Shown here: in pieces, positions 1 through 64,000 of the stretch
Position numbering within the stretch: the first letter of the stretch is position 1
How the letters are laid out: each line of letters opens with the position of its first letter
Source of the DNA: Synechococcus sp.
Lineage (GTDB): Bacteria > Cyanobacteriota > Cyanobacteriia > PCC-6307 > Cyanobiaceae
Reading direction: 5' to 3'
DNA length: 64,000 bases
NCBI GenBank assembly: GCA_047286215.1
Contig: JBJBBS010000001.1
Location: forward strand, 1,105,170 to 1,169,169
The notes under the pieces: generated by a model
Database searches by the model: none
Seen by the model: only the letters and a program-made list of their open reading frames with translations
What the model was told of the DNA's origin: nothing
Program-made: the position numbers and the translations under genes

Positions 1-28
1 TGATCACCCCAGCCCTCCGAGCCGCGTC

Positions 29-367
29 ATGCCACTGATCAATCTCTGCACGTCACTCCCCAGCGTTGATGCTGGGGAAGACTTGCTTCAGCTTCTCTCT
101 TCAACCCTGGCTGAGCAGACCGGGAAACCAGAGGCCTATGTCATGACACTTCTGCAGACCGGTGTGTCGATGACTTTCGCTGGCACCACGGAACCTGCCG
201 CTTATGTGGAGATCAAATCCATCGGTTCTCTTCGTCCTCAGTCCATGGCTGCAACTTTTTGCACATTGATTCAGGAGCACACAGGGATTCCTGCGAGCAG
301 GATTTATATCGGCTTCGATGATGTGCCCGCCAGCTTGTGGGGTTGGAAGGGATCCACATTCGGTTGA
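29..367 (+). CDS. Macrophage migration inhibitory factor (MIF)/phenylpyruvate tautomerase family protein
   Basis: N-terminal Met-Pro (catalytic Pro1), 'GKPEAYVM', 'EPAAYVEIKSIG', C-terminal 'WGWKGSTF'; 112 aa. Confidence 0.9.
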   Translation: MPLINLCTSLPSVDAGEDLLQLLSSTLAEQTGKPEAYVMTLLQTGVSMTFAGTTEPAAYVEIKSIGSLRPQSMAATFCTLIQEHTGIPASRIYIGFDDVPASLWGWKGSTFG

Positions 368-419
368 ACTGGCTCTGAGTGGTTGAGACCCATACCCTGG
401 ATGCCCTTGCATCAGGTCC

Positions 420-944
420 ATGGCAGTGCTTGGACGTCAGGCCATTTTGAGAGCGATCGACCGTGGTGCCATTTCCATTACGCCCTTCGATCCCCAAAGG
501 GTTGGACCCGCTTCCGTGGATCTCACCCTCGCAAGTAGTTTCAGGGTGTTCCGCAAGGTTCATGAAGTGGTCGATGTGGATGAGCACACCGATTACCGCT
601 CATTTACCGACAAGGTTGATGTGGCTAAGGGCAGTCACATTCTGATCATGCCTGGGGAAACGATTCTTGGAATCACTCAAGAGCGCTTGCGGCTGAGTCC
701 GGGGCTTTGTGGATGGCTTGAAGGGAGAAGTCGCTTCGCAAGGCTCGGCTTAATGGTTCACATCAGTGCTCCATTCATGGGCCCAGGGATTGATAGCCAG
801 CAAGTGCTGGAAATGAGTAATTTCGGTCCTGCTCCGTTGGCTGTGCATCCCGGGACTGCGATCTGTCAGTTCATTTTTCAGGCTCTCGATGGGGAGGAGC
901 AGTACCAAGGACGCTTTGCTGGACAGAGCCAACAGAGCTTCTGA
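420..944 (+). CDS. dcd: dCTP deaminase
   Basis: 'PASVDLTL', 'LEGRSRFARLGL', 'LEMSN', 'ICQFIF'; dUTPase-like trimeric fold motifs. Confidence 0.85.
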   Translation: MAVLGRQAILRAIDRGAISITPFDPQRVGPASVDLTLASSFRVFRKVHEVVDVDEHTDYRSFTDKVDVAKGSHILIMPGETILGITQERLRLSPGLCGWLEGRSRFARLGLMVHISAPFMGPGIDSQQVLEMSNFGPAPLAVHPGTAICQFIFQALDGEEQYQGRFAGQSQQSF

Positions 945-958
945 TCGGATTCCTCACG

Positions 959-1486
959 TCAGCTCGCTACACCGCAGGCGATGCGAGCGCCGCCACCGCC
1001 AAGGGATGGTGTGTCGGTGTAGGTATCTCCGCCGGCATGCACGATTACGGCCCGACCATGCAGGTCTGCGGCATTCAGCCGGGGTGCCACGACGTTGGTG
1101 CGCGTCAAGCCATCGGCATCAACAATCAAGCGGCTTAAATCGCCACGATGCCCATCGCCAAAAGGCCCTTGATGAGTGTTGGTGTTGTCAGGATCCCAAT
1201 GTCCGAGAGCGGCCAGGCCTGCAACGGCGACACCATCGCCATTGCGAGCGTTTTCGCATGATTCACCGGCGTGTAAGTGGAACCCATGCTCCCCTTCACG
1301 CAAGCCTTGGAGTGATGGTCTGATCAGCAAGCCATCGGATGTGTCTTGAGCTTCGATTGTTCCGATCGACTCGCCGATGCCTTCTCCACTGATGCTGTAC
1401 ATCGTGATGCTGAAGCTGTCCGCGAAGGCTGCTCCGGGCCATAGCAGGAGGCCGCACAGCGAAAGAAGGCTGACCAGTCGACGCAT
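959..1486 (-). CDS. sodC: Cu/Zn superoxide dismutase, exported
   Basis: 'HGFHLH', 'GHWDP', 'HQGP', 'GHRGDL', 'VIVHAGGD', 'GGGGARIACG'; signal peptide from MRRLVSLL (start trimmed from ORF-track 1606). Confidence 0.95.
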   Translation of the reverse strand: MRRLVSLLSLCGLLLWPGAAFADSFSITMYSISGEGIGESIGTIEAQDTSDGLLIRPSLQGLREGEHGFHLHAGESCENARNGDGVAVAGLAALGHWDPDNTNTHQGPFGDGHRGDLSRLIVDADGLTRTNVVAPRLNAADLHGRAVIVHAGGDTYTDTPSLGGGGARIACGVAS

Positions 1487-1673
1487 GTGATGCAGATTGA
1501 TTACAAACATTCTGAGGTCATCCCCGCCTTGGTGTGGTCTCGGCGGTTTCAACGTGGGCTTGCGTGTCAGGTTTTGCCCTGAGGGCCAGATGCATTGTTC
1601 ACGCAAACATGCCGATTCTTCTCTGAGACTCTTGTGATCTCAACTTTGTCCTTGACATCACTGGACAATCAAA

Positions 1674-1934
1674 ATGAAGTTCACATGCCAGATCATGCGA
1701 ATTGCAGACTTTCTGTATCGAAGGCTCGGGCTCAATATTTATAAGGCTGCACCGAACTTGCGAGCTCAGACCCATGAGCATCACACGCCAGCTTTGTCTC
1801 AGATTGCTTCCGAGAAGCATGAGGCGCCTTTGCAGCATGCTGCACCGGAGCTCGATGTGATTCACATCGGTCCACGCGGCGGTCGCTACAAATTCGATTC
1901 CAAAGGCCGCAAGATCTACCTCAAGGCTGGCTAA
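1674..1934 (+). CDS. Small hypothetical protein with C-terminal GPRGG-x-Y basic adaptor-like motif
   Basis: C-terminus 'IHIGPRGGRYKFDSKGRKIYL' resembles the PBCV basic adaptor motif. Confidence 0.5.
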   Translation: MKFTCQIMRIADFLYRRLGLNIYKAAPNLRAQTHEHHTPALSQIASEKHEAPLQHAAPELDVIHIGPRGGRYKFDSKGRKIYLKAG

Positions 1935-2042
1935 TTCGTTGCAACGCTGATCTTGAATGATTCGTTGGCCGCTGGACATCAACATCTTGATCTGAAGCGT
2001 CGTCTCTCTGAGGCAGGATCAGTCGATTGATGCAAGACCTTG

Positions 2043-2319
2043 GTGCAAGCGATTTTTAACAGGACGGTTCGCGCCGAAAGTGATGACATTGTCATGGTGG
2101 ATGGCAATGCTTATTTCCCTTACCAAACGATGCAAAAAAATTTTTCGTTCATCTTCCTGTTCAACGGTGTGCGCTTGGACAGGCACGGCTTGTTACTGGG
2201 AAGTTGTGGTTGGTGATGCACTGATCTCCAACGCAGTGTGGAGCTACGACTCACCCAAACCACAGGCGGAGCGGATTCGTGAGCGATGCCCCTTTCATCG
2301 GGGTAAGAGGGTTAGGTGA
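2043..2319 (+). pseudogene. DUF427-family gene split by a frameshift
   Basis: Frame 1 from GTG 2043 'MQAIFNRTVRAESDDIVMVDGNAYFP' continues in another frame as 'STVCAWTGTACYWEVVVGDALISNAVWSYDSPKPQAERI'; the switch lies at the A7/T5 run 2134-2145; the total of 277 nt is 3n+1. Confidence 0.75.
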
Positions 2320-2328
2320 GTTAAACGG

Positions 2329-2532
2329 TCAACGCCGGCGGTTCCGCCTGTTGGCTTTACGTGTGCCGCCGTACTGATACCCCGCTTGTGACTTCAGCCT
2401 CGGCCAGCATTCAGGACAAACCATCGTCCACTGGCTCATCAGGCTAGTGCGCACGCGGAAGTGCAAAGGTCCTGGATTGCCGCACACCTCGCATTGAATG
2501 GTTTGATCGCCGACGTCCACTCCTGCCATCAC
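2329..2532 (-). CDS. Small CxxC...CxxC (zinc-ribbon-like) hypothetical protein
   Basis: 'CEVCG' and 'CPECW' pairs, basic C-tail 'YQYGGTRKANRR'; 4-bp overlap with upstream gene. Confidence 0.7.
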   Translation of the reverse strand: MMAGVDVGDQTIQCEVCGNPGPLHFRVRTSLMSQWTMVCPECWPRLKSQAGYQYGGTRKANRRNRRR

Positions 2533-2990
2533 GAGGCGTTTGTCTCTTCCAGCATGAACTCCTGGTGACGTCGCTCTAGTTGCCTCAATGAGTCTTGGAA
2601 GTGTTTGCGGCCGGGTTCAAGTTTCACGACCATGGGACGCTCTCCAAACAACACCATGGCGATCGCTTCCTGGCTGGGCTCATAGGTTCGAAGAGCCTTG
2701 CGAATGGTTTCTTTGCTGGTCTTATCTCCGAGGCATTCCAGCGCTGCTTGAGCATCGGAACCCGTGAGATAGAACGGCCTGAATTGGCCTGGCTCATCAC
2801 TCCATGGCCACGGCCCAGATCTGGTTGTGGTTGCACGCACCACCAGTAACCCTGAACCTTTGGCTTGGAACCCTTTCCATGCCCAGGCTTCCAACAGCAG
2901 ACGATGCTCTTGGAACCATCGGGCTTCGCGGTCGAGAGCCTGATGGCACCGGCCTGTGAGTGTGGAATCTGTGATTCGGTTCACCGTCAT
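2529..2990 (-). CDS. Hypothetical protein
   Basis: Long ORF, probable start MTVNRITD at 2990; translationally coupled to the downstream ORF. Confidence 0.65.
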   Translation of the reverse strand: MTVNRITDSTLTGRCHQALDREARWFQEHRLLLEAWAWKGFQAKGSGLLVVRATTTRSGPWPWSDEPGQFRPFYLTGSDAQAALECLGDKTSKETIRKALRTYEPSQEAIAMVLFGERPMVVKLEPGRKHFQDSLRQLERRHQEFMLEETNAS

Positions 2991-3052
2991 GGTGTTGACA
3001 GCAAGCTGTGCTGGTTGATGAGAGTTTGTAGGGTGATGCTGGAAAAGTAAAA

Positions 3053-3086
3053 TGTGCAACCTTCATTGATCAATGAACGCGGCTCA
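3053..3086. promoter_or_regulatory. Tandem MetR-like operator sites
   Basis: TGTGcaaccTTCA (3053-3065) and TGAAcgcggCTCA (3074-3086), 21 bp apart; the MetR consensus is TGAA-N5-TTCA. Confidence 0.45.
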
Positions 3087-3996
3087 TGAGCATGCCCTGC
3101 AAAGGGTTCATCTTCAGATCATTGTTGAAGTAGAGCGGCAGGGCTCATTGACCGCAGCAGCTGAAACCTTGTCATTGACGCAGTCGGCTCTTAGTCATTC
3201 AATCAAGAAACTTGAAAAACAACTTGGAGTCTCGATCTGGGTGCGTGATGGACGTCGTCTGCACCTCACTGCAGCAGGACACTATCTGTTGCTATTGGGT
3301 GAACGACTTCTCCCGCAGCTCTCACTGGCAGAGGTTCATCTTGCTCAGTATGCGAATGGTGTGCGTGGCACGTTGCGCGTGGGGATGGAATGTCACCCCT
3401 GTTATCAGTGGCTTCTGAAGGTGACTGAACCTTATTTGCGTTCCTATCCAGATGTGGATATCGATGTGATTCAAAAGTTTCAGTTTGGGGGTTTGGATGC
3501 ACTGGTCAATCACGAAATCGACGTGCTTGTTACCCCAGATCCTGTTTTCAAGAAGGGTCTTTATTTCGAACCTGTTTTTGATTATGAACAAGTTCTTGTG
3601 GTGTCTGCCGATCACCCGTTGACATCACAGTTATGGGTGAAGCCACAAGACTTGAAAGACGAGACTTTGTTCTCTTATCCCGTCAGTTTGGAGAGACTTG
3701 ATATTTATCGATCTTTTTTCACGCCTGCTGGGCTTGCGCCGGCTCGCCACAAGCGTGTTGAAACCACAGACATGATTTTGCAAATGGTGGCTTGTGGTCG
3801 GGGTGTGACTGCATTGCCGCGTTGGCTTGCGGAGGGCTATGCGGAATCCATGGATTTGGCGGTGCTTCGTTTGGGTGAAGACGGCATTGCCAAGCAGATC
3901 CATCTCGGTCTTCGAGATGAGGCTCTGAGATGTGACTACATGGCTGGTTTCGTGCAGGAGGCACAATCGTCAAGATCAGCGTCATCAACCGCTTGA
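3073..3996 (+). CDS. metR: LysR-family regulator, MetR type
   Basis: LysR HTH 'GSLTAAAETLSLTQSALSH' and MetR-typical 'LRVGMECHPCYQWL', 'RLDIY', 'QMVACGRGVTALPRW'. Confidence 0.8.
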   Translation: MNAAHEHALQRVHLQIIVEVERQGSLTAAAETLSLTQSALSHSIKKLEKQLGVSIWVRDGRRLHLTAAGHYLLLLGERLLPQLSLAEVHLAQYANGVRGTLRVGMECHPCYQWLLKVTEPYLRSYPDVDIDVIQKFQFGGLDALVNHEIDVLVTPDPVFKKGLYFEPVFDYEQVLVVSADHPLTSQLWVKPQDLKDETLFSYPVSLERLDIYRSFFTPAGLAPARHKRVETTDMILQMVACGRGVTALPRWLAEGYAESMDLAVLRLGEDGIAKQIHLGLRDEALRCDYMAGFVQEAQSSRSASSTA

Positions 3997-4015
3997 CTGC
4001 AAAGCAATTGCTCGT

Positions 4016-4534
4016 TCAGCGTCCGAGGGCGGCATCACGCCATGGATATCTCCCATGTTTGATCAGGCAATCCCGGTTGCGACGTGCCACATCCGCCGTC
4101 GCATGATCCACCCATTGCTCCATCAAAGGGATGACCCCTTCCACACGGGTGAGACATTCCGCATGTAGGAGAGGCATTAGCCAAAACTGACGGCGCGCTT
4201 TGACTGTTTCACGCATGATCCAGCCTCGCTGAAAAGCCAATGTGCTGAGGTGTTGTGCGTGTTTATCACCCCGAAACGCCCTTGCCTGACCCCTCCAGAT
4301 CTGACGTGCGAATTGATCAAGGAGCAGTATGAGCGCGAGAGCTGATTCAGAGTGCTGCTCCCAATGTTCTAACCCGCCTTGCTGTGCCGTTTCCGTTAAT
4401 TCCTGGAACCGGCAACGCAGTGTTGCGTCGAAGCAGTCGTCCTGTCGGAACCACTGCCAAGGTTTGCAATCGTTGAACCAGAAGTTGAGGATCTCCTCTG
4501 CCTGCTGATCGCCCTTAGCTGGCATCGCGCACAC
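4016..4534 (-). CDS. DUF924 family protein
   Basis: 'ILNFWF', 'WFRQDDCFD', 'ILLLDQFARQIWRG', 'FWLMPLLHAE', 'GRYPWRD..LGR'. Confidence 0.85.
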   Translation of the reverse strand: MCAMPAKGDQQAEEILNFWFNDCKPWQWFRQDDCFDATLRCRFQELTETAQQGGLEHWEQHSESALALILLLDQFARQIWRGQARAFRGDKHAQHLSTLAFQRGWIMRETVKARRQFWLMPLLHAECLTRVEGVIPLMEQWVDHATADVARRNRDCLIKHGRYPWRDAALGR

Positions 4535-4838
4535 GCTTCACGGCAAGGCCCGCCTCGACTGCAGTCACCCCGGCAAGAGCAATCAAGCCAAGCAGTCCGA
4601 TGAGTTGGTTGCGCATGTCAGGCTCCGCCTCGGCGTTTTGGCTCAAGAAAGCTCCAGCCAGAAACCATGCGGTGGCCAGCGATGACGTGAACCAGTAGGC
4701 CTTCCACCGCCGTTGATACAAATAACCGGCACCCAGGCCGGGGATCACGTTCAACACCACAGCCACCCAGCCAGCAGAAGCAGCCAGGATTTGCGCATCA
4801 TTCGGCTTGGGTAAGGCTTCAGAGGTTGACGATCTCAT
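4515..4838 (-). CDS. Small membrane protein (TM2-like 'LNVIPGLGAGYLYQRRWKAYW')
   Basis: Three hydrophobic segments; ATGA overlap with upstream gene at 4835-4838. Confidence 0.7.
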   Translation of the reverse strand: MRSSTSEALPKPNDAQILAASAGWVAVVLNVIPGLGAGYLYQRRWKAYWFTSSLATAWFLAGAFLSQNAEAEPDMRNQLIGLLGLIALAGVTAVEAGLAVKRVRDAS

Positions 4839-5074
4839 GAGCTCTTCTGGCTTGCGGCATAGGCAACGGCACCACCAGCCACCAGCGTCAGTAGACCAGT
4901 GCTCACAAGAAAGCCTGTCAGCATGATCAGCCCAAGAAAGGATCCGAGCAGAGACATTTTCACCCGGAGCAATTTTGATTTCATCAGCATCACCAGGAGC
5001 AGCAGCACGGTGGCTTTCAGTCCTGCGATCTTGGCTGCGCTGACTGGGCAGAACGGAATGAGAGGGGGAAGCAT
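4835..5074 (-). CDS. Small hydrophobic hypothetical protein
   Basis: Two hydrophobic stretches; coupled to the downstream gene. Confidence 0.55.
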   Translation of the reverse strand: MLPPLIPFCPVSAAKIAGLKATVLLLLVMLMKSKLLRVKMSLLGSFLGLIMLTGFLVSTGLLTLVAGGAVAYAASQKSS

Positions 5075-5132
5075 GAAAGTGGAACTGCACAGGGGTGCGA
5101 CGCTGTCACTCTGACGTTTCCAGAGTTCTCCT

Positions 5133-5534
5133 GTGGATCAGCGTGTTCAAGACCTGTTGGATTGGTTGCGTCGTGGGCTGCTGCCGCTGATGCTCTTGGC
5201 TCTGCTTGTGATGCCGATCAGGGTTGATCCTGTGGCAGCGGCATGGATTTGTGATGGTGATCGACTCACCGCGGAGACCATTCACTTGGGCCGTGATGCG
5301 ATTGGAACAACCACGGAGCCGATTCCCAATATCAGCGATGGCACCTTGCCCGGTGACTTGATTCTGCTCACTTGGCGCGGCGTGTCGATTCAGCTGCCTC
5401 GCACTAACAATGCCGGCGTTCCCAGCTATACCGATGGACGTTGGTGGTGGCAGGAGGAAGATCCCGACCATCCCGACTTTCGCCAGAGGCGATCATCGAT
5501 CATTCGCTACCGATGCGAAGTGGAAGTGTCTTGA
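5133..5534 (+). CDS. Hypothetical exported protein
   Basis: Signal-like N-terminus; 'WICDGD', 'LPRTNNAGVPSYTDGRWWW'. Confidence 0.65.
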   Translation: MDQRVQDLLDWLRRGLLPLMLLALLVMPIRVDPVAAAWICDGDRLTAETIHLGRDAIGTTTEPIPNISDGTLPGDLILLTWRGVSIQLPRTNNAGVPSYTDGRWWWQEEDPDHPDFRQRRSSIIRYRCEVEVS

Positions 5535-5707
5535 TGAGTTGTTAGGCCGGTGCAGCCAATCCTTGGAGAAGGATGTATTCGTAGGCCGCTGCCGCTAAAA
5601 GCAAAGCTCCAATCACACCGATTAGCACGCGACCATCCATGTCTTTAGAGGTTGAGAGCTGCAAGGCAGCGGAAAACCCAATTTAAGCTCAATTAGTTTT
5701 GTTGGTG

Positions 5708-6853
5708 TCAGGATTTGTTGCGCTTCCGTCGTTGTTCCTCTTCTTCAAAGCGGTCGGTTTCCTCCAGGATCCAACCGTCATCTCGCATCATCGAGTTGAT
5801 GACCTGATCGCGATAGTCGACTTCGAGTGCACCATTGTTTCCAAAAGCAGCCATGACTTTCTCGCGATCGCGGATAATCTCTTCACGGAATAACTCGTAG
5901 AGATCTGGATTTTCGATCAGCACAGGATCGGGCTCGTCATTCAGCCTCCAGAGCCATCTGTAGAAGAAGGGCTTGTGTTTTGCTTTGATCTGCACAATGC
6001 GCATGAGTTCGTTGGTTGTGAATAGATCACAGCGGGTTTGAGCCTCCCAGATTTCCTCGTTGCTGAGGGCTCCTGACGCATGTTTGCAGTGATCAAACAG
6101 GGCTTTGATGGTCTGCTGAGGTGTTGGCTTGAACGACAGGGATTCAGGGTCAATGCCTTCCTGAACCAGATACACCATCCGATTGAGGGCGTCTTTGGTG
6201 AACGTGCCCGTTAGGGCATAGACGGTCGCTGCTTTGCGGATGTCCCAGAACCAGCCAGGATTGTCGTTGCAGGCAGCGGTAATCAGGGCATCGAATTCGT
6301 GCTGGGCAATGGCACTGATGTGGATCGATAAGGCCTGAATCGCCGTTGCGAACTCATTCTCGAGCGTCTGATCAAATCCCTGTTGATGAGCCTGGTAGGT
6401 GGCACTGCTGCGCCATTGCTCTGAAGTGCCGTTCCATGGCAGGGGTGGTTCTGGATTTCGGAACAGCTGAAATCTTTCCTTGCCCTCCAGGCTCCAGTTG
6501 TAGGCCTTCAAATCCTCGGAATTGACTCCTTCCACGAGGTGAAAATCAACCTCTTGATCCGTCGACACCAAGCGCACAACAGCAAGCGTGCTCTTCGGTA
6601 ACGCGATGGTGTCGATGGCGATCACGCCTTCTCCTTCACTGGAGAGTTCAATCAATCGGCCTGCATTGCGGTGGCTGAAGCTATGTAGGCAACTGTCTGG
6701 ACTGCGTTCGCAGCGTAGTTTCTTGGTGAATGGATCGATGCTGATGGCGTATGACCCAATCGGATCGCCACTCAGGCCGTTCGGAATCCAGGTGCTTTCA
6801 TCATCCCGGCAGATGAACACAACGCGATTGTCGATCTGCTGGCCCAAGGTCAT
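5708..6853 (-). CDS. Hypothetical protein (381 aa, no recognised family)
   Basis: Long uninterrupted ORF with normal amino-acid composition. Confidence 0.7.
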   Translation of the reverse strand: MTLGQQIDNRVVFICRDDESTWIPNGLSGDPIGSYAISIDPFTKKLRCERSPDSCLHSFSHRNAGRLIELSSEGEGVIAIDTIALPKSTLAVVRLVSTDQEVDFHLVEGVNSEDLKAYNWSLEGKERFQLFRNPEPPLPWNGTSEQWRSSATYQAHQQGFDQTLENEFATAIQALSIHISAIAQHEFDALITAACNDNPGWFWDIRKAATVYALTGTFTKDALNRMVYLVQEGIDPESLSFKPTPQQTIKALFDHCKHASGALSNEEIWEAQTRCDLFTTNELMRIVQIKAKHKPFFYRWLWRLNDEPDPVLIENPDLYELFREEIIRDREKVMAAFGNNGALEVDYRDQVINSMMRDDGWILEETDRFEEEEQRRKRNKS

Positions 6854-7006
6854 GGATGAGAATGTTCAAACATGATCGCCTGTGCTGCGTTTGAGTGCTC
6901 CGCTCAGGCGCAGAACAACCACTAATTCACAACGCAACGACTTCAAGCGATCGCCCAGTGACGAATCAGCTCGGACCGTTGTCAGTGGAAGGGGTTGGGA
7001 ATGTTT

Positions 7007-7141
7007 TTAAGCTGGGTGCAGTCGTTCCGCGGGTCTGAGCACGTTGTCTAGGTTCTCGGTAGGTGTTTCTTCCTGTCCAGCCAGGAATGCGCCGATCACG
7101 CCAAGTGCGAACAAGAAAATGAGAAGGAATAAGTATTTCAT
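7007..7141 (-). CDS. Small single-TM protein
   Basis: MKYLFLLIFLFALGVIGAFLAG..., 44 aa. Confidence 0.45.
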   Translation of the reverse strand: MKYLFLLIFLFALGVIGAFLAGQEETPTENLDNVLRPAERLHPA

Positions 7142-7272
7142 GTTGTTGACTTGCGGAGTCTGATTGTATTTGGTTGCTTGATGAGGCAGTGAGAAGCTTG
7201 TTTTATTGCAAAATGGGTTTATTGATGGCCACCCTGCGTGCCATGAGTGATTGCACTGCCTACCTGCAGATC

Positions 7273-7725
7273 TCATTTTTGAGATGGGCTTTCTTCCGAT
7301 GGGGCCTTCTCAGATTTGACCTTGGCGTTTGATGCTTGCACGATGACCCAAGCGATATAGCCAACGAAGAGTAGAACCAGTCCCGCCGCTGGCAAGTAAG
7401 AGTCCAAGCCGATTTGGTATGGAGGGAGTGAGTTGGGTAGCAGTCCTTCAGCCTGAAGCCCTTCCTTCCACCCTTCGTCGAGTTCGTAATAACGTTCTCC
7501 CGCGTCATTCGTTTGATTGTTGACTTCGGCGATGACATATCGGTCAATATAAACTTTGTATGGAACCAGAAAGCTTTCAGTATTCACCATGGCTGCATAG
7601 CAGCTGTTGATTTCTCTGCCTTGTTCGTTGGTAAGCTTGAAGTAGGTAATCCCTTTGACACATTTTAGGCTCTCACTGGTCCCAAAGCTGTAGAGAAAGC
7701 CCAGGGAGGGTGATGATAAGGACAT
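7273..7725 (-). CDS. Hypothetical membrane-anchored protein
   Basis: 150 aa, C-terminal TM 'AAGLVLLFVGYIAWVIV'. Confidence 0.6.
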   Translation of the reverse strand: MSLSSPSLGFLYSFGTSESLKCVKGITYFKLTNEQGREINSCYAAMVNTESFLVPYKVYIDRYVIAEVNNQTNDAGERYYELDEGWKEGLQAEGLLPNSLPPYQIGLDSYLPAAGLVLLFVGYIAWVIVQASNAKVKSEKAPSEESPSQK

Positions 7726-8099
7726 TGCGTAATCTCGATTTTAAAAGAAGATTAGGATGGGCTCTCCTGCAAGGCAAGTGCTCAATTTCAGTTGGCATGA
7801 TTCATGCATAGAATGCTTTCCTTCGGCTAGCATGATCTACCCTTGTATCGAAAGATTGTCATAACAGCTTTCATCTGAATGACGCCAGGAGTTCATCGTT
7901 CGCACTGCCAATGTGAGACGGTGTTGTGGTGTGAAGTTGCTCGGTGGCTCGGCTGCATCAATTCAGAATGCATCCATTGATGGAAATGTCGGCTTGATGG
8001 GAGCCGTTTTGTGAGTTTGTCTTCTCGTTCTCTCGTTAAGCTGCTTTACAAGCCTCACGTTTGTTTCAGACACAGTTCCCAGCTATCGCGACGACTTCG

Positions 8100-8300
8100 A
8101 TGCAACTACATGATCCGCGATGGATTTTGGTGGCCTGGCTTGTTGTGGCCTTGGCGAGTGCCCTGCGCTTTTGGCGAATAACCGAACCTTTCCGTGCCCG
8201 CTTGCAGCGTCAGCAGCGTCTCGAAGGCATGAGCGCTGAGCAGGCCAGGGAATCCTTGGAGCGCTCATGGCACAAACGTGACGCGACCAACCAACGCTGA
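8100..8300 (+). CDS. Small membrane hypothetical protein
   Basis: N-terminal TM followed by a basic helix 'EQARESLERSW'. Confidence 0.6.
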   Translation: MQLHDPRWILVAWLVVALASALRFWRITEPFRARLQRQQRLEGMSAEQARESLERSWHKRDATNQR

Positions 8301-8313
8301 AGACCATCACGAC

Positions 8314-8667
8314 ATGGTTGATCCCACACCTCAACAACAGCTCGAACAGGAGTTGGCCCAAGCCAAGGACCGTGGTCGTTGGCTAAGCGACGAGGAGCTC
8401 GATCAGCAGCAACGCGACGAGCAGCAAGCCCTTGTTGAACAACAAGAGCAGGACCAGCACCGACTCAAGTTGGCTGCCTTAGCTGTCGTGTGTGTCGTGA
8501 TACCGCCGTTATGGCCTGTTGCCTTTGGCTTGACTCTGCATCTCCTCTTTCCGAAGACTTTTCGACGTTTGCTATGGATCGCCGGTGGCAGTGCCGTTCT
8601 TCTGGCATTGATCACGCTTGGGATGGGGTTGGCTATTGCAACGCTTTTGTGGATGCTGATTCAGTGA
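8314..8667 (+). CDS. Hypothetical membrane protein
   Basis: Gln-rich coiled N-terminus 'GRWLSDEE' and two C-terminal TM segments. Confidence 0.65.
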   Translation: MVDPTPQQQLEQELAQAKDRGRWLSDEELDQQQRDEQQALVEQQEQDQHRLKLAALAVVCVVIPPLWPVAFGLTLHLLFPKTFRRLLWIAGGSAVLLALITLGMGLAIATLLWMLIQ

Positions 8668-8847
8668 GTCAATTCAATTCCGTCGTTCGAAGTTCGATGA
8701 TTTGGATCCGAAATCTTTGTGATGTTTGAGACTTTATGCGCTTTTTGCATTCATAATTTAAAAGCTCGTGCGTGTGGTGACACAGACCGCGAGCGAAGGC
8801 TCCTCAGCTGTTCGCGACAGCTGATCGAGTCTTCATGGTTTTGTGCA

Positions 8848-8946
8848 TCATGTCTGGAGGATCAGCCAGGCCAGGGAGCTGCCTAGTACCAGAGAGGCAA
8901 GTCCGAGGAGTGCTTTCCAGAAGCGTGGGTCGTTGGGCTCAAACAC
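8848..8946 (-). CDS. Putative 32-aa single-TM microprotein
   Basis: GTG start, MFEPNDPRFWKALLGLASLVLGSSLAWLILQT*; below the ORF-track cutoff. Confidence 0.4.
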   Translation of the reverse strand: MFEPNDPRFWKALLGLASLVLGSSLAWLILQT

Positions 8947-8964
8947 ACGTTTGGTTCGGTCAGA

Positions 8965-9123
8965 TCAACCAATCAGTTTGATCGATCCATTATCGACCTG
9001 CCGTAGAAGATCTCTGCGAAGTCTGAGATCTTGATCATCCAGGTTCTGAAGCTGCAACAACGAGCGATAGGTGTCGAGGCTGATGCAGCTGTGGAGCTTG
9101 GCGTTGAGATAGAGCTCAACCAT
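8965..9123 (-). CDS. 52-aa hypothetical protein
   Basis: MVELYLNAKLHSCISLDTYRSLLQLQNLDDQDLRLRRDLLRQVDNGSIKLIG*; recalled as a picocyanobacterial small-protein type; below the cutoff. Confidence 0.6.
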   Translation of the reverse strand: MVELYLNAKLHSCISLDTYRSLLQLQNLDDQDLRLRRDLLRQVDNGSIKLIG

Positions 9124-9274
9124 TCTGTAACCAGAGTTGCCAAAAGCCTAGTGACGCGATGGGGGCGACCGAGACCTCCTTTCCAGTTACGCGCTCGATG
9201 AGGCAACACTGGGAGTGCTGGCAGGTTTTTTGCTGCTGTTCAGCCTCGATACATGCGAGGGATTAAGACAGGCG

Positions 9275-9472
9275 TTAGCTCTTTGCATCACCGATTGGTG
9301 GCATCCCCTGTTTCATCACCCAGCTGGTGGCTGCTTTTTGTGTTTGCCATGCCTTCATCAGCTGTCTAGCCAACTGGCGCAGCTGATCAGGGTCATGGGT
9401 TGAGTCAAGGGTCCGATTGAACTGTTCGATTTGAAAGCGCTGCTCAACAGTGAGCTGAATGCTGCCGTTCAT
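9275..9472 (-). CDS. nblA: NblA-like phycobilisome degradation adaptor
   Basis: 'LTVEQRFQIEQF...DQLRQLARQLMKAWQTQKAA' helix-loop-helix; GGAG RBS upstream. Confidence 0.6.
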   Translation of the reverse strand: MNGSIQLTVEQRFQIEQFNRTLDSTHDPDQLRQLARQLMKAWQTQKAATSWVMKQGMPPIGDAKS

Positions 9473-9729
9473 GTCGATCTCCAGGGGGGAGTGGCTGCAA
9501 GGTATCGAGATCAATCAAGCGATTTGTTGCAGATCGCACGGTTAACTCGCTTTTTGAGGAACCACTCACTTACGAAATCAAATCATGAGTGATGGGCATG
9601 GAGATTGCAGCAGTGTCCTCTCACTGGATTAATTTGGCTTTTAAAAATTTGAATTCTGAAAAGTTAGGTTCTTGAATTTGTTGTAGGTGTTGATCTGTTT
9701 GAGTCTCTGCAAGCCAATCTGTTCCAGTT

Positions 9730-9954
9730 TTATGCCAAGGCTTGGGTTTCTTGGCTTGATCTACGGCCATGCTCGTGGGCCAGTGAAGACACATAGCGTC
9801 GTCCAGCCCGGTTGGCATCCTCAACGCATCGGTAGTTGCCAACATGGGTATATTCCATGCCATTGCTTGTCGCCGACACCGAGAAAAGGTGTTTGGTGAC
9901 GCGTTGCACGCTCCAACGCATGAAGCAAGCTGGAGCCGATTCTTGATTTGTCAT
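9730..9954 (-). CDS. Small hypothetical protein
   Basis: 'MRWSVQRV...HVGNYRCVEDANRAGRRYV'. Confidence 0.5.
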   Translation of the reverse strand: MTNQESAPACFMRWSVQRVTKHLFSVSATSNGMEYTHVGNYRCVEDANRAGRRYVSSLAHEHGRRSSQETQALA

Positions 9955-10086
9955 CCTCTCCTCATTGTCGAATGTGAGCAATTTATGACAAATGCGAGAT
10001 TGAGGCGCCCAGGCTTCTTGTTTCGCAAATAAGTATTTATTTTTGCTTAAGGAGAACACGTTTTAGGGGTTGGCTTTCTTGCCTCT

Positions 10087-10251
10087 TCAGCGCCATTTCG
10101 GTTGAAGGGTTGTGATGCTCGCGACGGCAGTCTGGGTCATGGCTCTTCCTTTTCCCTTTGCTTCTTCCAGTGCTGTGATCCCGTGACGCGACCAGATGCG
10201 ATCTGGTTTGGCGCTGGCTTGTATGGCAGGCCCTGTGGATTGGGTCGTCAT
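10087..10251 (-). CDS. Small hypothetical protein
   Basis: MTTQSTG...[12 protein letters not shown]...[14 protein letters not shown], 54 aa. Confidence 0.4.
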
Positions 10252-10308
10252 TCGGCTTTTGTGGGGCATGGGTGCCCATCATTGATGGGTCTCATCGGCA
10301 TGGTTTGG

Positions 10309-10464
10309 ATGCGCCCAAGTGATCGCCCAACCAAGATTTGCCCTGTTTGTGGCAGGCCGTTTCAGTGGCGTAAGAAATGGAAGGACGTCTGGGACGAGGT
10401 TCGTTACTGCTCAGAGCGATGCAGGCGCCATAAAAAAACCTCCGATCGAAGATCGGAGGACTGA
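10309..10464 (+). CDS. DUF2256 family protein
   Basis: '[34 protein letters not shown]'. Confidence 0.9.
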
Positions 10465-10710
10465 AAGCCGGTGCCAAAGGCCCCATCACCCGGCCCGTGA
10501 ACGGCAACGGAGCAAAAAAATTGCCCTCCATTCACCACACCATCAATAGGTCTGGTGTGTGGGTTCGCGCAAGCCCCAGATCTAGTGCTTCTCATGCTGT
10601 GCATGCGCGGATGTTGCCACCACTTGGCGCGCATCGAACAGGAGGCATGGGCTGCTTGGCGCTACATCTAGCGTGTGCAAATCTCGAAGTGTCTTTTTCG
10701 GTTTTGTGGG

Positions 10711-10798
10711 AAAAGCCCCGCCGAAGGCGGGGTGTCATGAAGTGGCTGCGCAACGTCTTTCCGAGTTGCGACGTTGCGTTCCCCTTTGATTCCTCACA
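10711..10798 (-). ncRNA. Yfr2-family cyanobacterial sRNA
   Basis: 5' (U)GUGAGGA, central 8-bp stem GCAACGUC/GACGUUGC with 12-nt loop GCAACUCGGAAA, terminator CCCCGCC-UUC-GGCGGGG-CUUUU. Confidence 0.75.
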
Positions 10799-10983
10799 AA
10801 ACAACCATCGCGAGCCAACTGGCACTGTGCCAGTTGCTGTTGGACGCTTGCGCTGCTGGTCAGCCGGGTCTTGCGCTTGGCGTTGGCCGGCCAGTGAAGA
10901 CCTATGAAGGGCAGCTGCTCACCTCTTGTTTCGCTTGGCACAGCAGTCATTCAATGAAGTGTTCTCGGTTTGAGGGGCGGCCA

Positions 10984-11115
10984 ATGATGCTTCCTGTCGC
11001 TGCACTCGTTCTTCCTGTTTTGGATCGGGTGGATGGTTGGGGGGTCTTGGCAATTGTGTTGTTGATGTTGGCCCTTACGGTTGTGGGTCGCCGGATCAAT
11101 CACCCGGTTCTCTAA
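10984..11115 (+). CDS. Small membrane peptide
   Basis: MMLPVAALVLPVLDRVDGWGVLAIVLLMLALTVVGRRINHPVL. Confidence 0.4.
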   Translation: MMLPVAALVLPVLDRVDGWGVLAIVLLMLALTVVGRRINHPVL

Positions 11116-11469
11116 GTCTTGTTTGGGTGGGAATGAGTTTTTTGGGCAAAGGTTGGAGCTCAGTCATTCATTCCTCTTTTTTTGTGTGATTTGCAGTTGC
11201 GTGATTTCAACGATGAGGTGATGGCTTGTGGTGTCTTTGATCTTTCATTCCCATGGTTGAAAGCGTCTGCCTGTTGAGTTTGCAGGTGATTCGTGCTTCG
11301 GTTTTTTCAATGCCCTGGGTCATCGTTGTTGATGGACGGCAGGGGTTTGACTTTTGGCTGTCGCTATCCCTGGGCGTTTCCCGCTGAGGGACGACTGTTT
11401 CTTGATGGGCTCTGCCACTGTCCTCGAAAGCCAGAACACGATTCCTTAGTGTTCACTTCATCGATAACG

Positions 11470-12438
11470 ATGGAGTTCATCGACTTGGCGACGCGTCAAA
11501 TGTCTCTGGCCTCAGCTCTCGCTGGATTGCTGATGCTGTTGATGGCCTGCTCAGGTAAAGGACAGATCTCTTCAGAAGATCGTGCCGCCTCAGCCAGTGA
11601 CGCACGCCCCAAGGTGCTAACCACCTTCACCATCCTGGCCGACATGGCCCGCAATGTCGCTGGTGATCGTCTGCGGGTTGAGTCCATCACGAAGCCCGGT
11701 GCTGAAATTCATGGCTATGAATTCACGCCGAGTGACATCGAGCGAGCATCCGGAGCCGATCTGATCATCGAAAACGGATTGGGTTTGGAGCTCTGGGCCA
11801 GACGTTTCACTGCCGCCGCGGGCGATGTTCCGACGGTGACGTTGACCGATGGGATCGAACCACTCCTGATTGCGGAGGATGCATATGCCGGACGGCCCAA
11901 TCCCCATGCGTGGATGTCTCCCAAGGCGGCCCTGCATTACGTCGATCAGCTTGTGGTGACTTTTTCTGCGCTTGACCCTCAGGGCGCAGAGGTTTATCAG
12001 AGCAATGGTGAGGCCTATAAGTCGAGGCTTCGAGATCTTGATGATGAGCTCCGACGGTCCCTGGCGACGTTGCCTGAGAGTCAACGGCTGCTGGTTAGTT
12101 GTGAAGGTGCTTTGAGCTATCTCGCCCGTGATTACGGTCTTCAGGAGGCCTATCTCTGGCCGGTGAATGCCGAAAGCCAGATCACACCACGCCGCATGGC
12201 GAGACTGATTGATCGTGTAAAGCAGGATCAAGTCCCTGCTGTCTTCTGTGAAACGACCGTGAGCGATCAGCCTCAGCGTGAAGTGGCCCGAGCCGCGGGA
12301 ACTCGCTTCGGAGGCAGTTTCTTTGTGGACTCTTTGTCAGATGACAACGGTCCCGCCCCCACCCTGCTCGATCTCCATCGCCACAATGTGAAACTCATTC
12401 GAGCTGGGCTGGGCTCACCCGCCGATCCAACCCCATGA
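11470..12438 (+). CDS. mntC: Mn/Zn ABC transporter substrate-binding lipoprotein, MntC type
   Basis: Lipobox LMAC; ligands 'EIHGYE', 'NPHAW', 'CEGA', 'DSL' (His/His/Glu/Asp); start trimmed. Confidence 0.85.
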   Translation: MEFIDLATRQMSLASALAGLLMLLMACSGKGQISSEDRAASASDARPKVLTTFTILADMARNVAGDRLRVESITKPGAEIHGYEFTPSDIERASGADLIIENGLGLELWARRFTAAAGDVPTVTLTDGIEPLLIAEDAYAGRPNPHAWMSPKAALHYVDQLVVTFSALDPQGAEVYQSNGEAYKSRLRDLDDELRRSLATLPESQRLLVSCEGALSYLARDYGLQEAYLWPVNAESQITPRRMARLIDRVKQDQVPAVFCETTVSDQPQREVARAAGTRFGGSFFVDSLSDDNGPAPTLLDLHRHNVKLIRAGLGSPADPTP

Positions 12439-13181
12439 CGATCCGGATCGCAGCAGAGCAGCTCTGCGTTGACTACAACGGCACCGTCGCCCTTTACGAC
12501 GCTTCGCTGACTCTCCCGGCAGGGTGCATTTGCGGCTTGGTGGGCATGAACGGTGCTGGTAAATCGACGCTTTTTAAGGCGCTCACAGGATTTGTGCGCC
12601 CATCGAGAGGTCGGATTCGCATTAATGGCGCCAAGGTGGCGAGAGCCCAACGCGAGCAGGCAGTTGCATACGTCCCCCAAAGTGAAGGGATCGATTGCGA
12701 TTTTCCAGTATCTGTCTGGGATGTGGTGATGATGGGTCGCTATGGAGCCATGAATTGCCTGCGAATCCCCAGGGAGTCGGATCGCATGGCCGTTCGCGCT
12801 GCTCTCGAACGCGTTGATCTTCTTGATTTACGCGACCGACCTCTGGCGGCACTCTCCGGTGGGCAGCGCAAGCGCACTTTTCTTGCGCGAGCCATTGCAC
12901 AACGCGCTTCAGTGCTTTTGCTCGATGAGCCATTCAACGGCGTGGACGTCCGCACCGAAAAACTGATGGCAGAGCTCTTCCTCCAGTTCCGCAGTCAGGG
13001 GTGCTCGATGTTGATCTCCACCCATGACCTCAGCCATGTGCGTGATTTCTGCGACCTCGTTGTTTTGATCAACAAAACCGTGTTGGCCTATGGAGAGACC
13101 TCCGAGGTGTTCACCCCTGAAAACCTGTCGCTTGCCTTCGGTGGCGTGCCTCCCGATCTTTTGCGTGGACACCCGCAATAA
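12435..13181 (+). CDS. mntA: Metal ABC transporter ATP-binding protein
   Basis: Walker A GMNGAGKST, LSGGQRKR, LLLDEP; 4-bp overlap with mntC. Confidence 0.9.
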   Translation: MTIRIAAEQLCVDYNGTVALYDASLTLPAGCICGLVGMNGAGKSTLFKALTGFVRPSRGRIRINGAKVARAQREQAVAYVPQSEGIDCDFPVSVWDVVMMGRYGAMNCLRIPRESDRMAVRAALERVDLLDLRDRPLAALSGGQRKRTFLARAIAQRASVLLLDEPFNGVDVRTEKLMAELFLQFRSQGCSMLISTHDLSHVRDFCDLVVLINKTVLAYGETSEVFTPENLSLAFGGVPPDLLRGHPQ

Positions 13182-13272
13182 GCAAAGGGGGATCTGATTT
13201 TCAACAGACGAGCGTGAGTCCGCAGCTTTGAGCAACCTGCTGGGACAATGATTGTGAGCTGGAGCCTCTGTC

Positions 13273-14106
13273 TTGCTGGAGTTGCTGCTAGAACCCCTGC
13301 GCCATGACTTTATGGTTCGTGCGCTGTTGATCAGCGCATTGGTCGGTGGGGTCTGTGGCTTGCTCTCCTGTTACATGACCCTGAAGGGCTGGGCCCTGAT
13401 GGGGGACGCGGTTTCCCATGCTGTGCTCCCCGGGGTGGTGCTGGCTTATGCCCTCGGATTGCCGTTTTCGCTCGGTGCCTTTGTGTTCGGCGTTGGTTCG
13501 GTGGCGACCATCGGTTTTGTGAAGCAGAAATCTCGGATCAAGGAAGACACCGTGATTGGACTGGTTTTCACAGGCTTCTTTGCGCTGGGTTTGGTGTTGG
13601 TCTCGAAGACCCGCAGCAACATTGATCTCACCCATGTTTTGTTTGGAAACGTTCTCGGCATCTCAGCAGCAGACATCAGTCAGACCTGGTGGATCTGTTC
13701 AGTGGTGGTGGCATTGCTGTTGCTTTTCAGGCGAGATCTGCTGCTCTTCTGTTTCGATCCAACCCACGCCCGATCGATCGGTATCAACACCGGCTTTCTT
13801 CACTACCTCCTTCTATCGGTTCTCTCGCTTGCTGCCGTGGCCGGTCTTCAGACCGTTGGCATCATTTTGGTGGTAGCGATGTTGGTGACGCCCGGAGCCA
13901 CGGCGTATTTGCTCACGGATCGCTTTGATCGCATGACCTGGCTTGCTGTCGGCAGCAGTGTCTTGTCGAGTGTCTTCGGTGTTTATGTGAGCTACTGGAC
14001 CGATAGTTCGACGGCCGGTTGCATCGTGCTGGTGCAGACCGGACTGTTTCTACTGGCGTTCCTGTTGGCTCCTCAGCATGGAATTTTGCGCCGATCCTTG
14101 CCCTGA
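13273..14106 (+). CDS. mntB: Metal ABC transporter permease (ABC-3)
   Basis: 'LMGDAVSHAVLPG', 'EDTVIG', 'FCFDP..ARSIG'. Confidence 0.9.
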   Translation: MLELLLEPLRHDFMVRALLISALVGGVCGLLSCYMTLKGWALMGDAVSHAVLPGVVLAYALGLPFSLGAFVFGVGSVATIGFVKQKSRIKEDTVIGLVFTGFFALGLVLVSKTRSNIDLTHVLFGNVLGISAADISQTWWICSVVVALLLLFRRDLLLFCFDPTHARSIGINTGFLHYLLLSVLSLAAVAGLQTVGIILVVAMLVTPGATAYLLTDRFDRMTWLAVGSSVLSSVFGVYVSYWTDSSTAGCIVLVQTGLFLLAFLLAPQHGILRRSLP

Positions 14107-14206
14107 TCGGAGGCATAAACGTGGCGCCAAAAGTGCCAATCAGAGTCTGTGGTCGGTTGTCTTGGCCGTAGCTAAAAACGACTTATTGCTGCCTCACGGA
14201 CTACTG

Positions 14207-14791
14207 ATGACGCCCCGTTCCGTTTTTCTGGGTACTGCTTTGGCGGTCAGCTGTTGGTGTGCTGCTCCCCTTCAGGCTGCTCCTGATGTTCAGGTGTTCA
14301 GCACGCAAGTGACGAAAAGCGAGGTGGATCAGGCCCAAGACGCTTGGTGCAATGCTTTGGTGTCGATCAGTGCAGCCTTTCAGGCCGATGGCTTTGAAGC
14401 TGCAAAAGCCAAAGCTGGTGCTGTCATTGATGCCGCCTATGCCTATCACTACGGGCCTGTTGCATTCAAGCCGACGTTGGCTCTGGGTGAAAGCACCTTC
14501 CGGCCAACACGTGAAGGCGCCCTTGCTTACTTCGTCGGGCCGGATCCCGATATTTCCGCCTTCGGCGAGAACCAGGGATTTGCCACGTACCGACATTGGA
14601 CCCAGTGCGAAGTTGACAATGACGTCGTTCAACTGTTCGGAAACACTGTCAACACCATGGGCTTGGTGACCATTACTGATGCCAATGGAGACTCCAGTGT
14701 TGTCGAGAAGACATGGAGCTACCTCCGTGACCGAGACGGAAGTCTCAGGATCGTCTTGCACCATTCATCGGTGCCCATCGACGCTCGTTGA
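14207..14791 (+). CDS. Exported SnoaL/NTF2-fold protein, candidate iota-class carbonic anhydrase
   Basis: Signal peptide; 'FKPTL', 'RPTREGALAYFVG', 'GFA', C-terminal 'LRIVLHHSSVP'. Confidence 0.7.
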   Translation: MTPRSVFLGTALAVSCWCAAPLQAAPDVQVFSTQVTKSEVDQAQDAWCNALVSISAAFQADGFEAAKAKAGAVIDAAYAYHYGPVAFKPTLALGESTFRPTREGALAYFVGPDPDISAFGENQGFATYRHWTQCEVDNDVVQLFGNTVNTMGLVTITDANGDSSVVEKTWSYLRDRDGSLRIVLHHSSVPIDAR

Positions 14792-14862
14792 TTCCACAGC
14801 GGTCGTCAAAGGCCGCTCCCATGGTGGAGAATGAACCCATCACCCCCTTGTTGATCAGCCTG

Positions 14863-15129
14863 ATGCTCCTGTCCAACCGTGCCATCATCCGGGGCTCCTT
14901 GGCCGTTGCGGCTGCTTTCACCCTTGTGGGAGCACAGTCGGTGAGCGCTCACCACGTCCCCGGCGACGACCACACCGGAACTCTTTTGACTGCGGATCCC
15001 TCTGCAACAGCCCAGGGCATGAAAACCATGTTCCCCACGAAAGCGGAAGCCGAAGCTGCGGCTAGCAACTTCGATTGTGAAGGTGCCCACCAGATGGGAG
15101 ACATGTGGATGCCTTGCTCTGAGCACTGA
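14863..15129 (+). CDS. Exported DUF3721-domain protein
   Basis: Signal peptide ending VSA|HHVPGDDH; C-terminal 'TKAEAEAAASNFDCEGAHQMGDMWMPC'. Confidence 0.75.
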   Translation: MLLSNRAIIRGSLAVAAAFTLVGAQSVSAHHVPGDDHTGTLLTADPSATAQGMKTMFPTKAEAEAAASNFDCEGAHQMGDMWMPCSEH

Positions 15130-15371
15130 TTTCTGAAGCCAACGCTCAATTGCGAGCGATTATCGACCTGCCTCAACCCCTTGATTGCGCAAGGCGTTGA
15201 GGCTTTTTGATGGCAACAAGACCGTGGTTCTTCGCAACGGATGGCTCCCGTCCACCTGGCCCTGATGGCTAATCCAGACACGCCTTCACGGCTATTTATG
15301 CAACGTTGGTGACGATGGCTGGAGACCCTGGAAAGATCAGCCAATAATCGGGTTTAACGACATCGATTGCC

Positions 15372-15713
15372 GTGCGCTGCCTGCTCTCGCTTGCTCTCGC
15401 TTTGCTCATCAGTTTTTGGTCTCCGGTTCAGGTGTTCGCTGCTGATCTCACCCGTGGTGCTCAGCTGTTCAACTTGAACTGCGCTGCCTGCCATGCGGGG
15501 GGCGCCAATGTGCTGAAGAGCGAACGTTCCCTCAGCCAGGATGACCTTCAGGCCTATCTCCCCAACTATCTGAAGGAGCATGAATCAGCGATCGTCGCTC
15601 AGGTGACCTACGGACGCAACGCGATGCCTGCCTTCCTCGATATTTTGAGCGAGAAGGAAATCGAAGACGTTGCTGCCTACGTGGAAGATCAGTCCTTGAA
15701 CGGTTGGAGTTAA
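15372..15713 (+). CDS. petJ: Cytochrome c6 (class I)
   Basis: Signal peptide, CAACH heme motif, 'QVTYGRNAMPAF' axial Met. Confidence 0.85.
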   Translation: MRCLLSLALALLISFWSPVQVFAADLTRGAQLFNLNCAACHAGGANVLKSERSLSQDDLQAYLPNYLKEHESAIVAQVTYGRNAMPAFLDILSEKEIEDVAAYVEDQSLNGWS

Positions 15714-15726
15714 GCCTCGAGGTTGA

Positions 15727-16686
15727 ATGACGCGTCTCGCTACAGGATGGGCCATTTTTCAAGGCCTGCTGATTGAGGCGCTTCCCTTTTTGTTGCTGGG
15801 GGTGACCATTGCCGGGCTGGCTCGTTGGCTCGTCCCCCAGTCCACCTGGGTTCGTCGTCTTCCGCGTCATCCTCTGCTGGCACCGTTAGTTGGGGCTCTC
15901 TTAGGCTTTGCTCTGCCGGCTTGTGAATGCGGCAATGTTCCTGTCGCAAGACGACTTTTGGCCAGCGGGGCCCCGCTTGGAACCGGGTTCGGTTTTTTGT
16001 TTGCCGCGCCTGTTCTCAACCCCATTGTTTTGGCCAGCACCTGGGCTGCCTTCCCCGACAAGACCTGGCTGCTGTGGGCGCGTCCCGCTGGAGCCTTTTT
16101 GATTGCACTGTCATTAAGTGCACTGCTCGGTTTGTTGCCCGAAGCCAAGCTGCTTGAAACAGCATTGCTGGAAGAGCGCCGGATGAGTCAGCCCCTGTCG
16201 AGCGTCGGCCTACTCGAGCGCCGTGGTGGAGTGTTGGGGAGTGCTCCGTCTCCCGCTGGGAAAAGTGACGACAACCCTGGGATTACCCCGCGTCTTCTCA
16301 TCCAGCACAGCACCAAAGAATTTCTCAGCCTCCTCACCTTGTTGGTGTTAGGGAGTGCCTTGGCTGCGGCGGTTCAGACCTGGCTGCCTCGCAGTTGGCT
16401 ATTGGCCCTTGGCAGTGCACCGACGTTGTCGGTGATTGCGTTGATGCTCCTGGCGTTGGTGGTGTCGGTTTGCTCGAGTGTTGATGCTTTTTTAGCGCTT
16501 GGGTTTGCGGCTCAGGTCACGCCCGGTGCTCTGCTGGCTTTCCTGCTGTTGGGCCCTGTCGTGGATCTCAAGCTCGCTGGCTTATTCACGGTGTTGCTTA
16601 CGCCGCGAGCCATCGCGATCACGGCGGTCTCGGCGTCGCTCATGGTGCTGCTGATTGGCCAGTGGGTGAACCTTTTACAGCTGTGA
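15727..16686 (+). CDS. Permease, DUF318/ArsP_1 family
   Basis: 'EALPFLLLG', 'PACECGNVPV', 'CSSVDAF', 'LGPVVDLK'. Confidence 0.85.
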   Translation: MTRLATGWAIFQGLLIEALPFLLLGVTIAGLARWLVPQSTWVRRLPRHPLLAPLVGALLGFALPACECGNVPVARRLLASGAPLGTGFGFLFAAPVLNPIVLASTWAAFPDKTWLLWARPAGAFLIALSLSALLGLLPEAKLLETALLEERRMSQPLSSVGLLERRGGVLGSAPSPAGKSDDNPGITPRLLIQHSTKEFLSLLTLLVLGSALAAAVQTWLPRSWLLALGSAPTLSVIALMLLALVVSVCSSVDAFLALGFAAQVTPGALLAFLLLGPVVDLKLAGLFTVLLTPRAIAITAVSASLMVLLIGQWVNLLQL

Positions 16687-16701
16687 TGCCTGGTTGACCC
16701 G

Positions 16702-17391
16702 ATGACCTTCAGGCTGCGATTCAGGCGATCAGCTCTTCTCCCTCCTCTGGTTGTGGGGCTATGGGGGTGGGTGCTGCTGTGGAGCACCCTTTCGGGGAGA
16801 CTCGATCTTCTATTGAATGCCGCCTTTCATCCCGTCGTTGGCCTTGCGGGTGTGGTGTTGCTTGTGCTGGCATTGCTGCAGTTGCGTTGGGCCGGACACC
16901 ATCGCAACGTCCCCTCACCCAGGGGATGGTTGTTCTCAGGGTTCGTGGCTGTGGTGATTTTGCTGGTTCCTCCAGCCCCGTCCTTCAGCGACCTAGCCGC
17001 CAGCCGTCCCGACAGCTTTCCCGAAGCTCCTCGACTCAGTTTTTTCCTTCCTCCTGAGCAGCGAACGTTGACGGAATGGGTGCGGTTGCTGCGCAGCCAG
17101 CCTGATCCCGAACTGCATGCCGGTGACCCGGTGCGTATCAGTGGTTTTGTGCTGGCGCGTCCAGGAGAACCTCCCCAACTGGCGCGGCTCACCGTGCGTT
17201 GTTGCTTGGCAGATGCCACACCTGCTGGTCTTCTTATCGATTGGCCTTTGGATGCCAATCCAGAGGCCGATCAGTGGCTTGCCATTGAAGGAACGTTGAT
17301 TGTGCAGGAGCGTGATGGCGAACCGGTGAATGTGGTTCAACCCACAAGCATTCGCGCGATTCCGAGACCGGAGAGGCCGCTCGAGCCATGA
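16702..17391 (+). CDS. TIGR03943/DUF1980 family membrane protein
   Basis: Three N-terminal TMs, 'LARLTVRCCLADA', 'QWLAIEG'. Confidence 0.85.
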   Translation: MTFRLRFRRSALLPPLVVGLWGWVLLWSTLSGRLDLLLNAAFHPVVGLAGVVLLVLALLQLRWAGHHRNVPSPRGWLFSGFVAVVILLVPPAPSFSDLAASRPDSFPEAPRLSFFLPPEQRTLTEWVRLLRSQPDPELHAGDPVRISGFVLARPGEPPQLARLTVRCCLADATPAGLLIDWPLDANPEADQWLAIEGTLIVQERDGEPVNVVQPTSIRAIPRPERPLEP

Positions 17392-18773
17392 GGCCATCGC
17401 GTTCCACCGCGCCCTTTCGTCTGTTGCTGGGCTGTCTGGCAGTTCTCTCGGCCGTGGCTGTTGTGCAGCAGCAGGTTCTTCTGCGACGACCGCCTCGTTT
17501 GCAGGCTGTGTCGATTCAGCCGATTCGATCCGGAGCGGCGGCCTTGGACGTTGTGTTTAGCCGGCCGATGGATCAAGCCTCCGTGGCTGAGAGTGTTTTG
17601 GATCCTGATCTCGCTCACCGCTGGTTTGGGGGGCAGGACCGACTGCGCCTCCTTATTGCTCCGCAACAGGCGGTGCAAAATCCTTTGCGCTTGGATGTGT
17701 TGGGACGGGATCTCAGACAGCTGGCATTGCCGCCCCATCAACTCTGGTGGGATCCCAGACCCCATCTCCTTGCTGTTGTGCCGACCGCAGAGGGCGAGAG
17801 CCTGCAGATGCGTTTAAGGGACGGGCAATGGCGCCCCCTGGCACCTGAGCAACGGACCATTCTCCAAATTGAACCCCTGGGCAATGGTGCTGGTGTTGCC
17901 CTGGTGAGTGATGACGACGAGGCCCGTCAGCGTGTGCTTTTCCGCGCCTTGGATCAACGCGCCTTGAGCGAGCGTCAACGTGGCTTGGGTGACCCAGAAC
18001 TTGGAGTGCTTGAAGAGCTCGAATCTGGTGCTCCAGGATCCTTGCTGTTCGCTCATCTCAGCAGCAATCAGCGCGGTGATCTGCTGGTGCAACTTGGAGG
18101 CTTTGATCCAGAGATTGATCGCATCTGGATTCAGTCGGAGCAGCAAAAGACGCGAGCTCTGGAGCTCGAACCGAGTGGTGCTTTGCGTTTGCTTCCCGAT
18201 GGCAGTGGTTTGGTGATGCTGTCGTACGACGGTTTGGAATTGCTTTCGCTTGATGGCTTGAACGAGCCCTCCATGCGTCAGTCGCTGCCTGGACGGCGTG
18301 AGCTGAAAGCCTTCTGTTCCGGTTCCGGTCGAGCACTGTTGATTCGTCATTGGCCGGATTACAGGCGATCGATCGAGCTTGTGATTCCTTCCCGGCCGCC
18401 GCGCGAGGTGTGGTTGGGTGAGGCTGGCGTGATGGCAGCAGCTTGCGATACAGCTGGCGATCGGCTGTGGGTGGTGCTCAGAGAAGCGGGCCGCGGCACA
18501 GAGGATCGCTTGCTGCTCCTTGACAGTGAAGGCAACCAACTCACCAGTCGTGCCTTAGGCGAATGGCGTCTTACCTCAGGTGCTGAATTGGATTACGACC
18601 CGGTGAGCAACCGATTGCTCACCGTGGTGAAAACGTCGGATGCATCCAGCGGCCGGGTGGCATTGATCGACGCCAACAGCCTTGAACTTGAGGTGCTTAA
18701 CCAGCCGGCCGTGTTGGCGCGTTGGTTGCCTGCTGGCGGGACGTTGTCTGACGTTTCGCCCCTCTCTCGATAG
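17388..18773 (+). CDS. Membrane-anchored protein with an Ig-like domain and a probable beta-propeller
   Basis: N-terminal TM, 'LDVVFSRPMD' Ig-like motif, repeated beta-rich blades; 4-bp overlap with DUF1980 gene. Confidence 0.7.
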   Translation: MRPSRSTAPFRLLLGCLAVLSAVAVVQQQVLLRRPPRLQAVSIQPIRSGAAALDVVFSRPMDQASVAESVLDPDLAHRWFGGQDRLRLLIAPQQAVQNPLRLDVLGRDLRQLALPPHQLWWDPRPHLLAVVPTAEGESLQMRLRDGQWRPLAPEQRTILQIEPLGNGAGVALVSDDDEARQRVLFRALDQRALSERQRGLGDPELGVLEELESGAPGSLLFAHLSSNQRGDLLVQLGGFDPEIDRIWIQSEQQKTRALELEPSGALRLLPDGSGLVMLSYDGLELLSLDGLNEPSMRQSLPGRRELKAFCSGSGRALLIRHWPDYRRSIELVIPSRPPREVWLGEAGVMAAACDTAGDRLWVVLREAGRGTEDRLLLLDSEGNQLTSRALGEWRLTSGAELDYDPVSNRLLTVVKTSDASSGRVALIDANSLELEVLNQPAVLARWLPAGGTLSDVSPLSR

Positions 18774-18779
18774 GTTGAG

Positions 18780-18794
18780 TGGGAATCGTTCTCA
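18780..18794. promoter_or_regulatory. Zur/Fur-like box
   Basis: TGGGAATCGTTCTCA immediately before the ABC ATPase start. Confidence 0.5.
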
Positions 18795-19508
18795 TTGCCC
18801 ATGGGGGTTGCCCCCCTCGTTGCGCAAGGTCTCACCCTCTCCTATGGCGAGCGCACCGTTCTTGACGATGTGTCGCTCACGCTGCAGAGCGGCACGTTGA
18901 CAGCTCTAGTGGGTGCCAATGGTGCAGGCAAGTCCACGCTGCTGCACTTGTTGCAGGGTCGTCTCTCCCCCACCTCTGGTCAGGTTGCCTGCGATGGCAT
19001 GCCGATCCAGGGTTGTCGCGATCGGGTGGTGTTGATGCCTCAGCGCGGTCGGATCGACTGGTCTTTCCCCATCACCGTGAGTGAGTTCGTCGAGCTTGGC
19101 GCAATGTCCCATCGATCCTTTGGGTGTTGCGATCGCGAGGCGGCATTGCAACGGGTGGGTCTTGGTGCTTTGGCCGGCCGACGTCTGGATGCGCTTTCTG
19201 GAGGCCAGCAGCAACGGGCTCTTCTGGCACGCACCTTGGTGCAGCCTTCGCGTGTGTTGCTGCTGGATGAACCCTGTGCAGCCATTGATCCTCCAACGCG
19301 CGATCAGTTGTTGCTGCTCATGCGCCAGCTAGCTGATGCGGGTCAGACCCTTCTCGTTAGCAGTCATGACTGGGGAACGGCATTGGATCAATACGACCGA
19401 GTGATTGTTCTCGATGGCCGTGTGCTGGCCGATGGTCCCCCAGAACAGGTGCGCCAGCTGCTCGGACATCAGATCAATCCAGGAGCGCAGTGTCATGACT
19501 GCGCTTGA
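18795..19508 (+). CDS. Zn/Mn ABC transporter ATP-binding protein (ZnuC-like)
   Basis: GANGAGKST, LSGGQQQR, LLLDEP; C-terminal 'CHDCA'. Confidence 0.9.
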   Translation: MPMGVAPLVAQGLTLSYGERTVLDDVSLTLQSGTLTALVGANGAGKSTLLHLLQGRLSPTSGQVACDGMPIQGCRDRVVLMPQRGRIDWSFPITVSEFVELGAMSHRSFGCCDREAALQRVGLGALAGRRLDALSGGQQQRALLARTLVQPSRVLLLDEPCAAIDPPTRDQLLLLMRQLADAGQTLLVSSHDWGTALDQYDRVIVLDGRVLADGPPEQVRQLLGHQINPGAQCHDCA

Positions 19509-20277
19509 TCTTTGGTTGATCCCTTTGCTCATGGCGTTGCTTGTGGGCATTGTGTGCCCTGTTACCGGCACCTTGCTGGTGACACAGCGCCGAGTGCTGC
19601 AGGCCAACTTGATTTCCCATGCTGTGCTGCCCGGTGTGGCGATCGCTGTCGCGATGGGAATCGACCCAGCCATTGGCGGCGTCATCAGTGGGTTGCTGGG
19701 ATCCTTGATTTCTGAGCGCTTGCAGCGGGCGCAACCGGCCGGACAAGAAGCCGTGATCAACACCGTGCTCGCAGGTTTTTTGGGTCTCGGAGTGCTCTTG
19801 ATTCCGTTGCTGGATCTGCGCCTTGATCTCGAAGCCTTGTTGTTTGGTGATCTGTTGATCGTCGATTGGTACGACTTAACCCGGGTGTTGGTGGCTGCGG
19901 CGGCATTGTTGCTGCTGCTGCTCACCCGCTATTCACAGCTTGTTTTCGTTGGGGTGGACCCTGAGGGGGCCGTCGCAGCTGGATTGCCGGTCAAGACGTT
20001 GCAGTTGATTCAGGCCCTGGTGACCTCCATGGTGATTGTCAGCGCGATGGCCGCTGTGGGTGTGATTCTTGTGATCGGTTTGTTGTGTGCTCCCGTGCTG
20101 CCAGGGCTTTGGAGGGTGAGCAGTCTGCGGGCCGCGATGGTGCAGTCGGCGTTGACGGGATTGGCGTTGAGTGCTGTTGGCTTTTTGTTGGCCGTTCCAC
20201 TCAATTTGCCTCCAGGCCCCCTGATCGGCGTGGTTTGCATGCTGCTGCTCTACCTTCCTCGCCTCAGGCCGGCCTAA
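19495..20277 (+). CDS. Zn/Mn ABC transporter permease (ZnuB-like)
   Basis: 'LISHAVLPG', 'LEALLFGD', ABC-3 TM pattern. Confidence 0.9.
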   Translation: MTALDLWLIPLLMALLVGIVCPVTGTLLVTQRRVLQANLISHAVLPGVAIAVAMGIDPAIGGVISGLLGSLISERLQRAQPAGQEAVINTVLAGFLGLGVLLIPLLDLRLDLEALLFGDLLIVDWYDLTRVLVAAAALLLLLLTRYSQLVFVGVDPEGAVAAGLPVKTLQLIQALVTSMVIVSAMAAVGVILVIGLLCAPVLPGLWRVSSLRAAMVQSALTGLALSAVGFLLAVPLNLPPGPLIGVVCMLLLYLPRLRPA

Positions 20278-20300
20278 TCATGATGCGCTGGACGGCGTCG

Positions 20301-20319
20301 TGAGAATGATTATCATTCG
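20301..20319. promoter_or_regulatory. Zur box
   Basis: TGAGAATGATTATCATTCG, near-palindromic, about 20 bp upstream of the SBP gene. Confidence 0.75.
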
Positions 20320-20340
20320 TGGAGTTAAAAAAAGATTCTC

Positions 20341-21234
20341 ATGTCTGTCGCGGTCCTTACATCAGCAGCAGGGATGCTGGTGGCAGCGGCGGCCTCCACG
20401 CCCACCATCGTTGCCGCTGATGGCATCCTTTGCGATCTCACAAAGACGTTGGTGGCCAATGACGCCAAGGTGATTTGCTTGATCCCCGCTGGCGCGGATC
20501 CCCACACCTTGGCGTTGCGTCCTGCAGACCGCACCAACCTGGGAAAGGCCAATCTGGTGCTTCTCAACGGTTACAACCTCACCCCAGCATTGAATGGCGT
20601 CAAGGCGGGTGGGCCTGTTGTTTCGCTGGGTGAGATTGCCCTTCCGAGCAATCCTCAAAACGATCCCCATCTTTGGCACGACCCAGCCAATGTCGAGGCG
20701 ATGGCCAATGCCAGTGTTCTGAAGTTCAAGCCCTTATTCAGCGACCAGCAAATCGCAGCCATCAATCAGCGGCGTGTGGCTATGGCTGGCGTCTTGAACT
20801 CACTGGGTAGTTGGACGGCTCAACAGGTTGCGACGGTCCCTGAATCCCACAGGGTGTTGGTGACAGGACACCGGGCCTATTCGTTTCTTTCGAAGCGCTA
20901 TGGCATTCGTGAGCTGCCAGTGATCGATGAGTATGCGACAGGAGGTCGCATGCGCCCTTCCAGTCTCAACGCCATCAGCAAAGCGATCAAAGCCTCGGGA
21001 ACCAAGGTGATTTTCCCGGAAGCCTTGCCACCTTCCAAGACCATGCGGCGCATCAGTCGTGCCAGCGGGATTCCTTTAGCAAGCAAGGCTTTGGTCGCTG
21101 ACGGCTTGGCTCCTGGGGAAAGCCTGATCCAAACGGCAACAAGCAATGTTTGCACCTTTGTGGTGGCTCAAGGAGGTAGCTGTGATCAGCAAGCTGCTGC
21201 TCAGCTTCAGCAGCGTTGGTCTGCAATTCGTTGA
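20341..21234 (+). CDS. znuA: Zn ABC transporter substrate-binding protein (ZnuA-like)
   Basis: Three-His ligand set 'DPHTL', 'DPHLWHDP', 'GHRAY'. Confidence 0.75.
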   Translation: MSVAVLTSAAGMLVAAAASTPTIVAADGILCDLTKTLVANDAKVICLIPAGADPHTLALRPADRTNLGKANLVLLNGYNLTPALNGVKAGGPVVSLGEIALPSNPQNDPHLWHDPANVEAMANASVLKFKPLFSDQQIAAINQRRVAMAGVLNSLGSWTAQQVATVPESHRVLVTGHRAYSFLSKRYGIRELPVIDEYATGGRMRPSSLNAISKAIKASGTKVIFPEALPPSKTMRRISRASGIPLASKALVADGLAPGESLIQTATSNVCTFVVAQGGSCDQQAAAQLQQRWSAIR

Positions 21235-21278
21235 GTAACGATCACTTTTAAATCCGTTAATTCCCTTTTTATTTCGTG

Positions 21279-22394
21279 ATGAACACCTTCAAGTTTCGCC
21301 TGCTGAAAGCCGCTTCACTCCTTGCACTGCTTGCAGCTGGCGACTCAGCTCTCCAACAGGCGCGCGCGCACGGTTCTGCTGGGGGAGAAGAGCCTTTGCC
21401 TCCTGGAGAGTTCCGTGCCATTCCTGTGATCACCATCGAGGGTCACGGTGGTTTTGAGAACAATCTGGAGGGGCAACCTCAGCACTACGCCATCGATGGT
21501 CAATTTGGTGTGGTGTTGGAGTGGGGACTTCCTAATGATGGAAGTTTCGCGATTGAAGCGTCTCTCGGCCCCTCGCTTGTTTGGGGAGAGGCCGAACACT
21601 TCTATGGCCGTGTGCATGTTGAATCCGGTGATCATGGTGATCACGACGATCATGATGATCACGAGGAGCATGAAGATCATGCGGAAGATCATGACGACCA
21701 CGAAGGTCATGAGGATCATGCGGAAGATCATGATGATCACGATGAGCATGAAGAAGCTCACGGTGATCACGACGAGCATGATGACCATGAGGAAGGGCAT
21801 GGCGATCACGCCGGGCATGCAGGCCATGGCCATGGATCAGGGGCCCCTTTCCGACGCACGGACATCAAGGGATATCTCCAAGCCCGTTATCAACCCAATG
21901 ATCGATTGGAGTTGTCGATCGCTTGGATGCCCTATTACGTCACAGGCGAGGGCGAGGATTTTGGGACTGGACTCAAAAATGAGGTTGGCGCCAAGCTGGT
22001 CTATGCCTTTGGCGATGGTGATGTGAACTTCGCTCTGGGCGATGGCCTAGAGGATGTGATTGATGGTGTTTTTGTTTCCGTTGAAAACCGGACGGGTTGG
22101 GAAACGGACGGCACTTACATCGGTAATTACACCGACCTCTGGCCTGGCTTTGGTTTCAACATTGATCTCTTGAATATCACCCTTTCTGGTGGTCCTCGCT
22201 TCTACATGCCAGGGAGTTACTCGGGATTATCCCAGCGTACTGATTGGGGCGGTGAGATTGAATTGGAATACCCTGTGGCTGAGAATGTTTCTCTCTTCGC
22301 TCACTGGGAGCCTGTCTACAGCACCGAAGGTGGTTCAGGTTGGGGCGTCGGTTTCCAGCATCATGTGGGTACAGGCGTGACAATCGCGTTCTGA
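21279..22394 (+). CDS. His/Asp-rich exported protein, predicted outer-membrane beta-barrel
   Basis: Signal peptide ARA|H, amphipathic beta-strand pattern, internal ~70-aa His/Asp/Glu tract, terminal 'VGTGVTIAF'. Confidence 0.7.
   Translation: MNTFKFRLLKAASLLALLAAGDSALQQARAHGSAGGEEPLPPGEFRAIPVITIEGHGGFENNLEGQPQHYAIDGQFGVVLEWGLPNDGSFAIEASLGPSLVWGEAEHFYGRVHVESGDHGDHDDHDDHEEHEDHAEDHDDHEGHEDHAEDHDDHDEHEEAHGDHDEHDDHEEGHGDHAGHAGHGHGSGAPFRRTDIKGYLQARYQPNDRLELSIAWMPYYVTGEGEDFGTGLKNEVGAKLVYAFGDGDVNFALGDGLEDVIDGVFVSVENRTGWETDGTYIGNYTDLWPGFGFNIDLLNITLSGGPRFYMPGSYSGLSQRTDWGGEIELEYPVAENVSLFAHWEPVYSTEGGSGWGVGFQHHVGTGVTIAF
21621..21836 (+). repeat. Low-complexity (D/E)xH coding repeat with a ~39-bp internal tandem duplication
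   Basis: GAAGATCATGCGGAAGATCATGA near 21672 and GAGGATCATGCGGAAGATCATGA near 21711. Confidence 0.9.
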
Positions 22395-22425
22395 TTATTG
22401 ATCTCAGCTCTTCGGAGTTTTCTGG

Positions 22426-22469
22426 CCTCGATTTGCCCCCCTTCTAATTGGGCAGATCGGGGCTTTTTT
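22426..22469 (+). terminator. Rho-independent terminator
   Basis: CCTCGATTTGCCC / GGGCAGATCGGGG stem followed by a T6 run. Confidence 0.7.
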
Positions 22470-22631
22470 CTGACGTTTCATGCTTATTTTGTGGTCTGTT
22501 CACTGGCTTTGGGATCAGATTGCAGGAACTGTTTGATTGAATGATTGGATCGATAGGCCAAAAAAACTCCCGCCAATGTGTCTTGGCAGGAGCCTGAAGT
22601 GGCTGTGAGATCAGCTTGGTTGGATTGGTCG

Positions 22632-23267
22632 TCAGTCGACGAGAGCAACCCAAGAGAACGCCAAACCGATTCCGATCCAGATACCGGCACCAAGGCGTTG
22701 TCCCTGGCTCCCAAGACGTTCAATCAAGCCTTTCGACCAAGCGGTCACCACAACAAGCAAGGCACCCTGCCCCAATAGGAGCCCAAGGAAGTAAGTGGTG
22801 AGGGGTGTGGCTTCCGCTCCCACGATCGTGCTGCCCAGCAGGAATCCATGCAGTGCAATGAGTGGCAGCAGCCATGCCGCTGGAATCACAGTCAATGCAA
22901 TCAATCCTTCCGCCGCAAGACTTAGTGACACCAAGGCTTCCGCCCAAGGTGCCACGGCATCTGGAAGAGGAATGAACTGCGACAGCACGCTGCCGCCAAG
23001 CCCAATAGCGAGGAGAGGGAGTACCCACGCCAAAGGCCGCTTCAGGCCGATGAAGGCAATAGCCAGCAGAAAGAGCAAGTGGTCTGGGCCAAGCAGGGGA
23101 TGACCGATGCCGCTCAACAGGCCTTGCCAGGCCGTCAGGCTGGAGCTGTCGCCCATGCCGAAGGGGTGATGGGCGCTTGCGGGTGCAGCAAGGGAGGCAG
23201 CCAGCACAACTGGAAGTGCGACAGCGCTGACCCTTATCAAAGGCTTGGGTGTATTCAAAGTGAGCAA
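22632..23267 (-). CDS. hupE: HupE/UreJ family Co/Ni transporter
   Basis: ASA|HHP mature N-terminus, 'GIGHPLLGPDHLLFL', 'ALHGFLLG'. Confidence 0.9.
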   Translation of the reverse strand: MLTLNTPKPLIRVSAVALPVVLAASLAAPASAHHPFGMGDSSSLTAWQGLLSGIGHPLLGPDHLLFLLAIAFIGLKRPLAWVLPLLAIGLGGSVLSQFIPLPDAVAPWAEALVSLSLAAEGLIALTVIPAAWLLPLIALHGFLLGSTIVGAEATPLTTYFLGLLLGQGALLVVVTAWSKGLIERLGSQGQRLGAGIWIGIGLAFSWVALVD

Positions 23268-23289
23268 GTCGATCCTCGTCGATTTGAAG

Positions 23290-23412
23290 TTCTGGCGGGC
23301 GTTCTGACTTTCTCCACCGGTGGGAGGAGCTTCACAGCTGCGGGACAGTGACGGATTTTCACCGCGCTTTCCCCGTTTCCTTCAGCGGCTGACACCCGCT
23401 GAAACCAGACAT
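23290..23412 (-). promoter_or_regulatory. Cobalamin riboswitch
   Basis: Minus strand: AACGGGGAAAGCGCGGTGAAAATCCGTCACTGTCCCGCAGCTGTGA...AGTCAGAACGCCCGCCAGA (B12 box); P1 TCTGG/CCAGA. Confidence 0.9.
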
Positions 23413-24062
23413 TCTTTTGTAGCACGATGGCTTGTCGCTGAGGCTTTTTTTTACTTTCACCACTAAGGCTGTCAGGTTTTCACTTCACTGCATCTCTGAG
23501 TTCTGAATTGTCTTGATTGATGGTTGGTGGTTTTTATCGAATTACTGATTTAAACCAGGTTGATTGCCTTGCATTTCTGTTGCTCGTTCGGTGCATGAGC
23601 GTCACCTTTTTTCTCGGTTTTTCGTGGATTTTGTCTCCTGTTGATGATCCAATGTGATTGAGGCTGCAATTTGAGTGTTGTGCTGAGCGTTGGGCCATTG
23701 CAGCGCGAGGTAGGCCCTTGGGTGGATCGCCTTGGGAAGTGTTGTTCAAGAGCTTCACCGCCGACTCTCTGTTGGTGTGGCTGCTTTGGTGTTGTTGTTG
23801 AGAATGATGGCTGATGAACGGGGCCCCTCGAGCTGCTTGATCGGGGTTTTGGGTCAACGGCACTTGGTTGGCTCGATCCCGCGGGTTTCGATTCTCTGAC
23901 GCACAAGCTTTGGGTTGCTTGGAGGCTTGCCGGCTCGCATGAGGGGCAGGGATGGCTCGAATCAACCTGCCCAACTGGTTTTGGACGGTTGACGCGATCG
24001 AGCTGATCCAAACAAAGCTTGGAAGAAAGAAGGTGCTTTTTAGGGCTTATTGATACTGCTCC

Positions 24063-24117
24063 TGAGAATCGCTTGCATGAAGCGGGCCATGCCCCCTATA
24101 GTTGCACTCGATTCTCA
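24063..24117. promoter_or_regulatory. Pair of inverted Fur-family-like boxes
   Basis: TGAGAATCGCTTGCA (24063-24077) and TGCACTCGATTCTCA (24103-24117) are near reverse complements of each other. Confidence 0.55.
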
Positions 24118-24138
24118 ATAGCAGGATGCGTGCCATCC

Positions 24139-24744
24139 ATGACTCTCTCGGCTTACCGCTTTCTTCCTGATTCGCCAGTGGCATTGATGTCCATGCCGCG
24201 GCATCAAACCGTGCTGATCGACCCGGCATCGGCGGGTCAAGGCAGCATTCTTGAAGTGCACGAGGGGTTCTGCCGCGTGTATTGCCCCTGCGAGGACACT
24301 GAGGGCATGACCTTGGCTTTCCTTCAGGCAGGGGATCGGTTGCGCACCGATCGTCTTTGCAGCGAGGGCATCTGCGTTGAGGCGTTAACGGATTTGCGTC
24401 TTGCTCGCAGCTCTGCTTCGGACGACGAAGTGGGGCTGGATGCTGTGAATGAGTGGACGCTTCAATTGCTTCGTATTCGCCATTACGGCCAGGCCGAAAA
24501 GCGCCTTCATGCACTCTTCGCTTTATTGGTGAATCGGCTTGGCAAGCGTTGCAGTGACTGTTTCCAGCTTCCCTTCCGTCTGACGCATGACCGTCTTGGC
24601 GAACTCATCGGTGCGACGCGCGTGACCACGACGCGCCAGGTTTCGAAGTGGCGCAATCTTGATCAAGCCAATTGTTCTGGTGATGAGTTCACCATGAATT
24701 TCTCGGTCGAAATGATCAACTCGGCACCGTTTTCGCACCTTTGA
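24139..24744 (+). CDS. Crp/Fnr family transcriptional regulator
   Basis: cNMP-like domain 'GFCRVYCPC...TLAFLQAGD' and HTH 'LTHDRLGELIGATRVTTTR'. Confidence 0.9.
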   Translation: MTLSAYRFLPDSPVALMSMPRHQTVLIDPASAGQGSILEVHEGFCRVYCPCEDTEGMTLAFLQAGDRLRTDRLCSEGICVEALTDLRLARSSASDDEVGLDAVNEWTLQLLRIRHYGQAEKRLHALFALLVNRLGKRCSDCFQLPFRLTHDRLGELIGATRVTTTRQVSKWRNLDQANCSGDEFTMNFSVEMINSAPFSHL

Positions 24745-25034
24745 TGTTTTCCGTTCATGTTGGCGATACGAATTTGATGGTCTCGCTCTGTCGTGACCTT
24801 GATCAGTGTCGTCGTCGCAGTCTTCAAATTGAGTATCAGTGTGCTCAGGCCCTGAGCCGATGTCTGGTTGCTCGTCTTAGGTCGGAGCAGCGCAACTTGG
24901 CCGCGAGAGTGGCTGAGCTGCACAGGGTGGTGATGGAGATCCGGCGGTTCCAGGCATTGGAGTCGATGTCGGTTGCGTTTCTTGCTGAACTCGCTCGGCG
25001 ATCGCGTGGTCCGATGCAGTGCTCGCTCGGATGA
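24741..25034 (+). CDS. Helical hypothetical protein coupled to the Crp regulator
   Basis: 4-bp overlap; 'CRDLDQCRRR...FLAELARRS'; recalled resemblance to the Prochlorococcus PMM0805-type protein. Confidence 0.6.
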   Translation: MMFSVHVGDTNLMVSLCRDLDQCRRRSLQIEYQCAQALSRCLVARLRSEQRNLAARVAELHRVVMEIRRFQALESMSVAFLAELARRSRGPMQCSLG

Positions 25035-25231
25035 TTCGCTGAATCCAGTGGAGCGTCTTCTGCTCGTTCCGCGTCCTGTTGGCCTGCCTGCCAGGGCTAA
25101 GCGTGTGTGTCGCCGTGAAAGCCGGCCTTGCGATGTATCAAATGTGCATTCATCGTTCAATTTGCCCTTGAGTACAGGCTTTTTCAGGGATGCTCGCTGT
25201 AGAATGAGACGCATTCGCAGTAAGGCGAGCT

Positions 25232-25324
25232 GTGCAGCTTCCCAAGCCTCAAAAGAAAAAAGGGTGCAAGAAGTCCAAGTGCTCCAAATGGAAAGGTGGG
25301 CAGTGCAAGTGCGGTCGAGGTTGA
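25232..25324 (+). CDS. Putative 30-aa Cys/Lys-rich microprotein
   Basis: GTG start, MQLPKPQKKKGCKKSKCSKWKGGQCKCGRG*; AAGGCGAG upstream. Confidence 0.55.
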   Translation: MQLPKPQKKKGCKKSKCSKWKGGQCKCGRG

Positions 25325-25355
25325 TCCTGGCTGCAGCGCAATCATCCATTGGCGC

Positions 25356-25550
25356 TTAGATGCGCACTTTGCCGACCTCGGCTCTCAGGGGGGCCCGCCC
25401 CGTGCCGACAAGAATCGGTTGTCGGGTAAAAATTTCCACGCGGATGCCACTACGTGTCACCGCAATCACAGCCCTGCTGGCCACCAACGTTGAAATGATT
25501 ACAGCTGCAGGCCAGCGCCAAGCTGTGAGCAGGCTCATCGTTGCGTCCAT
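25356..25550 (-). CDS. Small hypothetical membrane protein
   Basis: 'WRWPAAVIISTLVASRAVIAV..SGIRVEI'. Confidence 0.6.
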   Translation of the reverse strand: MDATMSLLTAWRWPAAVIISTLVASRAVIAVTRSGIRVEIFTRQPILVGTGRAPLRAEVGKVRI

Positions 25551-25659
25551 GGAATCTTTTGACGTTTCTTCTTTCTGAATAGCAATCACTCGTTCCCCGT
25601 TCTTCGCGGCTCTTCGCTGGGGTGACGGATTAGGGACTTCCCGGCACGATGAACCACCC

Positions 25660-26499
25660 ATGCTGATTCTTGTGCGACGCATCGGTTTATTTCTAGGGCT
25701 CGTTTCGCTAGCCGCGATGCCCGTCTCAGCGGCAGGGCTGATGGAGCTGCTCGACAGCATGAAACCGGTGAGGGAGCAGCGTTTGGTTCCCCAATTGCCG
25801 CCCGTGCCGCGCATTCCCGGCCGCGGCAAAAATTGGAGTGGCGATCGGATGCCAACAGAAGGTGTGCCGATCCTCGTGCTGGCTGGTCATGCGGATTCGC
25901 AGCGCATGGACGGCTCCGGAACTCCTGGCAAGGCCGTTGGAGTGGGTGGTGCGTCGCCCATGCAGAGAGGCATCACGGATGAGCTGTATTGGAATCTGCT
26001 GACAGCAAAAGCTGTGGTTGCTGAAGGCACCCGTCAGGGCCTTGAGATCACCTTCTACGACCCCGGAGTTCGCACGATTCGGAACGCACAGGATCCACGC
26101 ACCAATTGGTCGGTGGGATATGACCATGCTTCCAAAGGTGGCTATGCCATTGAGATTCACTACGACGCTTATGCCCCCTACGGCATTGGTCCGGGGGTGA
26201 TCCCGGCGGTTGCCTTCGGTTTTTCTGTGATGGATGAAGCCTTAGCGAAAGAATTTGGAGCGTATCCCTATGACTATCGAGGCATCCTTGGTGCTCCCCG
26301 CCGAGGAGTCTCCATGCTGGAAATCGGCCTGCTTGATGGTGCTCTGGAGCGGAAACTTCGTGATCCAAGCCAGAGGGATCTCACCTTGAATCAGATCGCC
26401 AAACGTGTGGTGTTTGCCTTGCGCCAGGGGCTGGAGCAGGGCCCATCTCTGAAGGCCATCTGTGCCTCGTCAGCTTCCATTAATGCTGTCTGCCGATGA
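25660..26499 (+). CDS. Exported amidase_3-like (N-acetylmuramoyl-L-alanine amidase-like) protein
   Basis: Signal peptide; 'LAGHAD', 'E', 'IEIHYDA', 'MLEIG'. Confidence 0.55.
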   Translation: MLILVRRIGLFLGLVSLAAMPVSAAGLMELLDSMKPVREQRLVPQLPPVPRIPGRGKNWSGDRMPTEGVPILVLAGHADSQRMDGSGTPGKAVGVGGASPMQRGITDELYWNLLTAKAVVAEGTRQGLEITFYDPGVRTIRNAQDPRTNWSVGYDHASKGGYAIEIHYDAYAPYGIGPGVIPAVAFGFSVMDEALAKEFGAYPYDYRGILGAPRRGVSMLEIGLLDGALERKLRDPSQRDLTLNQIAKRVVFALRQGLEQGPSLKAICASSASINAVCR

Positions 26500-26616
26500 T
26501 CATGCAGGACTTGGGCAGCCCAGGGATCTTGGCTTTCGTTGGCTGCCTTTCGATGGCCTGACTCGCCAAGACCATGGGTGCGTCAGGATCTTTTCAAGGT
26601 GTCGTCTTTGGGCGGT

Positions 26617-27357
26617 ATGAATCTGATCCTGCTCCGCCCCGATGACGTCTGGACCGGTGATCACTTGGTGCGTATCAGTGATCGTCGTGCGGACCATATC
26701 CGAAGTGTGCTTCGCGCCAACGTTGGCGATGGTTTGCGGGTTGGCTTGTTAGGTGCGGATCAAGGCCTAGCTCAGGTGCAGGCCATTGATGCATCTGGGG
26801 TTCTGCTTTCGGTGCAGCTCTCTGATCCCCCTCCTCCGAGACATCGTTTTGATGTTGTTTTGGCATTGCCGCGTCCCAAAATGCTGCGCAGGATTCTGCG
26901 CACTGTTGCGGAGTTTGGGGTGGGGCATCTGCATCTGATCAACAGTGCCCGTGTGGATAAGAGTTATTGGCAGAGCCCGCTCCTGGCTCATCACAAGCTG
27001 GAAGAAGCGCTTTGGTCTGGTATGGAGAGATCTCGCGACACAGTCAGGCCTGAGATCCATTGTTATCAGCGCTTCCGCCCCTTCGTTGAAGATCAGTTGC
27101 CGCTGCTGTTTGCGGATCGACCCTGTTGGATCGCCGATCATGGGGCCCCTCTGGGCTTGGCCCAAACACCACCAGGACCAGCCGTTGTGATGATCGGGCC
27201 AGAGGGGGGCTTCGTTCCTTTCGAGATTGAACTGGCCTGTTCAGTCGGTGCCCAACGTGTGCATTTGGGCGAACGCATTCTCAGTGTGGACACGGCCGTT
27301 CCATCGGCTCTGGCACAAGGGTTGATGGTTGCCTCTGCGACGTCATCTTCAGCGTGA
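26617..27357 (+). CDS. rsmE: 16S rRNA m3U1498 methyltransferase (RsmE-like)
   Basis: 'LALPRPKML', 'MIGPEGGF..FE', 'LGERILSVDTA' SPOUT motifs. Confidence 0.85.
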   Translation: MNLILLRPDDVWTGDHLVRISDRRADHIRSVLRANVGDGLRVGLLGADQGLAQVQAIDASGVLLSVQLSDPPPPRHRFDVVLALPRPKMLRRILRTVAEFGVGHLHLINSARVDKSYWQSPLLAHHKLEEALWSGMERSRDTVRPEIHCYQRFRPFVEDQLPLLFADRPCWIADHGAPLGLAQTPPGPAVVMIGPEGGFVPFEIELACSVGAQRVHLGERILSVDTAVPSALAQGLMVASATSSSA

Positions 27358-27381
27358 TAACCAGTCCGCAGTGGTGGGGGG

Positions 27382-27783
27382 TCAGTTCCAGTTCAAAGTG
27401 ATCGCGATCTGAGGATCCAGGCTTCGTTTGACCGGGCATTGGGCCGCCACCCGTTGCAGCAACAAGCGTTGCTCGCTGTTGAGCTCAGATGGCAGTTTTA
27501 GATTCACCGTCAGGCTCTCCACACGTCGCGGCCCTTCCTGCGTCATTTGTTTCTCCACATCTGCTGTGCTTCCCTCCAGCGACCATCCCCGGCTTTTCGC
27601 TGTGATGCCCATGATCGTGAGGATGCAAGTCGCCAGGGAGGTGGCCAGCAGATCGGTTGGAGAAAACTGCTCGCCGAGCCCTTGATTGTCGACAGGGGCA
27701 TCAGTGCTGAGTTGAGCCCCAGATGCTGTGTGGGTAGCCTCGCAGTGAAGGTTGCCGGTGTATCGGCATGACATGGTTGTCAT
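27382..27783 (-). CDS. OsmC family protein
   Basis: 'TDAP.DN.GLG..FSPTDLLATSLATC', 'CPVKRSL'. Confidence 0.9.
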   Translation of the reverse strand: MTTMSCRYTGNLHCEATHTASGAQLSTDAPVDNQGLGEQFSPTDLLATSLATCILTIMGITAKSRGWSLEGSTADVEKQMTQEGPRRVESLTVNLKLPSELNSEQRLLLQRVAAQCPVKRSLDPQIAITLNWN

Positions 27784-27996
27784 GAACTGTTCGTCGCTAG
27801 TTCCATTCTTTCTCTTGAGTGCCCGCGATGCTGATTGAGGTTGAACGCAATCGGTTCGATGATCACCTTGGTTGATTCATGATCAGTTTCGTGCTGATTG
27901 TGGCCTGATCAATGGTGATTTCTGCGCTTAGTGCAGCAAAAACGATCGCGGTTTTTACGGGCGATCCATCTCTACTACTAGGATCTGACATCTGTC

Positions 27997-28320
27997 TTGT
28001 TTTTTGAGTTGGACGCTGAAAGCCTCGCTGGACTCCAGGCACTCGTTGCTGATGTGGGGACGGGCAATGTGATTGATGCTGAGTTGCTCGACGGTTGTTC
28101 CGTTGAAGCGCATGAGCTTGATGAGATGGATGAAGCACAAGCAGCAAACGTGGCGGCTCACTGTTTTGCAGTGCTATTCGATCATCGTGTTCAAGAACCG
28201 GTTGGTGCCGATGCCGATAGCGTCGCTGGCGTCTGGCGCGGAACGTTGGATGGTTTCTCTTACGTGATTCGTCGGGACGACCTTGGCGATTTGGTGCTCG
28301 ACTTTTCTGCTCACGCTTGA
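27997..28320 (+). CDS. Acidic hypothetical protein
   Basis: 107 aa, coupled to the next gene. Confidence 0.6.
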   Translation: MFFELDAESLAGLQALVADVGTGNVIDAELLDGCSVEAHELDEMDEAQAANVAAHCFAVLFDHRVQEPVGADADSVAGVWRGTLDGFSYVIRRDDLGDLVLDFSAHA

Positions 28321-28568
28321 TGGAGATTGAAGACCTCCGACAGGATTTATCTGAGCGTCTCGGTCGTCGTGTCGCCACGCTGTTGACCCGCGATGGGGAT
28401 CCTGTTGTTGAGATGGTTGACCTTTATCAACCGTCTCCAGCCGGCTTCGGGGGACGACTGGTTTTGCAGGATGGAACGGTGATGGCCTGGGAGCTCTGGC
28501 ACGAAGACCGTGAGGCTTGGAATTTTCATGCCACTTTGATGGCTGATCCTTCTGCTTCTGCTGGATGA
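28317..28568 (+). CDS. Hypothetical protein
   Basis: 'LYQPSPAGFGGRL...AWELW...WNFH'. Confidence 0.7.
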   Translation: MMEIEDLRQDLSERLGRRVATLLTRDGDPVVEMVDLYQPSPAGFGGRLVLQDGTVMAWELWHEDREAWNFHATLMADPSASAG

Positions 28569-28585
28569 TCAGCGGCTGATTTGGC

Positions 28586-29239
28586 TCACCCGTTGATCAT
28601 TGCTTCCAGGTTTTGCACCAGAGGGTTGCCGTTCCTCCACGCCTGATTGGGTTCGCAGCAGAGGCATGATTCTCCTTCATCGCAGGCTGCCGCTGCACGT
28701 TGCTCTGCATCCAGCTTCAAGAGTTCCTTGGTGTATGGCGCTCGGAGGTCCCATTCGCTCCAGGTTTTGACGCCTTGCTCATCGACATCTTCTGGGAAGG
28801 CGATTTGTAGGTGGAGCCAGCGTTTTTGGCTGACGGGTTTAGGGCTCACCAACCAGTCGTTGTCTGGGTCAGATCCGAGGGCTCTGGCCGTTGTCAACAT
28901 CTCGTCCACTTTGCATTGATCGTGTGGATGTCGCTTGTCTCGCCACTGAGTGAGCGATCTCATGCAGGCGTCGTTGGCAGCGACGCCCACGCGCAGGAGG
29001 CCATTGGCTTTGTCGGCGATTTCCTTTTCAGAGGTCATCGTGCGACGAATGCCCTTGGTGTCGGACCAACTTGGGTACGCCATCGGTTCAAAGAACTCTG
29101 CTTTGGTGAACCAGACCACCGATGGCGTGCGTGAGTCAGTGCTGAGTGGTTTGAGTGCGCGGGTCTTGATTAAAGGAAGCAATCGCGTGGCAGTTGTGTA
29201 ATGCCATGCGATTTCTTTGCTGTGGCCAAATCCCTTCAT
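28586..29239 (-). CDS. Hypothetical protein, possible ADP-ribosyltransferase-like fold
   Basis: 'AWHYTT..RL..LI....LKP' and 'VVWFT' strand motifs; C-terminal 'CLCC'. Confidence 0.55.
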   Translation of the reverse strand: MKGFGHSKEIAWHYTTATRLLPLIKTRALKPLSTDSRTPSVVWFTKAEFFEPMAYPSWSDTKGIRRTMTSEKEIADKANGLLRVGVAANDACMRSLTQWRDKRHPHDQCKVDEMLTTARALGSDPDNDWLVSPKPVSQKRWLHLQIAFPEDVDEQGVKTWSEWDLRAPYTKELLKLDAEQRAAAACDEGESCLCCEPNQAWRNGNPLVQNLEAMING

Positions 29240-29274
29240 TTGGCCAATGTAAATGAGACAATTCGCGTCCTTAA

Positions 29275-29293
29275 AAAATGATAATCATTCTCG
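29275..29293. promoter_or_regulatory. Zur box
   Basis: AAAATGATAATCATTCTCG between divergent genes. Confidence 0.7.
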
Positions 29294-29347
29294 GTTTATG
29301 ACTTCGTCGGCACTCGGATTGAAGGGGTGTCGTGTGTCTGACTGAGC

Positions 29348-29364
29348 GAGAATGGTTCTCATTC
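29348..29364. promoter_or_regulatory. Second Zur-like box
   Basis: GAGAATGGTTCTCATTC. Confidence 0.55.
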
Positions 29365-29426
29365 CCTGTGTTGATTGATGCGTATGCGCTTTACATCGTC
29401 GATGGATTGATGTTGATTGATTCTGG

Positions 29427-29612
29427 ATGATGAATCAAATCATGCCTGCTGCAATGGCTTGTGCTTGCCCGGAGTGTGTCTGTGACGTGCAGCCTTCCAC
29501 GGCTGTGGTTCGTGACGGTCAACACTTTTGCTCAGATGCTTGTGCAACAGGCCACCCCAATCATGAACCTTGTCATGGCAATGGTTCCTGTGGCTGTAAG
29601 TGCTCAGATTGA
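29427..29612 (+). CDS. bmtA: Bacterial metallothionein (BmtA/SmtA)
   Basis: 'CACPECVC', 'FCSDACATGH', 'CHGNGSCGCKC'. Confidence 0.95.
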   Translation: MMNQIMPAAMACACPECVCDVQPSTAVVRDGQHFCSDACATGHPNHEPCHGNGSCGCKCSD

Positions 29613-29738
29613 GACTTTCGATAATCTACATTGCAAGCAACAAGGATCACGTCGCATACTCCATGCGTTGACTGGACTTCTGACTACGGGTGAATAGGAA
29701 TGTGAATCAGCCCCTCCAATCTGGATGGCCGTTGATCC

Positions 29739-30605
29739 CTATTGATTCAAAGCTTCGATTTCCAGTGAGCAATAGGTGCCATCAGGAGTTCGGCCTTGTG
29801 TGCGCAAAGCCTTCACTTCTAAGGCTGCCGCACGTAGATCAGCTCTGAACACAGGATCGGTGTGGAGCTGTGCTACGGCGGCAGAACCAATGATCTGGCT
29901 GGCTTGCACATCAGTGAGCCAATGCACATTGCAGATGCTGCGGCTCTTTCCATATTCGATGCCGCGCGCCACCAATTGATCACGCCGTTCCGGTGCCACT
30001 TCACTCAACACCAACGCCCAGGCCCAGCCGGCGGCAGTGTGGCCTGATGGATAAGACCCATCCTTCCTGAGGCCTTCATCATCCTCAGGTGTGCACATGG
30101 GCTGGTCGTTGACGGTGAAGGGTCGAGGTCGTTGGTAGTGATTTTTGGCGCGATAAGTAGCAAGGCCGGCATCGGTGAGCGTTCGGTGCAGCAGGGTGTA
30201 CAAACGCGGTGTCTCCTCTTTGGAGATGGGTACGCCTAGAGCACAGGAATAGATGGATGCTGCAGCTGGGAAATTCAGATCGGCATCTCGCGCTGCCAAG
30301 TCCCAGCGCGGCGTGCCTCGAAGCGGGAAAGTGGCTTCCGCTGTTTCCACATCCAGCGTGTAAGCGGTGGAGTCGGCTTGGGGCGGAGCTGGTAGCAGTT
30401 CCAGTGAATTGGGAAGCGAGCTCGGGGGTAGGTATCCCTCCAGCAGGCCATATTTCAACTCTTTGAGATTGTCTGGAGACCCAACGTTGGACTCGCAATG
30501 TTGGGCTGGTTCAGCGGCAGCAGGCTCTCCCATCAGCATGATGGTTGCTGCAATGGCAAGCATCATGCTGGCGAGGCGCGTCGTAGCCATGTGGTGGCAT
30601 TTCAC
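29739..30605 (-). CDS. Class A non-specific acid phosphatase (PAP2), exported
   Basis: Motifs KxxxxRPRP, SYPSGH, SRxxxxxHWxxD; signal peptide. Confidence 0.9.
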   Translation of the reverse strand: MKCHHMATTRLASMMLAIAATIMLMGEPAAAEPAQHCESNVGSPDNLKELKYGLLEGYLPPSSLPNSLELLPAPPQADSTAYTLDVETAEATFPLRGTPRWDLAARDADLNFPAAASIYSCALGVPISKEETPRLYTLLHRTLTDAGLATYRAKNHYQRPRPFTVNDQPMCTPEDDEGLRKDGSYPSGHTAAGWAWALVLSEVAPERRDQLVARGIEYGKSRSICNVHWLTDVQASQIIGSAAVAQLHTDPVFRADLRAAALEVKALRTQGRTPDGTYCSLEIEALNQ

Positions 30606-30669
30606 TGCTTCGTAGGTAGCAATGCCTTAATCCATTGCCTACGAATGCGGTAACGACAGGGCTGAGCTC

Positions 30670-30697
30670 AAAAAAAACGCCCCTCTTCCAAGGGGCG
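30670..30697 (-). terminator. Rho-independent terminator
   Basis: CGCCCCT-TGGAAG-AGGGGCG followed by T8 on the minus strand. Confidence 0.75.
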
Positions 30698-30807
30698 CCA
30701 TCCGTGTTGTTGTTGTATTCAAAGCCCTCTCTTGCTTCTCGCCAAGCTTCAAAAAGTGACCAACCATGACTCAAGCCCTGTGAATCATTGGAGCGCTTGT
30801 CTCTCTA

Positions 30808-31089
30808 CTAGTCAGCCAGCCAACGGGTGATCACGGTGCCGTCATAGACATGGCCCGACGCTTCAACGACTGGTTTGGTTTCAGGAGCCATGAAGATGTC
30901 GTAAAGAACGTTTTCGGGGCCTTGAAACATCACGGTTGCTCGGGTGGGATCGTTCTGACAAACGCCGATGTAGAAGGTCTTGACTCCCATCGCCGTGAAC
31001 ATGGCTTGCTGCTCAGGCGCATGCATGTGATCGCGATAGCTCTCAAAGGTTGTGCTGAGCTTGAAGTCCAGAACTGTGGTTTCCGTCAT
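30808..31089 (-). CDS. DUF3764 family protein
   Basis: 'ETTVLDFKL..TF', 'GVKTFYIG', 'EASGHVY'. Confidence 0.8.
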   Translation of the reverse strand: MTETTVLDFKLSTTFESYRDHMHAPEQQAMFTAMGVKTFYIGVCQNDPTRATVMFQGPENVLYDIFMAPETKPVVEASGHVYDGTVITRWLAD

Positions 31090-31237
31090 GACATTGAGCT
31101 GTACCAGAAAATTGGAACACACCCAGTCAATGGCTGGAGTAATGACGCTGATTAGCTGTGAAGAGCATCGTTAACCATGGCCTGTGGGCCTGATCGACTC
31201 GCTTGAATGGGGTTAGAACCACACTTGCTTAGAGATC

Positions 31238-31771
31238 ATGCTCTCGACCCCAAGCTTTGTGTGTCCACTGGTCTCTCAGTCTGCTGGCAGTGTTGGAGCA
31301 CTGATGCTTTCAGTGTTTCTTTGTTCCACCTTGCCGGTGATGGCTCATGGTGGCGCCGGTGGACCCGAGACGATGCCCGATACGACGCATGCCAGCGGTC
31401 CACAGATCACGGTGTATCGGTCAGCCAGTTGTGGTTGTTGTACGCAGTGGGGTGAGCACCTTGCAACAGCAGGATTTCGCATCGATGACCAGGTGACCGA
31501 AGCGATGGCTGGTGTGAAAGAGCGGCAAGGCATCGCACCCGAGACGTCGTCCTGTCACACGGCGGTCGTTGAGGGATACGTCATTGAAGGACATGTGCCC
31601 GTCGCGTCGATTCAACGCTTGTTATCTGAACGTCCTGCGATTCGAGGACTGGTCGTGCCAGGCATGCCCATGGGCTCTCCTGGGATGGAGGTAAGAGGCG
31701 TTGATGCTGAGAGCTTTGATGTGATGGCCATCGCCCATGACGGCAGCTTGTCTGTGTTTGATCGTTACTGA
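31238..31771 (+). CDS. DUF411 (CopG-like) exported metal-binding protein
   Basis: 'SCGCC', 'SCHTA', 'EGHVP', 'PGMPMGSPGM'. Confidence 0.9.
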   Translation: MLSTPSFVCPLVSQSAGSVGALMLSVFLCSTLPVMAHGGAGGPETMPDTTHASGPQITVYRSASCGCCTQWGEHLATAGFRIDDQVTEAMAGVKERQGIAPETSSCHTAVVEGYVIEGHVPVASIQRLLSERPAIRGLVVPGMPMGSPGMEVRGVDAESFDVMAIAHDGSLSVFDRY

Positions 31772-31793
31772 GATCGCAACGGCAATGCCAAGG

Positions 31794-32066
31794 TCAACGT
31801 TGTGGTTTTACAAGCATGGCGAGGCCTGACGCGGTAACCACGATGGTGAGTGCACCAAGAACGATGGGATACACCGGTTGGAGATTGATCCAGCCGAACT
31901 GGCCCGTGTGCACCTTGAGTAACCAGAACGCATCAATCCCCTGCTCCAACAACAGGCTGTAGAGCGATCCCGTGCTCGCTGTGATCAAGAGAGGAATAGA
32001 TGCAATCGGCACGATCCACCGGTGCAGCCGTCGTGCTTGTCGTTGCGTCGGTGCGCTCCGTTTCAT
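31794..32066 (-). CDS. PepSY-associated TM-helix protein
   Basis: 'RRLHRWI', 'TASTGSLY', 'LLKVHTG'. Confidence 0.8.
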   Translation of the reverse strand: MKRSAPTQRQARRLHRWIVPIASIPLLITASTGSLYSLLLEQGIDAFWLLKVHTGQFGWINLQPVYPIVLGALTIVVTASGLAMLVKPQR

Positions 32067-32272
32067 TGCTTTCGCAGTTGTTGGTGCAGTTCCTGTTCAT
32101 TCGCACAGGGCATCCAACGCGTGTTGTTTTGATGCGTGGTGCTGCAGCCCAGCTCTTCAGCTTTCTGTTGGGCTTCGGCTTCTGTGGCGTACAACCCTTT
32201 GCCATGGGCATGGGATGGAGAGCTGCTGAAGAGCAGGCTGACCAGTGAGATGACCAATGTGGAGAACGCCAT
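32063..32272 (-). CDS. Exported DUF3721 protein
   Basis: SHA|HGKGLYATEAEAQQKAEELGCSTTHQNNTRWMPC. Confidence 0.8.
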   Translation of the reverse strand: MAFSTLVISLVSLLFSSSPSHAHGKGLYATEAEAQQKAEELGCSTTHQNNTRWMPCANEQELHQQLRKQ

Positions 32273-32289
32273 GATCTCGAGTCAGTGAC

Positions 32290-32571
32290 CTACAAGCCTT
32301 CGCAGTGTTCGATGGCTTTCAAATAATGCATCCTGCCTGGGATACGGAGCCCTTGTGGATTGATGGCTGCACGCATCGCAATTTGCACGTCTACACACCT
32401 GTTGTAACGGTGGATTTTCACGGCCTGGGGAATCAGCAGGATGGCAATCGAGATCAGACTGAAGCAACTCAACGCTGACAGGATGAAGGAAGCACTGATC
32501 TGAAGAGTTGTTCGCCTTGTGGATGACTTCGTCGTGGTGTCATTCATGGGCGTGGATTGATGCTGGTGCAT
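32290..32571 (-). CDS. Single-TM hypothetical protein with two conserved-looking Cys
   Basis: TM segment, 'YNRCVD', 'AIEHCEG'. Confidence 0.6.
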   Translation of the reverse strand: MHQHQSTPMNDTTTKSSTRRTTLQISASFILSALSCFSLISIAILLIPQAVKIHRYNRCVDVQIAMRAAINPQGLRIPGRMHYLKAIEHCEGL

Positions 32572-32620
32572 CGTTCAGCGGAGCGATGCTTTTGCGCATT
32601 GCCTGCCATTAGCGTTGGCT

Positions 32621-33331
32621 TTAACCAAAGCCGCGGCTTGGTTGACGCTGGTTGTTGTCGACATTGAGGAAAGCGAGGTGATCCGTGGCCGGGTCGTAAA
32701 GGGTGTAGTGCTCTGCTGCACCGATACCGATCACGCTTCGCTTGGGCAGGGATTGTTCTTCTCTGTGCTCTCCGCTGTGATCAGTCACTTTGGATTCAAT
32801 CTGGCCGCCGGTCAGCTCCAGCCTGAATTGGCGACCGCTGCGGGCCGTGAACAGACGGTTGACGTCGAGGCGTGTGAGCCGATCCATCAGAATCAGGGGG
32901 GAGCTGGTTTCTGTCAGGTCATCAGCAACATCGGCTGAGCTGCCATGGATGAGTGCACAGTCGAGTTCGATGAATCCAAATTGCAGTGATGCCAGCCAAT
33001 CGAGATGGTCTGGATCCACGGCTGCCAACAAGTTGGACACAGAAGCCTCACCTTCTGCTTCCCTCAGAGCATCAGCCTTGCGTTCACCTCGGTAGCCACA
33101 TTCGGATAACAACTGGTCGTCTCTCCATCCATAAATGCAGTCAGGCTGGAGATCATCAGGCTTAGGACGCCTCAAGCGCTCCAGCAAGGCATTGCAAGAG
33201 GTGTGTGCTCCGACGAGGTCACCTAAAACAAACAGGTTGGCGACACCACGCTGACGCTTTATGTCGCGTTGAATCCGCTCGTAGAGATCCAGGTCTCCAT
33301 TCAGACCACTCACCAGTGCCCAGCGTTCCAT
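32621..33331 (-). CDS. Degenerate metallophosphoesterase-fold protein
   Basis: 'LVSGLNG', 'LGDLVG', 'LIHGS'; canonical metal-binding His motifs missing. Confidence 0.75.
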   Translation of the reverse strand: MERWALVSGLNGDLDLYERIQRDIKRQRGVANLFVLGDLVGAHTSCNALLERLRRPKPDDLQPDCIYGWRDDQLLSECGYRGERKADALREAEGEASVSNLLAAVDPDHLDWLASLQFGFIELDCALIHGSSADVADDLTETSSPLILMDRLTRLDVNRLFTARSGRQFRLELTGGQIESKVTDHSGEHREEQSLPKRSVIGIGAAEHYTLYDPATDHLAFLNVDNNQRQPSRGFG

Positions 33332-34149
33332 CAGCGCTCACACACGTGGCTGGCATCGTCGGCTCGTTCTGCATATTCGAAGCCGTGGCTGAGCCGCCAG
33401 GCAAAAACTTCGGGAAGGCCTGCTTCAACAATGGCGCGGCATGTTTTCGCGACGTCGTAGGCCACTTCGCGGATGCTCACGTCTCCCGTGCTGTCGTTGT
33501 GAATGACATAGGTGGCCTTGGTGTTGCCATGGCGCGGTTCTCCAACGGACCCTGCATTGACGATGCGCCGCATCGGCAGTGTGAGCTCCTGATCAACCGT
33601 CGATTGCGTGTTGTTGGCTTGTTGAACTCGAACGCGGATGCTGCCGCCACTGAGCTCTCGCACATAAGGCTGATGCGTGTGTCCGCAAAACAGGGTTTCT
33701 GCTCCTGCTGTTTCCACGCGTTCCAGTGCAGCGAAAGCATTCATGTCAGGCAGTAGATATTCGTGCTGACTGTTTGGACTGCCATGCACGAATAGCAACG
33801 TGTCCCTGCGCAGCGTCATGGGGAGTTCTGCCAAAAAAGCCTTGTTGGCGTCCGTCAGGACTTCGGCTGTCCAATGATGCGCACGATGCCCGCGGCGTTC
33901 CGCGAGTTGGGAGGGATAGCTGCATTCGCAGGCGTTCAAGCCATCGATGATGTCTTCATCCCAGCAGCCCTGGCAGGAGGCAATGCCGCGCTCCCTGACG
34001 AGCTCCACCACTTCGTTGGGTTGCGGTCCATACCCCACAAGATCGCCCAGGCAAGTGATGGTTTTAATTCCCTGGGAGTCAATATCCTCGAGCACCGCTT
34101 CCACGGCAGCCAAGTTCGCGTGCAAGCAGGAGATCACAGCGTGGTTCAT
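33331..34149 (-). CDS. Metallophosphoesterase (calcineurin-like), atypical
   Basis: 'SCLHAN', 'GDLVGYG', 'GCWDE', 'HGSP', 'GHTH', 'NAGSVGEPR'. Confidence 0.85.
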   Translation of the reverse strand: MNHAVISCLHANLAAVEAVLEDIDSQGIKTITCLGDLVGYGPQPNEVVELVRERGIASCQGCWDEDIIDGLNACECSYPSQLAERRGHRAHHWTAEVLTDANKAFLAELPMTLRRDTLLFVHGSPNSQHEYLLPDMNAFAALERVETAGAETLFCGHTHQPYVRELSGGSIRVRVQQANNTQSTVDQELTLPMRRIVNAGSVGEPRHGNTKATYVIHNDSTGDVSIREVAYDVAKTCRAIVEAGLPEVFAWRLSHGFEYAERADDASHVCER

Positions 34150-34155
34150 GGTGAA

Positions 34156-34941
34156 TCAGCCTTGTGTTGAGGATGTTTGAAGTTGGTCTTGCAGCTGCTG
34201 TTGCTGTAGCGCCAGCACGTCATCGTTCAGCAAACAGTCGTCAATCGTTGCTTGGATTCCCGCAGGATCCAGTGCCTTTCCTTGGACGACGAGGGCAGAG
34301 GTGCGATCTGGTCGTCCACTGGGAGGAGCCACATTGTTCAAAGGCAAAAACTGTGACTCCTGCTGACTGACCATCCAGTTACAGAAAAACGAACGACCAT
34401 CGGGGAGATTCATCAAGGCTTTGGCGCGGTACACATCGCCGAAGGCCCCGTTAACGAGTTCGAACCAGAAACTGCTGAGGCTGTTGGGATCCCAGACGCA
34501 GCTCTGAAGGCTGATCGTCCAAGCCTCAAGCTTGTTGAACTCCAGTGTGTCGTGGGCCGGCAAAACCGAATCCCGACCAAAGTGCAAGGTCTGATTCGGT
34601 TGCAGATCGAGCGCCTCTAGTCGCTCGCGGATGCTGTTTCCGTAGCCATCGATGCCCTTGGTTTTTGGAACGCGAAACTGTTGAACTTCAATCAGGGTGA
34701 GTGGGGATGCATCCAGCGCCTCGTCTCTTGAAGCAGATGCCTCCAGCGCGATGAGTTGAGGGATTTGATCCTTGAGTCGCGCCTGATCGATACCGCCATC
34801 CTCACCCTGTTCCAGCCCCTCAGGCCGATCTCCATCCAATCGCAGGAAGGCACAAGCACCGCCGTGTTGTTTGAGGGTTTCAAGCACCCAGGTGGTTTTG
34901 CCGCATCCGGGAGGCCCTGAGACCAGGCACACCTGACCCAT
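34156..34941 (-). CDS. COG0523/CobW-like P-loop protein with CobW_C domain
   Basis: Walker A GPPGCGKTT; C-terminal 'GDVYRAKAL...LVVQGKALD'. Confidence 0.7.
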   Translation of the reverse strand: MGQVCLVSGPPGCGKTTWVLETLKQHGGACAFLRLDGDRPEGLEQGEDGGIDQARLKDQIPQLIALEASASRDEALDASPLTLIEVQQFRVPKTKGIDGYGNSIRERLEALDLQPNQTLHFGRDSVLPAHDTLEFNKLEAWTISLQSCVWDPNSLSSFWFELVNGAFGDVYRAKALMNLPDGRSFFCNWMVSQQESQFLPLNNVAPPSGRPDRTSALVVQGKALDPAGIQATIDDCLLNDDVLALQQQQLQDQLQTSSTQG

Positions 34942-34962
34942 GGAACAACCTTCCTCTTGAAG

Positions 34963-34977
34963 TGGGAACCATTCTCA
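34963..34977. promoter_or_regulatory. Zur-like box
   Basis: TGGGAACCATTCTCA, 22 bp upstream of the COG0523-like start. Confidence 0.6.
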
Positions 34978-35091
34978 TCATGGCCTGCTGGACGTGTCGC
35001 CGTCCACCGCTGCTTTGATCGGCTCTAGCAGCATTAGGCACAGGCCAGGCTTGAAACCCTCGCTAGGGTCACAAGACATATCGGGTTTTCT

Positions 35092-35364
35092 TTGATGCAG
35101 GCAATGGAATTCCTTGCTCTTGTGCTGGTGAACCTTGCTCTGTTGATTTACGTCTCGGAGAAGGCGGCTGGATGGTGGAAGGAACGCCGCCGCTTAGACC
35201 GGTTGGTGAATGATCATCCTGAGATGAAGGGCATTCATCCTGATGAGGAAAGCCTGTTTGTATTCGAAAGCGATGATTCCTTAAAGGCTTTGGTGCTGGG
35301 CAACGATGAGCCAGGCTCCAGTGAACCCTTCTATGTGTCTGACGATGAGTTAGATCAGGAATAA
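35092..35364 (+). CDS. Hypothetical single-TM acidic protein
   Basis: N-terminal TM, acidic tail. Confidence 0.55.
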   Translation: MMQAMEFLALVLVNLALLIYVSEKAAGWWKERRRLDRLVNDHPEMKGIHPDEESLFVFESDDSLKALVLGNDEPGSSEPFYVSDDELDQE

Positions 35365-35736
35365 AATCTAGCTTTTTTGCTTGGGGCCTGCATGGCTCAT
35401 ATTAGTCATGAGCATCACCCACACGCCTCAAAGATTTTTACTGTTTCTTTGTTCTTTTTGTTTTATTCATGGTCTGTAAAAGTATGAGTGAGGTTCAGGG
35501 ATTATAGTTATTTTTTTGTCTTTCAGGGCTCTGTTGCTTTCCGGCTCTTGTTGATGCCTGATTGTCTGCCGGGGGAAGAGAAAGAATGTTGTGAGCCTGA
35601 GTGGTTTGAAGCGCAAAGAACTGAGCTTGAAATTTTGTTGCTTCTTGAGTTGAGAGTTGTTGCCGCTTTAATATTCTTCCTTGAATTTTGTATCCATTGA
35701 TATTTTTATTTGAATTTTTTTCCTTGATTAATTTGA

Positions 35737-36294
35737 TTGGCAGATAGTGGATCCTTCCTGGTTTGCGCTGGATCGATGAGCATGGTGTCGGGTGACGAGG
35801 GTGAATTGCCGCTGCAGAGGTCGGCTGAAGTGCCTAAGCCGCCTGAGCCGCAATTGAAAGCAGTTGTTGATCCGGTAGACACTGTTGAGCCCGTGATTGC
35901 ATCCGCTCCTGAGGCTGGTGCTCTTCTTGCTGAAGGGACGGCGGAATTGCAGGAGGCCATGGATGAGGCGTCTGTTGCGCAGTTTCTGCAGAAACTCAAT
36001 CAAGGGTTTGTGGCTTTGAAGGATCTGAATCTTGAGGGCTTCAGGCAGGTTTACCCTGTCTTCTTGATTTTATTTGGATCCGTTGTTGTTGGTATTGCGC
36101 TCTCTCTTGTCTCTGGCGTCTTGGATTCGATCAATCATCTTCCCTTGATTGGGGGCTTTGTGCAGGGAGTGTCGGAATTGATCGGCCTTGTGGTTATGCT
36201 GCAATTCATTGCTGAGAATCTTTTGAAGCAGCAGAAGCGAGCCGACCTTTTTGCGCGTATTGTTGTGTTGAAGAAAGATTTGTTGGGCGAATAA
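35737..36294 (+). CDS. CAAD (CURT1-like) domain protein
   Basis: Acidic N-terminus, two TMs, 'LDSINHLPLIGG..ELIGL', 'LLKQQKRADL'. Confidence 0.8.
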   Translation: MADSGSFLVCAGSMSMVSGDEGELPLQRSAEVPKPPEPQLKAVVDPVDTVEPVIASAPEAGALLAEGTAELQEAMDEASVAQFLQKLNQGFVALKDLNLEGFRQVYPVFLILFGSVVVGIALSLVSGVLDSINHLPLIGGFVQGVSELIGLVVMLQFIAENLLKQQKRADLFARIVVLKKDLLGE

Positions 36295-36493
36295 ACCTTG
36301 AGTTGTTTGGGGTCGAGGTGCTGGATTAAAGTTATTTGATCTCGGTATTGTGTCGTTTTATTTGCTGATGTATTTCTCGCTATAGTTAAAGTTGCAAAGT
36401 GTGTTTCTTGACAGGTTTTGCGGCGAGGATGATTTCAGTTGGTCAACGCATCGTTTGTCGGATCATGCGTTGATCCTTGAAATGATTGGTCGT

Positions 36494-38215
36494 TCAGTTG
36501 TCAATCGTTCCCCCAGGTAAGGATGCATTGGGTGTCGTCGTCTGATGCATGATTTCAATCACCTCTTCGGATAGTGGCTGACTTTCTTCAGCAGGAATCA
36601 GCACTTCGAGGTATGCAGCTCCTTGATGCGCATTGATCGCTGCCAGTGATTGTTCCAGTTCAGCAACGGTTGCAGCTTTGCCGCACCACCATCCCTGGCA
36701 TCCCAGTGCTGTAGGAATGTTTGCGTATCGCCATGGTGGTAACTCGTTGTAGGCATGACCTGTCTCACTGATCAATGCCTCCACCCCGTAGAGCCCATTG
36801 TTGAGCACGATCACCACAGGCTTGATCTGCGTGAAGCCCATCACACCGATCTCCTGCACTGTGAGTTGGTGTGCTCCATCACCGGTGACCAACACCACCC
36901 GTCGCTCTGGCTCTGCCAGCGCGCATCCCAATGCCGCCGGGGTGCCCCATCCAATTGATGACCAGAGGGTTTGGCTTTCCATGGCAACGCCGGACGGTAG
37001 ACGGATTGCGTTGAGTTTCAGCAGACATGTTCCGGTATCCGACACCAATACGTCGTTGGGTCGAAGGAAGTTCTGCAAGCGGGGGTAGAAGTTTGCTGAA
37101 TCAGTGGGTTGCTGTTCCTCTCCCTGCAGTGGAAGGATTGGATCGGGTTGGACGGGGCGATCAACCCCCCAGCTGGATGGCCGTTTCGATGATTTCTCGA
37201 GTCGCTTGGTGATTCCTTCCAGCACGTCACTGATGCTGACGCTTGTGAACACCTGATCACTGGCTTGGACCCAGTCGGCATGCAAGGCCACGACCCGCTT
37301 GGGATCGAGTGATCCACTCCATAGCCCTGTGTTTAGATCCTCAAGCACCAACCCGCCGAAGTCGATTACCAAATCGGCGTCTTCCACCACGCTGCGCAGA
37401 GCTGCAGGTGTTGACCTGCCGCCGTTATACATCCCAAGGAAAGCAGGGTGCTCTTCGCTAAGCAGTCCCTTGTCCATCGGAGTCGTGGCGTAGGCCAGTC
37501 CTGAGGCTTTGAGAAATCGCTCGAAGGCCTTCATCAGTCCGAAGCGCTTCAAGGTGATGGTTGGCAGCACGACCGGCCTGGATGCACTAGCGATTCGAGT
37601 TTCGAGAAGATCCAGCACTGCGTCGAGCTCTTCAACAACACTGGCGTGTTGATCAATCGCCCCAAGGGGTAAGCCTTGGATCGGTGTGCCGGTGATCGGC
37701 ATGAGAGCCAGATCCATCGGAAAGGTGAGATAAGCCGGTCTGGATTCCTCCAGTGCCTTGTCAATCACCCGCTCCAATTCGACGACGGCATTTTCGGGGG
37801 TGAGCCTGGCGCTGACGCAACTGGCGGAGGCGGAGATGGCTTCGAAGCGGTCATAGGTCCGATCGCCGAGTGTGTGGTGACAGATCAGCCCTTGGCGAAC
37901 AATCCTCAGGCTTGGCGTTCCCACCAGATGAAACACGGGTAGACGCTCAGCCATTGCTCCCATCAGGCCATTCAGCGCACTCAGTTCGCCGACCCCATAG
38001 GTGGTACAGACAATGGCAGCACCTCTGCGGCGGGCGTAACCATCAGCGGCGTAAGCCGCGTTCAATTCATTTGCTGAGGGCACCCAGCTCAACCGGGAAT
38101 GCACTTCCACTGCATCGTTGATGGGAAAGGAGTAGTCGCCTGGCACTCCAAACACGTGCCCGATGCCTAGGTCGGCGAGACGATCCAAGGCATAAGCCAC
38201 CACAGAAGGCGTCAT
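36494..38215 (-). CDS. TPP-dependent alpha-keto-acid decarboxylase (IpdC/Pdc/KdcA family)
   Basis: 'FGVPGDY', 'NELNAAYAADGYAR', 'TYGVGELSA', 'HHTLG', 'GDGAHQLTVQE', 'LNNGLYGVE'. Confidence 0.92.
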   Translation of the reverse strand: MTPSVVAYALDRLADLGIGHVFGVPGDYSFPINDAVEVHSRLSWVPSANELNAAYAADGYARRRGAAIVCTTYGVGELSALNGLMGAMAERLPVFHLVGTPSLRIVRQGLICHHTLGDRTYDRFEAISASASCVSARLTPENAVVELERVIDKALEESRPAYLTFPMDLALMPITGTPIQGLPLGAIDQHASVVEELDAVLDLLETRIASASRPVVLPTITLKRFGLMKAFERFLKASGLAYATTPMDKGLLSEEHPAFLGMYNGGRSTPAALRSVVEDADLVIDFGGLVLEDLNTGLWSGSLDPKRVVALHADWVQASDQVFTSVSISDVLEGITKRLEKSSKRPSSWGVDRPVQPDPILPLQGEEQQPTDSANFYPRLQNFLRPNDVLVSDTGTCLLKLNAIRLPSGVAMESQTLWSSIGWGTPAALGCALAEPERRVVLVTGDGAHQLTVQEIGVMGFTQIKPVVIVLNNGLYGVEALISETGHAYNELPPWRYANIPTALGCQGWWCGKAATVAELEQSLAAINAHQGAAYLEVLIPAEESQPLSEEVIEIMHQTTTPNASLPGGTIDN

Positions 38216-38499
38216 CAGGCATTACGAACAACCATTTGCTGAGTCTGCCGGTTGCAGTCTCATACAGCTATCAATCAGAGTTTTGTTCAGTCACGAGACG
38301 CACTGTTCAAGCCGATGGGCTGACGTTTTTGAGAGCAGGCTCAGTCTGTTGTTAGGAACTGTCTGCAAGGTTGTCACCTCCCATCAAGGTTGTGATCTGT
38401 CTCGAATAATGTCGAGGATGGCCCAATCGATGGCCCACAGCTTGGCTTCACCGGGGCGCGGACGCGTTTTGATCTGAGTGGTGGTATTGGCTTGAGCAC

Positions 38500-38740
38500 A
38501 GTCAAGAGAAACTCAAAGCGTTCTTGGGAAGCCATTCAGTCAGACCCAGCACTTCAACAAAAGCTTTAAGGCGCCCCTGACCTTGATGCCGTTGCTGAGA
38601 TAGCTAGTGGAGCAGGCTTTGCGATTTCAACTGAGGAGCTACAGAACTCGCAAGCTGAGCTTTCGGAAGATGAGTTGCTTGCAGGCGCGGCAGGTTGATT
38701 GTGCGGTGCTTTCCGCTACGAGTTGGGCTTGTGTGGCTAA
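38500..38740 (+). pseudogene. Nif11-leader RiPP precursor (ProcA-like) pseudogene
   Basis: QEKLKAFL/(+1)EAIQSDPALQQKL*GAPDLDAVAEIASGAGFAISTEELQNSQAELSEDELLAGAAG*LCGAFRYELGLCG*; frameshift near 38527, TAA 38567-38569, TGA 38696-38698. Confidence 0.8.
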
Positions 38741-38775
38741 GGGTTGATTGGCAGCCTCTTACAAGTCCTCTGGCT

Positions 38776-39678
38776 TTATTTGGAGGAACTTGTTGCTTTC
38801 TCTACTAGCTTTTTGAGTTGTTCGCAAATTAATATGGGACGGTCAATTTGTATGAAGTGACCGCTTTGTACCTTGAATATAAGACTGCTCGGGTTCTGAT
38901 TTAGCCATTGCTTTTGCAGTGAATACCAGTCTCCTTTGATGGGAGCATTCTTGTTCATGTCTGAGGAAGAAACGATTGTGATTGGAAATCTGCTGCTCAT
39001 TTGAGGGAGTGCCATGACTTCCTCTTTGGTTTTATTGAATCCCAGTTGTTGGTAGATTGAATCGGCTGTTATTGCATTGCTTTCGTTTTGAGTCGTGTGG
39101 TTGTAAGATTGATATGCTTCCTTGCTTGAAATATCGCCCATTTTTGCAAGATTGATTCTAAATTTTTCGAGGAATTGATTTGTATACTGATAGTCACTTG
39201 GTACGGGGTCGACCATTAGCATTCCAGCAATTAAGTAAGGGTATTTGCGGGCAAAATATCCTGCATAAAGCCCGCCATAAGAGTGTGAAACAATAATATA
39301 TGGCGACTGTATCTTGTTTCTTTTTAAGAGCCTTATTAGTTTCGAATTGACGTGTTGCGCTGTTATAGGGCTTGTCAAAGAGATGCTGTAATCTGGCGAG
39401 CTTTGACCAAGGCCACTTCTGTCGTACATAAATGCACTGCCCTGTTGGGTTAGGCACTTGAAGAAGGCTTTGCTATGAGTCCATTCTTTTAGGGATGCTC
39501 CCGCCCCGTTTTGAAATATGATGGTTCCTCTGAACTTTGATTTTTTGTTTGGGTGGTATTCGGAATATAAAATGGATTCGTCTATTTGTGTGAAATTGGC
39601 TTGGGCATAGGCCTGTCTTGGAGCGCAGAACGAAGAGAGAATCATCAATTTTATTAGTGTATTTTGCATGTCTTGCAT
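38776..39678 (-). CDS. Alpha/beta hydrolase, exported, AT-rich gene
   Basis: 'YDRSGLGQS', 'VSHSYGG' nucleophile elbow, 'SGHFIQ'. Confidence 0.88.
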   Translation of the reverse strand: MQDMQNTLIKLMILSSFCAPRQAYAQANFTQIDESILYSEYHPNKKSKFRGTIIFQNGAGASLKEWTHSKAFFKCLTQQGSAFMYDRSGLGQSSPDYSISLTSPITAQHVNSKLIRLLKRNKIQSPYIIVSHSYGGLYAGYFARKYPYLIAGMLMVDPVPSDYQYTNQFLEKFRINLAKMGDISSKEAYQSYNHTTQNESNAITADSIYQQLGFNKTKEEVMALPQMSSRFPITIVSSSDMNKNAPIKGDWYSLQKQWLNQNPSSLIFKVQSGHFIQIDRPILICEQLKKLVEKATSSSK

Positions 39679-39790
39679 TCTTCTTTTCGTGTTTACTTTG
39701 TTTTGACTTCAAGGTCAATCCGGGGCTGGACCACGTGGCTCTTGCCGAATCATCATTCCTCGGTGATTCCTTGTTGCTCCTTTCTCCTTG

Positions 39791-40846
39791 CTACTGCTTC
39801 TGAACCTCTACCTTCATTGACGCTGCGGGAGCTGGCACGTAAGCACGCAGGATCCCATAGAAGTCTTTGCCGGTGGGGATCCCGTTTTTCCCATCCCCAT
39901 TTGGACTGAGTGTGATCGTTGTGGTGCCGTCTTCGTTTGGTTCTGAGGAGAATGTGGTCCGGTCGTAAATATTCAGATCGTTCGGGATTAGCAGTTTGTT
40001 ATCTGTTCCATAGAGAGTGACTGAGAAGTAGCCGCCTGGTTTGTAAAGGCCAGCAGGGACAGTCACGATGTATGTCGCATCACCGCGTAGTGGTGCGCCA
40101 GTGTTGTCGACCATGATCGTGCCGTAACGGACAGTGTCTGAAGGCGTTCCAAGCTGACCCAGCTTCACACCGGCTGCCAGGTCAAGGAAGCTGACGTCTC
40201 CGCTGACCCGACCGAAGGCATCATCGGGATTGATGTAGGTGATCACCGTGTCGATGACGGCCTGGGCGTTCTTTTCCGTCTCTGAGGTGAACTTTTGGAC
40301 GTCGCGCTGCATATCTCCCTTGCCGCCCTGCATCCGGAATTGCCTTCGGGACGCGACGACTTCGTCCAGGTTGCCGACGACCACCATTCTGGTCAGCACA
40401 AGACCCTGATCCGTTTCAAGATCGACCACCTCAAAGTCGCCTTCGGGGATTGTTTGGCCTGGTCGCTTGAGAAGAATTGGCTTTGTCGGGTTGGTGATGA
40501 CAGCCGGCACGTTGTGCTTCATGTCGAAGATCGACACCGACAGGAACTTGTCGTATTTGGGCGTTGTCAAGATCGCCGGGCCGTCGGAGATCGAAAACCA
40601 GTTGTAGCCATAGTCCACCGTGGCTTGCGGTGTGACCACCGTTGTGTCACTTGGGTCTACCAAACCGGTGAATTGAAAAGTGCCCTTCTCGTGCTTCCCC
40701 AGCCAAGTGTTCATCATCTTGACCTGTTCTTGATTCGGGTATTCCCTCAAGTAAGACTCGACAGTTTCCTGCGCATGAGCCATCGGACTCAGTGCGATAA
40801 GAGGTAGCAAGCAGAACAGACGGCGAAGGCGGTGCGACATGAACAA
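39791..40846 (-). CDS. DUF1254/DUF1214-type exported protein
   Basis: Signal peptide, 'VVTPQATVDYGYNW', 'YFSVTLY', 'ILRAYVP'. Confidence 0.75.
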   Translation of the reverse strand: MFMSHRLRRLFCLLPLIALSPMAHAQETVESYLREYPNQEQVKMMNTWLGKHEKGTFQFTGLVDPSDTTVVTPQATVDYGYNWFSISDGPAILTTPKYDKFLSVSIFDMKHNVPAVITNPTKPILLKRPGQTIPEGDFEVVDLETDQGLVLTRMVVVGNLDEVVASRRQFRMQGGKGDMQRDVQKFTSETEKNAQAVIDTVITYINPDDAFGRVSGDVSFLDLAAGVKLGQLGTPSDTVRYGTIMVDNTGAPLRGDATYIVTVPAGLYKPGGYFSVTLYGTDNKLLIPNDLNIYDRTTFSSEPNEDGTTTITLSPNGDGKNGIPTGKDFYGILRAYVPAPAASMKVEVQKQ

Positions 40847-41213
40847 CGTTTCGTTCCCATCACAAACTATCGACTTCTCGAACGCTCATCTAGCTCACGA
40901 CCGACATGGCACCGTCTCTGGGCAGAATTGTGGGAGTCTGAGCTGAGTGGTTACAAACGGCACCCAACCTGCTGATTAGCACTGGCCCTGGTGGTCGCTG
41001 ATGTGAATTCGCTCCAGTTGCATCAACAGGTGTGAGGGGCCCCCTTGGCGAATTCCAAGTAGCCATTGCTGGTATCTGCTGAATCCAAGGCCTGCAGCAT
41101 CGCGATTTGCAGAGAGCCAAACGGATTGGTCGGTGCATCCCGATGAGGGGTATTCCAGGTGGCACCAGGGTGCTTGTCGTCGACTTGGCAAAAGAGCCCC
41201 CAGGTCTTAACAA

Positions 41214-42503
41214 TCAGCGTGCTGAGAAACGACGGATTGAGAAGAGGTCAGCTGTGCGCTGCTCAGTTTCGGACATGTCTCGATACCCCAAGAGTGGAGC
41301 TGCGAGGGCAGCTGCTGCAGAGAGTGATGCCTGCCCCCAGGCATTGCATCCAACCATGTAACAAATGCAGCTTTTGGGCTCTGTTTTGCCAATCAGGGGC
41401 ATGAAATCAGGGGTTTCTGAATAAATGCCATAGGTCGCTGGATAGTCAGCGCCAAATTCCAGGTAAGGGTATTTGGTCCAACCCCATTGAGCCAGACGCC
41501 CGCACCGTTGTTTTGCGCGGGGGCTCTTGAGACCGCTGTAGTGATCTTCGCCACTGATACGAACGAAGTTGTTTTCAACGCACCAATCGTGAGTAAAGCC
41601 AAGTGTGAAAAAGTTGGCAGAATCTGGTGCATCCATCCCACCCAATGGTCCGGGATCGATGTGAGGTAATGCGGCTAGATAACTGTAGCGAGGTGTGAGG
41701 ATGCCTGCGAGAGTTTTGTCCATGAACATTCCACCAGTGGCAACGATCACTTGTTTTGCTTCAATGCGTTCACCATCGTGAAGTTCAATGATTGCGTGGG
41801 ATCCCGAGTCATCATTTTGTATGTCAACAACAGGTGAGCATTGATCCCTTAGTGTGAGTGAACCGGTTTTTAATGCAGCATCTAATAGGGATTTTGCAAA
41901 GGTAACAGAATCAATTCGTGCATCCTGTGGAAACCAGATTCCAGCTACATAGTTGGCGGAAGATCCATGGGCCGCGACAACGCGTTCTTCGCCCCACCAT
42001 TCACACGTACAATCAAGTTTCTGCAGAAAATCGAACTCCTGCCGAAGACGCTCAGAACGATCTGCTTCGCATATCATTAATGATCCATTTTGTTTGACTT
42101 GTTGTTCTGGATTTGGCAATAACTTACTGGCTAGATCTAGTTCCAGTTCCAGGCCGTGCTGAGCAAGATCAAGGTAGGTCTTAACACCGTCCCAACCAAA
42201 CAAGTCGGCAATACCATCCAACATTTCGTAGGGCGGCAGCGTGACAATCATCTTGATTGTCCTCGGCCCATTCTGCCCTCCCTCGAAAACCCTCGTCCCG
42301 CTGTAATGCGGAACAAAGGTTTCTTCGTCTGGCTGTGTTAGTGGTGTGCCATTGGTTACTTTTCTTGCTTGTGTTCGGCCTACCCCAGGCGTGCCCATTT
42401 CAAGGCAAAGGATGTTGCTGACTCCGGCTTGGGTTAGGTGGTATGCCGCTGCAGCACCGGTGGTTCCAGCACCCACAACAACGACGTCGTAACGGTGGCT
42501 CAT
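41214..42503 (-). CDS. FAD-dependent oxidoreductase (DAO/PuuB-like)
   Basis: GxGxxG 'VVVGAGTTG', 'VIVATGG', 'YSETPDFMPLIG'. Confidence 0.85.
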   Translation of the reverse strand: MSHRYDVVVVGAGTTGAAAAYHLTQAGVSNILCLEMGTPGVGRTQARKVTNGTPLTQPDEETFVPHYSGTRVFEGGQNGPRTIKMIVTLPPYEMLDGIADLFGWDGVKTYLDLAQHGLELELDLASKLLPNPEQQVKQNGSLMICEADRSERLRQEFDFLQKLDCTCEWWGEERVVAAHGSSANYVAGIWFPQDARIDSVTFAKSLLDAALKTGSLTLRDQCSPVVDIQNDDSGSHAIIELHDGERIEAKQVIVATGGMFMDKTLAGILTPRYSYLAALPHIDPGPLGGMDAPDSANFFTLGFTHDWCVENNFVRISGEDHYSGLKSPRAKQRCGRLAQWGWTKYPYLEFGADYPATYGIYSETPDFMPLIGKTEPKSCICYMVGCNAWGQASLSAAAALAAPLLGYRDMSETEQRTADLFSIRRFSAR

Positions 42504-42795
42504 TGTTTAGGGTTAGTTTTTCAACTTCTTAGCAATGTCATTGATAGTCGCACAAAGATTTAGATTTGCTTTCTTTTTGCGTTGCTCTTTGCTGACATCG
42601 TCTGCGGTAAATCTCACTTTGTAAAAATCTTGTATTCGGTATGTCTACCTGCTGATTCCTGTTCTTGATGCTCGGCGATTGCAGATTCAGTTCTTGGGAT
42701 TTTAGGCAACTTAGGCTTGAGATCCGGATTTCACTTTTTGAGCTTCGTTGTCCAGTATTGACGAGCAGAACTTGCTCCAAACGCTATCTAAGCTT

Positions 42796-44211
42796 CTAGT
42801 CGTGAGCCTGGATCATGGCCTTTTTGGCCGCTTGAATACCCGCCTCGATGGCCCCTTCGAAATAACCGGGCCACCGACTCGAGGCTTCCGTCCCGGCCCA
42901 ATGCACCCGGCCGTGGGATTGCTGCCATTGCCGGCCGTAGGTGGTCCAGGCGCCGGGTGTTACGAAGCTGGTGAAGGCTCCGGTGGACCATGCCTCCTGG
43001 TTCCAGTTGTGGATGATCAGTTCTTCGGGGGATCTGGCTTCGGGTCCCCAATAGGCCACAAGATCGTCGAGAACAGCCTTGTGTTGATTGGCTGGTGTCA
43101 TCTGCTGGAATTCGACAGCTGCACTGGCGCTCACGAAGGCGGCGAGGATTCCGGGAGTGCCACTCGGTAGCGAACTATCGGCGGTGAGATTCAGTGTTTT
43201 CAGGTTGCCGATAGCGAACCCATTGAGGTTTTGGCCTCGCCAGAAGGCCGATTTGTAGATCGCGAAGACCTTGATCATCGAACCCATTGGACTGCGCTGG
43301 AGGAATGCGCGCATCTCAGCGGGAAGGTCTGGTGTGAAGGTGATCTTGTTCCGCAATGGCGGCGGGATCGCGACGATGGCGCTTTTCGCCTGAATCTGTT
43401 GGCGACCGCCGAAATGCACGGTCACGCCCACCTCGTTCTGATCAATTCCATGGACGGGTGCGTTCAGATGAATGAAGGTTTTCAACTCCTTCGTCAGTTG
43501 TTCGGCCACTTGGCCTGCGGCTCCATTCAGTAGCCATGATTCCGGCCCTTCGTCCTGTGGGGCTACCGCTTGCGTCCAAGCCAAGTGAAGGATCGATGCG
43601 TCCCAGGGGTCAAAGCCGCCTGATCCACCAACAACTGAGATCCATTCCAGTTCGAAATCGCTGAGGCGGGATTCGCTGTTCTTGTCGCACCAGGCGCGAA
43701 TCGTTGTGCGGTCCAGCTCTACAGCATCGGGCGCCGTCCAGGGGCGAGCAGGATCGATGGAAGCTGCAAGGGCACGGAACGCCTGCATCGCCGCCTTTGC
43801 CTTGGTGATCTGGTCCGTTGGCTGTCCAATCTGTTCACCTTCAAAGAAGAGAACCTTCTCGGAGGCTTGTTTGGCCAGGTCGGCTTCGACTCTCTTGCCA
43901 TCCCACAACAGCACGCCCTTGCCGTCGTAATAACTGGGGAAGGTTTTGATGTTGAGTTCATCGACGAGGGCTTGAAAGCGGTGATGGGTGGCGCCTCCCC
44001 ATTGGCCTCCAAGATCAATCACGGCACCGGTTTTGGTGGTTTGACGGATCATGCGTCCACCTGTGGTTGCCCTTGCCTCAAGAATGTGAACGCGTCGGCC
44101 TTTTTTGTGGAGCTCTCGAGCAGCAATCAGACCGGATAGACCTGCGCCCACGATCACAACATCCACGTCTTCGTGGTCTGACGCCGCGTGACTTCTGCTC
44201 TGAAGAACCAT
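42796..44211 (-). CDS. Flavin monoamine oxidase family protein
   Basis: 'GAGLSGL', 'GGRM', 'DLGGQW', 'WAGTE', 'GYFEGAIEAG'. Confidence 0.9.
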   Translation of the reverse strand: MVLQSRSHAASDHEDVDVVIVGAGLSGLIAARELHKKGRRVHILEARATTGGRMIRQTTKTGAVIDLGGQWGGATHHRFQALVDELNIKTFPSYYDGKGVLLWDGKRVEADLAKQASEKVLFFEGEQIGQPTDQITKAKAAMQAFRALAASIDPARPWTAPDAVELDRTTIRAWCDKNSESRLSDFELEWISVVGGSGGFDPWDASILHLAWTQAVAPQDEGPESWLLNGAAGQVAEQLTKELKTFIHLNAPVHGIDQNEVGVTVHFGGRQQIQAKSAIVAIPPPLRNKITFTPDLPAEMRAFLQRSPMGSMIKVFAIYKSAFWRGQNLNGFAIGNLKTLNLTADSSLPSGTPGILAAFVSASAAVEFQQMTPANQHKAVLDDLVAYWGPEARSPEELIIHNWNQEAWSTGAFTSFVTPGAWTTYGRQWQQSHGRVHWAGTEASSRWPGYFEGAIEAGIQAAKKAMIQAHD

Positions 44212-44995
44212 GGCGCCAAGGCCTGCAAAGATTATTTCTCTGACGTTATTCGATCTCTTGCTTTTTGAAATCTTATTCGTTTATGTTGTTGTTTTTATTG
44301 CGACGATTCAATCACTGAGGCCTGGATATTTTGTGCGCCCTGAAGAATAGTTCTGATCTCGTGCGCTCTTGATTGAAGCGGTTGACTTTGGCGCTTGGTT
44401 TTGATGTGGCGATGGTGTCCGTCTCTCTACTGTCGGTGGCTGCTGGCGATTATTCCAGGGTCACTTAAAGGGGATTGAGCGCCAGCATGAGCCCCTGGTC
44501 CGCTCCACGGCCAGGCAGAAGTTCGGTCTGCAATCACCCCGTGACCTCAACGATCTCCACAAGCATGAGGGGATGCTGACTGCCACAGACGAACGGCTTA
44601 TGCCTCGATTGATGTTGTGACTCTTTTGCCACTGATCATCCCTCGCCATGGTGGCCGCTGCTGCCACTTAGCTATGAGATGCATGAACAGGTCTGGAGGG
44701 CTTGTCCCTGAGTTGTCCTTGGGATGTTGTGCGATTGGGCAGGAGGATGTGAAATTTCTAGCTAGCTATCAGCTCAGCGCAATGTTGAGATACAACTGAA
44801 CCCCAGCATTGCCTTCAACTGTTGATTTTTGAGGACGCCAAGAGCAGAGGTTTTGAGACCTGAGGTCATCAGCCTTGAAGGACTGGATCTTGAACGGAGC
44901 AATGTTGATGGCTCAAGACTGCTCATCAAGTTTCAGGAGAATCCGTCAAGCCAGCTGAGCGGGGCTTTCACAATGGATGACAGCGTCGTTTCTGA

Positions 44996-46165
44996 ATGGA
45001 CCCTTCCAAATCCTTAAGTGATCAGCTGCGCCGGTGGTTGCAAGCTGAGCTGATTGATGCCGATGTGGCCGAAGCGATTCAGCGATGGGAAGACTCCCAG
45101 CTCAATCAGTCAAAGCATTCATCGGTGCGTCATTTGGCCGTGCCCATCCGCCTGTCGATTTTGCTTGGTTCACTGCTGTTAGCTGCTGGCTTACTGCTTT
45201 TCGTCTCAGCTCACTGGGATCAGATGCCACCGTTGTGGCGGGTGAACCTGCTTCTGTTCATCGTGATCGGTTTGCACGCTGGCGGTGCTTGGTTTGCTGA
45301 ACGTTTTCAGCTGATGGCAGTTGGCTTGCACGCCGTTGGCACGGTGGCTTTGGGTGGGGGAGTGTTTCTCTGTGCTCAGATTTTCCACCTCGATGTCCTC
45401 TGGTCGTTTCGTTGGGGACTACTGCTCTGGTCCTTTGGAGCCGCAGCGGGGTGGATGTTCTTGCGGCAGTGGCCCCAATTGGCCTTGCTTTCACTGCTTC
45501 TGCCTGGATGGATCACCGCACTGATCGTGTTCCAAGTGGATCGGTTTTCGAGTTCTGAAGCGGATTGGGTCGTCGTTCCAATTGCTGCTGGTGCACTTCT
45601 GACTGCTTTGACTTACTTCACAGCACCTGATCGAACGCCATTGACCCCTGCTCGCTCGGTGTTGATGTGGATTGGAGGTCTTGCTCTGGTGCCAGCAGCT
45701 GTGACTTGGGCTGTGGTGGCGACCGGTCTGGATTTGCCTGCTTTTGGCCAGCCGCTTTGGTTGTCATTGCTGGTCTGGGTCGTGACGCTGGGTGGGCCGG
45801 TCATCCTTGGTTGGTGGCTGCGACCCCATCGCTTTTGGCCTCTGGCCCTTGCCGCGATCTGGATGGTCCTCGATCTTGTGATCCAGGCTCCAGGATTTAG
45901 TGCGCTGAGTTTTACTTGGTGGGCGGTCGGGTCTGCGGGCCTGATGCTTTGGGGAAGTACTGAAGCCCGAGCAGAGCGGGTCAACATCGGCACCGTTTTG
46001 CTCGCAACCACGCTGATTGGCTTCTATTTCACCGAGGTGATGGGTCGTTTAGATCGCTCCATTTCCCTTTTGGGTCTTGGCTTGTTTTTTTTGGTTGGTG
46101 GATGGGGCTTAAACAGATTGCGACAAGCTCTGCTTCCCAATCTTCCACCTAATCCTCCGTCATAG
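44996..46165 (+). CDS. DUF2157 domain membrane protein
   Basis: 'WLQAELID', 'LFVSAHWDQM', 'AQIFHL', many TMs. Confidence 0.85.
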   Translation: MDPSKSLSDQLRRWLQAELIDADVAEAIQRWEDSQLNQSKHSSVRHLAVPIRLSILLGSLLLAAGLLLFVSAHWDQMPPLWRVNLLLFIVIGLHAGGAWFAERFQLMAVGLHAVGTVALGGGVFLCAQIFHLDVLWSFRWGLLLWSFGAAAGWMFLRQWPQLALLSLLLPGWITALIVFQVDRFSSSEADWVVVPIAAGALLTALTYFTAPDRTPLTPARSVLMWIGGLALVPAAVTWAVVATGLDLPAFGQPLWLSLLVWVVTLGGPVILGWWLRPHRFWPLALAAIWMVLDLVIQAPGFSALSFTWWAVGSAGLMLWGSTEARAERVNIGTVLLATTLIGFYFTEVMGRLDRSISLLGLGLFFLVGGWGLNRLRQALLPNLPPNPPS

Positions 46166-46170
46166 ATGTC

Positions 46171-46710
46171 ATGAAGAGTCGAGTTCGATGGAGACCAGGT
46201 CTTCTACTTGCTGGTGTTCAAGCCGCCTTGATGCTTTCAACTGGGTTGCTGTTTTGGTTTGATCGTCAGATCAGTCCTCGCGCCTGGGTGCCAACGGCAC
46301 CAGTTGATCCAAGCCTGCCGATTCGAGGGCGTTACATCACCTTGAATATGGCGGTGCCGTTTGTTCCCACTAGCACGGACATTTCTACTATTGATCTGGT
46401 TGGAACTTGGCAATATGTGCAGCTTCGCGTTGAGGCGGATCGGCTTCAGGCTGTGCAGAAGGTTGGAGCACAATTCAACAATCATGGCGGAGTCATCCGG
46501 CTGAGTGAGGGATCGCTTGTGGTTAATCCTGGGCCAGAATTAGCCTTTTTTATTCCACCCGATGTGAAGGATCCGTCCATTCGACCGGATGGCAGCACCC
46601 TTTGGGTTGAGGTGACACTCCCCGGTTTAGGAGCACCAAGGCCGATTCAGCTCGGTATCGAGAAGGATGGTCAGATCGAACCCTTAGCATTGCGCTCAAG
46701 CATGGACTGA
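46171..46710 (+). CDS. GDYXXLXY-family protein
   Basis: 'APVDP.LPIRGRYITLN'; usual partner of DUF2157. Confidence 0.75.
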   Translation: MKSRVRWRPGLLLAGVQAALMLSTGLLFWFDRQISPRAWVPTAPVDPSLPIRGRYITLNMAVPFVPTSTDISTIDLVGTWQYVQLRVEADRLQAVQKVGAQFNNHGGVIRLSEGSLVVNPGPELAFFIPPDVKDPSIRPDGSTLWVEVTLPGLGAPRPIQLGIEKDGQIEPLALRSSMD

Positions 46711-46920
46711 TGGAACATCGCGACTCCTTGCCTTTTGAAGAGCGGCGTGATCAACGCTGGACATGGCGGCCCCTGCTGCCAATCTCGAGTCTCTAATTGC
46801 GGTGATCGGATCACATTTTGATGAATTTATTCCGGCAGAAACAGTCAGGCAAAATGTTTCTAATCTGTAGCTGTTGACTAAGTTCCTTCGAACATCTTTT
46901 GCGTCATTAGAAAATCTCAT

Positions 46921-49035
46921 TCATATCAATGACAGTTGCTCCAGAGTTTTGATTCCAACGAGTAGCATGATTTGATCGCCAGATGAATCTGTGAACATCA
47001 AGCCGTTGTCAACATTTGTCCAGCTTCCGCTTTGCACCATTGAAAGATCAATCCTGTCTTCGCCAATGGTGTAGTCCTGAATCTGCGCATATCCATCGCC
47101 TGCAACACCCCGGAAAGTATCAACACCTAGATCTCCCCAGACATCGCCTTGGCTGACTGCCAAGACATCATTATCCTTGCCTCCCCTGTAGGTGACGCCG
47201 GCAACAACTCCAGTAATGAAGTCGTGGCCGTTGTTTCCATTGACCCGACTTCCAGTAGTGGCACCAAGGACTTCAATCGAATCATTGTCGTCACCGCCAA
47301 GTGCTTTGCTCAATCCTGCATTCAGGGTAATTTTGTCCCGTCCTTTATTGCCATTGATGTAGTTGTTGGATGCTCCGATAACGGTGAAAGTATCGTCTCC
47401 TGCCCCGCCTTGATATGTTCCTTGGCCAGCTTTTAAAACTATTTGATCAGATCCACCATTGCCATTGGCAAAATTATTGACACCACCTACGATCTCAATG
47501 TAATCATTCCCTCCCATCATCCGGAGTCTTACATCTTTTTGGTTGAACACCGAATCAGTTGTATTGCCATATTCAATAATTCCGTCTTTGACTGTAAAGG
47601 AGTTCTCAGATGTTGTGGTGGGGCTGGGAGCAGGTGCAGGGCTGGGCGTTGGTGCAGGAATATTGGAGACGGTGATTGCATTGCCGCTGCTGTCGGCTGG
47701 AGAGGATCCTCTGCCTGGATTCCAGTTCAGAGCAGCAGCGATGTTGTAAGTAGTGCCATCGCTGGAGGAGGTGCCATTGTTATTCAGTAGGTCGGCAAGT
47801 TGTAGTTGATCGGTGGCGTTAAGGGTGATGGAGAAGGTGGTTGCTGAGGTGAGTTCAACGTCACCGCTGGTGAGGGTGTAGGTGTTGCTGCCTTCTCCGG
47901 TGATGGTGAGTTTGGAAACGTCGATATCGTTGTCAGTGCCTGAATTGGCGACGAGATCGGCGCCGGTGACTGCGAGGGCTCCGGAGGAGGCGTTGTAGGT
48001 GGCCGATGTCAGTATCGTTGTTGCCCCTCCCCCCCCGAAGTTGAAAGGGTTGCCCGAAGCATCGGTCCGCGATATGTATTCCTCCTCCTCCCAGTCTCCA
48101 GAGTTGAAATTGTTCAGCCGGATTGATCCCACTGACGCGACTGTGATCAGCGCATCATCCCCGACCTGGGAGATCAAGTAGTTCTGCCAAACTTCGATGC
48201 CGACGGTATCGCCTGATGGTATTGAGAAGTCGGTGACCTGGTCATCGCCGCCACCGAGCTGAAATTGATCGGCGCCGGCACCACCGGTGAGGGTGTCGTT
48301 TCCATCGCCGCCGATCAGGAGGTTTGCACCGCTGTTGCCGATGAGCGTGTTATCGAGGGCATTGCCAGTGGCATCGATGTTGTCAGAACCCGTCAGGGTG
48401 ATTTTGACAACGCCGTCGCTGGCGATGTAACTAACGGAGCTTGTGATTGATGAGGCTTCTATTTTTATTCTCTGCCCTGAAATATAAAGTTCTGAATGAT
48501 CATTTTGGTTGAGTTCTTGTAGGTTGACTGCTCGGTTTTGAACCAATGCCGAGAAGATGGCGCCTTCGTCACCGGTTGTGTCATTGCCCTGATTCAGTCT
48601 GTGATCAATGGCATGGCCTAATTCCTCGAGCAGAACGGCTTGGATTGCATCGGCGTTTGCCGTTGCTAACCAGTCTTGATTGATATAAATGCGTTCATTG
48701 CCATCTGGTGCAACCGGGGCATAGGCGCCAGATAGGCCAGCCATGGCCTGCCCGTTGAGGATCTCAATCGTGATGCCGCTGAGATCAAGTGGTGCTGAGC
48801 GGCCAAAGACTTTCTGCAGCAGTTGGTTCCATTCAGCCGGATTGTTCTGCCATCTCAACAGCAGCTTGTCGGTGGCGTGTCGTGCAGCTATGAACTCTTC
48901 TGATAATGCCGCAGCAGAAGAAGTGATCTCATCAAGGCAGAACAGTGCCATTGTGGATGAAAGTTGGATCGACTCCACAACAGAAGGCGCCGGCTTAAGC
49001 CAACTAAGCTGAATATTTTGCATGCAGTAGCGCAC
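46921..49035 (-). CDS. RTX/hemolysin-type Ca-binding repeat protein (mosaic)
   Basis: Multiple GGxGxD/N nonapeptides, 'LEELGHAID' N-domain, Thr/Ser-rich module, Pro linker, C-terminal 'DYTIGEDRIDL'. Confidence 0.85.
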   Translation of the reverse strand: MRYCMQNIQLSWLKPAPSVVESIQLSSTMALFCLDEITSSAAALSEEFIAARHATDKLLLRWQNNPAEWNQLLQKVFGRSAPLDLSGITIEILNGQAMAGLSGAYAPVAPDGNERIYINQDWLATANADAIQAVLLEELGHAIDHRLNQGNDTTGDEGAIFSALVQNRAVNLQELNQNDHSELYISGQRIKIEASSITSSVSYIASDGVVKITLTGSDNIDATGNALDNTLIGNSGANLLIGGDGNDTLTGGAGADQFQLGGGDDQVTDFSIPSGDTVGIEVWQNYLISQVGDDALITVASVGSIRLNNFNSGDWEEEEYISRTDASGNPFNFGGGGATTILTSATYNASSGALAVTGADLVANSGTDNDIDVSKLTITGEGSNTYTLTSGDVELTSATTFSITLNATDQLQLADLLNNNGTSSSDGTTYNIAAALNWNPGRGSSPADSSGNAITVSNIPAPTPSPAPAPSPTTTSENSFTVKDGIIEYGNTTDSVFNQKDVRLRMMGGNDYIEIVGGVNNFANGNGGSDQIVLKAGQGTYQGGAGDDTFTVIGASNNYINGNKGRDKITLNAGLSKALGGDDNDSIEVLGATTGSRVNGNNGHDFITGVVAGVTYRGGKDNDVLAVSQGDVWGDLGVDTFRGVAGDGYAQIQDYTIGEDRIDLSMVQSGSWTNVDNGLMFTDSSGDQIMLLVGIKTLEQLSLI

Positions 49036-49501
49036 TCGATCCGTAGTGAGTGATACGTTTTGGGGTTAACGCGTTGCTTGGATAGATTGGTAATTGTGTA
49101 GAATTTGGGTGCTTTGCTTGTTGATGGTTTTCCATCATTTCAGTCGACTTTTAGTGATTTTCTGAATACCGTATTGAGGGCCTTTTGTTTGAGAGATTTG
49201 CGTTGGCTTGTCAATGTTTCTGTTCTGTCCCTCGCCTATTTCATTGTTAATGAACTGAAGGCCTCATGGCTTTCCTTGGAAGATCTTGGCTAGTTACACA
49301 TGCAGCGATGTGCCGGGCTGGGTATAGGTGTCTCTGATGTAGGGATGCCGTTTGCTGCGTTGTTTTTATCCCTTCTGGGAAGCGAGTGGTCAGGTCGTCG
49401 CTGAGTGCATCCTGGCTGTGGTGGCGTGTGATGCTTTTTTTCGTCCGGGGTGTCTGGATCGCTCCTGGCCTGACCCACTCCTCTGCAGAATCAGTGCATT
49501 G

Positions 49502-50686
49502 ATGGGGAGTGTGGTGGCTGGAGCTGGTGTGAATCCTGCTGATCAGCGCTGGGGTTTTTGGCCGCTGCTGCCGCTGTATCCCTACGGCCGTCGTGCCACT
49601 CACGTTGAAGAGTTGATTCCCGGACAGGTCTGGAGCTTTGAGCAGCTTCAGGGGGTGTATTACGTCGCCGTTCCGATTCGGCTCACGGTGGTGAAGGTGC
49701 CAGGCGGCTTGATGCTGGTGAATCCATTGCCGCCCACGCGGGAGCTTCGTGCCGGCATTGCTGCTCTGGAAGCTGAACACGGACCGGTGCGCACGATCGT
49801 GCTCCCCACCGCTTCGGGCTTGGAGCACAAGCTTCCCCTTGGTCCCCTGGCCCGCGCTTTCCCGGATGCGGAGGTGTGGGTGTGCCCAGGGCAGTGGAGT
49901 TTCCCGGTGCAGCTGCCCCTGTCATGGCTTGGTGTGCCGGCGCGTCGCACCAAGGTGTTGCTCGACGATGGCGTTCCCCACGGCGACATCTGCCACTGGA
50001 TCTCCCTTGGGCCTCTTGATCTCGGGGTCGGTCGCTTCCAGGAGATCAGCTGTCTGCATTGTCCCTCGGGTGCCCTGCTTGTGACCGATGCCCTGGTGGG
50101 CATCGCCGCCGAACCTCCCGCTGTGTTTGATGCCGATCCAGCTCCCTTGCTGTTTCATGCCCGTGAGCGCGGTGATCAACCGTTTGACGACACTCCGTCC
50201 AACAGGCGGCGTGGCTGGGCCCGCTTGGTGCTGTTCGCTTCTTACCTGCGGCCGGAACCACTCGAGGTTCCTGGGATTGTCGATGTGATCCGCCAGGCGT
50301 TCAAGCCTGGATTGCGTTCAGCACGGGCCCATTTTGGTCTGTATCCCTTTGCCTGGATGCCGGGCTGGCAGGACGCAGCCGCCGCTCTGATCGGCGATTA
50401 CAGCCCCAAACTGCAGGTGGCACCTGTGCTGGAACGGCTTGTGTTGCCGCGTGCCCGCGAGTCCCTTTTGGAGTGGCTGCTGGAGCTCGAGCAACAGCTG
50501 GATCTGCGTTGGCTTGTGCCAGCCCATTACTCCGCTCCACTTGCATTCACGCCCCAAGTGGTGTTCGAACTTCGCCAACAGATCGAGTCAAGAGCCTGGG
50601 CTCCTAGCGATGGCAATTGGGAATTCCTGGGGGGGATCGATCAAAAACTGCTGGATCTCGGTGTGGTTCCTCAGAATCCCCGCTAG
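49502..50686 (+). CDS. DUF4336 domain protein
   Basis: 'WPLLPLYPYGRR', 'LEHKLP', 'VPAHY'; start trimmed. Confidence 0.88.
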   Translation: MGSVVAGAGVNPADQRWGFWPLLPLYPYGRRATHVEELIPGQVWSFEQLQGVYYVAVPIRLTVVKVPGGLMLVNPLPPTRELRAGIAALEAEHGPVRTIVLPTASGLEHKLPLGPLARAFPDAEVWVCPGQWSFPVQLPLSWLGVPARRTKVLLDDGVPHGDICHWISLGPLDLGVGRFQEISCLHCPSGALLVTDALVGIAAEPPAVFDADPAPLLFHARERGDQPFDDTPSNRRRGWARLVLFASYLRPEPLEVPGIVDVIRQAFKPGLRSARAHFGLYPFAWMPGWQDAAAALIGDYSPKLQVAPVLERLVLPRARESLLEWLLELEQQLDLRWLVPAHYSAPLAFTPQVVFELRQQIESRAWAPSDGNWEFLGGIDQKLLDLGVVPQNPR

Positions 50687-50710
50687 CCGAGATCAGCGAT
50701 CAAACTTCAT

Positions 50711-51058
50711 TCAGAGCTTGATGTCGTCATCGATGGCCATTTCGTCATCACCGAAGAGTGTTTCCTCCAGCTCTTTGCGCTGTTCCATCTGGCGGAGGAA
50801 GTAACCAGTCATCATCGCTGAAGCCAGCATGTTGGCGAGGTTGTCGCGATTGGCCGTGACTTTCACCTCAAACTGTTCGCCGGGGAGCATTCCAAGCAAG
50901 CCCTGAACGTTGTGGCGAATGATGTCTTGGATGTCGTTGCTGGCCGACTTAGCAACCCGTTGCAGCACATCAGGAGATTGATCCTGGAGATATTGAATGA
51001 GGCCATTCACGGGCTGGCCGTCTTGGCTATCGGTGGTCAAAAACTCAGGGTTGAACAT
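50711..51058 (-). CDS. DUF760 domain protein
   Basis: 'YLQDQSPD', 'LASAMMTGYFLRQMEQR'. Confidence 0.92.
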   Translation of the reverse strand: MFNPEFLTTDSQDGQPVNGLIQYLQDQSPDVLQRVAKSASNDIQDIIRHNVQGLLGMLPGEQFEVKVTANRDNLANMLASAMMTGYFLRQMEQRKELEETLFGDDEMAIDDDIKL

Positions 51059-51070
51059 CCCACCGCTCCG

Positions 51071-51688
51071 TCATGTGAGTGACCTTATCGCAGCTGTGCT
51101 CATCGTCACAGTTGATGACGGTTGGGAGAACCGTATTGGACCGAATCGTCTGAGGGGCCAGTAACGCCATACCGCTGTGCCGATCACATCGGCTTCAGGC
51201 AGTGGGCCCCAGAGATGTGAATCCAGGCTGGCGTTGCGGTTGTCACCCATCACCCACAGCTCACCTTCGGGAACTTCAACCAGTTCCATGGCGTAATCGA
51301 TGCTTTCAGCGATCCACGGTTCTTGGACGGTTTCCCCGTTCCGGATCAGCTTCCCGGCTTTCACTTCAAGTTGATCCCCCGGATGCCCCACTACACGCTT
51401 GATCAGTGCAGCGTCAGGGTCGTAGCCCGCTTGCACCAATGGTTCTGGGACGCGAAACACCACGATGCTGTTGAGAGGCAAGGGCCGATGACGCTGGCGA
51501 TCGAGGCGTGGCCGCACTTTTTCCACCAGGATCCTGTCCTGCAGTTGCAAGGTCGGCAGCATCGAGCCGGAAGGAATCCAGCGCGGTTCAATCACCTGCC
51601 AGCGAAGAAGCAGGGCCAGCAGCACCCAGACCAGCAAGGATCGCCAGCCACCGCGGCGTTGCTTGGATTCGGCGGACTGATCGCTCAT
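51071..51688 (-). CDS. lepB: Signal peptidase I
   Basis: 'IPSGSMLPTL', 'IKRVVG', 'MGDNRNASLDSH'. Confidence 0.95.
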   Translation of the reverse strand: MSDQSAESKQRRGGWRSLLVWVLLALLLRWQVIEPRWIPSGSMLPTLQLQDRILVEKVRPRLDRQRHRPLPLNSIVVFRVPEPLVQAGYDPDAALIKRVVGHPGDQLEVKAGKLIRNGETVQEPWIAESIDYAMELVEVPEGELWVMGDNRNASLDSHLWGPLPEADVIGTAVWRYWPLRRFGPIRFSQPSSTVTMSTAAIRSLT

Positions 51689-51744
51689 CAACTGTCTTGG
51701 TTGGGCAAGGTGGTGGTGCCTGATCGAGGATCGCATCAGCAGCG

Positions 51745-53520
51745 ATGTCTGGCCTGAGCCTCGCCACCGACAACCTGATGGCAGCCATCCGGCTGTTGCT
51801 GCACCTTCAGCAGCTTGGCCTTCAACACGTGGTGCTGTGTCCTGGCAGCCGTTCGGCACCGCTGGCTCTGGCGGTAGGTGGACTGACGCAGCGTGGCGTG
51901 CTTGATCTCGTCACGGCCATTGATGAGCGTTCAGCAGGTTTTCACGCTCTAGGAGTAGCGGCAGCCTCTGGCCGGCCTGTTGCAGTGATCACCACCTCCG
52001 GCACGGCGGTGGCCAATCTGCTTCCTGCTGCAGTGGAGGCCGATCGTTCTGGCATTCCCCTGCTGTTTCTGACCGGCGATCGTCCGAGGCGTCTCAAGAA
52101 CTGCGGCGCCAATCAGACGGTGAATCAGGAGGACTTTCTCACCAGTGCTTGTCGTTGGCTGGCCAGTGGTCCTGCGGAGGGATTGCATGGTCTGCCGGCT
52201 GAGGCACTGGCATCACTCGTGGCTGAGGCCTGGGAGCGAACACTGCAGCCTCCAGGCCCCGTGCATCTCAATCTGCCCTTCGAGGAGCCGCTGCATCCCT
52301 CTGCTGAGCAGCAGGAACAACTCTGGTCGGGCATCTCGATGCCCAGTGATGCCAGCGCTCCTTTGTCACGTCCAGCCGTTATCCCATCGCTGTCTGACGG
52401 TGGGGGAACCCCCGATTGGTCCCGCCCAGGCGTTGTTGTGGCCGGTCCATGGCGGGGGCTCCCTGCGGATCTGCCCGCTTACCAGCAGGCTCTGCAACAC
52501 CTGGTGGAACGCAGTGGCTGGCCGCTCTTGGCTGATCCACTGGCGGCAGTCCCCGACCAGCTCTCCGGTTTGATCCGCCACTGGGATCTGCTTCTGCCCT
52601 CTGGCCTCAGTGGCAATGTCGATCCACTTCAGGTTCTGCGCTTGGGGCCTCTCCCGGCCAGCCGTCGGCTTGAGGCCTGGCTGAGTCAGCAGGGGTCTGG
52701 TCAGTGGCTGATCACAGAAGGTGACTTCCGTTGCCTCGATCCACTCGGACTGAGTGCGCAGAACAGCCATGGGTTGTCGCGTTGGTGGCAGGCGATCAGT
52801 GCCCATGCACGCTTTGAACCCCAGAGCACTGCCGATCTGCTTCGCCGTTGGCAGCGGGCGGATCATCGGGTTCACACCGCCCTGCAAGCGCTTCTCCCAG
52901 GGGCTGGAGCTGTCACTGAGCCAGCCCTGATGACGGCTCTGCCTGCTTGGCTGCCGAAGCGGCTGCCGGTGATGCTCTCGGCAAGCAGCCCTGTGCGGGA
53001 TTGGCAGGCATTCGCTGCTGCCGACATTGGTGCACGGCGCTGCTACAGCTTTCGCGGTGCTTCGGGCATCGATGGCACGTTGTCACTGGCGCTTGGGTTG
53101 GCGAGAGTGTTGGGTCCAACCCTTTTAATAACTGGAGATTTAGCCCTCCAGCACGACAGCAACGGCTGGTTGCTGGCTAATGCTTCTGTGTTGCCACTGG
53201 TGGTGCTGCTGATCGACAACGGAGGTGGCGGCATCTTTGGTCAGCTGCCGATCCCAGCGGCATCGCCTGCTGCGTTTGATCAACTCTTCGCCATGCCGCA
53301 GCGGTGCGATCCGCTTGCTCTCGCCGCAGCCCACGGTGTGCCTGGTCGGCAGATCAGCTGTTTTGAAGATCTCCCAGCAGCCCTCGAGTGGGGCTTGGCT
53401 CAGCAATCCACCGTGTTGCTGAGGGTCTGCACCAACCGCGTCGACGATGCCGAGCTTCGTCGCCATTGGCGTGATGCGCTCATCAACGCATCAGCACGGG
53501 GCGGTACAACGGATGGCTGA
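51745..53520 (+). CDS. menD: SEPHCHC synthase
   Basis: 'CPGSRSAPL', 'DERSAGF', 'TSGTAVAN', 'RGASGIDG', 'GDLA..HD.NG'. Confidence 0.96.
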
Positions 53521-53534
53521 TCGACGTCCTCGTC

Positions 53535-54410
53535 ATGGCTGAACCGGTCTCTTCTCCTGTTCTTCCCGGTGATCCGGGTGTGGTTTGGCATCCCTGGAGT
53601 CAATACGAGGACATCCGGCTGGATCGCGCTGAGCCAGGTATGGCCCGTGTGGCCATCAACCGCCCACAGAAACGCAATGCCTTCCGGCCTCGCACCGTGG
53701 CAGAGCTCTGTGATGCCTTCGCGCGCATCCGAGACGACAGCAGCATCGGTGTGGTTCTGCTGACCGGGGTCGGTCCCGCGGAAGACGGCGGATATGCCTT
53801 TTGTGCGGGGGGCGATCAAAGCGTTCGGGGTGATGGTGGTTACCTCGATGAGGAGGGACTGCCTCGCCTGAATGTTTTGGACCTCCAGCGCCTGATCCGC
53901 AGTCTTCCGAAGGTGGTGATCGCTTTGGTGGCGGGTTATGCCATCGGCGGCGGACAGGTGCTGCATTTGCTCTGTGACCTCAGCTTGGCGGCGGACAATG
54001 CGGTGTTCGGGCAGACCGGTCCTCGGGTGGGCAGTTTCGATGGAGGCTTCGGAGCTGGGTATTTGGCGCGGGTCGTCGGTCAGCGCAAGGCACGAGAAAT
54101 CTGGTTTCTCTGCCGCCGTTATGGCGCCAAGCAAGCGCTTGAGATGGGTTTGGTGAACGCGGTGGTTCCGCTTGAGGAGCTGGAAGCTGAAGGGGTGCGT
54201 TGGGCCAGAGAGGTTCTCCAGCACAGTCCAACCGCCATTCGTTGTCTGAAAGCTGCTTTTAATGCGGAAACGGATGGCTTGGCTGGCATTCAGGAGTTGG
54301 CAGGACAAGCCACCCACCTCTTCTATCGAACCGAAGAAGGGCAAGAGGGACGCAACGCCTTCTTGGAAAAACGAGATCCTGACTTCTCGTCCTCACCCTG
54401 GTTGCCGTAG
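53535..54410 (+). CDS. menB: 1,4-dihydroxy-2-naphthoyl-CoA synthase
   Basis: 'FCAGGDQ', 'RLNVLDLQ', 'GSFDGGFG', '[10 protein letters not shown]'. Confidence 0.97.
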
Positions 54411-54426
54411 CTAGACAACGGTTGGG

Positions 54427-55065
54427 ATGTTCAATTGCATCAGGATGTCTGTTCGCAACCGTTCAACTGTTGGGCTGTCTGCTCTCGCCGCTTTGGCGTT
54501 GCTGGTGCCTAGCGGTTCACTGGCAGCTCAGACCAAGCGCGAACCTGACCCCATCCCGCCTATGGCGGAACCGGTCACCGATGCGGAATCCATGGCAAGG
54601 GTTCCTGAAGATCTGCTGTTGAGCGTGGGGTTGCACTTAGTGCTGGATCGCCAGCATCGCCAGCTGCTGGTGCTCAACGACGGCATTTTGACCAAACGGT
54701 TCCCCGCGGCTGTCGGCACCGTGGGCTGGGAAACACCAGCGGGTCGTTTCCGGGTCATGCAGAAGGTCAAGGAGCCGGTCTGGACGCATCCTGTGAGCGG
54801 TCAGAAGCGTGGGCCTGAAGACGCCACCAATCCGCTCGGCAGCCGCTGGATCGGGTTTTACCGCGATTGCAAGGGGCGTGAAGGTTGGGATGGTGAGCAA
54901 TATCTCGACATTGAGGGGTGCACAGTGGCTGGTTTCCACGGAACGCCTTATCGCTGGACGGTGGGACGGGCTGTCTCCCATGGGTGCGTGCGTCTTTACG
55001 AAGAAAACGTGCAGGAGATTTTCGAGATGGTCCGGGTCGGAACTCCGGTGACCGTCCTCCCTTAA
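54427..55065 (+). CDS. L,D-transpeptidase (YkuD)
   Basis: 'GFHGT', 'SHGCVRL'. Confidence 0.92.
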   Translation: MFNCIRMSVRNRSTVGLSALAALALLVPSGSLAAQTKREPDPIPPMAEPVTDAESMARVPEDLLLSVGLHLVLDRQHRQLLVLNDGILTKRFPAAVGTVGWETPAGRFRVMQKVKEPVWTHPVSGQKRGPEDATNPLGSRWIGFYRDCKGREGWDGEQYLDIEGCTVAGFHGTPYRWTVGRAVSHGCVRLYEENVQEIFEMVRVGTPVTVLP

Positions 55066-55124
55066 TCCTTTTGATCCCAGGCGATTGCGCTTAAAGTCGC
55101 GCGGCTTAACGGGTTTGATCGTCC

Positions 55125-56669
55125 ATGCGTGTGCTGTTTGCCGCTGCCGAATGCGCACCGATGGTGAAAGTTGGCGGCATGGGCGATGTGGTCGGATCCC
55201 TGCCGCCGGCCTTGGCTGCGCTCGGTCACGACGTACGCCTGATCATGCCCGGCTACAGCAAACTCTGGAGCCAGCTCGACATCCCGCTTGAGCCCATCTG
55301 GCGTGCGCAGACCATGGGCACAGAATTTGCGGTGTTCGAAACCCGTCACCCCACCAATGGTCTTCCCCTCTACTTAGTCGGCCATCCGGTCTTTGATCCA
55401 GAGCGGATCTATGGCGGTGAAGACGAAGACTGGCGCTTCACGTTCTTTGCCAGTGCTGTTGCGGAATTCTCCTGGAATATGTGGAAGCCCCAGGTGTTGC
55501 ATTGCCACGATTGGCACACCGGCATGATTCCGGTGTGGATGCATCAAGACCCGGAGATCAGCACGGTCTTCACGATCCACAACCTCAAATATCAGGGTCC
55601 TTGGCGCTGGAAGTTGGACCGCATGACCTGGTGCCCCTGGTACATGCAGGGCGATCACACCATGGCCGCGGCCCTGCTTTATGCCGATCGTGTTAATGCT
55701 GTGTCTCCCACTTATGCCCAGGAGATCCGCACCTCTGAATACGGCGAAAAGTTGGAGGGGTTGCTGAATTACATCTCCGGTAAGTTGCGCGGCATTCTTA
55801 ATGGCATCGATTTAGAGGCTTGGAATCCCGCCACCGACAAGACGCTGCCTGCCAATTACGACGCTGAGGATCTCTCGGGTAAGGCGCTGTGCAAATCACT
55901 TCTGCAGGAGCGTATGGGCCTGGAGGTGCGTGATGACGCCTTCGTGCTGGGCATGGTGAGTCGACTTGTCGATCAGAAGGGCGTCGACTTACTCCTACAG
56001 GTTGCCGATCGTTTGCTTGCCTACACCGATACTCAGATTGTGGTGCTTGGAACTGGTGATCGTGGTCTTGAGTCGGGGCTCTGGCAGCTGGCGTCCCGCC
56101 ATCCCGGTCGGGTTTCGGTGTTCCTTACCTATGACGACGCCCTGTCGCGCCTGATTTATGCCGGCAGTGATGCCTTCTTGATGCCTAGTCGCTTCGAGCC
56201 TTGCGGGATCAGCCAGCTCAATGCGATGCGCTATGGCTGCGTTCCGGTCGTGCGCAAGGTGGGTGGTCTGGTCGACACCGTGCCTCCCCACGACCCTCGC
56301 AATCAGGTCGGGACAGGCTTCTGTTTTGACCGCTTCGAGCCAGTTGATTTCTACACAGCCCTGGTTCGTGCCTGGGAGGCCTACCGCCATCAGGACAGCT
56401 GGAAGCAGCTGCAACGGCGAGGAATGCTGCAGGATTACAGCTGGGATCGATCGGCGCTTGAGTACGACCGGATGTACCGAGATGTCTGCGGGATCAAAGA
56501 ACCCGGCCCGGATGCCGCCGAGGTGGAACAGTTTTCCCAGGGTCAAGACGCTGACCCCTCGCGCAATGGTGCGATGCCCAGCGAGGCCAGCAATATTGCT
56601 TCTGAAGACGCCGTTGAACGCAATAGTCGCAATCCCTTAGCGCGCCTTCTTCGTCAGTCGCGAAAATAA
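55125..56669 (+). CDS. glgA: Glycogen synthase
   Basis: 'KVGGMGDV', 'HCHDWH', 'SRLVDQKG', 'PSRFEPCG'. Confidence 0.97.
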
Positions 56670-56679
56670 AATCTGACCC

Positions 56680-57516
56680 TTGTCGACCCATGCTGTCTTG
56701 GGGCAACGTTGGTCGAGCAGAGCTCTCTCAGGGATGCCGGATCAGTCTTCATCCGATGAGCGCTGTCTCCCGGCTCCTTATCAGAGTCCCTGGGGTGCTT
56801 TGCGTGAAGATGTGCCCGCTGCTGCAGCTGACCTCCGCCTGCGTTTTCAGGAGCTCTGGCGCCGCAACCGGGAGGGTGATCTGTCGACGCCTGGCTTTTG
56901 GCCAGCCGACCTGGCTCCGCTGTTTTGGCCGGTTGTGCTCGCCTTGATCGTGGTCACTTTCACCCTGGGATTGATCCAGCTGAAGTCGGTCTTTCAGGAA
57001 GCCAACAACACATCTGTACAGGGTATCGAGACGATTCGCACCACCCCGCCCCCTGAGATGCGATCAGAGAACGCAGATTCTGATCTGGAGGTGCAGTCAG
57101 CTCCGCTGTCGCTGCCACCGCTGTCTCAGGAGCCTGATCCGCCGTTGCCAAACACGGAGTCTGCCCTTGTAGAGCCTGAACCACTTCCAACGGAGCGAGC
57201 TTTACAACCGATGCGTCAGGTGGACCCATTGCTCAGCTTGTTGGCCCAGGCTGATGCTGATGGCACAGTCCCCGATGGCCTACTGCTCTCAGCAAGCCCT
57301 TTGCCTGATCGCAACGCCGCTGTCTTGGTGCTTGATATGTCGTTGTGGGATGCCTTGGCAGCATCGTCTCGCAGAACATCTGCCGAGCTGTGGTGGCACA
57401 TGCTTGAGGATCAGGGTTACGACGACATCACCATGGAAGACGTGGATCACAATCTGCTAGCGCGGCCAGCTCGCGTTGGTGGAGGCATGATCATGTTCGA
57501 TCCGCCGCAATTGTGA
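56680..57516 (+). CDS. Conserved hypothetical membrane-anchored protein
   Basis: 'WRRNREGDL..P.FWP', TM, 'LLARPARVGGGMI'. Confidence 0.75.
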   Translation: MSTHAVLGQRWSSRALSGMPDQSSSDERCLPAPYQSPWGALREDVPAAAADLRLRFQELWRRNREGDLSTPGFWPADLAPLFWPVVLALIVVTFTLGLIQLKSVFQEANNTSVQGIETIRTTPPPEMRSENADSDLEVQSAPLSLPPLSQEPDPPLPNTESALVEPEPLPTERALQPMRQVDPLLSLLAQADADGTVPDGLLLSASPLPDRNAAVLVLDMSLWDALAASSRRTSAELWWHMLEDQGYDDITMEDVDHNLLARPARVGGGMIMFDPPQL

Positions 57517-58922
57517 TGACGCTGCAGCTTGCCCAGCTCGTGGAGCTCTGGGGGCCGCCGGTGCTCAACAACAGTGAGCCTCCAGACCTGAAGGTGGCGA
57601 TGGGTCCGGTCTGCACGGATAGTCGTGAGCTGCAGTCCGGTGCGCTGTTCATTCCGCTTCGGGGAGAACGCTTTGATGGTCATGCGTTTTTGGAACGCGC
57701 ATCAGAGTTGGGAGCCCAGGCCGCCCTGGTGGCTAGCGACTGGGATCAACCGCTGCCAGATGGATTGCTGTGCTGGCATGTGGAGAACACCCTCTGGGCT
57801 TATCAGCAATTAGCCACGTTGCATCGACGCCAGCTCATGGCGGGGGTTGTGGCTGTGACGGGTTCGGCCGGGAAAACTACAACGCGTGAGCTGATTCGTG
57901 CCGCACTGAGACCCCTTGGTGCCGTGCAGGCCAGCATTAGCAACAACAACAACGACATTGGCGTCCCCCTCACCTTGATGGGTGCTCAGTCGAACCATGC
58001 AGCAGTGGTGGTGGAGATGGGGATGCGTGGTTTTGGCGAGATTGAGCGGTTGTCGCGTTGCACTGAGCCCGACATTGCAGTGATCACCAACATCGGCACG
58101 GCGCACATCGGTCGTCTTGGCAGCAGGGCTGCCATTGCCACAGCCAAGTGTGAGATCACGGCTGCCCTAGCGCCCCGTGGTGTGGTGGTGATTCCAGCCG
58201 GCGATGGCCTGTTGGAAGATGCGCTGGCCCGCTGTTGGACCGGTCGCATTGTGCGTGTCGCTCTGGAGGGTGACACCCCGCAGCACGGTCCAGTTGTGCT
58301 TGGTCTTGAAGCTGATGGGTTACCCGCTGCGGATTGGACTGGGGTGCACGACGCGGATGCAGGTGTGCTCCAGGTGAACGGTGTGCGCCTGACCTGTCCT
58401 TTGGAGGGCCGCCACAATGCCCGCAATCTGATGCTGGCGCTTGCAGTCGCCGACGAACTGGGCGTTCCGCTCACAGATCTTCAATCCCTCGATGTGGATG
58501 TGCCGGGCGGACGTAACCGCAGACTCACCATCGGCACCCTCACACTGTTGGATGAGACCTACAACGCCTCTCCAGAGGCAGTGCTGGCTGCGCTTGATCT
58601 GCTGGCGCAACAACCGGGTCGCCGCTTCGCTGTTCTCGGCACGATGCTCGAGCTTGGAAACAGCAGTGTTGAGCTTCACCGGGCTGTTGTGGAGCGAGCC
58701 GTTGCCCTCAATCTCGATGGATTGGTGGCTGTGGCATCGGGAGCTGAGGGAGCTGTGATGGAGGATGCAGCTGCATCGCTGGGGTGCTTCGCGCGTGTTG
58801 ATTCACCTGAACAGGCAGTTGAGCCACTCAGTCGCTGGTTGCGCCCCCACGACACTGTGTTGCTCAAAGCAAGCCGCGGTGTGGCCTTAGAGCGCCTGAT
58901 TCCCTTGTTGCGATCTCCATGA
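57513..58922 (+). CDS. murF: UDP-MurNAc-tripeptide:D-Ala-D-Ala ligase
   Basis: 'TDSR', 'TGSAGKTTT', 'NNDIGVP', 'EMGMRG', 'DETYNASP', 'KASRG'. Confidence 0.96.
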   Translation: MMTLQLAQLVELWGPPVLNNSEPPDLKVAMGPVCTDSRELQSGALFIPLRGERFDGHAFLERASELGAQAALVASDWDQPLPDGLLCWHVENTLWAYQQLATLHRRQLMAGVVAVTGSAGKTTTRELIRAALRPLGAVQASISNNNNDIGVPLTLMGAQSNHAAVVVEMGMRGFGEIERLSRCTEPDIAVITNIGTAHIGRLGSRAAIATAKCEITAALAPRGVVVIPAGDGLLEDALARCWTGRIVRVALEGDTPQHGPVVLGLEADGLPAADWTGVHDADAGVLQVNGVRLTCPLEGRHNARNLMLALAVADELGVPLTDLQSLDVDVPGGRNRRLTIGTLTLLDETYNASPEAVLAALDLLAQQPGRRFAVLGTMLELGNSSVELHRAVVERAVALNLDGLVAVASGAEGAVMEDAAASLGCFARVDSPEQAVEPLSRWLRPHDTVLLKASRGVALERLIPLLRSP

Positions 58923-58931
58923 GGGTTGTGG

Positions 58932-59147
58932 TCAAGCCGCTATCGGCATGGTTTGGGTGTCTTCGCAGCGGATCAGGTCGATGGCGTTCGGATGATGCTT
59001 GATGAATGGAATGTCCTCCATGGCCAGCACTCTGGCTTCAAAGGCATCGCCTGCATAGAAACAACCTTCCGTTCGATGACTGAAGGCATCGCGGTAGCGA
59101 ACCGTGTAGCGCTTCTTGTTCTGCATAGCTTCGCAGGATGAATGCAC
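58932..59147 (-). CDS. Small conserved hypothetical protein
   Basis: 'KRYTVRYRD...EGCFYA.DAFEAR.LAME'. Confidence 0.7.
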   Translation of the reverse strand: MHSSCEAMQNKKRYTVRYRDAFSHRTEGCFYAGDAFEARVLAMEDIPFIKHHPNAIDLIRCEDTQTMPIAA

Positions 59148-59553
59148 CCAAGCTCCCGCAGCATCAGGATCTGACCATCATCCGCGTCTGAAGAGAATCC
59201 GCTGATTGCATGCCGCACGACTCTCTCTTCAAGCGTCAGGTCGATGGGGGCCATCGCCTGTTAGGTCCATTTCTGGTCATGACGACTCGAGATCAGTGGC
59301 GTCGATCGAATCTGCAGCGGACGCGCGGAGCTGATGCCCCACCATCGACTACCGCTCGATAAGGGGTGACGTTCAGTTGACCCAGTCCTTCATTGCTGTT
59401 CAGCTTGTTGAGACCAGCCGAAGCGATCTGTCAATCAAATCCACTCAACAAATCCCGGTTGTTGCCGATCCAGGTTCGAGGTGCCTCTTCAACACTGAGG
59501 TCGCTATTCCCAACAAGGGTGGACGGCATTGAGGCTTGTGCTGCCTCCTGACG

Positions 59554-60918
59554 TCAGGAGGCGGAAGGTGAGCTGCGCGCGTTCCAGCCTTCTCTCACGT
59601 TCTGGCGGGCGCGACCGATGGCGAGGGAGCCGTCGCTGACATCCTTGGTGATCGTGGAGCCTGCGGCGATCGTCACCTCCCGTCCGATGCTGACGGGGGC
59701 CACAAGCACGGAATTGGCTCCGGTTTTGCTGCGATCTCCGATCACCGTTCGATGTTTATTGACACCGTCGTAGTTGGCTGTGATGGTTCCTGCACCCACA
59801 TTCACTTGTTCACCCAGTTGTGCATCTCCGATGTAGCTGAGGTGATTCACTTTGCTGCCAGCGGCGATCGTGCTTTTTTTCACTTCAACGAAGTTGCCGA
59901 TTTTGCAGTCATCGCCGATGTGGGCGGCAGGGCGGAGGTGAGCAAACGGGCCAATGGCCACGTCATTGCCGACAGAAGCTTCCTGAATCACGGAATGCAG
60001 CACGGTGACGCCATCGCCGATCACAGCGTCTTGAATCAAGCTGCCTGGCCCAAGCCTGCAGTTGTCGCCCACACTGCAGACACCACGGAGGTGTGTTTGG
60101 GGCTCGATCACCACATCGTGACCGAAGCGGCAGTCTTCGCTCAGGGTGCAACTACTGGGATCCACGAAGGTGACTCCTTCATCCATCCAGTGGTCCCGAA
60201 GCCGTTGTTGAAGGAGTGCTTCGCATTGCGCTAATTGACGTCGATTGTTGATGCCATTGACCTCATCAGCATCCGCCACTTCGACATGCATGGCACGTTC
60301 GAGCATGGCCACGGTGTCGGTCAGATAGAGCTCTCCTTGGTCGTTGTCGGTGCTTAGTTGCGGTAACACGGCTGCGAGGCGCTGCCAGTTGAAGCAGTAG
60401 ATGCCGGCATTGGTGAGATTGTTGCTGCGTTGCTCCTCGCTGCAGTCGCGATGTTCAACGATGGCGCTGACACAACCTTCGCCATCCACGAACACTCGGC
60501 CGTATCCCGTTGGATCGTCTAGACGAGCGGTTAGCAGCGTGACATCAGCGCCACTGCTGCGATGGGTGCTCACGAGCTGATCGATGGTTGCGGCCCGCAA
60601 CAGGGGAACATCGCCATTCAGCACCAGCAATTCCCCGAAGAAACCTTCTAATGGGCTCATCAACTGCTGAACAGCGTGTCCGGTGCCGTTTTGTGGTTGT
60701 TGCAGCACAAACTCCAGCCCGTTCACATGGCTCAGCTGTTGTTCGACCCGTTCCGCTTGGTGGCCCACGATCAACACCCGACGGTCCGGTTGAAGGTTGC
60801 GGGCGCTTGCAAGAACGCGTTCCACCAGCGTGGCGCCTGCCAGGGGTTGCAGCACCTTGGGAAGAGCGCTTTTCATGCGGGTGCCTTTTCCTGCGGCCAG
60901 AACGGCGACGGCGAGCAT
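59554..60918 (-). CDS. glmU: Bifunctional GlcNAc-1-P uridyltransferase/acetyltransferase
   Basis: '[11 protein letters not shown]', 'GPFAHLRP', 'GNFVE.K', 'HLSYIGDA', '[11 protein letters not shown]'. Confidence 0.97.
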
Positions 60919-60991
60919 GAACAAACAAGCGGATCGGCCGGAATCTACCGGGACTTGCTGACGCAGCCCATCTCTTGATTGCGTCCCTGCT

Positions 60992-61201
60992 TCAGTGACC
61001 AAGCAGGGTGCAACTGGGTTGCCGGATCAGCGCATGGGCTCGCTGGCGGGTGCAGTCCATCGGTTGCAGCACGGTGCTGAACCGTTCTTCACCGCGGAAT
61101 GCCTCCAGCACGAGCAGGCTCCCGACAAACACGATCTGAAAGGTCCAGGCATCGAAGCCAGAGAGTGTGAACGTCATGGCTGAGATGACCAACACCACCA
61201 T
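60992..61201 (-). CDS. Small hydrophobic hypothetical protein
   Basis: Hydrophobic N-half; ORF only. Confidence 0.3.
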
Positions 61202-61513
61202 CAGCCTGCTCCTTCACCGTGCCGAGTCCTGTGATCCTTTGAACCTTTTTGGCTGGCGCCGTTCGGCATGACCGCCTCGATGCGACACCGATCGGCGCTC
61301 GCCCATGGGTTGGTTGGACGGATGCTGGCGTGCGTGTGCTTTCGCAAAGGTTCTCAGCACGCAGGATTGATTTTGTGAAGATCGCCTGATTTTCCATTGA
61401 TTGCCAAGGTTTCAACTGTGTTTGGGCGAACAGATTGCTTCCAGACGGTGTGATGCCTGCTGGCATTCATTGGTGGGTGTCGACAAGATGCACGAGGACA
61501 GGATCAATCGCCC

Positions 61514-62278
61514 GTGAGCACATTTCGTGACACAGTCTTCCGGTCGTTGTATATCGAGGATGACGAGGGAAGAGCATCCAATGTCGTCAAGGTCATTGGC
61601 CTCTTGATTGCATTCTCGATCGTTTTGGCGATTGTCGCGACAGAGCCAGTGGTTCGATCCTCTCAGGGAGGCTTGCTCGTTAATCTTGATATCGCTGTTG
61701 CGGTTGTTTTTCTGATTGAGTATCTCGCAAGACTTTGGGTCGCACCTCTCAAAAAGGGTGCAAGAAGAGGTCTTCGAGGTGCTTGGGATTATGTCCTCAC
61801 GCCTTTAGCCATTCTTGATCTCATTGCCATTGCACCAACCATTCTTGGGTTTATTACGCCTGAGCTCTACTTGCTCAGGATTATGCGATTGGTACGCATT
61901 GGCCGCGTCGGTCGCTCCAAGCGTTTTCGTCAAAGCATCAAGTACTTCAATCAAGCCATTGCTGCGAAGAAGGAAGCACTTCTGATCTCGGCCGTTTACT
62001 CAGGCATTGTCATCACCATCAGCAGCATCTTGATGTTCTTGGCAGAAGGAAGCGTCCAAGTGGAGCAGTTCGGTTCGATTCCTCGATGCCTCTGGTGGTC
62101 AGTGATTACAGTCACCACTGTCGGATATGGCGATACCTACCCGGTCACGGCACTTGGGAAACTGATTGCGTCATTCACAGCAATCTGCGGAATCGCGGTG
62201 ATCGCAATTCCCATTGGAATTATCTCCGCTGGCTTCACAGAGTCTTTGGGGTCGGAGGATTACAGCAAAGACTCCTAA
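61514..62278 (+). CDS. 6-TM voltage-gated-type K+ channel (ion transporter)
   Basis: S4 'LLRIMRLVRIGRVGRSKR', filter 'WWSVITVTTVGYGD'. Confidence 0.92.
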   Translation: MSTFRDTVFRSLYIEDDEGRASNVVKVIGLLIAFSIVLAIVATEPVVRSSQGGLLVNLDIAVAVVFLIEYLARLWVAPLKKGARRGLRGAWDYVLTPLAILDLIAIAPTILGFITPELYLLRIMRLVRIGRVGRSKRFRQSIKYFNQAIAAKKEALLISAVYSGIVITISSILMFLAEGSVQVEQFGSIPRCLWWSVITVTTVGYGDTYPVTALGKLIASFTAICGIAVIAIPIGIISAGFTESLGSEDYSKDS

Positions 62279-62501
62279 ATCCTCTTTGGTTGATGATGGC
62301 GAGATTGGAGCAACTTTGTTTTTCATGCAAAGAATGGCTGCTGTGATGTCAAGTTGGTACACATTGATGAAGATTTGATGATGGCCATCATCAGTCAGCA
62401 TCAGCAGACTCGCTGGCGTCCAGAACCAGCTCACCAAGACATAGGCCATGGGAATTCCGTCGGCCTTAGCGCTGCGTAAGGCAAGTAGCCATTTGTCGCC
62501 T

Positions 62502-63425
62502 TCAGCGTTTCACTGATGTCTTTTTGATCCACCTGCGCTGCCAGGCGCTGGTGCTCTCCTTGTTGCAATCTTGTTGTTCGTGTTGGCGCCTTTTGCGGAT
62601 CTGTGGAGCATCATCCTCACTTTTAGGGTCTCGGTAAGGCACGGCTGCGCGTGTGTTGAGATGCTCGATCTCCATCGTCCATAGCGGCTTCCATCCGGGG
62701 CCATGGTTAGGGAGTGGTTCAGGCCCACCGGGTTTCACCGCCAGAGTTCCTGAGCTCCACTCCGTTCGTTGCCCAGGTGCAGGTTGCAAAGAGCGCAGTT
62801 CCAATCCGGCGCGTTGCAAGCTGGCACGCATGGCAGCTGCTCTCGAGTAGGTCAGCAGTCTTCCGCCGGGTGCAAGACGGTTTGCGAGTGCGCCCAGAAA
62901 TTCTTCGGTCCAAAGTTCCGGACATCTGCCTGGGGAGAAGGCATCCATCAGGATCAAGTCCGTTTTCCAGTTCTCGGGAAGGTCGTGCACCGTGCGGCGT
63001 GCATCACCCCAGAGCAAGGTTCCTTGGGCATGTGGTTCGCGCCACCCATTGCAATGATTGAGCTGCTCCAGTCTCTTAAGCACCTTTGCTGACCAAAGGG
63101 AGCGAAAGGATGCTTGGGCGAGCGCCAATGAGAGAGGGCGCGGATCCATCTCGAGTCCCCACCACTGCAGCAAGGGCGCTCCCTGCTCCGGTAGAGCGTT
63201 CATCAGTGCAGCGCTGTTGTAGCCCAGTCCGACGCACACATCGAGAACCCGCAGTAGGGAATGCTCGGAGAAGCGCTCCAGTTGAGCTGGTCTGACAAAT
63301 TTTGCTTCTGCTTCGGCGAGGGCGCCGATGGAGCTGTGAAACGCTTCGTCAAATCGTTCGCTGTGAAGACTCAGGCTTCCATCGCCGGTCTGCAGCGCGA
63401 TCAATTGACCAAGCGGGTGGCTCAA
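62502..63425 (-). CDS. MnmC/MnmD-type tRNA methyltransferase
   Basis: 'TGDGS.SL.SE.F.EAFHS', '[10 protein letters not shown]', 'MDAFSP..CPELW'. Confidence 0.85.
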
Positions 63426-64000
63426 TGGTGCAGCCTGTTGAGGTCATCCCAGAACGTGGGGTAACTCACTGCTGCCGCATCGCTGCGCATCAGGGTTGAA
63501 TCGCCTTCGGCCAATAACGCGGCGACAGCCAGGCTCATCGCCACGCGGTGATCGGTCTCGCTGTCGAGAGATGCTCCATGCAGTGGACGTCCCCCACGGA
63601 TGGTGAGGCCATCCTCATGTTCATCGATGTCGGCGCCCATCGCCTTCAATTGCCGTGCCATCACGGCGAGTCGGTCTGTTTCTTTCACCCGAAGCTCTGA
63701 GGCTCCAGTGATGCGGCTTTCGCCTTCACAGAAGCACGCTGCGACGCTGAGGATTGGCACCTCGTCCACCAGCCGGGGCATGATTTCCTCACCAAACGTG
63801 AAGGCCTGAAGGGGGCCGTGCTTGATCCTGAGATCGCCGACAGGTTCTCCTGCGACGTCGTGCTGATTCAACACCTCGATCTGTGCTCCCATCTGTTGGA
63901 GCACCTCGAGCACGCCAGTGCGGGTGGGATTCAAGCCCACGTTTTCCACCGTCAGGTCTGCGCCTGGAACCAGGGCGCCGGCCACCAACCAGAAGGCTGC
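63422..64000 (-). CDS. aroA: EPSP synthase, 3' part (continues beyond window)
   Basis: 'GLNPTRTG', 'LVDEVP', 'ELRVKETDR', 'DHRVAMS', 'SYPTF'. Confidence 0.96.

What the first reader, a model, noticed from the sequence alone, without database searches (positions are those of the whole stretch)
11470..34977. A ~23-kb multi-metal (Mn/Zn/Co/Cu/Fe) homeostasis island with several uncharacterised gene modules
Seen: 13 consecutive plus-strand genes (11470-22394), then hupE with a B12 riboswitch, Crp, metallothionein, DUF411 and a six-gene minus-strand operon. At least seven Fur/Zur-like boxes occur (18780, 20301, 24063, 24103, 29275, 29348, 34963). Inference: a coordinated trace-metal system in which about half the genes (His-rich OMP, DUF318/DUF1980/propeller, DUF3721 x2, PepSY-TM, odd phosphoesterases, ART-like ORF) have no established function.
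Basis: partly seen in the sequence, partly recalled or inferred. Interest (0 to 1): 0.7.

Follow-up and report, generated by a model that had tools for sequence, protein, structure and literature searches.

The report
Zur-controlled zinc gene neighbourhood in Synechococcus
This stretch of a marine Synechococcus chromosome holds separately controlled manganese, cobalt and zinc genes; the zinc part sits behind five strong Zur repressor sites and includes one conserved three-gene operon not yet reported as zinc-regulated.

Summary
The gene content is real. There are 13 plus-strand genes, hupE behind a cobalamin riboswitch, a Crp-like regulator, metallothionein, DUF411 and a six-ORF minus-strand run.

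Five of the seven boxes (18780, 20301, 29279, 29347, 34963) are strong 7-1-7 Zur boxes (TGAGAAT-N-ATTCTCA). They are enriched over chance and conserved in other genomes. Those at 24063 and 24103 score at or below background here, but lie in a conserved crp promoter.

It is not one coordinated multi-metal system. It is a zinc (Zur) regulon core: znuCB, znuA plus a His/Asp-rich outer-membrane protein, the bmtA/217-aa pair, and a P-loop/phosphoesterase operon. Modules with other or unknown control lie beside it: MntCAB, and riboswitch-controlled HupE.

The left 13-gene block is syntenic in at least 11 Synechococcus genomes. The right part (28.4-35.1 kb) is a variable islet between osmC and a CAAD gene; one relative carries a Zur-boxed ZIP transporter there instead.

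New: a Zur box precedes the P-loop/phosphoesterase/pseudo-phosphoesterase triad in 7 of 7 lineages, and there is an unannotated 30-aa four-Cys gene.

No expression data were available.

The parts
11470..14106 (+). mntC-mntA-mntB: Mn2+ ABC importer (binding protein 11470-12438, ATPase 12435-13181, ABC-3 permease 13273-14106)
   Evidence: MntC-like protein matches Synechocystis MntC structure 1xvl at E 7e-100. The aligned columns carrying the His/His/Glu/Asp ligand motifs and the Cys pair are conserved (ligand identities from my own knowledge of 1XVL). Pfam ZnuA, ABC_tran, ABC-3. No Zur box and no conserved upstream motif.
14207..14791 (+). Periplasmic iota carbonic anhydrase (COG4337 type), directly downstream of mntB
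   Evidence: PDB 7c5v (Anabaena all2909 iota-CA) E 1.6e-46; 7c5x E 1.5e-67. NCBIfam 'metal-independent carbonic anhydrase' 188 bits, below the 350 equivalog cut-off. Catalytic Thr (KPT), Tyr 18 residues later (LAY) and His-x-Ser (HHSS) conserved, against residues defined in PMC8132391. N-terminal signal-like sequence.
14788..15129 (+). DUF3721 small secreted protein (copy a), followed by a terminator hairpin at 15170-15208
   Evidence: Pfam DUF3721 58 bits. Hairpin -21.4 kcal/mol, z -3.8, followed by a U run.
15372..15713 (+). Cytochrome c6-like protein
   Evidence: NCBIfam Cytc6PetJCyano 114.8 bits (cut-off 135); Pfam Cytochrome_CBB3. Detected only in some relatives (L001, L002, L007, L012-L015; not in L004, L005, L009-L011).
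15727..17391 (+). Two-component putative permease: DUF318/ArsP_1 (15727-16686) and DUF1980/TIGR03943 (16702-17391)
   Evidence: Pfam ArsP_1 194 bits and DUF1980_C 45 bits. TIGR03943 'putative permease subunit' 170 bits, above cut-off. Weak SO_0444 Cu/Zn efflux hit of 73 bits against a 300 cut-off. Syntenic in L001-L015.
17388..18773 (+). Membrane-anchored periplasmic beta-propeller protein, overlapping the DUF1980 stop and ending 7 nt before the znuC Zur box
   Evidence: AlphaFold pLDDT 91.5, pTM 0.88: TM helix 8-33, small beta domain, then propeller. Foldseek gives only generic propellers (TolB, lactonases, WD40; TM about 0.4). 364 homologues in Synechococcus, Prochlorococcus and Cyanobium, all unnamed. 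No invariant His.
18780..18794 (.). Zur box TGGGAATCGTTCTCA, 6 nt before the znuC ATG
   Evidence: 21.2 bits. Conserved at the same place in L001-L011.
18795..20277 (+). znuC (ATPase, 18795/18801-19508) and znuB (ABC-3 permease, probable start 19495, to 20277)
   Evidence: Pfam ABC_tran and ABC-3. Syntenic in L001-L015.
20301..20315 (.). Zur box TGAGAATGATTATCA overlapping the -10 of the znuA promoter
   Evidence: 23.2 bits. Promoter-like TGGACG-16-TATCAT at 20289-20316. A box is present 40-90 nt upstream of znuA in all 24 related loci.
20341..22394 (+). znuA (20341-21234) and a His/Asp-rich outer-membrane beta-barrel protein (21276-22394); terminator at 22425-22470
   Evidence: Pfam ZnuA 140 bits. 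Alignment to AztC/TroA-type structures shows a His/His/His/Asp ligand pattern and no His-rich loop. The OMP has a signal sequence, a C-terminal ...GTGVTIAF, and 19 His in 60 residues. A His/Asp-rich OMP ending in Phe follows znuA in every locus long enough to contain it (19 of 23; L002, L003 and L007 give no full ORF and L019 has the OMP but a poorer His run); the run varies in length. Hairpin -25.6 kcal/mol, z -5.3.
22632..23424 (-). Cobalamin riboswitch (23277-23424) controlling hupE (22632-23267), a predicted Co2+ importer
   Evidence: Rfam RF00174 53.5 bits; Pfam HupE_UreJ. The riboswitch travels with hupE in L001, L002, L012 and L014, even where hupE sits elsewhere in the block. Already described in the literature: PMC4284471.
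24063..24744 (+). Crp-family regulator (24139-24744) and its conserved promoter. A 9-nt inverted repeat TGAGAATCG...CGATTCTCA (24063-24071 and 24109-24117) brackets TTGCAT-18-TATAGT.
   Evidence: Pfam HTH_Crp_2 26.3 bits, NCBIfam PtrA 36 bits, both below cut-off. The upstream region is conserved in L004-L011, where the second element is CGAGATCGATTCTCA at 16.5 bits. In this window the elements score 9.5 and below threshold.
25205..25324 (+). Unannotated 30-aa Lys-rich four-Cys ORF (GTG 25232 to TGA 25324; MQLPKPQKKKGCKKSKCSKWKGGQCKCGRG), with a Zur-like element over its -10 (25205-25219)
   Evidence: Across 8 genomes, variable columns by codon position are 0/0/21 over 25 codons. Relatives carry TATAATGAGATGCATTCTCA (15.5 bits); the window version scores 10.5. 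Not in the protein collection and no Pfam hit.
25660..27783 (.). Genes with no metal assignment that interrupt the neighbourhood: 279-aa conserved protein (25660-26499, +), rsmE 16S rRNA methyltransferase (26539-27357, +), OsmC (27382-27783, -)
   Evidence: Pfam Methyltrans_RNA and OsmC; no hit for the 279-aa protein. Conserved next to the block in L001-L011 and L031.
28586..29612 (.). Divergent pair: 217-aa protein with a C-terminal C-x5-C-x-CC (28586-29239, -) and metallothionein bmtA (29427-29612, +), with two Zur boxes between them (29279-29293 and 29347-29361)
   Evidence: Pfam Metallothio_Pro 54 bits. Boxes score 21.1 and 21.2 bits. The same divergent pair with two boxes (20.5 and 14.1 bits) occurs in L032 at 54% identity. 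Only 24 homologue clusters exist for the 217-aa protein. bmtA promoters with two Zur boxes are catalogued in PMC9337993 Suppl. Table 6.
29739..31771 (.). PhoC-like class A acid phosphatase (PAP2, 29739-30605, -), DUF3764 (30808-31122, -), DUF411 protein (31238-31771, +)
   Evidence: Pfam PAP2, DUF3764, DUF411. NCBIfam APhasePhoC 191 bits against a 430 cut-off. No Zur box is adjacent.
31794..32571 (-). Three small membrane or secreted ORFs at the 3' end of the minus-strand run: 93-aa (32290-32571), DUF3721 copy b (32063-32272), 2-TM PepSY_TM-like 90-aa (31794-32066)
   Evidence: DUF3721 55 bits; PepSY_TM only 17.8 bits. The DUF3721-90aa-PAP2 linkage recurs in L031 beside an RND efflux pump. The 93-aa homologue lies upstream of the triad in RCC307. 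An automatic gene call on the identical contig (L025) placed plus-strand ORFs here instead.
32621..34977 (-). Conserved triad with its Zur box (34963-34977): P-loop + CobW_C-like 261-aa protein (34156-34941), Cys-substituted metallophosphoesterase (33331-34149), degenerate pseudo-phosphoesterase paralogue (32621-33331)
   Evidence: Box scores 21.2 bits here. It scores 18.5-22.6 bits at 20-60 nt upstream of the first gene in L027 (RCC307), L028, L030, L033, L034 and L035, and 19.9-21.6 with a matrix built without the triad site. Gene order is identical in all. The 236-aa protein matches the MPE at E 2e-10 but lacks the GHTH and DxH ligands. The MPE has invariant C-x-H in place of D-x-H and G-C-W-D in place of G-N-H-D, plus a CxxC...CxC cluster.

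Best explanation
The region is a chromosomal neighbourhood of marine Synechococcus in which independently regulated metal modules lie side by side. Its organising element is a zinc (Zur) regulon.

INFERRED MECHANISM, from box position and the WH8102 model (not measured here). When zinc is sufficient, Zn-loaded Zur binds 7-1-7 operators (TGAGAAT-N-ATTCTCA) and acts at four places:
1. At the znuA promoter, over the -10. This shuts off ZnuA and the co-transcribed His/Asp-rich outer-membrane protein, which most likely captures and passes Zn2+ across the outer membrane.
2. Immediately before znuC. This blocks znuCB, either at a promoter inside the propeller gene or as a roadblock to read-through from the cyt c6/DUF318/DUF1980/propeller genes.
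3. Upstream of the P-loop/phosphoesterase/pseudo-phosphoesterase operon. I infer this is a zinc-limitation-induced cytoplasmic phosphoesterase complex, with metal loading or assembly helped by the nucleotide-binding subunit.
4. Between bmtA and the 217-aa gene. As shown in WH8102, Zur bound there would activate metallothionein at high zinc.

OTHER MODULES. These run separately.
- MntCAB imports Mn2+ and is followed in one unit by a periplasmic iota carbonic anhydrase that needs no zinc.
- HupE imports Co2+ under feedback from a cobalamin riboswitch.
- DUF411, the PAP2 phosphatase and DUF3764 have no identified control.

ORIGIN.
- The left 11 kb is an old syntenic block.
- The 28.4-35.1 kb part is a variable islet between osmC and a CAAD gene that collects different zinc-related cargo in different strains.

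SHOWN: the sequence features, their enrichment, and their conservation across genomes.
For: - Motif enrichment: 11 matches against 1.82 expected, 0 of 100 shuffles as high.
- Five 21-23-bit sites, all intergenic and next to zinc-type genes.
- Footprinting: znuA box in 24 of 24 loci and znuC box in L001-L011. Triad box in 7 of 7 lineages, including subcluster 5.3 strain RCC307, also under a leave-one-out matrix. bmtA/217-aa pair with two boxes in L032.
- The -10 of the znuA promoter lies inside the box, as reported for WH8102.
- In WH8102, SynZur binding, znuABC repression and bmtA activation were shown experimentally (PMC9337993). Published bmtA boxes match this motif.
- The outer-membrane protein with a variable His/Asp run follows znuA wherever the locus extends far enough.
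- MntC ligand motifs match the Synechocystis structure. Iota-CA catalytic residues are conserved.
- Riboswitch 53.5 bits, and it co-moves with hupE.
- Terminators after DUF3721a and after the OMP define transcription units.
- Variable islet: a ZIP transporter with an 18.9-bit box in L009, PLD-like and chromate-transporter genes in L010, and the 217-aa gene alone in L004 and L031.
Against: - No expression or binding data exist for this strain. The only transcript runs found were metatranscriptomes holding 0-8% of the words.
- The experimentally defined WH8102 Zur regulon has only eight genes and no reported triad. I could not establish whether WH8102 carries the triad.
- The weight matrix was trained on the window's own five sites, so their scores here are circular. 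The independent support is the cross-genome conservation and the leave-one-out test.
- Fur-family operators resemble each other, so another Fur paralogue could bind some sites.
- Orthology of the OMP to synw0972, and of the 217-aa protein to synw0360, is inferred from position only.
- The functions proposed for the OMP, the triad and the DUF318/DUF1980/propeller set are inference.
Confidence: 0.7

Rival explanations
1. One reading: one coordinated multi-metal (Mn/Zn/Co/Cu/Fe) homeostasis island, in which all roughly 30 genes respond together through Fur/Zur-type boxes.
For: Metal-related genes are unusually dense. The 13-gene block is syntenic in many genomes. hupE stays within the block even when its position changes. 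Weak Zur-like half-sites sit in the crp promoter, so a regulator cascade is conceivable.
Against: Strong boxes occur at only four promoters, all zinc-type. mntC upstream regions share no motif. hupE has its own riboswitch. rsmE and osmC interrupt the region. The right third is not conserved as a linked unit. No ferritin or iron transporter lies in this window.
Confidence: 0.12
2. The boxes are iron-Fur (or another Fur paralogue) operators, and the region responds mainly to iron rather than zinc.
For: Fur and Zur operators are similar AT-rich palindromes. In relatives a related element (15.5 bits) lies between a ferritin gene and the four-Cys ORF. L012 and L014 carry a Fur-like element upstream of mntC.
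Against: The strong boxes precede the genes that SynZur was shown to bind and regulate in WH8102 (znuA, znuC, bmtA). They fit the published cyanobacterial Zur motif and the listed bmtA boxes. No iron-uptake gene in the window carries one.
Confidence: 0.08
3. The whole 23 kb is a horizontally acquired mobile genomic island carrying metal-resistance cargo.
For: The content between osmC and the CAAD gene differs between strains. In RCC307-like genomes the triad lies next to rsmE with none of the intervening genes.
Against: There is no tRNA in the window. No integrase or transposase was found, and no flanking direct repeats. GC is 0.53-0.60, like the flanks. The left block is vertically conserved across clades.
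Confidence: 0.08

Closest known systems
Zur regulon of Synechococcus sp. WH8102 (Mikhaylina et al. 2022, PMC9337993)
   Same: Same operator type. A Zur box overlaps the znuA -10. znuA is followed by an uncharacterised co-transcribed gene. bmtA has two upstream boxes and a divergent uncharacterised neighbour.
   Different: Here znuC-znuB-znuA run in one direction with two separate boxes; WH8102 has a divergent pair sharing one box. The two bmtA boxes are 68 nt apart start to start, one near each divergent gene, rather than adjacent. An additional boxed operon (the P-loop/phosphoesterase triad) is not among the eight WH8102 genes.
Zur regulon of Anabaena sp. PCC 7120 (Napolitano et al. 2012, as summarised in PMC3323870)
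   Same: 7-1-7 palindromic operator. The regulon contains a ZnuABC system, outer-membrane proteins, and putative nucleotide-dependent metallochaperones.
   Different: The Anabaena outer-membrane members are TonB-dependent receptors, and its chaperones are canonical COG0523 proteins. Here the OMP is a small barrel with a His/Asp-rich loop, and the P-loop protein fails COG0523 criteria.
Synechocystis MntCAB manganese importer (PDB 1xvl)
   Same: E 7e-100 to MntC. Ligand motifs and the Cys pair are conserved. Same three-gene ABC set.
   Different: Here it is followed in the same unit by an iota carbonic anhydrase and a DUF3721 protein. Its regulator is unknown.
Iota carbonic anhydrase, COG4337 type (Hirakawa et al. 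2021, PMC8132391)
   Same: E 1.6e-46 to the Anabaena enzyme. Thr/Tyr/His/Ser catalytic set present. Signal peptide, as in most bacterial members. The paper already notes COG4337 genes in Synechococcus CC9605 and WH7805.
   Different: Its conserved position directly after mntB, between manganese and zinc importers, does not appear in the passages of that paper I read.
HupE/UreJ cobalt transporter under a B12 riboswitch in marine cyanobacteria (reviewed in PMC4284471)
   Same: Same gene with the same riboswitch directly upstream.
   Different: Nothing material. This module is already known.
AztABCD zinc importer with the periplasmic propeller chaperone AztD (from my own knowledge; not checked in a paper here)
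   Same: The ZnuA here is closest in NCBIfam to AztC, with a His3Asp-type pattern and no His-rich loop. A periplasmic beta-propeller gene sits immediately upstream of the transporter genes.
   Different: The propeller has no sequence match to any family, AztD is not among the top 50 structural matches, and no His is invariant in the family. So a zinc-chaperone role is not supported.

Membership tests
Cyanobacterial Zur box | 7-1-7 inverted repeat matching TGA(G/T)AAT-N-ATT(C/A)TCA | tested here: met
   Five sites of 21-23 bits at 18780, 20301, 29279, 29347 and 34963. They match the published motif NTNANAATGATNATCATNTNAN and the listed bmtA boxes. The sites at 24063 and 24103 do not meet it in this window.
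Cyanobacterial Zur box | Located in the promoter of zinc-homeostasis genes and conserved in orthologous promoters | tested here: met
   znuA 24 of 24 loci; znuC 11 loci; triad 7 of 7 lineages; bmtA pair in L032. The -10 lies inside the znuA box.
Cyanobacterial Zur box | Zinc-dependent binding by Zur and zinc- or zur-dependent transcription | not testable with these tools
   No culture transcriptome of this strain was found. Shown only for WH8102 orthologues (PMC9337993).
ZnuABC / cluster A-I metal ABC importer | ZnuA-family binding protein, ABC-3 permease and ABC ATPase encoded together | tested here: met
   Pfam ZnuA 140 bits, ABC-3 150 bits, ABC_tran 104 bits.
ZnuABC / cluster A-I metal ABC importer | Zinc-type ligand set (three His, with or without Asp) in the binding protein | tested here: inconclusive
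   Alignment to 8svc and 5kzj places His at DPH, DPHLW and TGH, and Asp at VADG. Similarity is low (E 5e-16), and there is no His-rich loop.
MntC manganese-binding protein | His/His/Glu/Asp ligands and the Cys pair of Synechocystis MntC | tested here: met
   EIHGYE, NPHAWMSP, SCEGA, VDSLS and FCE are all aligned and conserved. Ligand identities come from my knowledge of 1XVL.
Iota carbonic anhydrase (COG4337) | Homology to solved iota-CA, plus catalytic Thr106, Tyr124, His197 and Ser199 (all2909 numbering) | tested here: met
   E 1.6e-46 to 7c5v. KPT, LAY at +18, and HHS are aligned. The NCBIfam score of 188 is below the 350 equivalog cut-off.
Cobalamin riboswitch (RF00174) | Covariance-model score above the Rfam gathering threshold, positioned 5' of the regulated gene | tested here: met
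   53.5 bits against 31.5, full-length model match, 10 nt upstream of hupE.
Bacterial metallothionein BmtA/SmtA | Pfam Metallothio_Pro above threshold | tested here: met
   54.1 bits against 33.
COG0523 / G3E metallochaperone GTPase | Full G3E GTPase domain with Walker A, the CxCC metal motif and a guanine-specificity motif | tested here: not met
   Walker A GPPGCGKT is present. There is no CxCC, and the N-terminal domain is only about 110 aa. There is no cobW Pfam hit, and the ZigA NCBIfam hit is 14.9 bits against 600.
COG0523 / G3E metallochaperone GTPase | Profile-level homology to the large COG0523 family | tested here: not met
   A profile search of 1.84 billion representatives found only 150 proteins. 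None exceeds 317 aa (most full-length ones are 230-300 aa, the rest fragments), and none has canonical COG0523 length. The only link is CobW_C at 25 bits against a 22 cut-off.
Calcineurin-like metallophosphoesterase | Five motifs: DxH, GDxxDxG, GNH[D/E], H, GHxH | tested here: inconclusive
   33331-34149: Pfam Metallophos_2 80 bits and 3rqz E 4e-26. However, motif I is CxH and motif III is GCWD, invariantly in 7 genomes. 32621-33331 lacks motifs I, III and V and is not a member by motif.
AztD-type periplasmic zinc chaperone | Propeller fold specifically similar to AztD, with conserved His/Asp zinc sites | tested here: not met
   A propeller fold is predicted, but only generic matches were found, with AztD absent from the top 50. 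No His is invariant.
   No Pfam, NCBIfam or PDB sequence or profile hit. The model was unusable at pLDDT 44.6.
Mobile genomic island | tRNA or att flanks, a recombinase, atypical composition | tested here: not met
   No tRNA, no flanking repeats, GC like the surroundings.

The most novel reading that the evidence does not exclude
Marine picocyanobacteria may have a larger zinc-limitation response than the eight-gene WH8102 model. It would add three things.
1. A Zur-repressed cytoplasmic machine found, as far as I looked, only in picocyanobacteria. It consists of a truncated P-loop/CobW_C protein, a metallophosphoesterase whose two metal sites each gained a Cys ligand, and an inactive paralogue. 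It would act as a zinc-sparing or zinc-reallocating phosphoesterase.
2. A Zur-to-Crp regulatory cascade.
3. A 30-aa four-Cys peptide as a new small zinc-handling protein.
Probability: 0.3. Interest if true: 0.6.

Novelty: new variant of a known kind. Interest (0 to 1): 0.45.

Why it matters
Zinc is scarce in the open ocean, and marine Synechococcus needs it for carbon and phosphorus acquisition. The only experimentally defined Zur regulon in this group (WH8102) is very small.

This window suggests that many strains place further genes behind the same operator:
- a His/Asp-rich outer-membrane protein, a candidate for the unknown outer-membrane step of zinc entry;
- a conserved nucleotide-binding/phosphoesterase triad of unknown role.

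It also shows a zinc-free carbonic anhydrase kept next to the manganese and zinc importers.

These are concrete, cheap targets for knock-outs and zinc-shift experiments. The variable islet could also serve as a marker of strain-level adaptation to metal regime.

Most individual modules are already known, so the gain is an extension rather than a new principle.

Tried and rejected
- AztD-like zinc chaperone for the propeller: the structure was predicted with confidence, but only generic propeller matches were found and no His is conserved. Rejected as unsupported.
- ART fold for the 217-aa protein: there were too few homologues, the model was unusable, and no profile hit was found. Left open.
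- Canonical COG0523 identity for the 261-aa P-loop protein: rejected.
- A shared regulatory motif upstream of mntC: alignment of 10 upstream regions found none.
- Transcript evidence: only metatranscriptome contigs holding 0-8% of the words were found, so no reads were laid.
- Literature on DUF318/DUF1980, COG0701/COG3689 and TIGR03943: nothing relevant. Nothing on Zur plus metallophosphoesterase in Synechococcus. ZepA (PMC10957091) is unrelated to these genes.
- A zur/fur gene in the window: none found by a crude motif filter (two CxxC plus HxH) on ORFs.
- Mobile-island signatures: none.
- The 16-bit box at 22280 inside the OMP gene: not conserved in relatives, so treated as chance.
- Naming the strain: the sources hide names. 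The only fact obtained is that the window's proteins lie on a 2,528,141-bp NCBI contig.

Full report
WHAT IS THERE

The window has about 55% GC. Its proteins are 60-95% identical to those of marine Synechococcus subcluster 5.1 strains. They occur on a 2,528,141-bp NCBI contig.

From 11470 to 22394 there are 13 plus-strand genes (Pfam, NCBIfam):
- an MntC-like binding protein, an ABC ATPase and an ABC-3 permease;
- a 194-aa secreted protein;
- DUF3721;
- a cytochrome c6-like protein;
- a DUF318/ArsP_1 permease and its TIGR03943/DUF1980 partner;
- a 461-aa protein without any family match;
- znuC, znuB and znuA;
- a 372-aa protein with a long His/Asp/Glu-rich stretch.

Downstream lie:
- hupE (minus strand) behind a Cobalamin riboswitch (53.5 bits);
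- a weak Crp-family regulator;
- a conserved 279-aa protein, rsmE and osmC;
- a 217-aa orphan divergent from a metallothionein;
- a PAP2 phosphatase, DUF3764 and DUF411;
- six tightly spaced minus-strand ORFs.

- The ORF after mntB (14207-14791) is an iota carbonic anhydrase of the COG4337 type. It matches the Anabaena enzyme 7c5v at E 1.6e-46. The four residues shown by mutagenesis to matter (Thr106, Tyr124, His197, Ser199) align to KPT, LAY and HHS. That enzyme works without metal. The same paper already noted COG4337 genes in Synechococcus CC9605 and WH7805.
- The MntC-like protein matches Synechocystis MntC at E 7e-100, with the ligand motifs and Cys pair conserved.
- The ZnuA is only distantly related to solved structures. 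It shows a His/His/His/Asp pattern like AztC/TroA and has no His-rich loop.
- The PAP2 protein resembles the class A acid phosphatase PhoC (191 bits, below cut-off).
- The 461-aa protein is predicted with high confidence (pLDDT 91.5). It has a membrane anchor, a small beta domain and a beta-propeller. Structural matches are generic: TolB, lactonases and WD40 proteins, at TM about 0.4. The family has no invariant His. I therefore do not file it as an AztD-like zinc chaperone.
- The 217-aa protein stays unassigned. The 'ART-like' label could not be tested.

THE BOXES

- The pattern GAGAATNNTTCTCAT with up to two mismatches occurs 11 times against 1.8 expected.
- Read as a 7-1-7 palindrome, five sites score 21-23 bits, and the next best site in 64 kb scores 16. 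They lie:
  - 6 nt before znuC;
  - over the -10 of a promoter-like site before znuA;
  - twice between the 217-aa gene and bmtA;
  - about 20 nt before the first gene of the minus-strand run.
- The matrix came from these same sites, so the real test is conservation.
  - The znuA box is present in all 24 related loci, from Synechococcus to Cyanobium and Vulcanococcus.
  - The znuC box is present in L001-L011.
  - The bmtA/217-aa pair with two boxes recurs in a lineage only 54% identical.
- The motif agrees with the cyanobacterial Zur motif and with the bmtA boxes listed by Mikhaylina et al.. That study showed, in WH8102, zinc-dependent Zur binding, repression of znuABC and neighbouring unknown genes, and activation of bmtA and its neighbour.
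They are not random, though. They are the two arms of a 9-nt inverted repeat (TGAGAATCG...CGATTCTCA) bracketing a conserved TTGCAT-18-TAnAGT promoter of the crp-like gene. In relatives L004-L011 the second arm is a 16.5-bit box.

THE TRIAD

The first three genes of the minus-strand run are always found together and in the same order: in RCC307 (subcluster 5.3), in a 2.59-Mb complete genome, in a SAG, and in three metagenome contigs. In all seven lineages a box of 18.5-22.6 bits lies 20-60 nt upstream. A matrix built without the triad site still gives 19.9-21.6 bits.

- First protein. It has a Walker A motif and a weak CobW_C match. It has no CxCC motif and only about 110 residues of NTPase domain. 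A profile search of 1.84 billion representatives found just 150 relatives. None exceeds 317 aa and none has canonical COG0523 length. One source calls it a 'predicted ATPase specific for cyanobacteria'.
- Second protein. It is a metallophosphoesterase (3rqz, E 4e-26). The Asp of motif I and the Asn of motif III are both replaced by Cys, and a CxxC...CxC cluster is inserted. All of this is invariant in seven genomes.
- Third protein. It is a paralogue (E 2e-10) that has lost most metal ligands.
- Downstream ORFs. The three small ORFs (93-aa, DUF3721b, 2-TM protein) are not fixed partners. In RCC307 the 93-aa homologue lies upstream. The DUF3721/2-TM/PAP2 trio recurs elsewhere beside an RND pump.

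I found no paper linking this triad to Zur.

SYNTENY AND ISLAND STATUS

- The block from mntC to the outer-membrane gene is colinear in at least 11 genomes. Small differences exist: cytochrome c6 or iota-CA absent in some, and hupE with its riboswitch relocated inside the block in L012 and L014.
- A His/Asp-rich run of varying length and a barrel-type C-terminus ending in Phe mark the gene after znuA in every locus long enough to contain it.
- The segment between osmC and the CAAD gene differs by strain. There are 6.7 kb of cargo here. L009 has a ZIP transporter with an 18.9-bit box. L010 has PLD-like and chromate-transporter genes. L004 has the 217-aa gene alone.
- In RCC307-like genomes the triad sits next to rubrerythrin and rsmE.
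- There is no tRNA, recombinase, flanking repeat or GC shift.
- So the left part is an old syntenic block and the right part is a variable islet. Neither is a mobile element.

TRANSCRIPTION UNITS (INFERRED)

Hairpins followed by U runs sit after DUF3721a and after the outer-membrane gene. Gene spacing then suggests four units:
- mntCAB-iotaCA-DUF3721;
- cyt c6-DUF318-DUF1980-propeller, possibly continuing into znuCB across the box;
- znuA-OMP;
- riboswitch-hupE.

mntC upstream regions share no motif.

VERDICT

- The interpretation overreaches in calling the region one coordinated multi-metal system. It under-reads several genes.
- The best-supported picture is a Zur regulon core flanked by independently controlled Mn and Co importers and unassigned genes.
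- The known parts are MntCAB, ZnuABC with Zur boxes, bmtA with two boxes, and HupE with a riboswitch.
- The new parts are the boxed triad, the conserved placement of iota-CA, the crp promoter repeat and the small four-Cys gene.
- None of the regulation is measured for this strain.

Noticed in passing
window 25205-25324 (+): Unannotated 30-aa ORF (MQLPKPQKKKGCKKSKCSKWKGGQCKCGRG) conserved in 8 genomes, with all 21 variable columns at third codon positions. Its -10 overlaps a Zur-like element (15.5 bits in relatives, 10.5 here). In relatives it is divergent from a ferritin gene that this window lacks.
   Followed up: partly
window 24063-24117: 9-nt inverted repeat TGAGAATCG / CGATTCTCA, 37 nt apart, brackets the -35/-10 of the crp-like gene and is conserved in L004-L011 and L031. 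Each arm is a perfect Zur half-site. Whether Zur or the Crp protein itself binds is unknown.
   Followed up: partly
window 33331-34149 (-): The metallophosphoesterase has Cys in place of the motif I Asp and the motif III Asn, plus a CQGCW...CEC cluster and a C-terminal HVCER. All are invariant in seven genomes. This hints at an unusual metal centre.
   Followed up: partly
L009 19398-20204: A relative carries a ZIP-family transporter (Pfam 93.7 bits) with an 18.9-bit Zur box just upstream, at the same osmC-CAAD islet. This echoes the boxed ZIP gene that Barnett et al. 2012 reported for CC9311.
   Followed up: partly
window 32000-32478: On the identical Logan contig (L025), the automatic gene call placed two plus-strand ORFs where the minus strand encodes DUF3721b (Pfam 55 bits) and the 93-aa protein. 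This is a likely mis-annotation.
   Followed up: yes
window 959-1606 (-): A Cu/Zn superoxide dismutase (Sod_Cu, 90 bits) lies about 10 kb upstream of the finding, next to a LysR regulator (3073-3996). It is another metal enzyme outside the stated coordinates.
   Followed up: no
window about 10250-10464 (+): A small zinc-ribbon-like ORF (…[28 protein letters not shown]…) lies just upstream of mntC. The same gene sits directly upstream of mntC in L012, L014 and L015.
   Followed up: no
window 22280-22294: A 16-bit Zur-like palindrome lies inside the 3' end of the outer-membrane gene. It is not conserved in relatives and is probably chance.
   Followed up: yes
L012 999 and L014 (about 50 nt upstream of mntC): A Fur-box-like element (TTTTGAAAATCATTAACA) precedes mntC in two relatives but not in this window. 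This suggests lineage-specific control of the Mn importer.
   Followed up: no
window 25660-26499 (+): A 279-aa secreted protein conserved beside rsmE in all relatives has no family match at all.
   Followed up: no

Follow-up and report, generated by a model that had tools for sequence, protein, structure and literature searches.

A putative exported, metal-independent iota-class carbonic anhydrase encoded behind mntCAB in a Synechococcus trace-metal island

The carbonic anhydrase gene and the surrounding island

The window (the whole stretch of Synechococcus sp. DNA that was analysed, 64,000 nt in length) carries a gene for a putative carbonic anhydrase (CA) at 14207..14791 on the plus strand, within a trace-metal island. 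Upstream on the same strand are three genes of an ABC importer: mntC (11470..12438), for the Mn-binding lipoprotein, mntA (12435..13181), for the ABC ATPase, and mntB (13273..14106), for an ABC-3 permease. These are preceded by sodC and by genes for DUF924 and DUF2256 proteins. The maximal mntC frame opens at 11293, and the likely start is the ATG at 11470, which gives a product with the lipobox LLMAC. MntC is about 60% identical to the Mn-binding protein of Synechocystis (1xvl, 3ujp and 4irm, E ~1e-99), and its metal-ligand and disulfide segments are the same (AEIHGYE, NPHAWMSP, VSCEGA, FCE and VDSLS), while Synechocystis ZnuA (1pq4) is matched at E 4.5e-17 only. The mntA ATPase and the mntB permease fit Mn/Fe-type models, and mntB is 85–95% identical to the picocyanobacterial homologues listed (91% in RS9909, 87% in CC9311). 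Judged by these matches the transporter is a genuine MntCAB Mn importer, in agreement with the first-pass annotation of this DNA.

Downstream of the CA gene, again on the plus strand, is a conserved neighbour coding for a small, predicted exported DUF3721 protein (14821..15129), which has a signal peptide, a His-rich N-terminal segment (HHVPGDDH) and a C-terminal motif of the CxGxHxMGxxWMPC type (FDCEGAHQMGDMWMPCSEH). Its gene directly follows mntB, or CA where CA is present, and the protein may be a metal-binding partner of the Mn importer in the periplasm. Further plus-strand members of the island are a conserved cytochrome c6 (PetJ-like) paralogue (15372..15713), an ArsP_1 permease (15727-16686) with its TIGR03943/DUF1980 partner (16702-17391), and a conserved 461-aa protein (17388-18773) that has no Pfam or NCBIfam family match. 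The last of these is kept in every syntenic locus, between the DUF1980 subunit and a second ABC transporter. That transporter (18795..21234, plus strand) belongs to cluster A-I and consists of an ATPase, a permease and a solute-binding protein (SBP; 20341-21234, best family match AztC). Directly 3' of the SBP gene, at 21276-22394 on the plus strand, a beta-barrel-like outer-membrane protein with a His/Asp/Glu-rich insert of about 70 aa (GDHGDHDDHDDHEEHEDH...GHAGHGHG) is encoded, a candidate Zn-scavenging protein. A Cys/His-rich ORF of 61 aa (29427-29612, plus strand), of the bacterial metallothionein (BmtA/SmtA) type, lies 15 kb from the CA gene. A LysR-family gene at 3073-3996 was considered as a regulator of the CO2-concentrating mechanism and set aside, as it is MetR-like instead. 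A composition profile gave no hint of recent transfer, with no GC anomaly at the CA gene.

The CA ORF codes for 194 aa. The motifs KPTL (aa 88-91), FRPTREGALAYFVG (aa 98-111) and HHSS (aa 185-188, seven residues short of the C-terminus) all occur in it, together with a signal peptide, as had been read from the sequence at first pass. The distance to mntB, put there at about 100 bp, is exactly 100 nt (14107..14206). The start codon at 14207 agrees with the N-termini of 34 homologues. A longer in-frame ORF from 14078 was rejected, since it overlaps mntB and has no counterpart or conservation elsewhere, and an opposite-strand ORF of 187 aa (14201..14764) was dismissed as a shadow ORF.

The N-terminus, MTPRSVFLGTALAVSCWCAAPLQA followed by AP, resembles a Sec signal peptide when judged by eye: the n-region is positive, the core is hydrophobic, and LQA forms an A-x-A-like site. 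The predicted leader comprises aa 1-24 (nt 14207-14278) and the mature domain nt 14279-14788, and equivalent leaders are present in all 35 aligned homologues. In the same alignment a pair of cysteines is conserved and clade-specific, C48 being invariant and C134 retained in at least 90% of the sequences, and this pair would fit an oxidising, extracytoplasmic compartment. Cyanobacterial Sec signals can also send proteins to the thylakoid lumen. The periplasm is the most likely site of the protein, as predicted from its Sec-type export signal, with the thylakoid lumen as the alternative.

Family, active site and predicted fold

The first-pass annotation had placed the protein among the iota-class carbonic anhydrases, and specifically in the COG4875/LCIP63 type. 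The class is borne out by sequence and by predicted structure, but the subtype is not. When PDB sequences were searched with phmmer, the CA matched Anabaena all2909 (7c5v/7c5w) over aa 30-192 at E 1.6e-46, with 51% identity (7C5V), and Bigelowiella natans Bn86287 (7c5x/7c5y) at E 1.6e-67, with all three repeats of the latter matched. The COG4875-like structure 3h51 was matched only by the C-terminal 36 residues (aa 154-189, E 0.13). The NCBIfam model NF047901 ('metal-independent carbonic anhydrase') aligns over profile positions 44-203 of 205 with E 1.4e-55, at a score of 187.8 bits against a strict NCBI equivalog cutoff of 350. Homologues 58–94% identical to the CA carry PF27546 (MICAH) in precomputed tables; the Pfam copy that was searched with the CA itself gave 0 hits and predates that family. 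An exact-protein lookup returned no protein identical to that of the window, the closest relative being the metagenomic protein P0001 (94%). In public records the homologues stand as 'hypothetical protein', and the remark at first pass that such proteins are often mis-annotated was therefore apt.

all2909 and Bn86287 are the founding COG4337 metal-independent iota-CAs (PMC8132391). The characterised enzymes of this type bind no Mg, Ca, Mn, Co, Zn or Cd, remain active after EDTA/urea or PDA treatment, and in the presence of Zn appeared to be less active (PMC8132391). In all2909, replacement by Ala of any one of Thr106, Tyr124, His197 or Ser199 abolishes activity (PMC8132391). A residue-by-residue alignment pairs these with T90, Y108, H185 and S187 of the window CA (codons 14474-14476, 14528-14530, 14759-14761 and 14765-14767, plus strand), and all four are invariant in 35 homologues.

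The AlphaFold2 model (pLDDT 85.7) is a helix-helix-sheet cone in which the leader is of low confidence. With this model as query, the best Foldseek match was 7c5v_B (E 3.8e-17, target TM 0.90, 51% identity), followed by generic NTF2-like proteins, and a COG4875 structure was matched only at the level of the fold (E 3e-4, 20% identity). The profile and structure comparison that had been proposed at first pass thus upholds the iota-CA assignment and turns against COG4875. The fold is predicted to be a cone-shaped, NTF2-like alpha+beta domain like that of all2909. By homology, the protein is assigned to the iota-class carbonic anhydrases of the COG4337/MICAH subtype, and not to COG4875/LCIP63.

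The window CA and all2909 share a single domain of about 160 aa after a signal peptide, the same predicted fold, the KPT, AYFVG and HHSS motifs, and the essential Thr, Tyr, His and Ser. They differ in that all2909 has Gly/Val where the marine CAs have C48/C134, and in a 3-4 residue insertion in the PDPDISAFG loop of the marine clade. The window CA is further set apart by falling under the NCBI equivalog cutoff and by its genomic slot in a trace-metal island. Every repeat of Bn86287 (7C5X/7C5Y) can be aligned to aa 34-191 (E 1e-19 to 1e-22), and the catalytic residues are kept, although that enzyme is eukaryotic, plastid-targeted and built of three tandem domains. The COG4875 enzymes TpLCIP63, from a diatom, and BteCA-iota, from Burkholderia, resemble the window CA in their NTF2-like fold, their C-terminal HHSS and, in bacterial forms, a signal peptide, but belong to another domain family and are reported to be Mn- or Zn-dependent.

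Prokaryotic iota-CA genes were stated in 2021 to be single-domain (PMC8132391). Bacterial proteins with two tandem MICAH domains were encountered here, in Synechococcus sp. KORDI-100 (L009, 6001-7005; P0063) and also as P0002 and P0075; each domain has KPT, YFVG and HHSS, and the annotated N-terminus lies mid-domain.

Conservation of the slot between mntB and DUF3721

Exact-protein lookups found the order MntC-MntA-MntB-MICAH-DUF3721-...-ABC2 to be identical in GCA_047286345, in a 63-kb metagenome contig and in the MIT S9509 group. In the last of these (L004-L006), an insertion carrying an SGL-family gene parts mntCA from mntB, and the mntB-CA junction is retained. The island is therefore plastic, with insertions parting its genes. 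About 1 kb separates mntB from CA in another locus (L018).

The synteny survey suggested at first pass was carried out with the island proteins as tblastn queries on 92 loci, of which a metagenome scan had supplied 80. The mntB gene lies directly upstream of CA in 23 of 76 scorable loci, namely in 22 of the 37 with a CA at least 56% identical to that of the window, and in one of the 39 with a CA below this value. DUF3721 follows CA directly in 19 of 67 scorable loci, and the loci with the full mntB-CA-DUF3721 order are nearly all close marine relatives. Elsewhere the CA gene occurs in unrelated contexts, such as Prochlorococcaceae MAGs (3' of a small GerE regulator), KORDI-100 and a Binatia MAG. 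A scan of genome contigs with the CA protein found one partial locus only, in an Aphanothece MAG (L001), without mnt genes upstream.

CA thus has a fixed place between mntB and DUF3721 in one clade of marine picocyanobacteria, but the slot may also be empty. Strains CC9311 and RS9909 have the same island without CA, with gaps of 22 nt and 0 nt, respectively, between mntB and DUF3721, which makes the CA gene an accessory cassette at the mntB-DUF3721 junction and not a constant partner of the transporter. Hirakawa et al. list CC9311 and WH8020 among carriers of COG4875, and CC9605 and WH7805 among the marine Synechococcus that carry COG4337 (PMC8132391). The idea that the COG4875 gene fills the CA slot in CC9311 was ruled out, the slot there being empty. 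In RS9909 (L094), the mntB-DUF3721 pair has neither mntC nor mntA directly upstream.

In a neighbour-joining tree the mnt-linked CAs form one main clade, and a second small mnt-linked group (L012, L032 and L029) falls with unlinked, partly non-cyanobacterial sequences. Between the window and L015/L016 (6001-6576), the CAs are 61% identical, and the flanking proteins MntB, MntA, ArsP and DUF3721 are 98%, 96%, 94% and 87% identical. These values point to divergent CA alleles occupying one slot. The metagenomic P0001 CA is 94% identical to that of the window, though L015, which has the closest flanks, reaches only 61%.

Transcription, zinc control and the proposed role

The spacer between mntB and CA was scanned for sigma-70 promoters and terminators, and contained no terminator-like site and no convincing -35/-10 pair. 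It does include a block (14165-14193, GCCGTAGCTAAAAACGACTTATTGCTGCC) that is conserved across syntenic loci with the consensus GATCTAGCTAAnnAGCGCTTAGTGACGA; this is common to the spacers of 19 distinct loci (66-118 nt long), lies about 10-40 nt before the ATG, and in some loci has a palindromic TCTAGCTAGA core. It is a candidate promoter/operator. A position weight matrix of the block matched nowhere else in the 64-kb window, and a block that is unique there gives no evidence for a regulon. No conserved structure was predicted by RNAalifold on 13 spacers. Footprinting upstream of mntC gave sequences too divergent for an operator to be recognised, with only a TAnnnT-like element shared about 20-25 nt before the start codon.

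On transcription, public sequencing runs are the most informative source, though an indirect one. The 31-mers of the CA/DUF3721 region (13800-15129) occur in at least 20 RNA runs, almost all with a metatranscriptomic label, and 270 sampled mntCAB words were absent from every RNA run in the index. When eight metatranscriptomes were compared with positions 11200-16000, near-identical contigs covered CA in six, DUF3721 in five, petJ in three and mntCAB in none, the evidence consisting of assembled, unstranded contigs, which are a poor gauge of expression. The longest CA contig starts at 14181, within the spacer. DNA runs of S2 and S12, the same samples as two of the RNA runs, cover the whole of 11200-16000 at an even 2-5x, with contigs spanning the mntB-CA junction, so the CA signal in RNA is not due to carry-over of DNA. 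Together these data argue that CA and DUF3721 mRNAs are far more abundant in the sea than mntCAB mRNA. They also argue for a separate CA promoter, or for processing of a longer transcript, and some low-level read-through from mntB may occur. The co-expression of CA with Mn uptake that the first-pass annotation had supposed does not agree with this distribution, nor with the CA-less islands of CC9311 and RS9909.

Two further details of the RNA contigs concern the neighbouring genes. DUF3721 shows the greatest contig depth in one metatranscriptome (10.7 in X24). An RNA contig of X23 (15378-15895) spans the 13-nt petJ-arsP_1 junction, which suggests a common transcript for the cytochrome c6 paralogue and the ArsP_1/DUF1980 permease genes.

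Control by Zn was addressed by searching the window for the cyanobacterial 7-1-7 Zur palindrome, matches with at most two to three mismatches being counted as Zur-like. A box, TGAGAATGATTATCA, lies at 20301-20315, about 26-39 nt upstream of the second SBP gene, and is identical in every syntenic locus (L002-L006, L012, L015, L016, L018, L022, L025 and L093). In many loci a second box, TGAGAATCGTTCTCA, is found 15 nt upstream of the ATPase gene of the same transporter, which is probably a Zur-regulated Zn importer on the strength of these sites. A Zur-like box, TGATAATCATTCTCG, occurs at 29279-29293, about 135 nt upstream of the metallothionein ORF, an arrangement like the published Zur-bmtA arrangement of WH8102. 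The SBP and metallothionein genes marked by these two sites of the window represent both kinds of target that experiments have established for Zur in WH8102 (PMC9337993). Three weak matches at 21629-21739 were discarded as belonging to the coding repeat of the His-rich outer-membrane protein. Upstream of mntC, CA, DUF3721, petJ and arsP, the window has no Zur-like box, and none was found at these genes in some 20 syntenic loci.

The reading that we favour, and hold to be likely, is that the gene encodes a Sec-exported, single-domain, metal-independent iota-CA, carried as an accessory cassette and transcribed mainly from its own promoter. The enzyme would hydrate CO2 to HCO3- without a metal, outside the cytoplasm, by means of a Thr/Tyr/His/Ser site such as that described for all2909. 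Incoming or leaked CO2 would in this way be turned into bicarbonate for re-uptake by the bicarbonate transporters of the cell, or the reaction might serve in pH control. This physiological role, the conversion of CO2 to bicarbonate outside the cytoplasm, is the weakest step of the scheme. EcaA (alpha) and EcaB (beta) of beta-cyanobacteria are likewise exported and have a proposed, unproven role in the uptake of inorganic carbon, but they have unrelated folds and are Zn enzymes. Within the plastic island, the cassette would be driven mainly by a promoter of its own in the 66-118 nt spacer, and the CA would be neither a functional subunit nor an obligate co-transcript of the Mn importer.

The link to Zn limitation drawn at first pass corresponds to another explanation, in which the enzyme is under Zur control and is induced when Zn runs short, to stand in for a Zn-dependent external CA as other metal-free paralogues regulated by Zur do. 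In its favour, the island also includes a ZnuA-like SBP with a Zur box and a His-rich outer-membrane protein, and bmtA lies 15 kb off. The conserved boxes, however, stand at the second SBP and ATPase genes, and their absence near CA leaves a CA induced by Zn limitation without sequence support. The experimentally defined Zur regulon of WH8102, too, consists only of znuABC, two neighbouring genes, and bmtA with its neighbour (PMC9337993). This explanation is accordingly rated as improbable. By analogy with the assayed COG4337 enzymes, the CA would spare Zn only trivially, in needing none.

It seems rather less probable again that the metal-free CA and DUF3721 are linked to the Mn importer as a conserved extracytoplasmic module with high expression, and a bicarbonate, proton or pH effect that aids Mn2+ capture by MntC or its delivery to photosystem II is rated no higher. 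Cluster A-I Mn SBPs are not known to require bicarbonate. What speaks for such a module is that mntB-DUF3721 is the most conserved pair of the island, that CA fills the slot between them in lineages whose DNA is only about 70–82% identical, and that at least two divergent CA lineages occupy it. That CA has stayed at this precise position while the lineages diverged could point to a functional connection with Mn handling and, if the module is real, the slot would be kept filled by selection and not by history. On the other hand, strains with an empty slot retain mntCAB and DUF3721, the CA homologues of other picocyanobacteria and of other bacteria have unrelated gene neighbourhoods, and the CA transcripts are uncoupled from those of mntCAB.

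A Mn-preferring, COG4875/LCIP63-like periplasmic CA, co-transcribed with mntCAB and supplied with its cofactor by Mn uptake, is very unlikely. The gene does follow mntB on one strand at a distance of 100 nt, a terminator is not predicted between them, the adjacency is conserved in 23 loci, and a diatom iota-CA was reported to be reactivated by Mn (PMC8132391). Against this, the protein belongs to COG4337, and Mn was absent from all2909 and Bn86287 by ICP-OES, with no activation by 2 mM Mn (PMC8132391), so that the Mn rationale for the adjacency to mntB falls. In addition, the abundance of CA RNA does not follow that of mntCAB, and CC9311, which has its COG4875 gene elsewhere, has the same island without CA. 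Least probable of all is an exported NTF2-like protein with a function other than that of a CA, such as a binding protein or another hydratase, since the NF047901 score under the equivalog cutoff, a fold common to many non-CA enzymes and binders, and the modest activity of all2909 (16.7 WAU/mg; PMC8132391) are to be set against 51% identity to an assayed enzyme and four essential residues that are invariant in the clade.

The family and its presence in marine Synechococcus have been known since 2021 (PMC8132391). What the present analysis adds is the right subtype, a slot between mntB and DUF3721 that is conserved yet optional, field evidence of transcription independent of mntCAB, and the absence of a Zur box; these additions are modest and leave current understanding unchanged. 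Marine picocyanobacteria account for a large share of ocean carbon fixation, in waters that are very poor in Zn. A metal-free CA at work outside the cytoplasm, with transcripts that are easy to find in metatranscriptomes, could matter to their inorganic-carbon economy.
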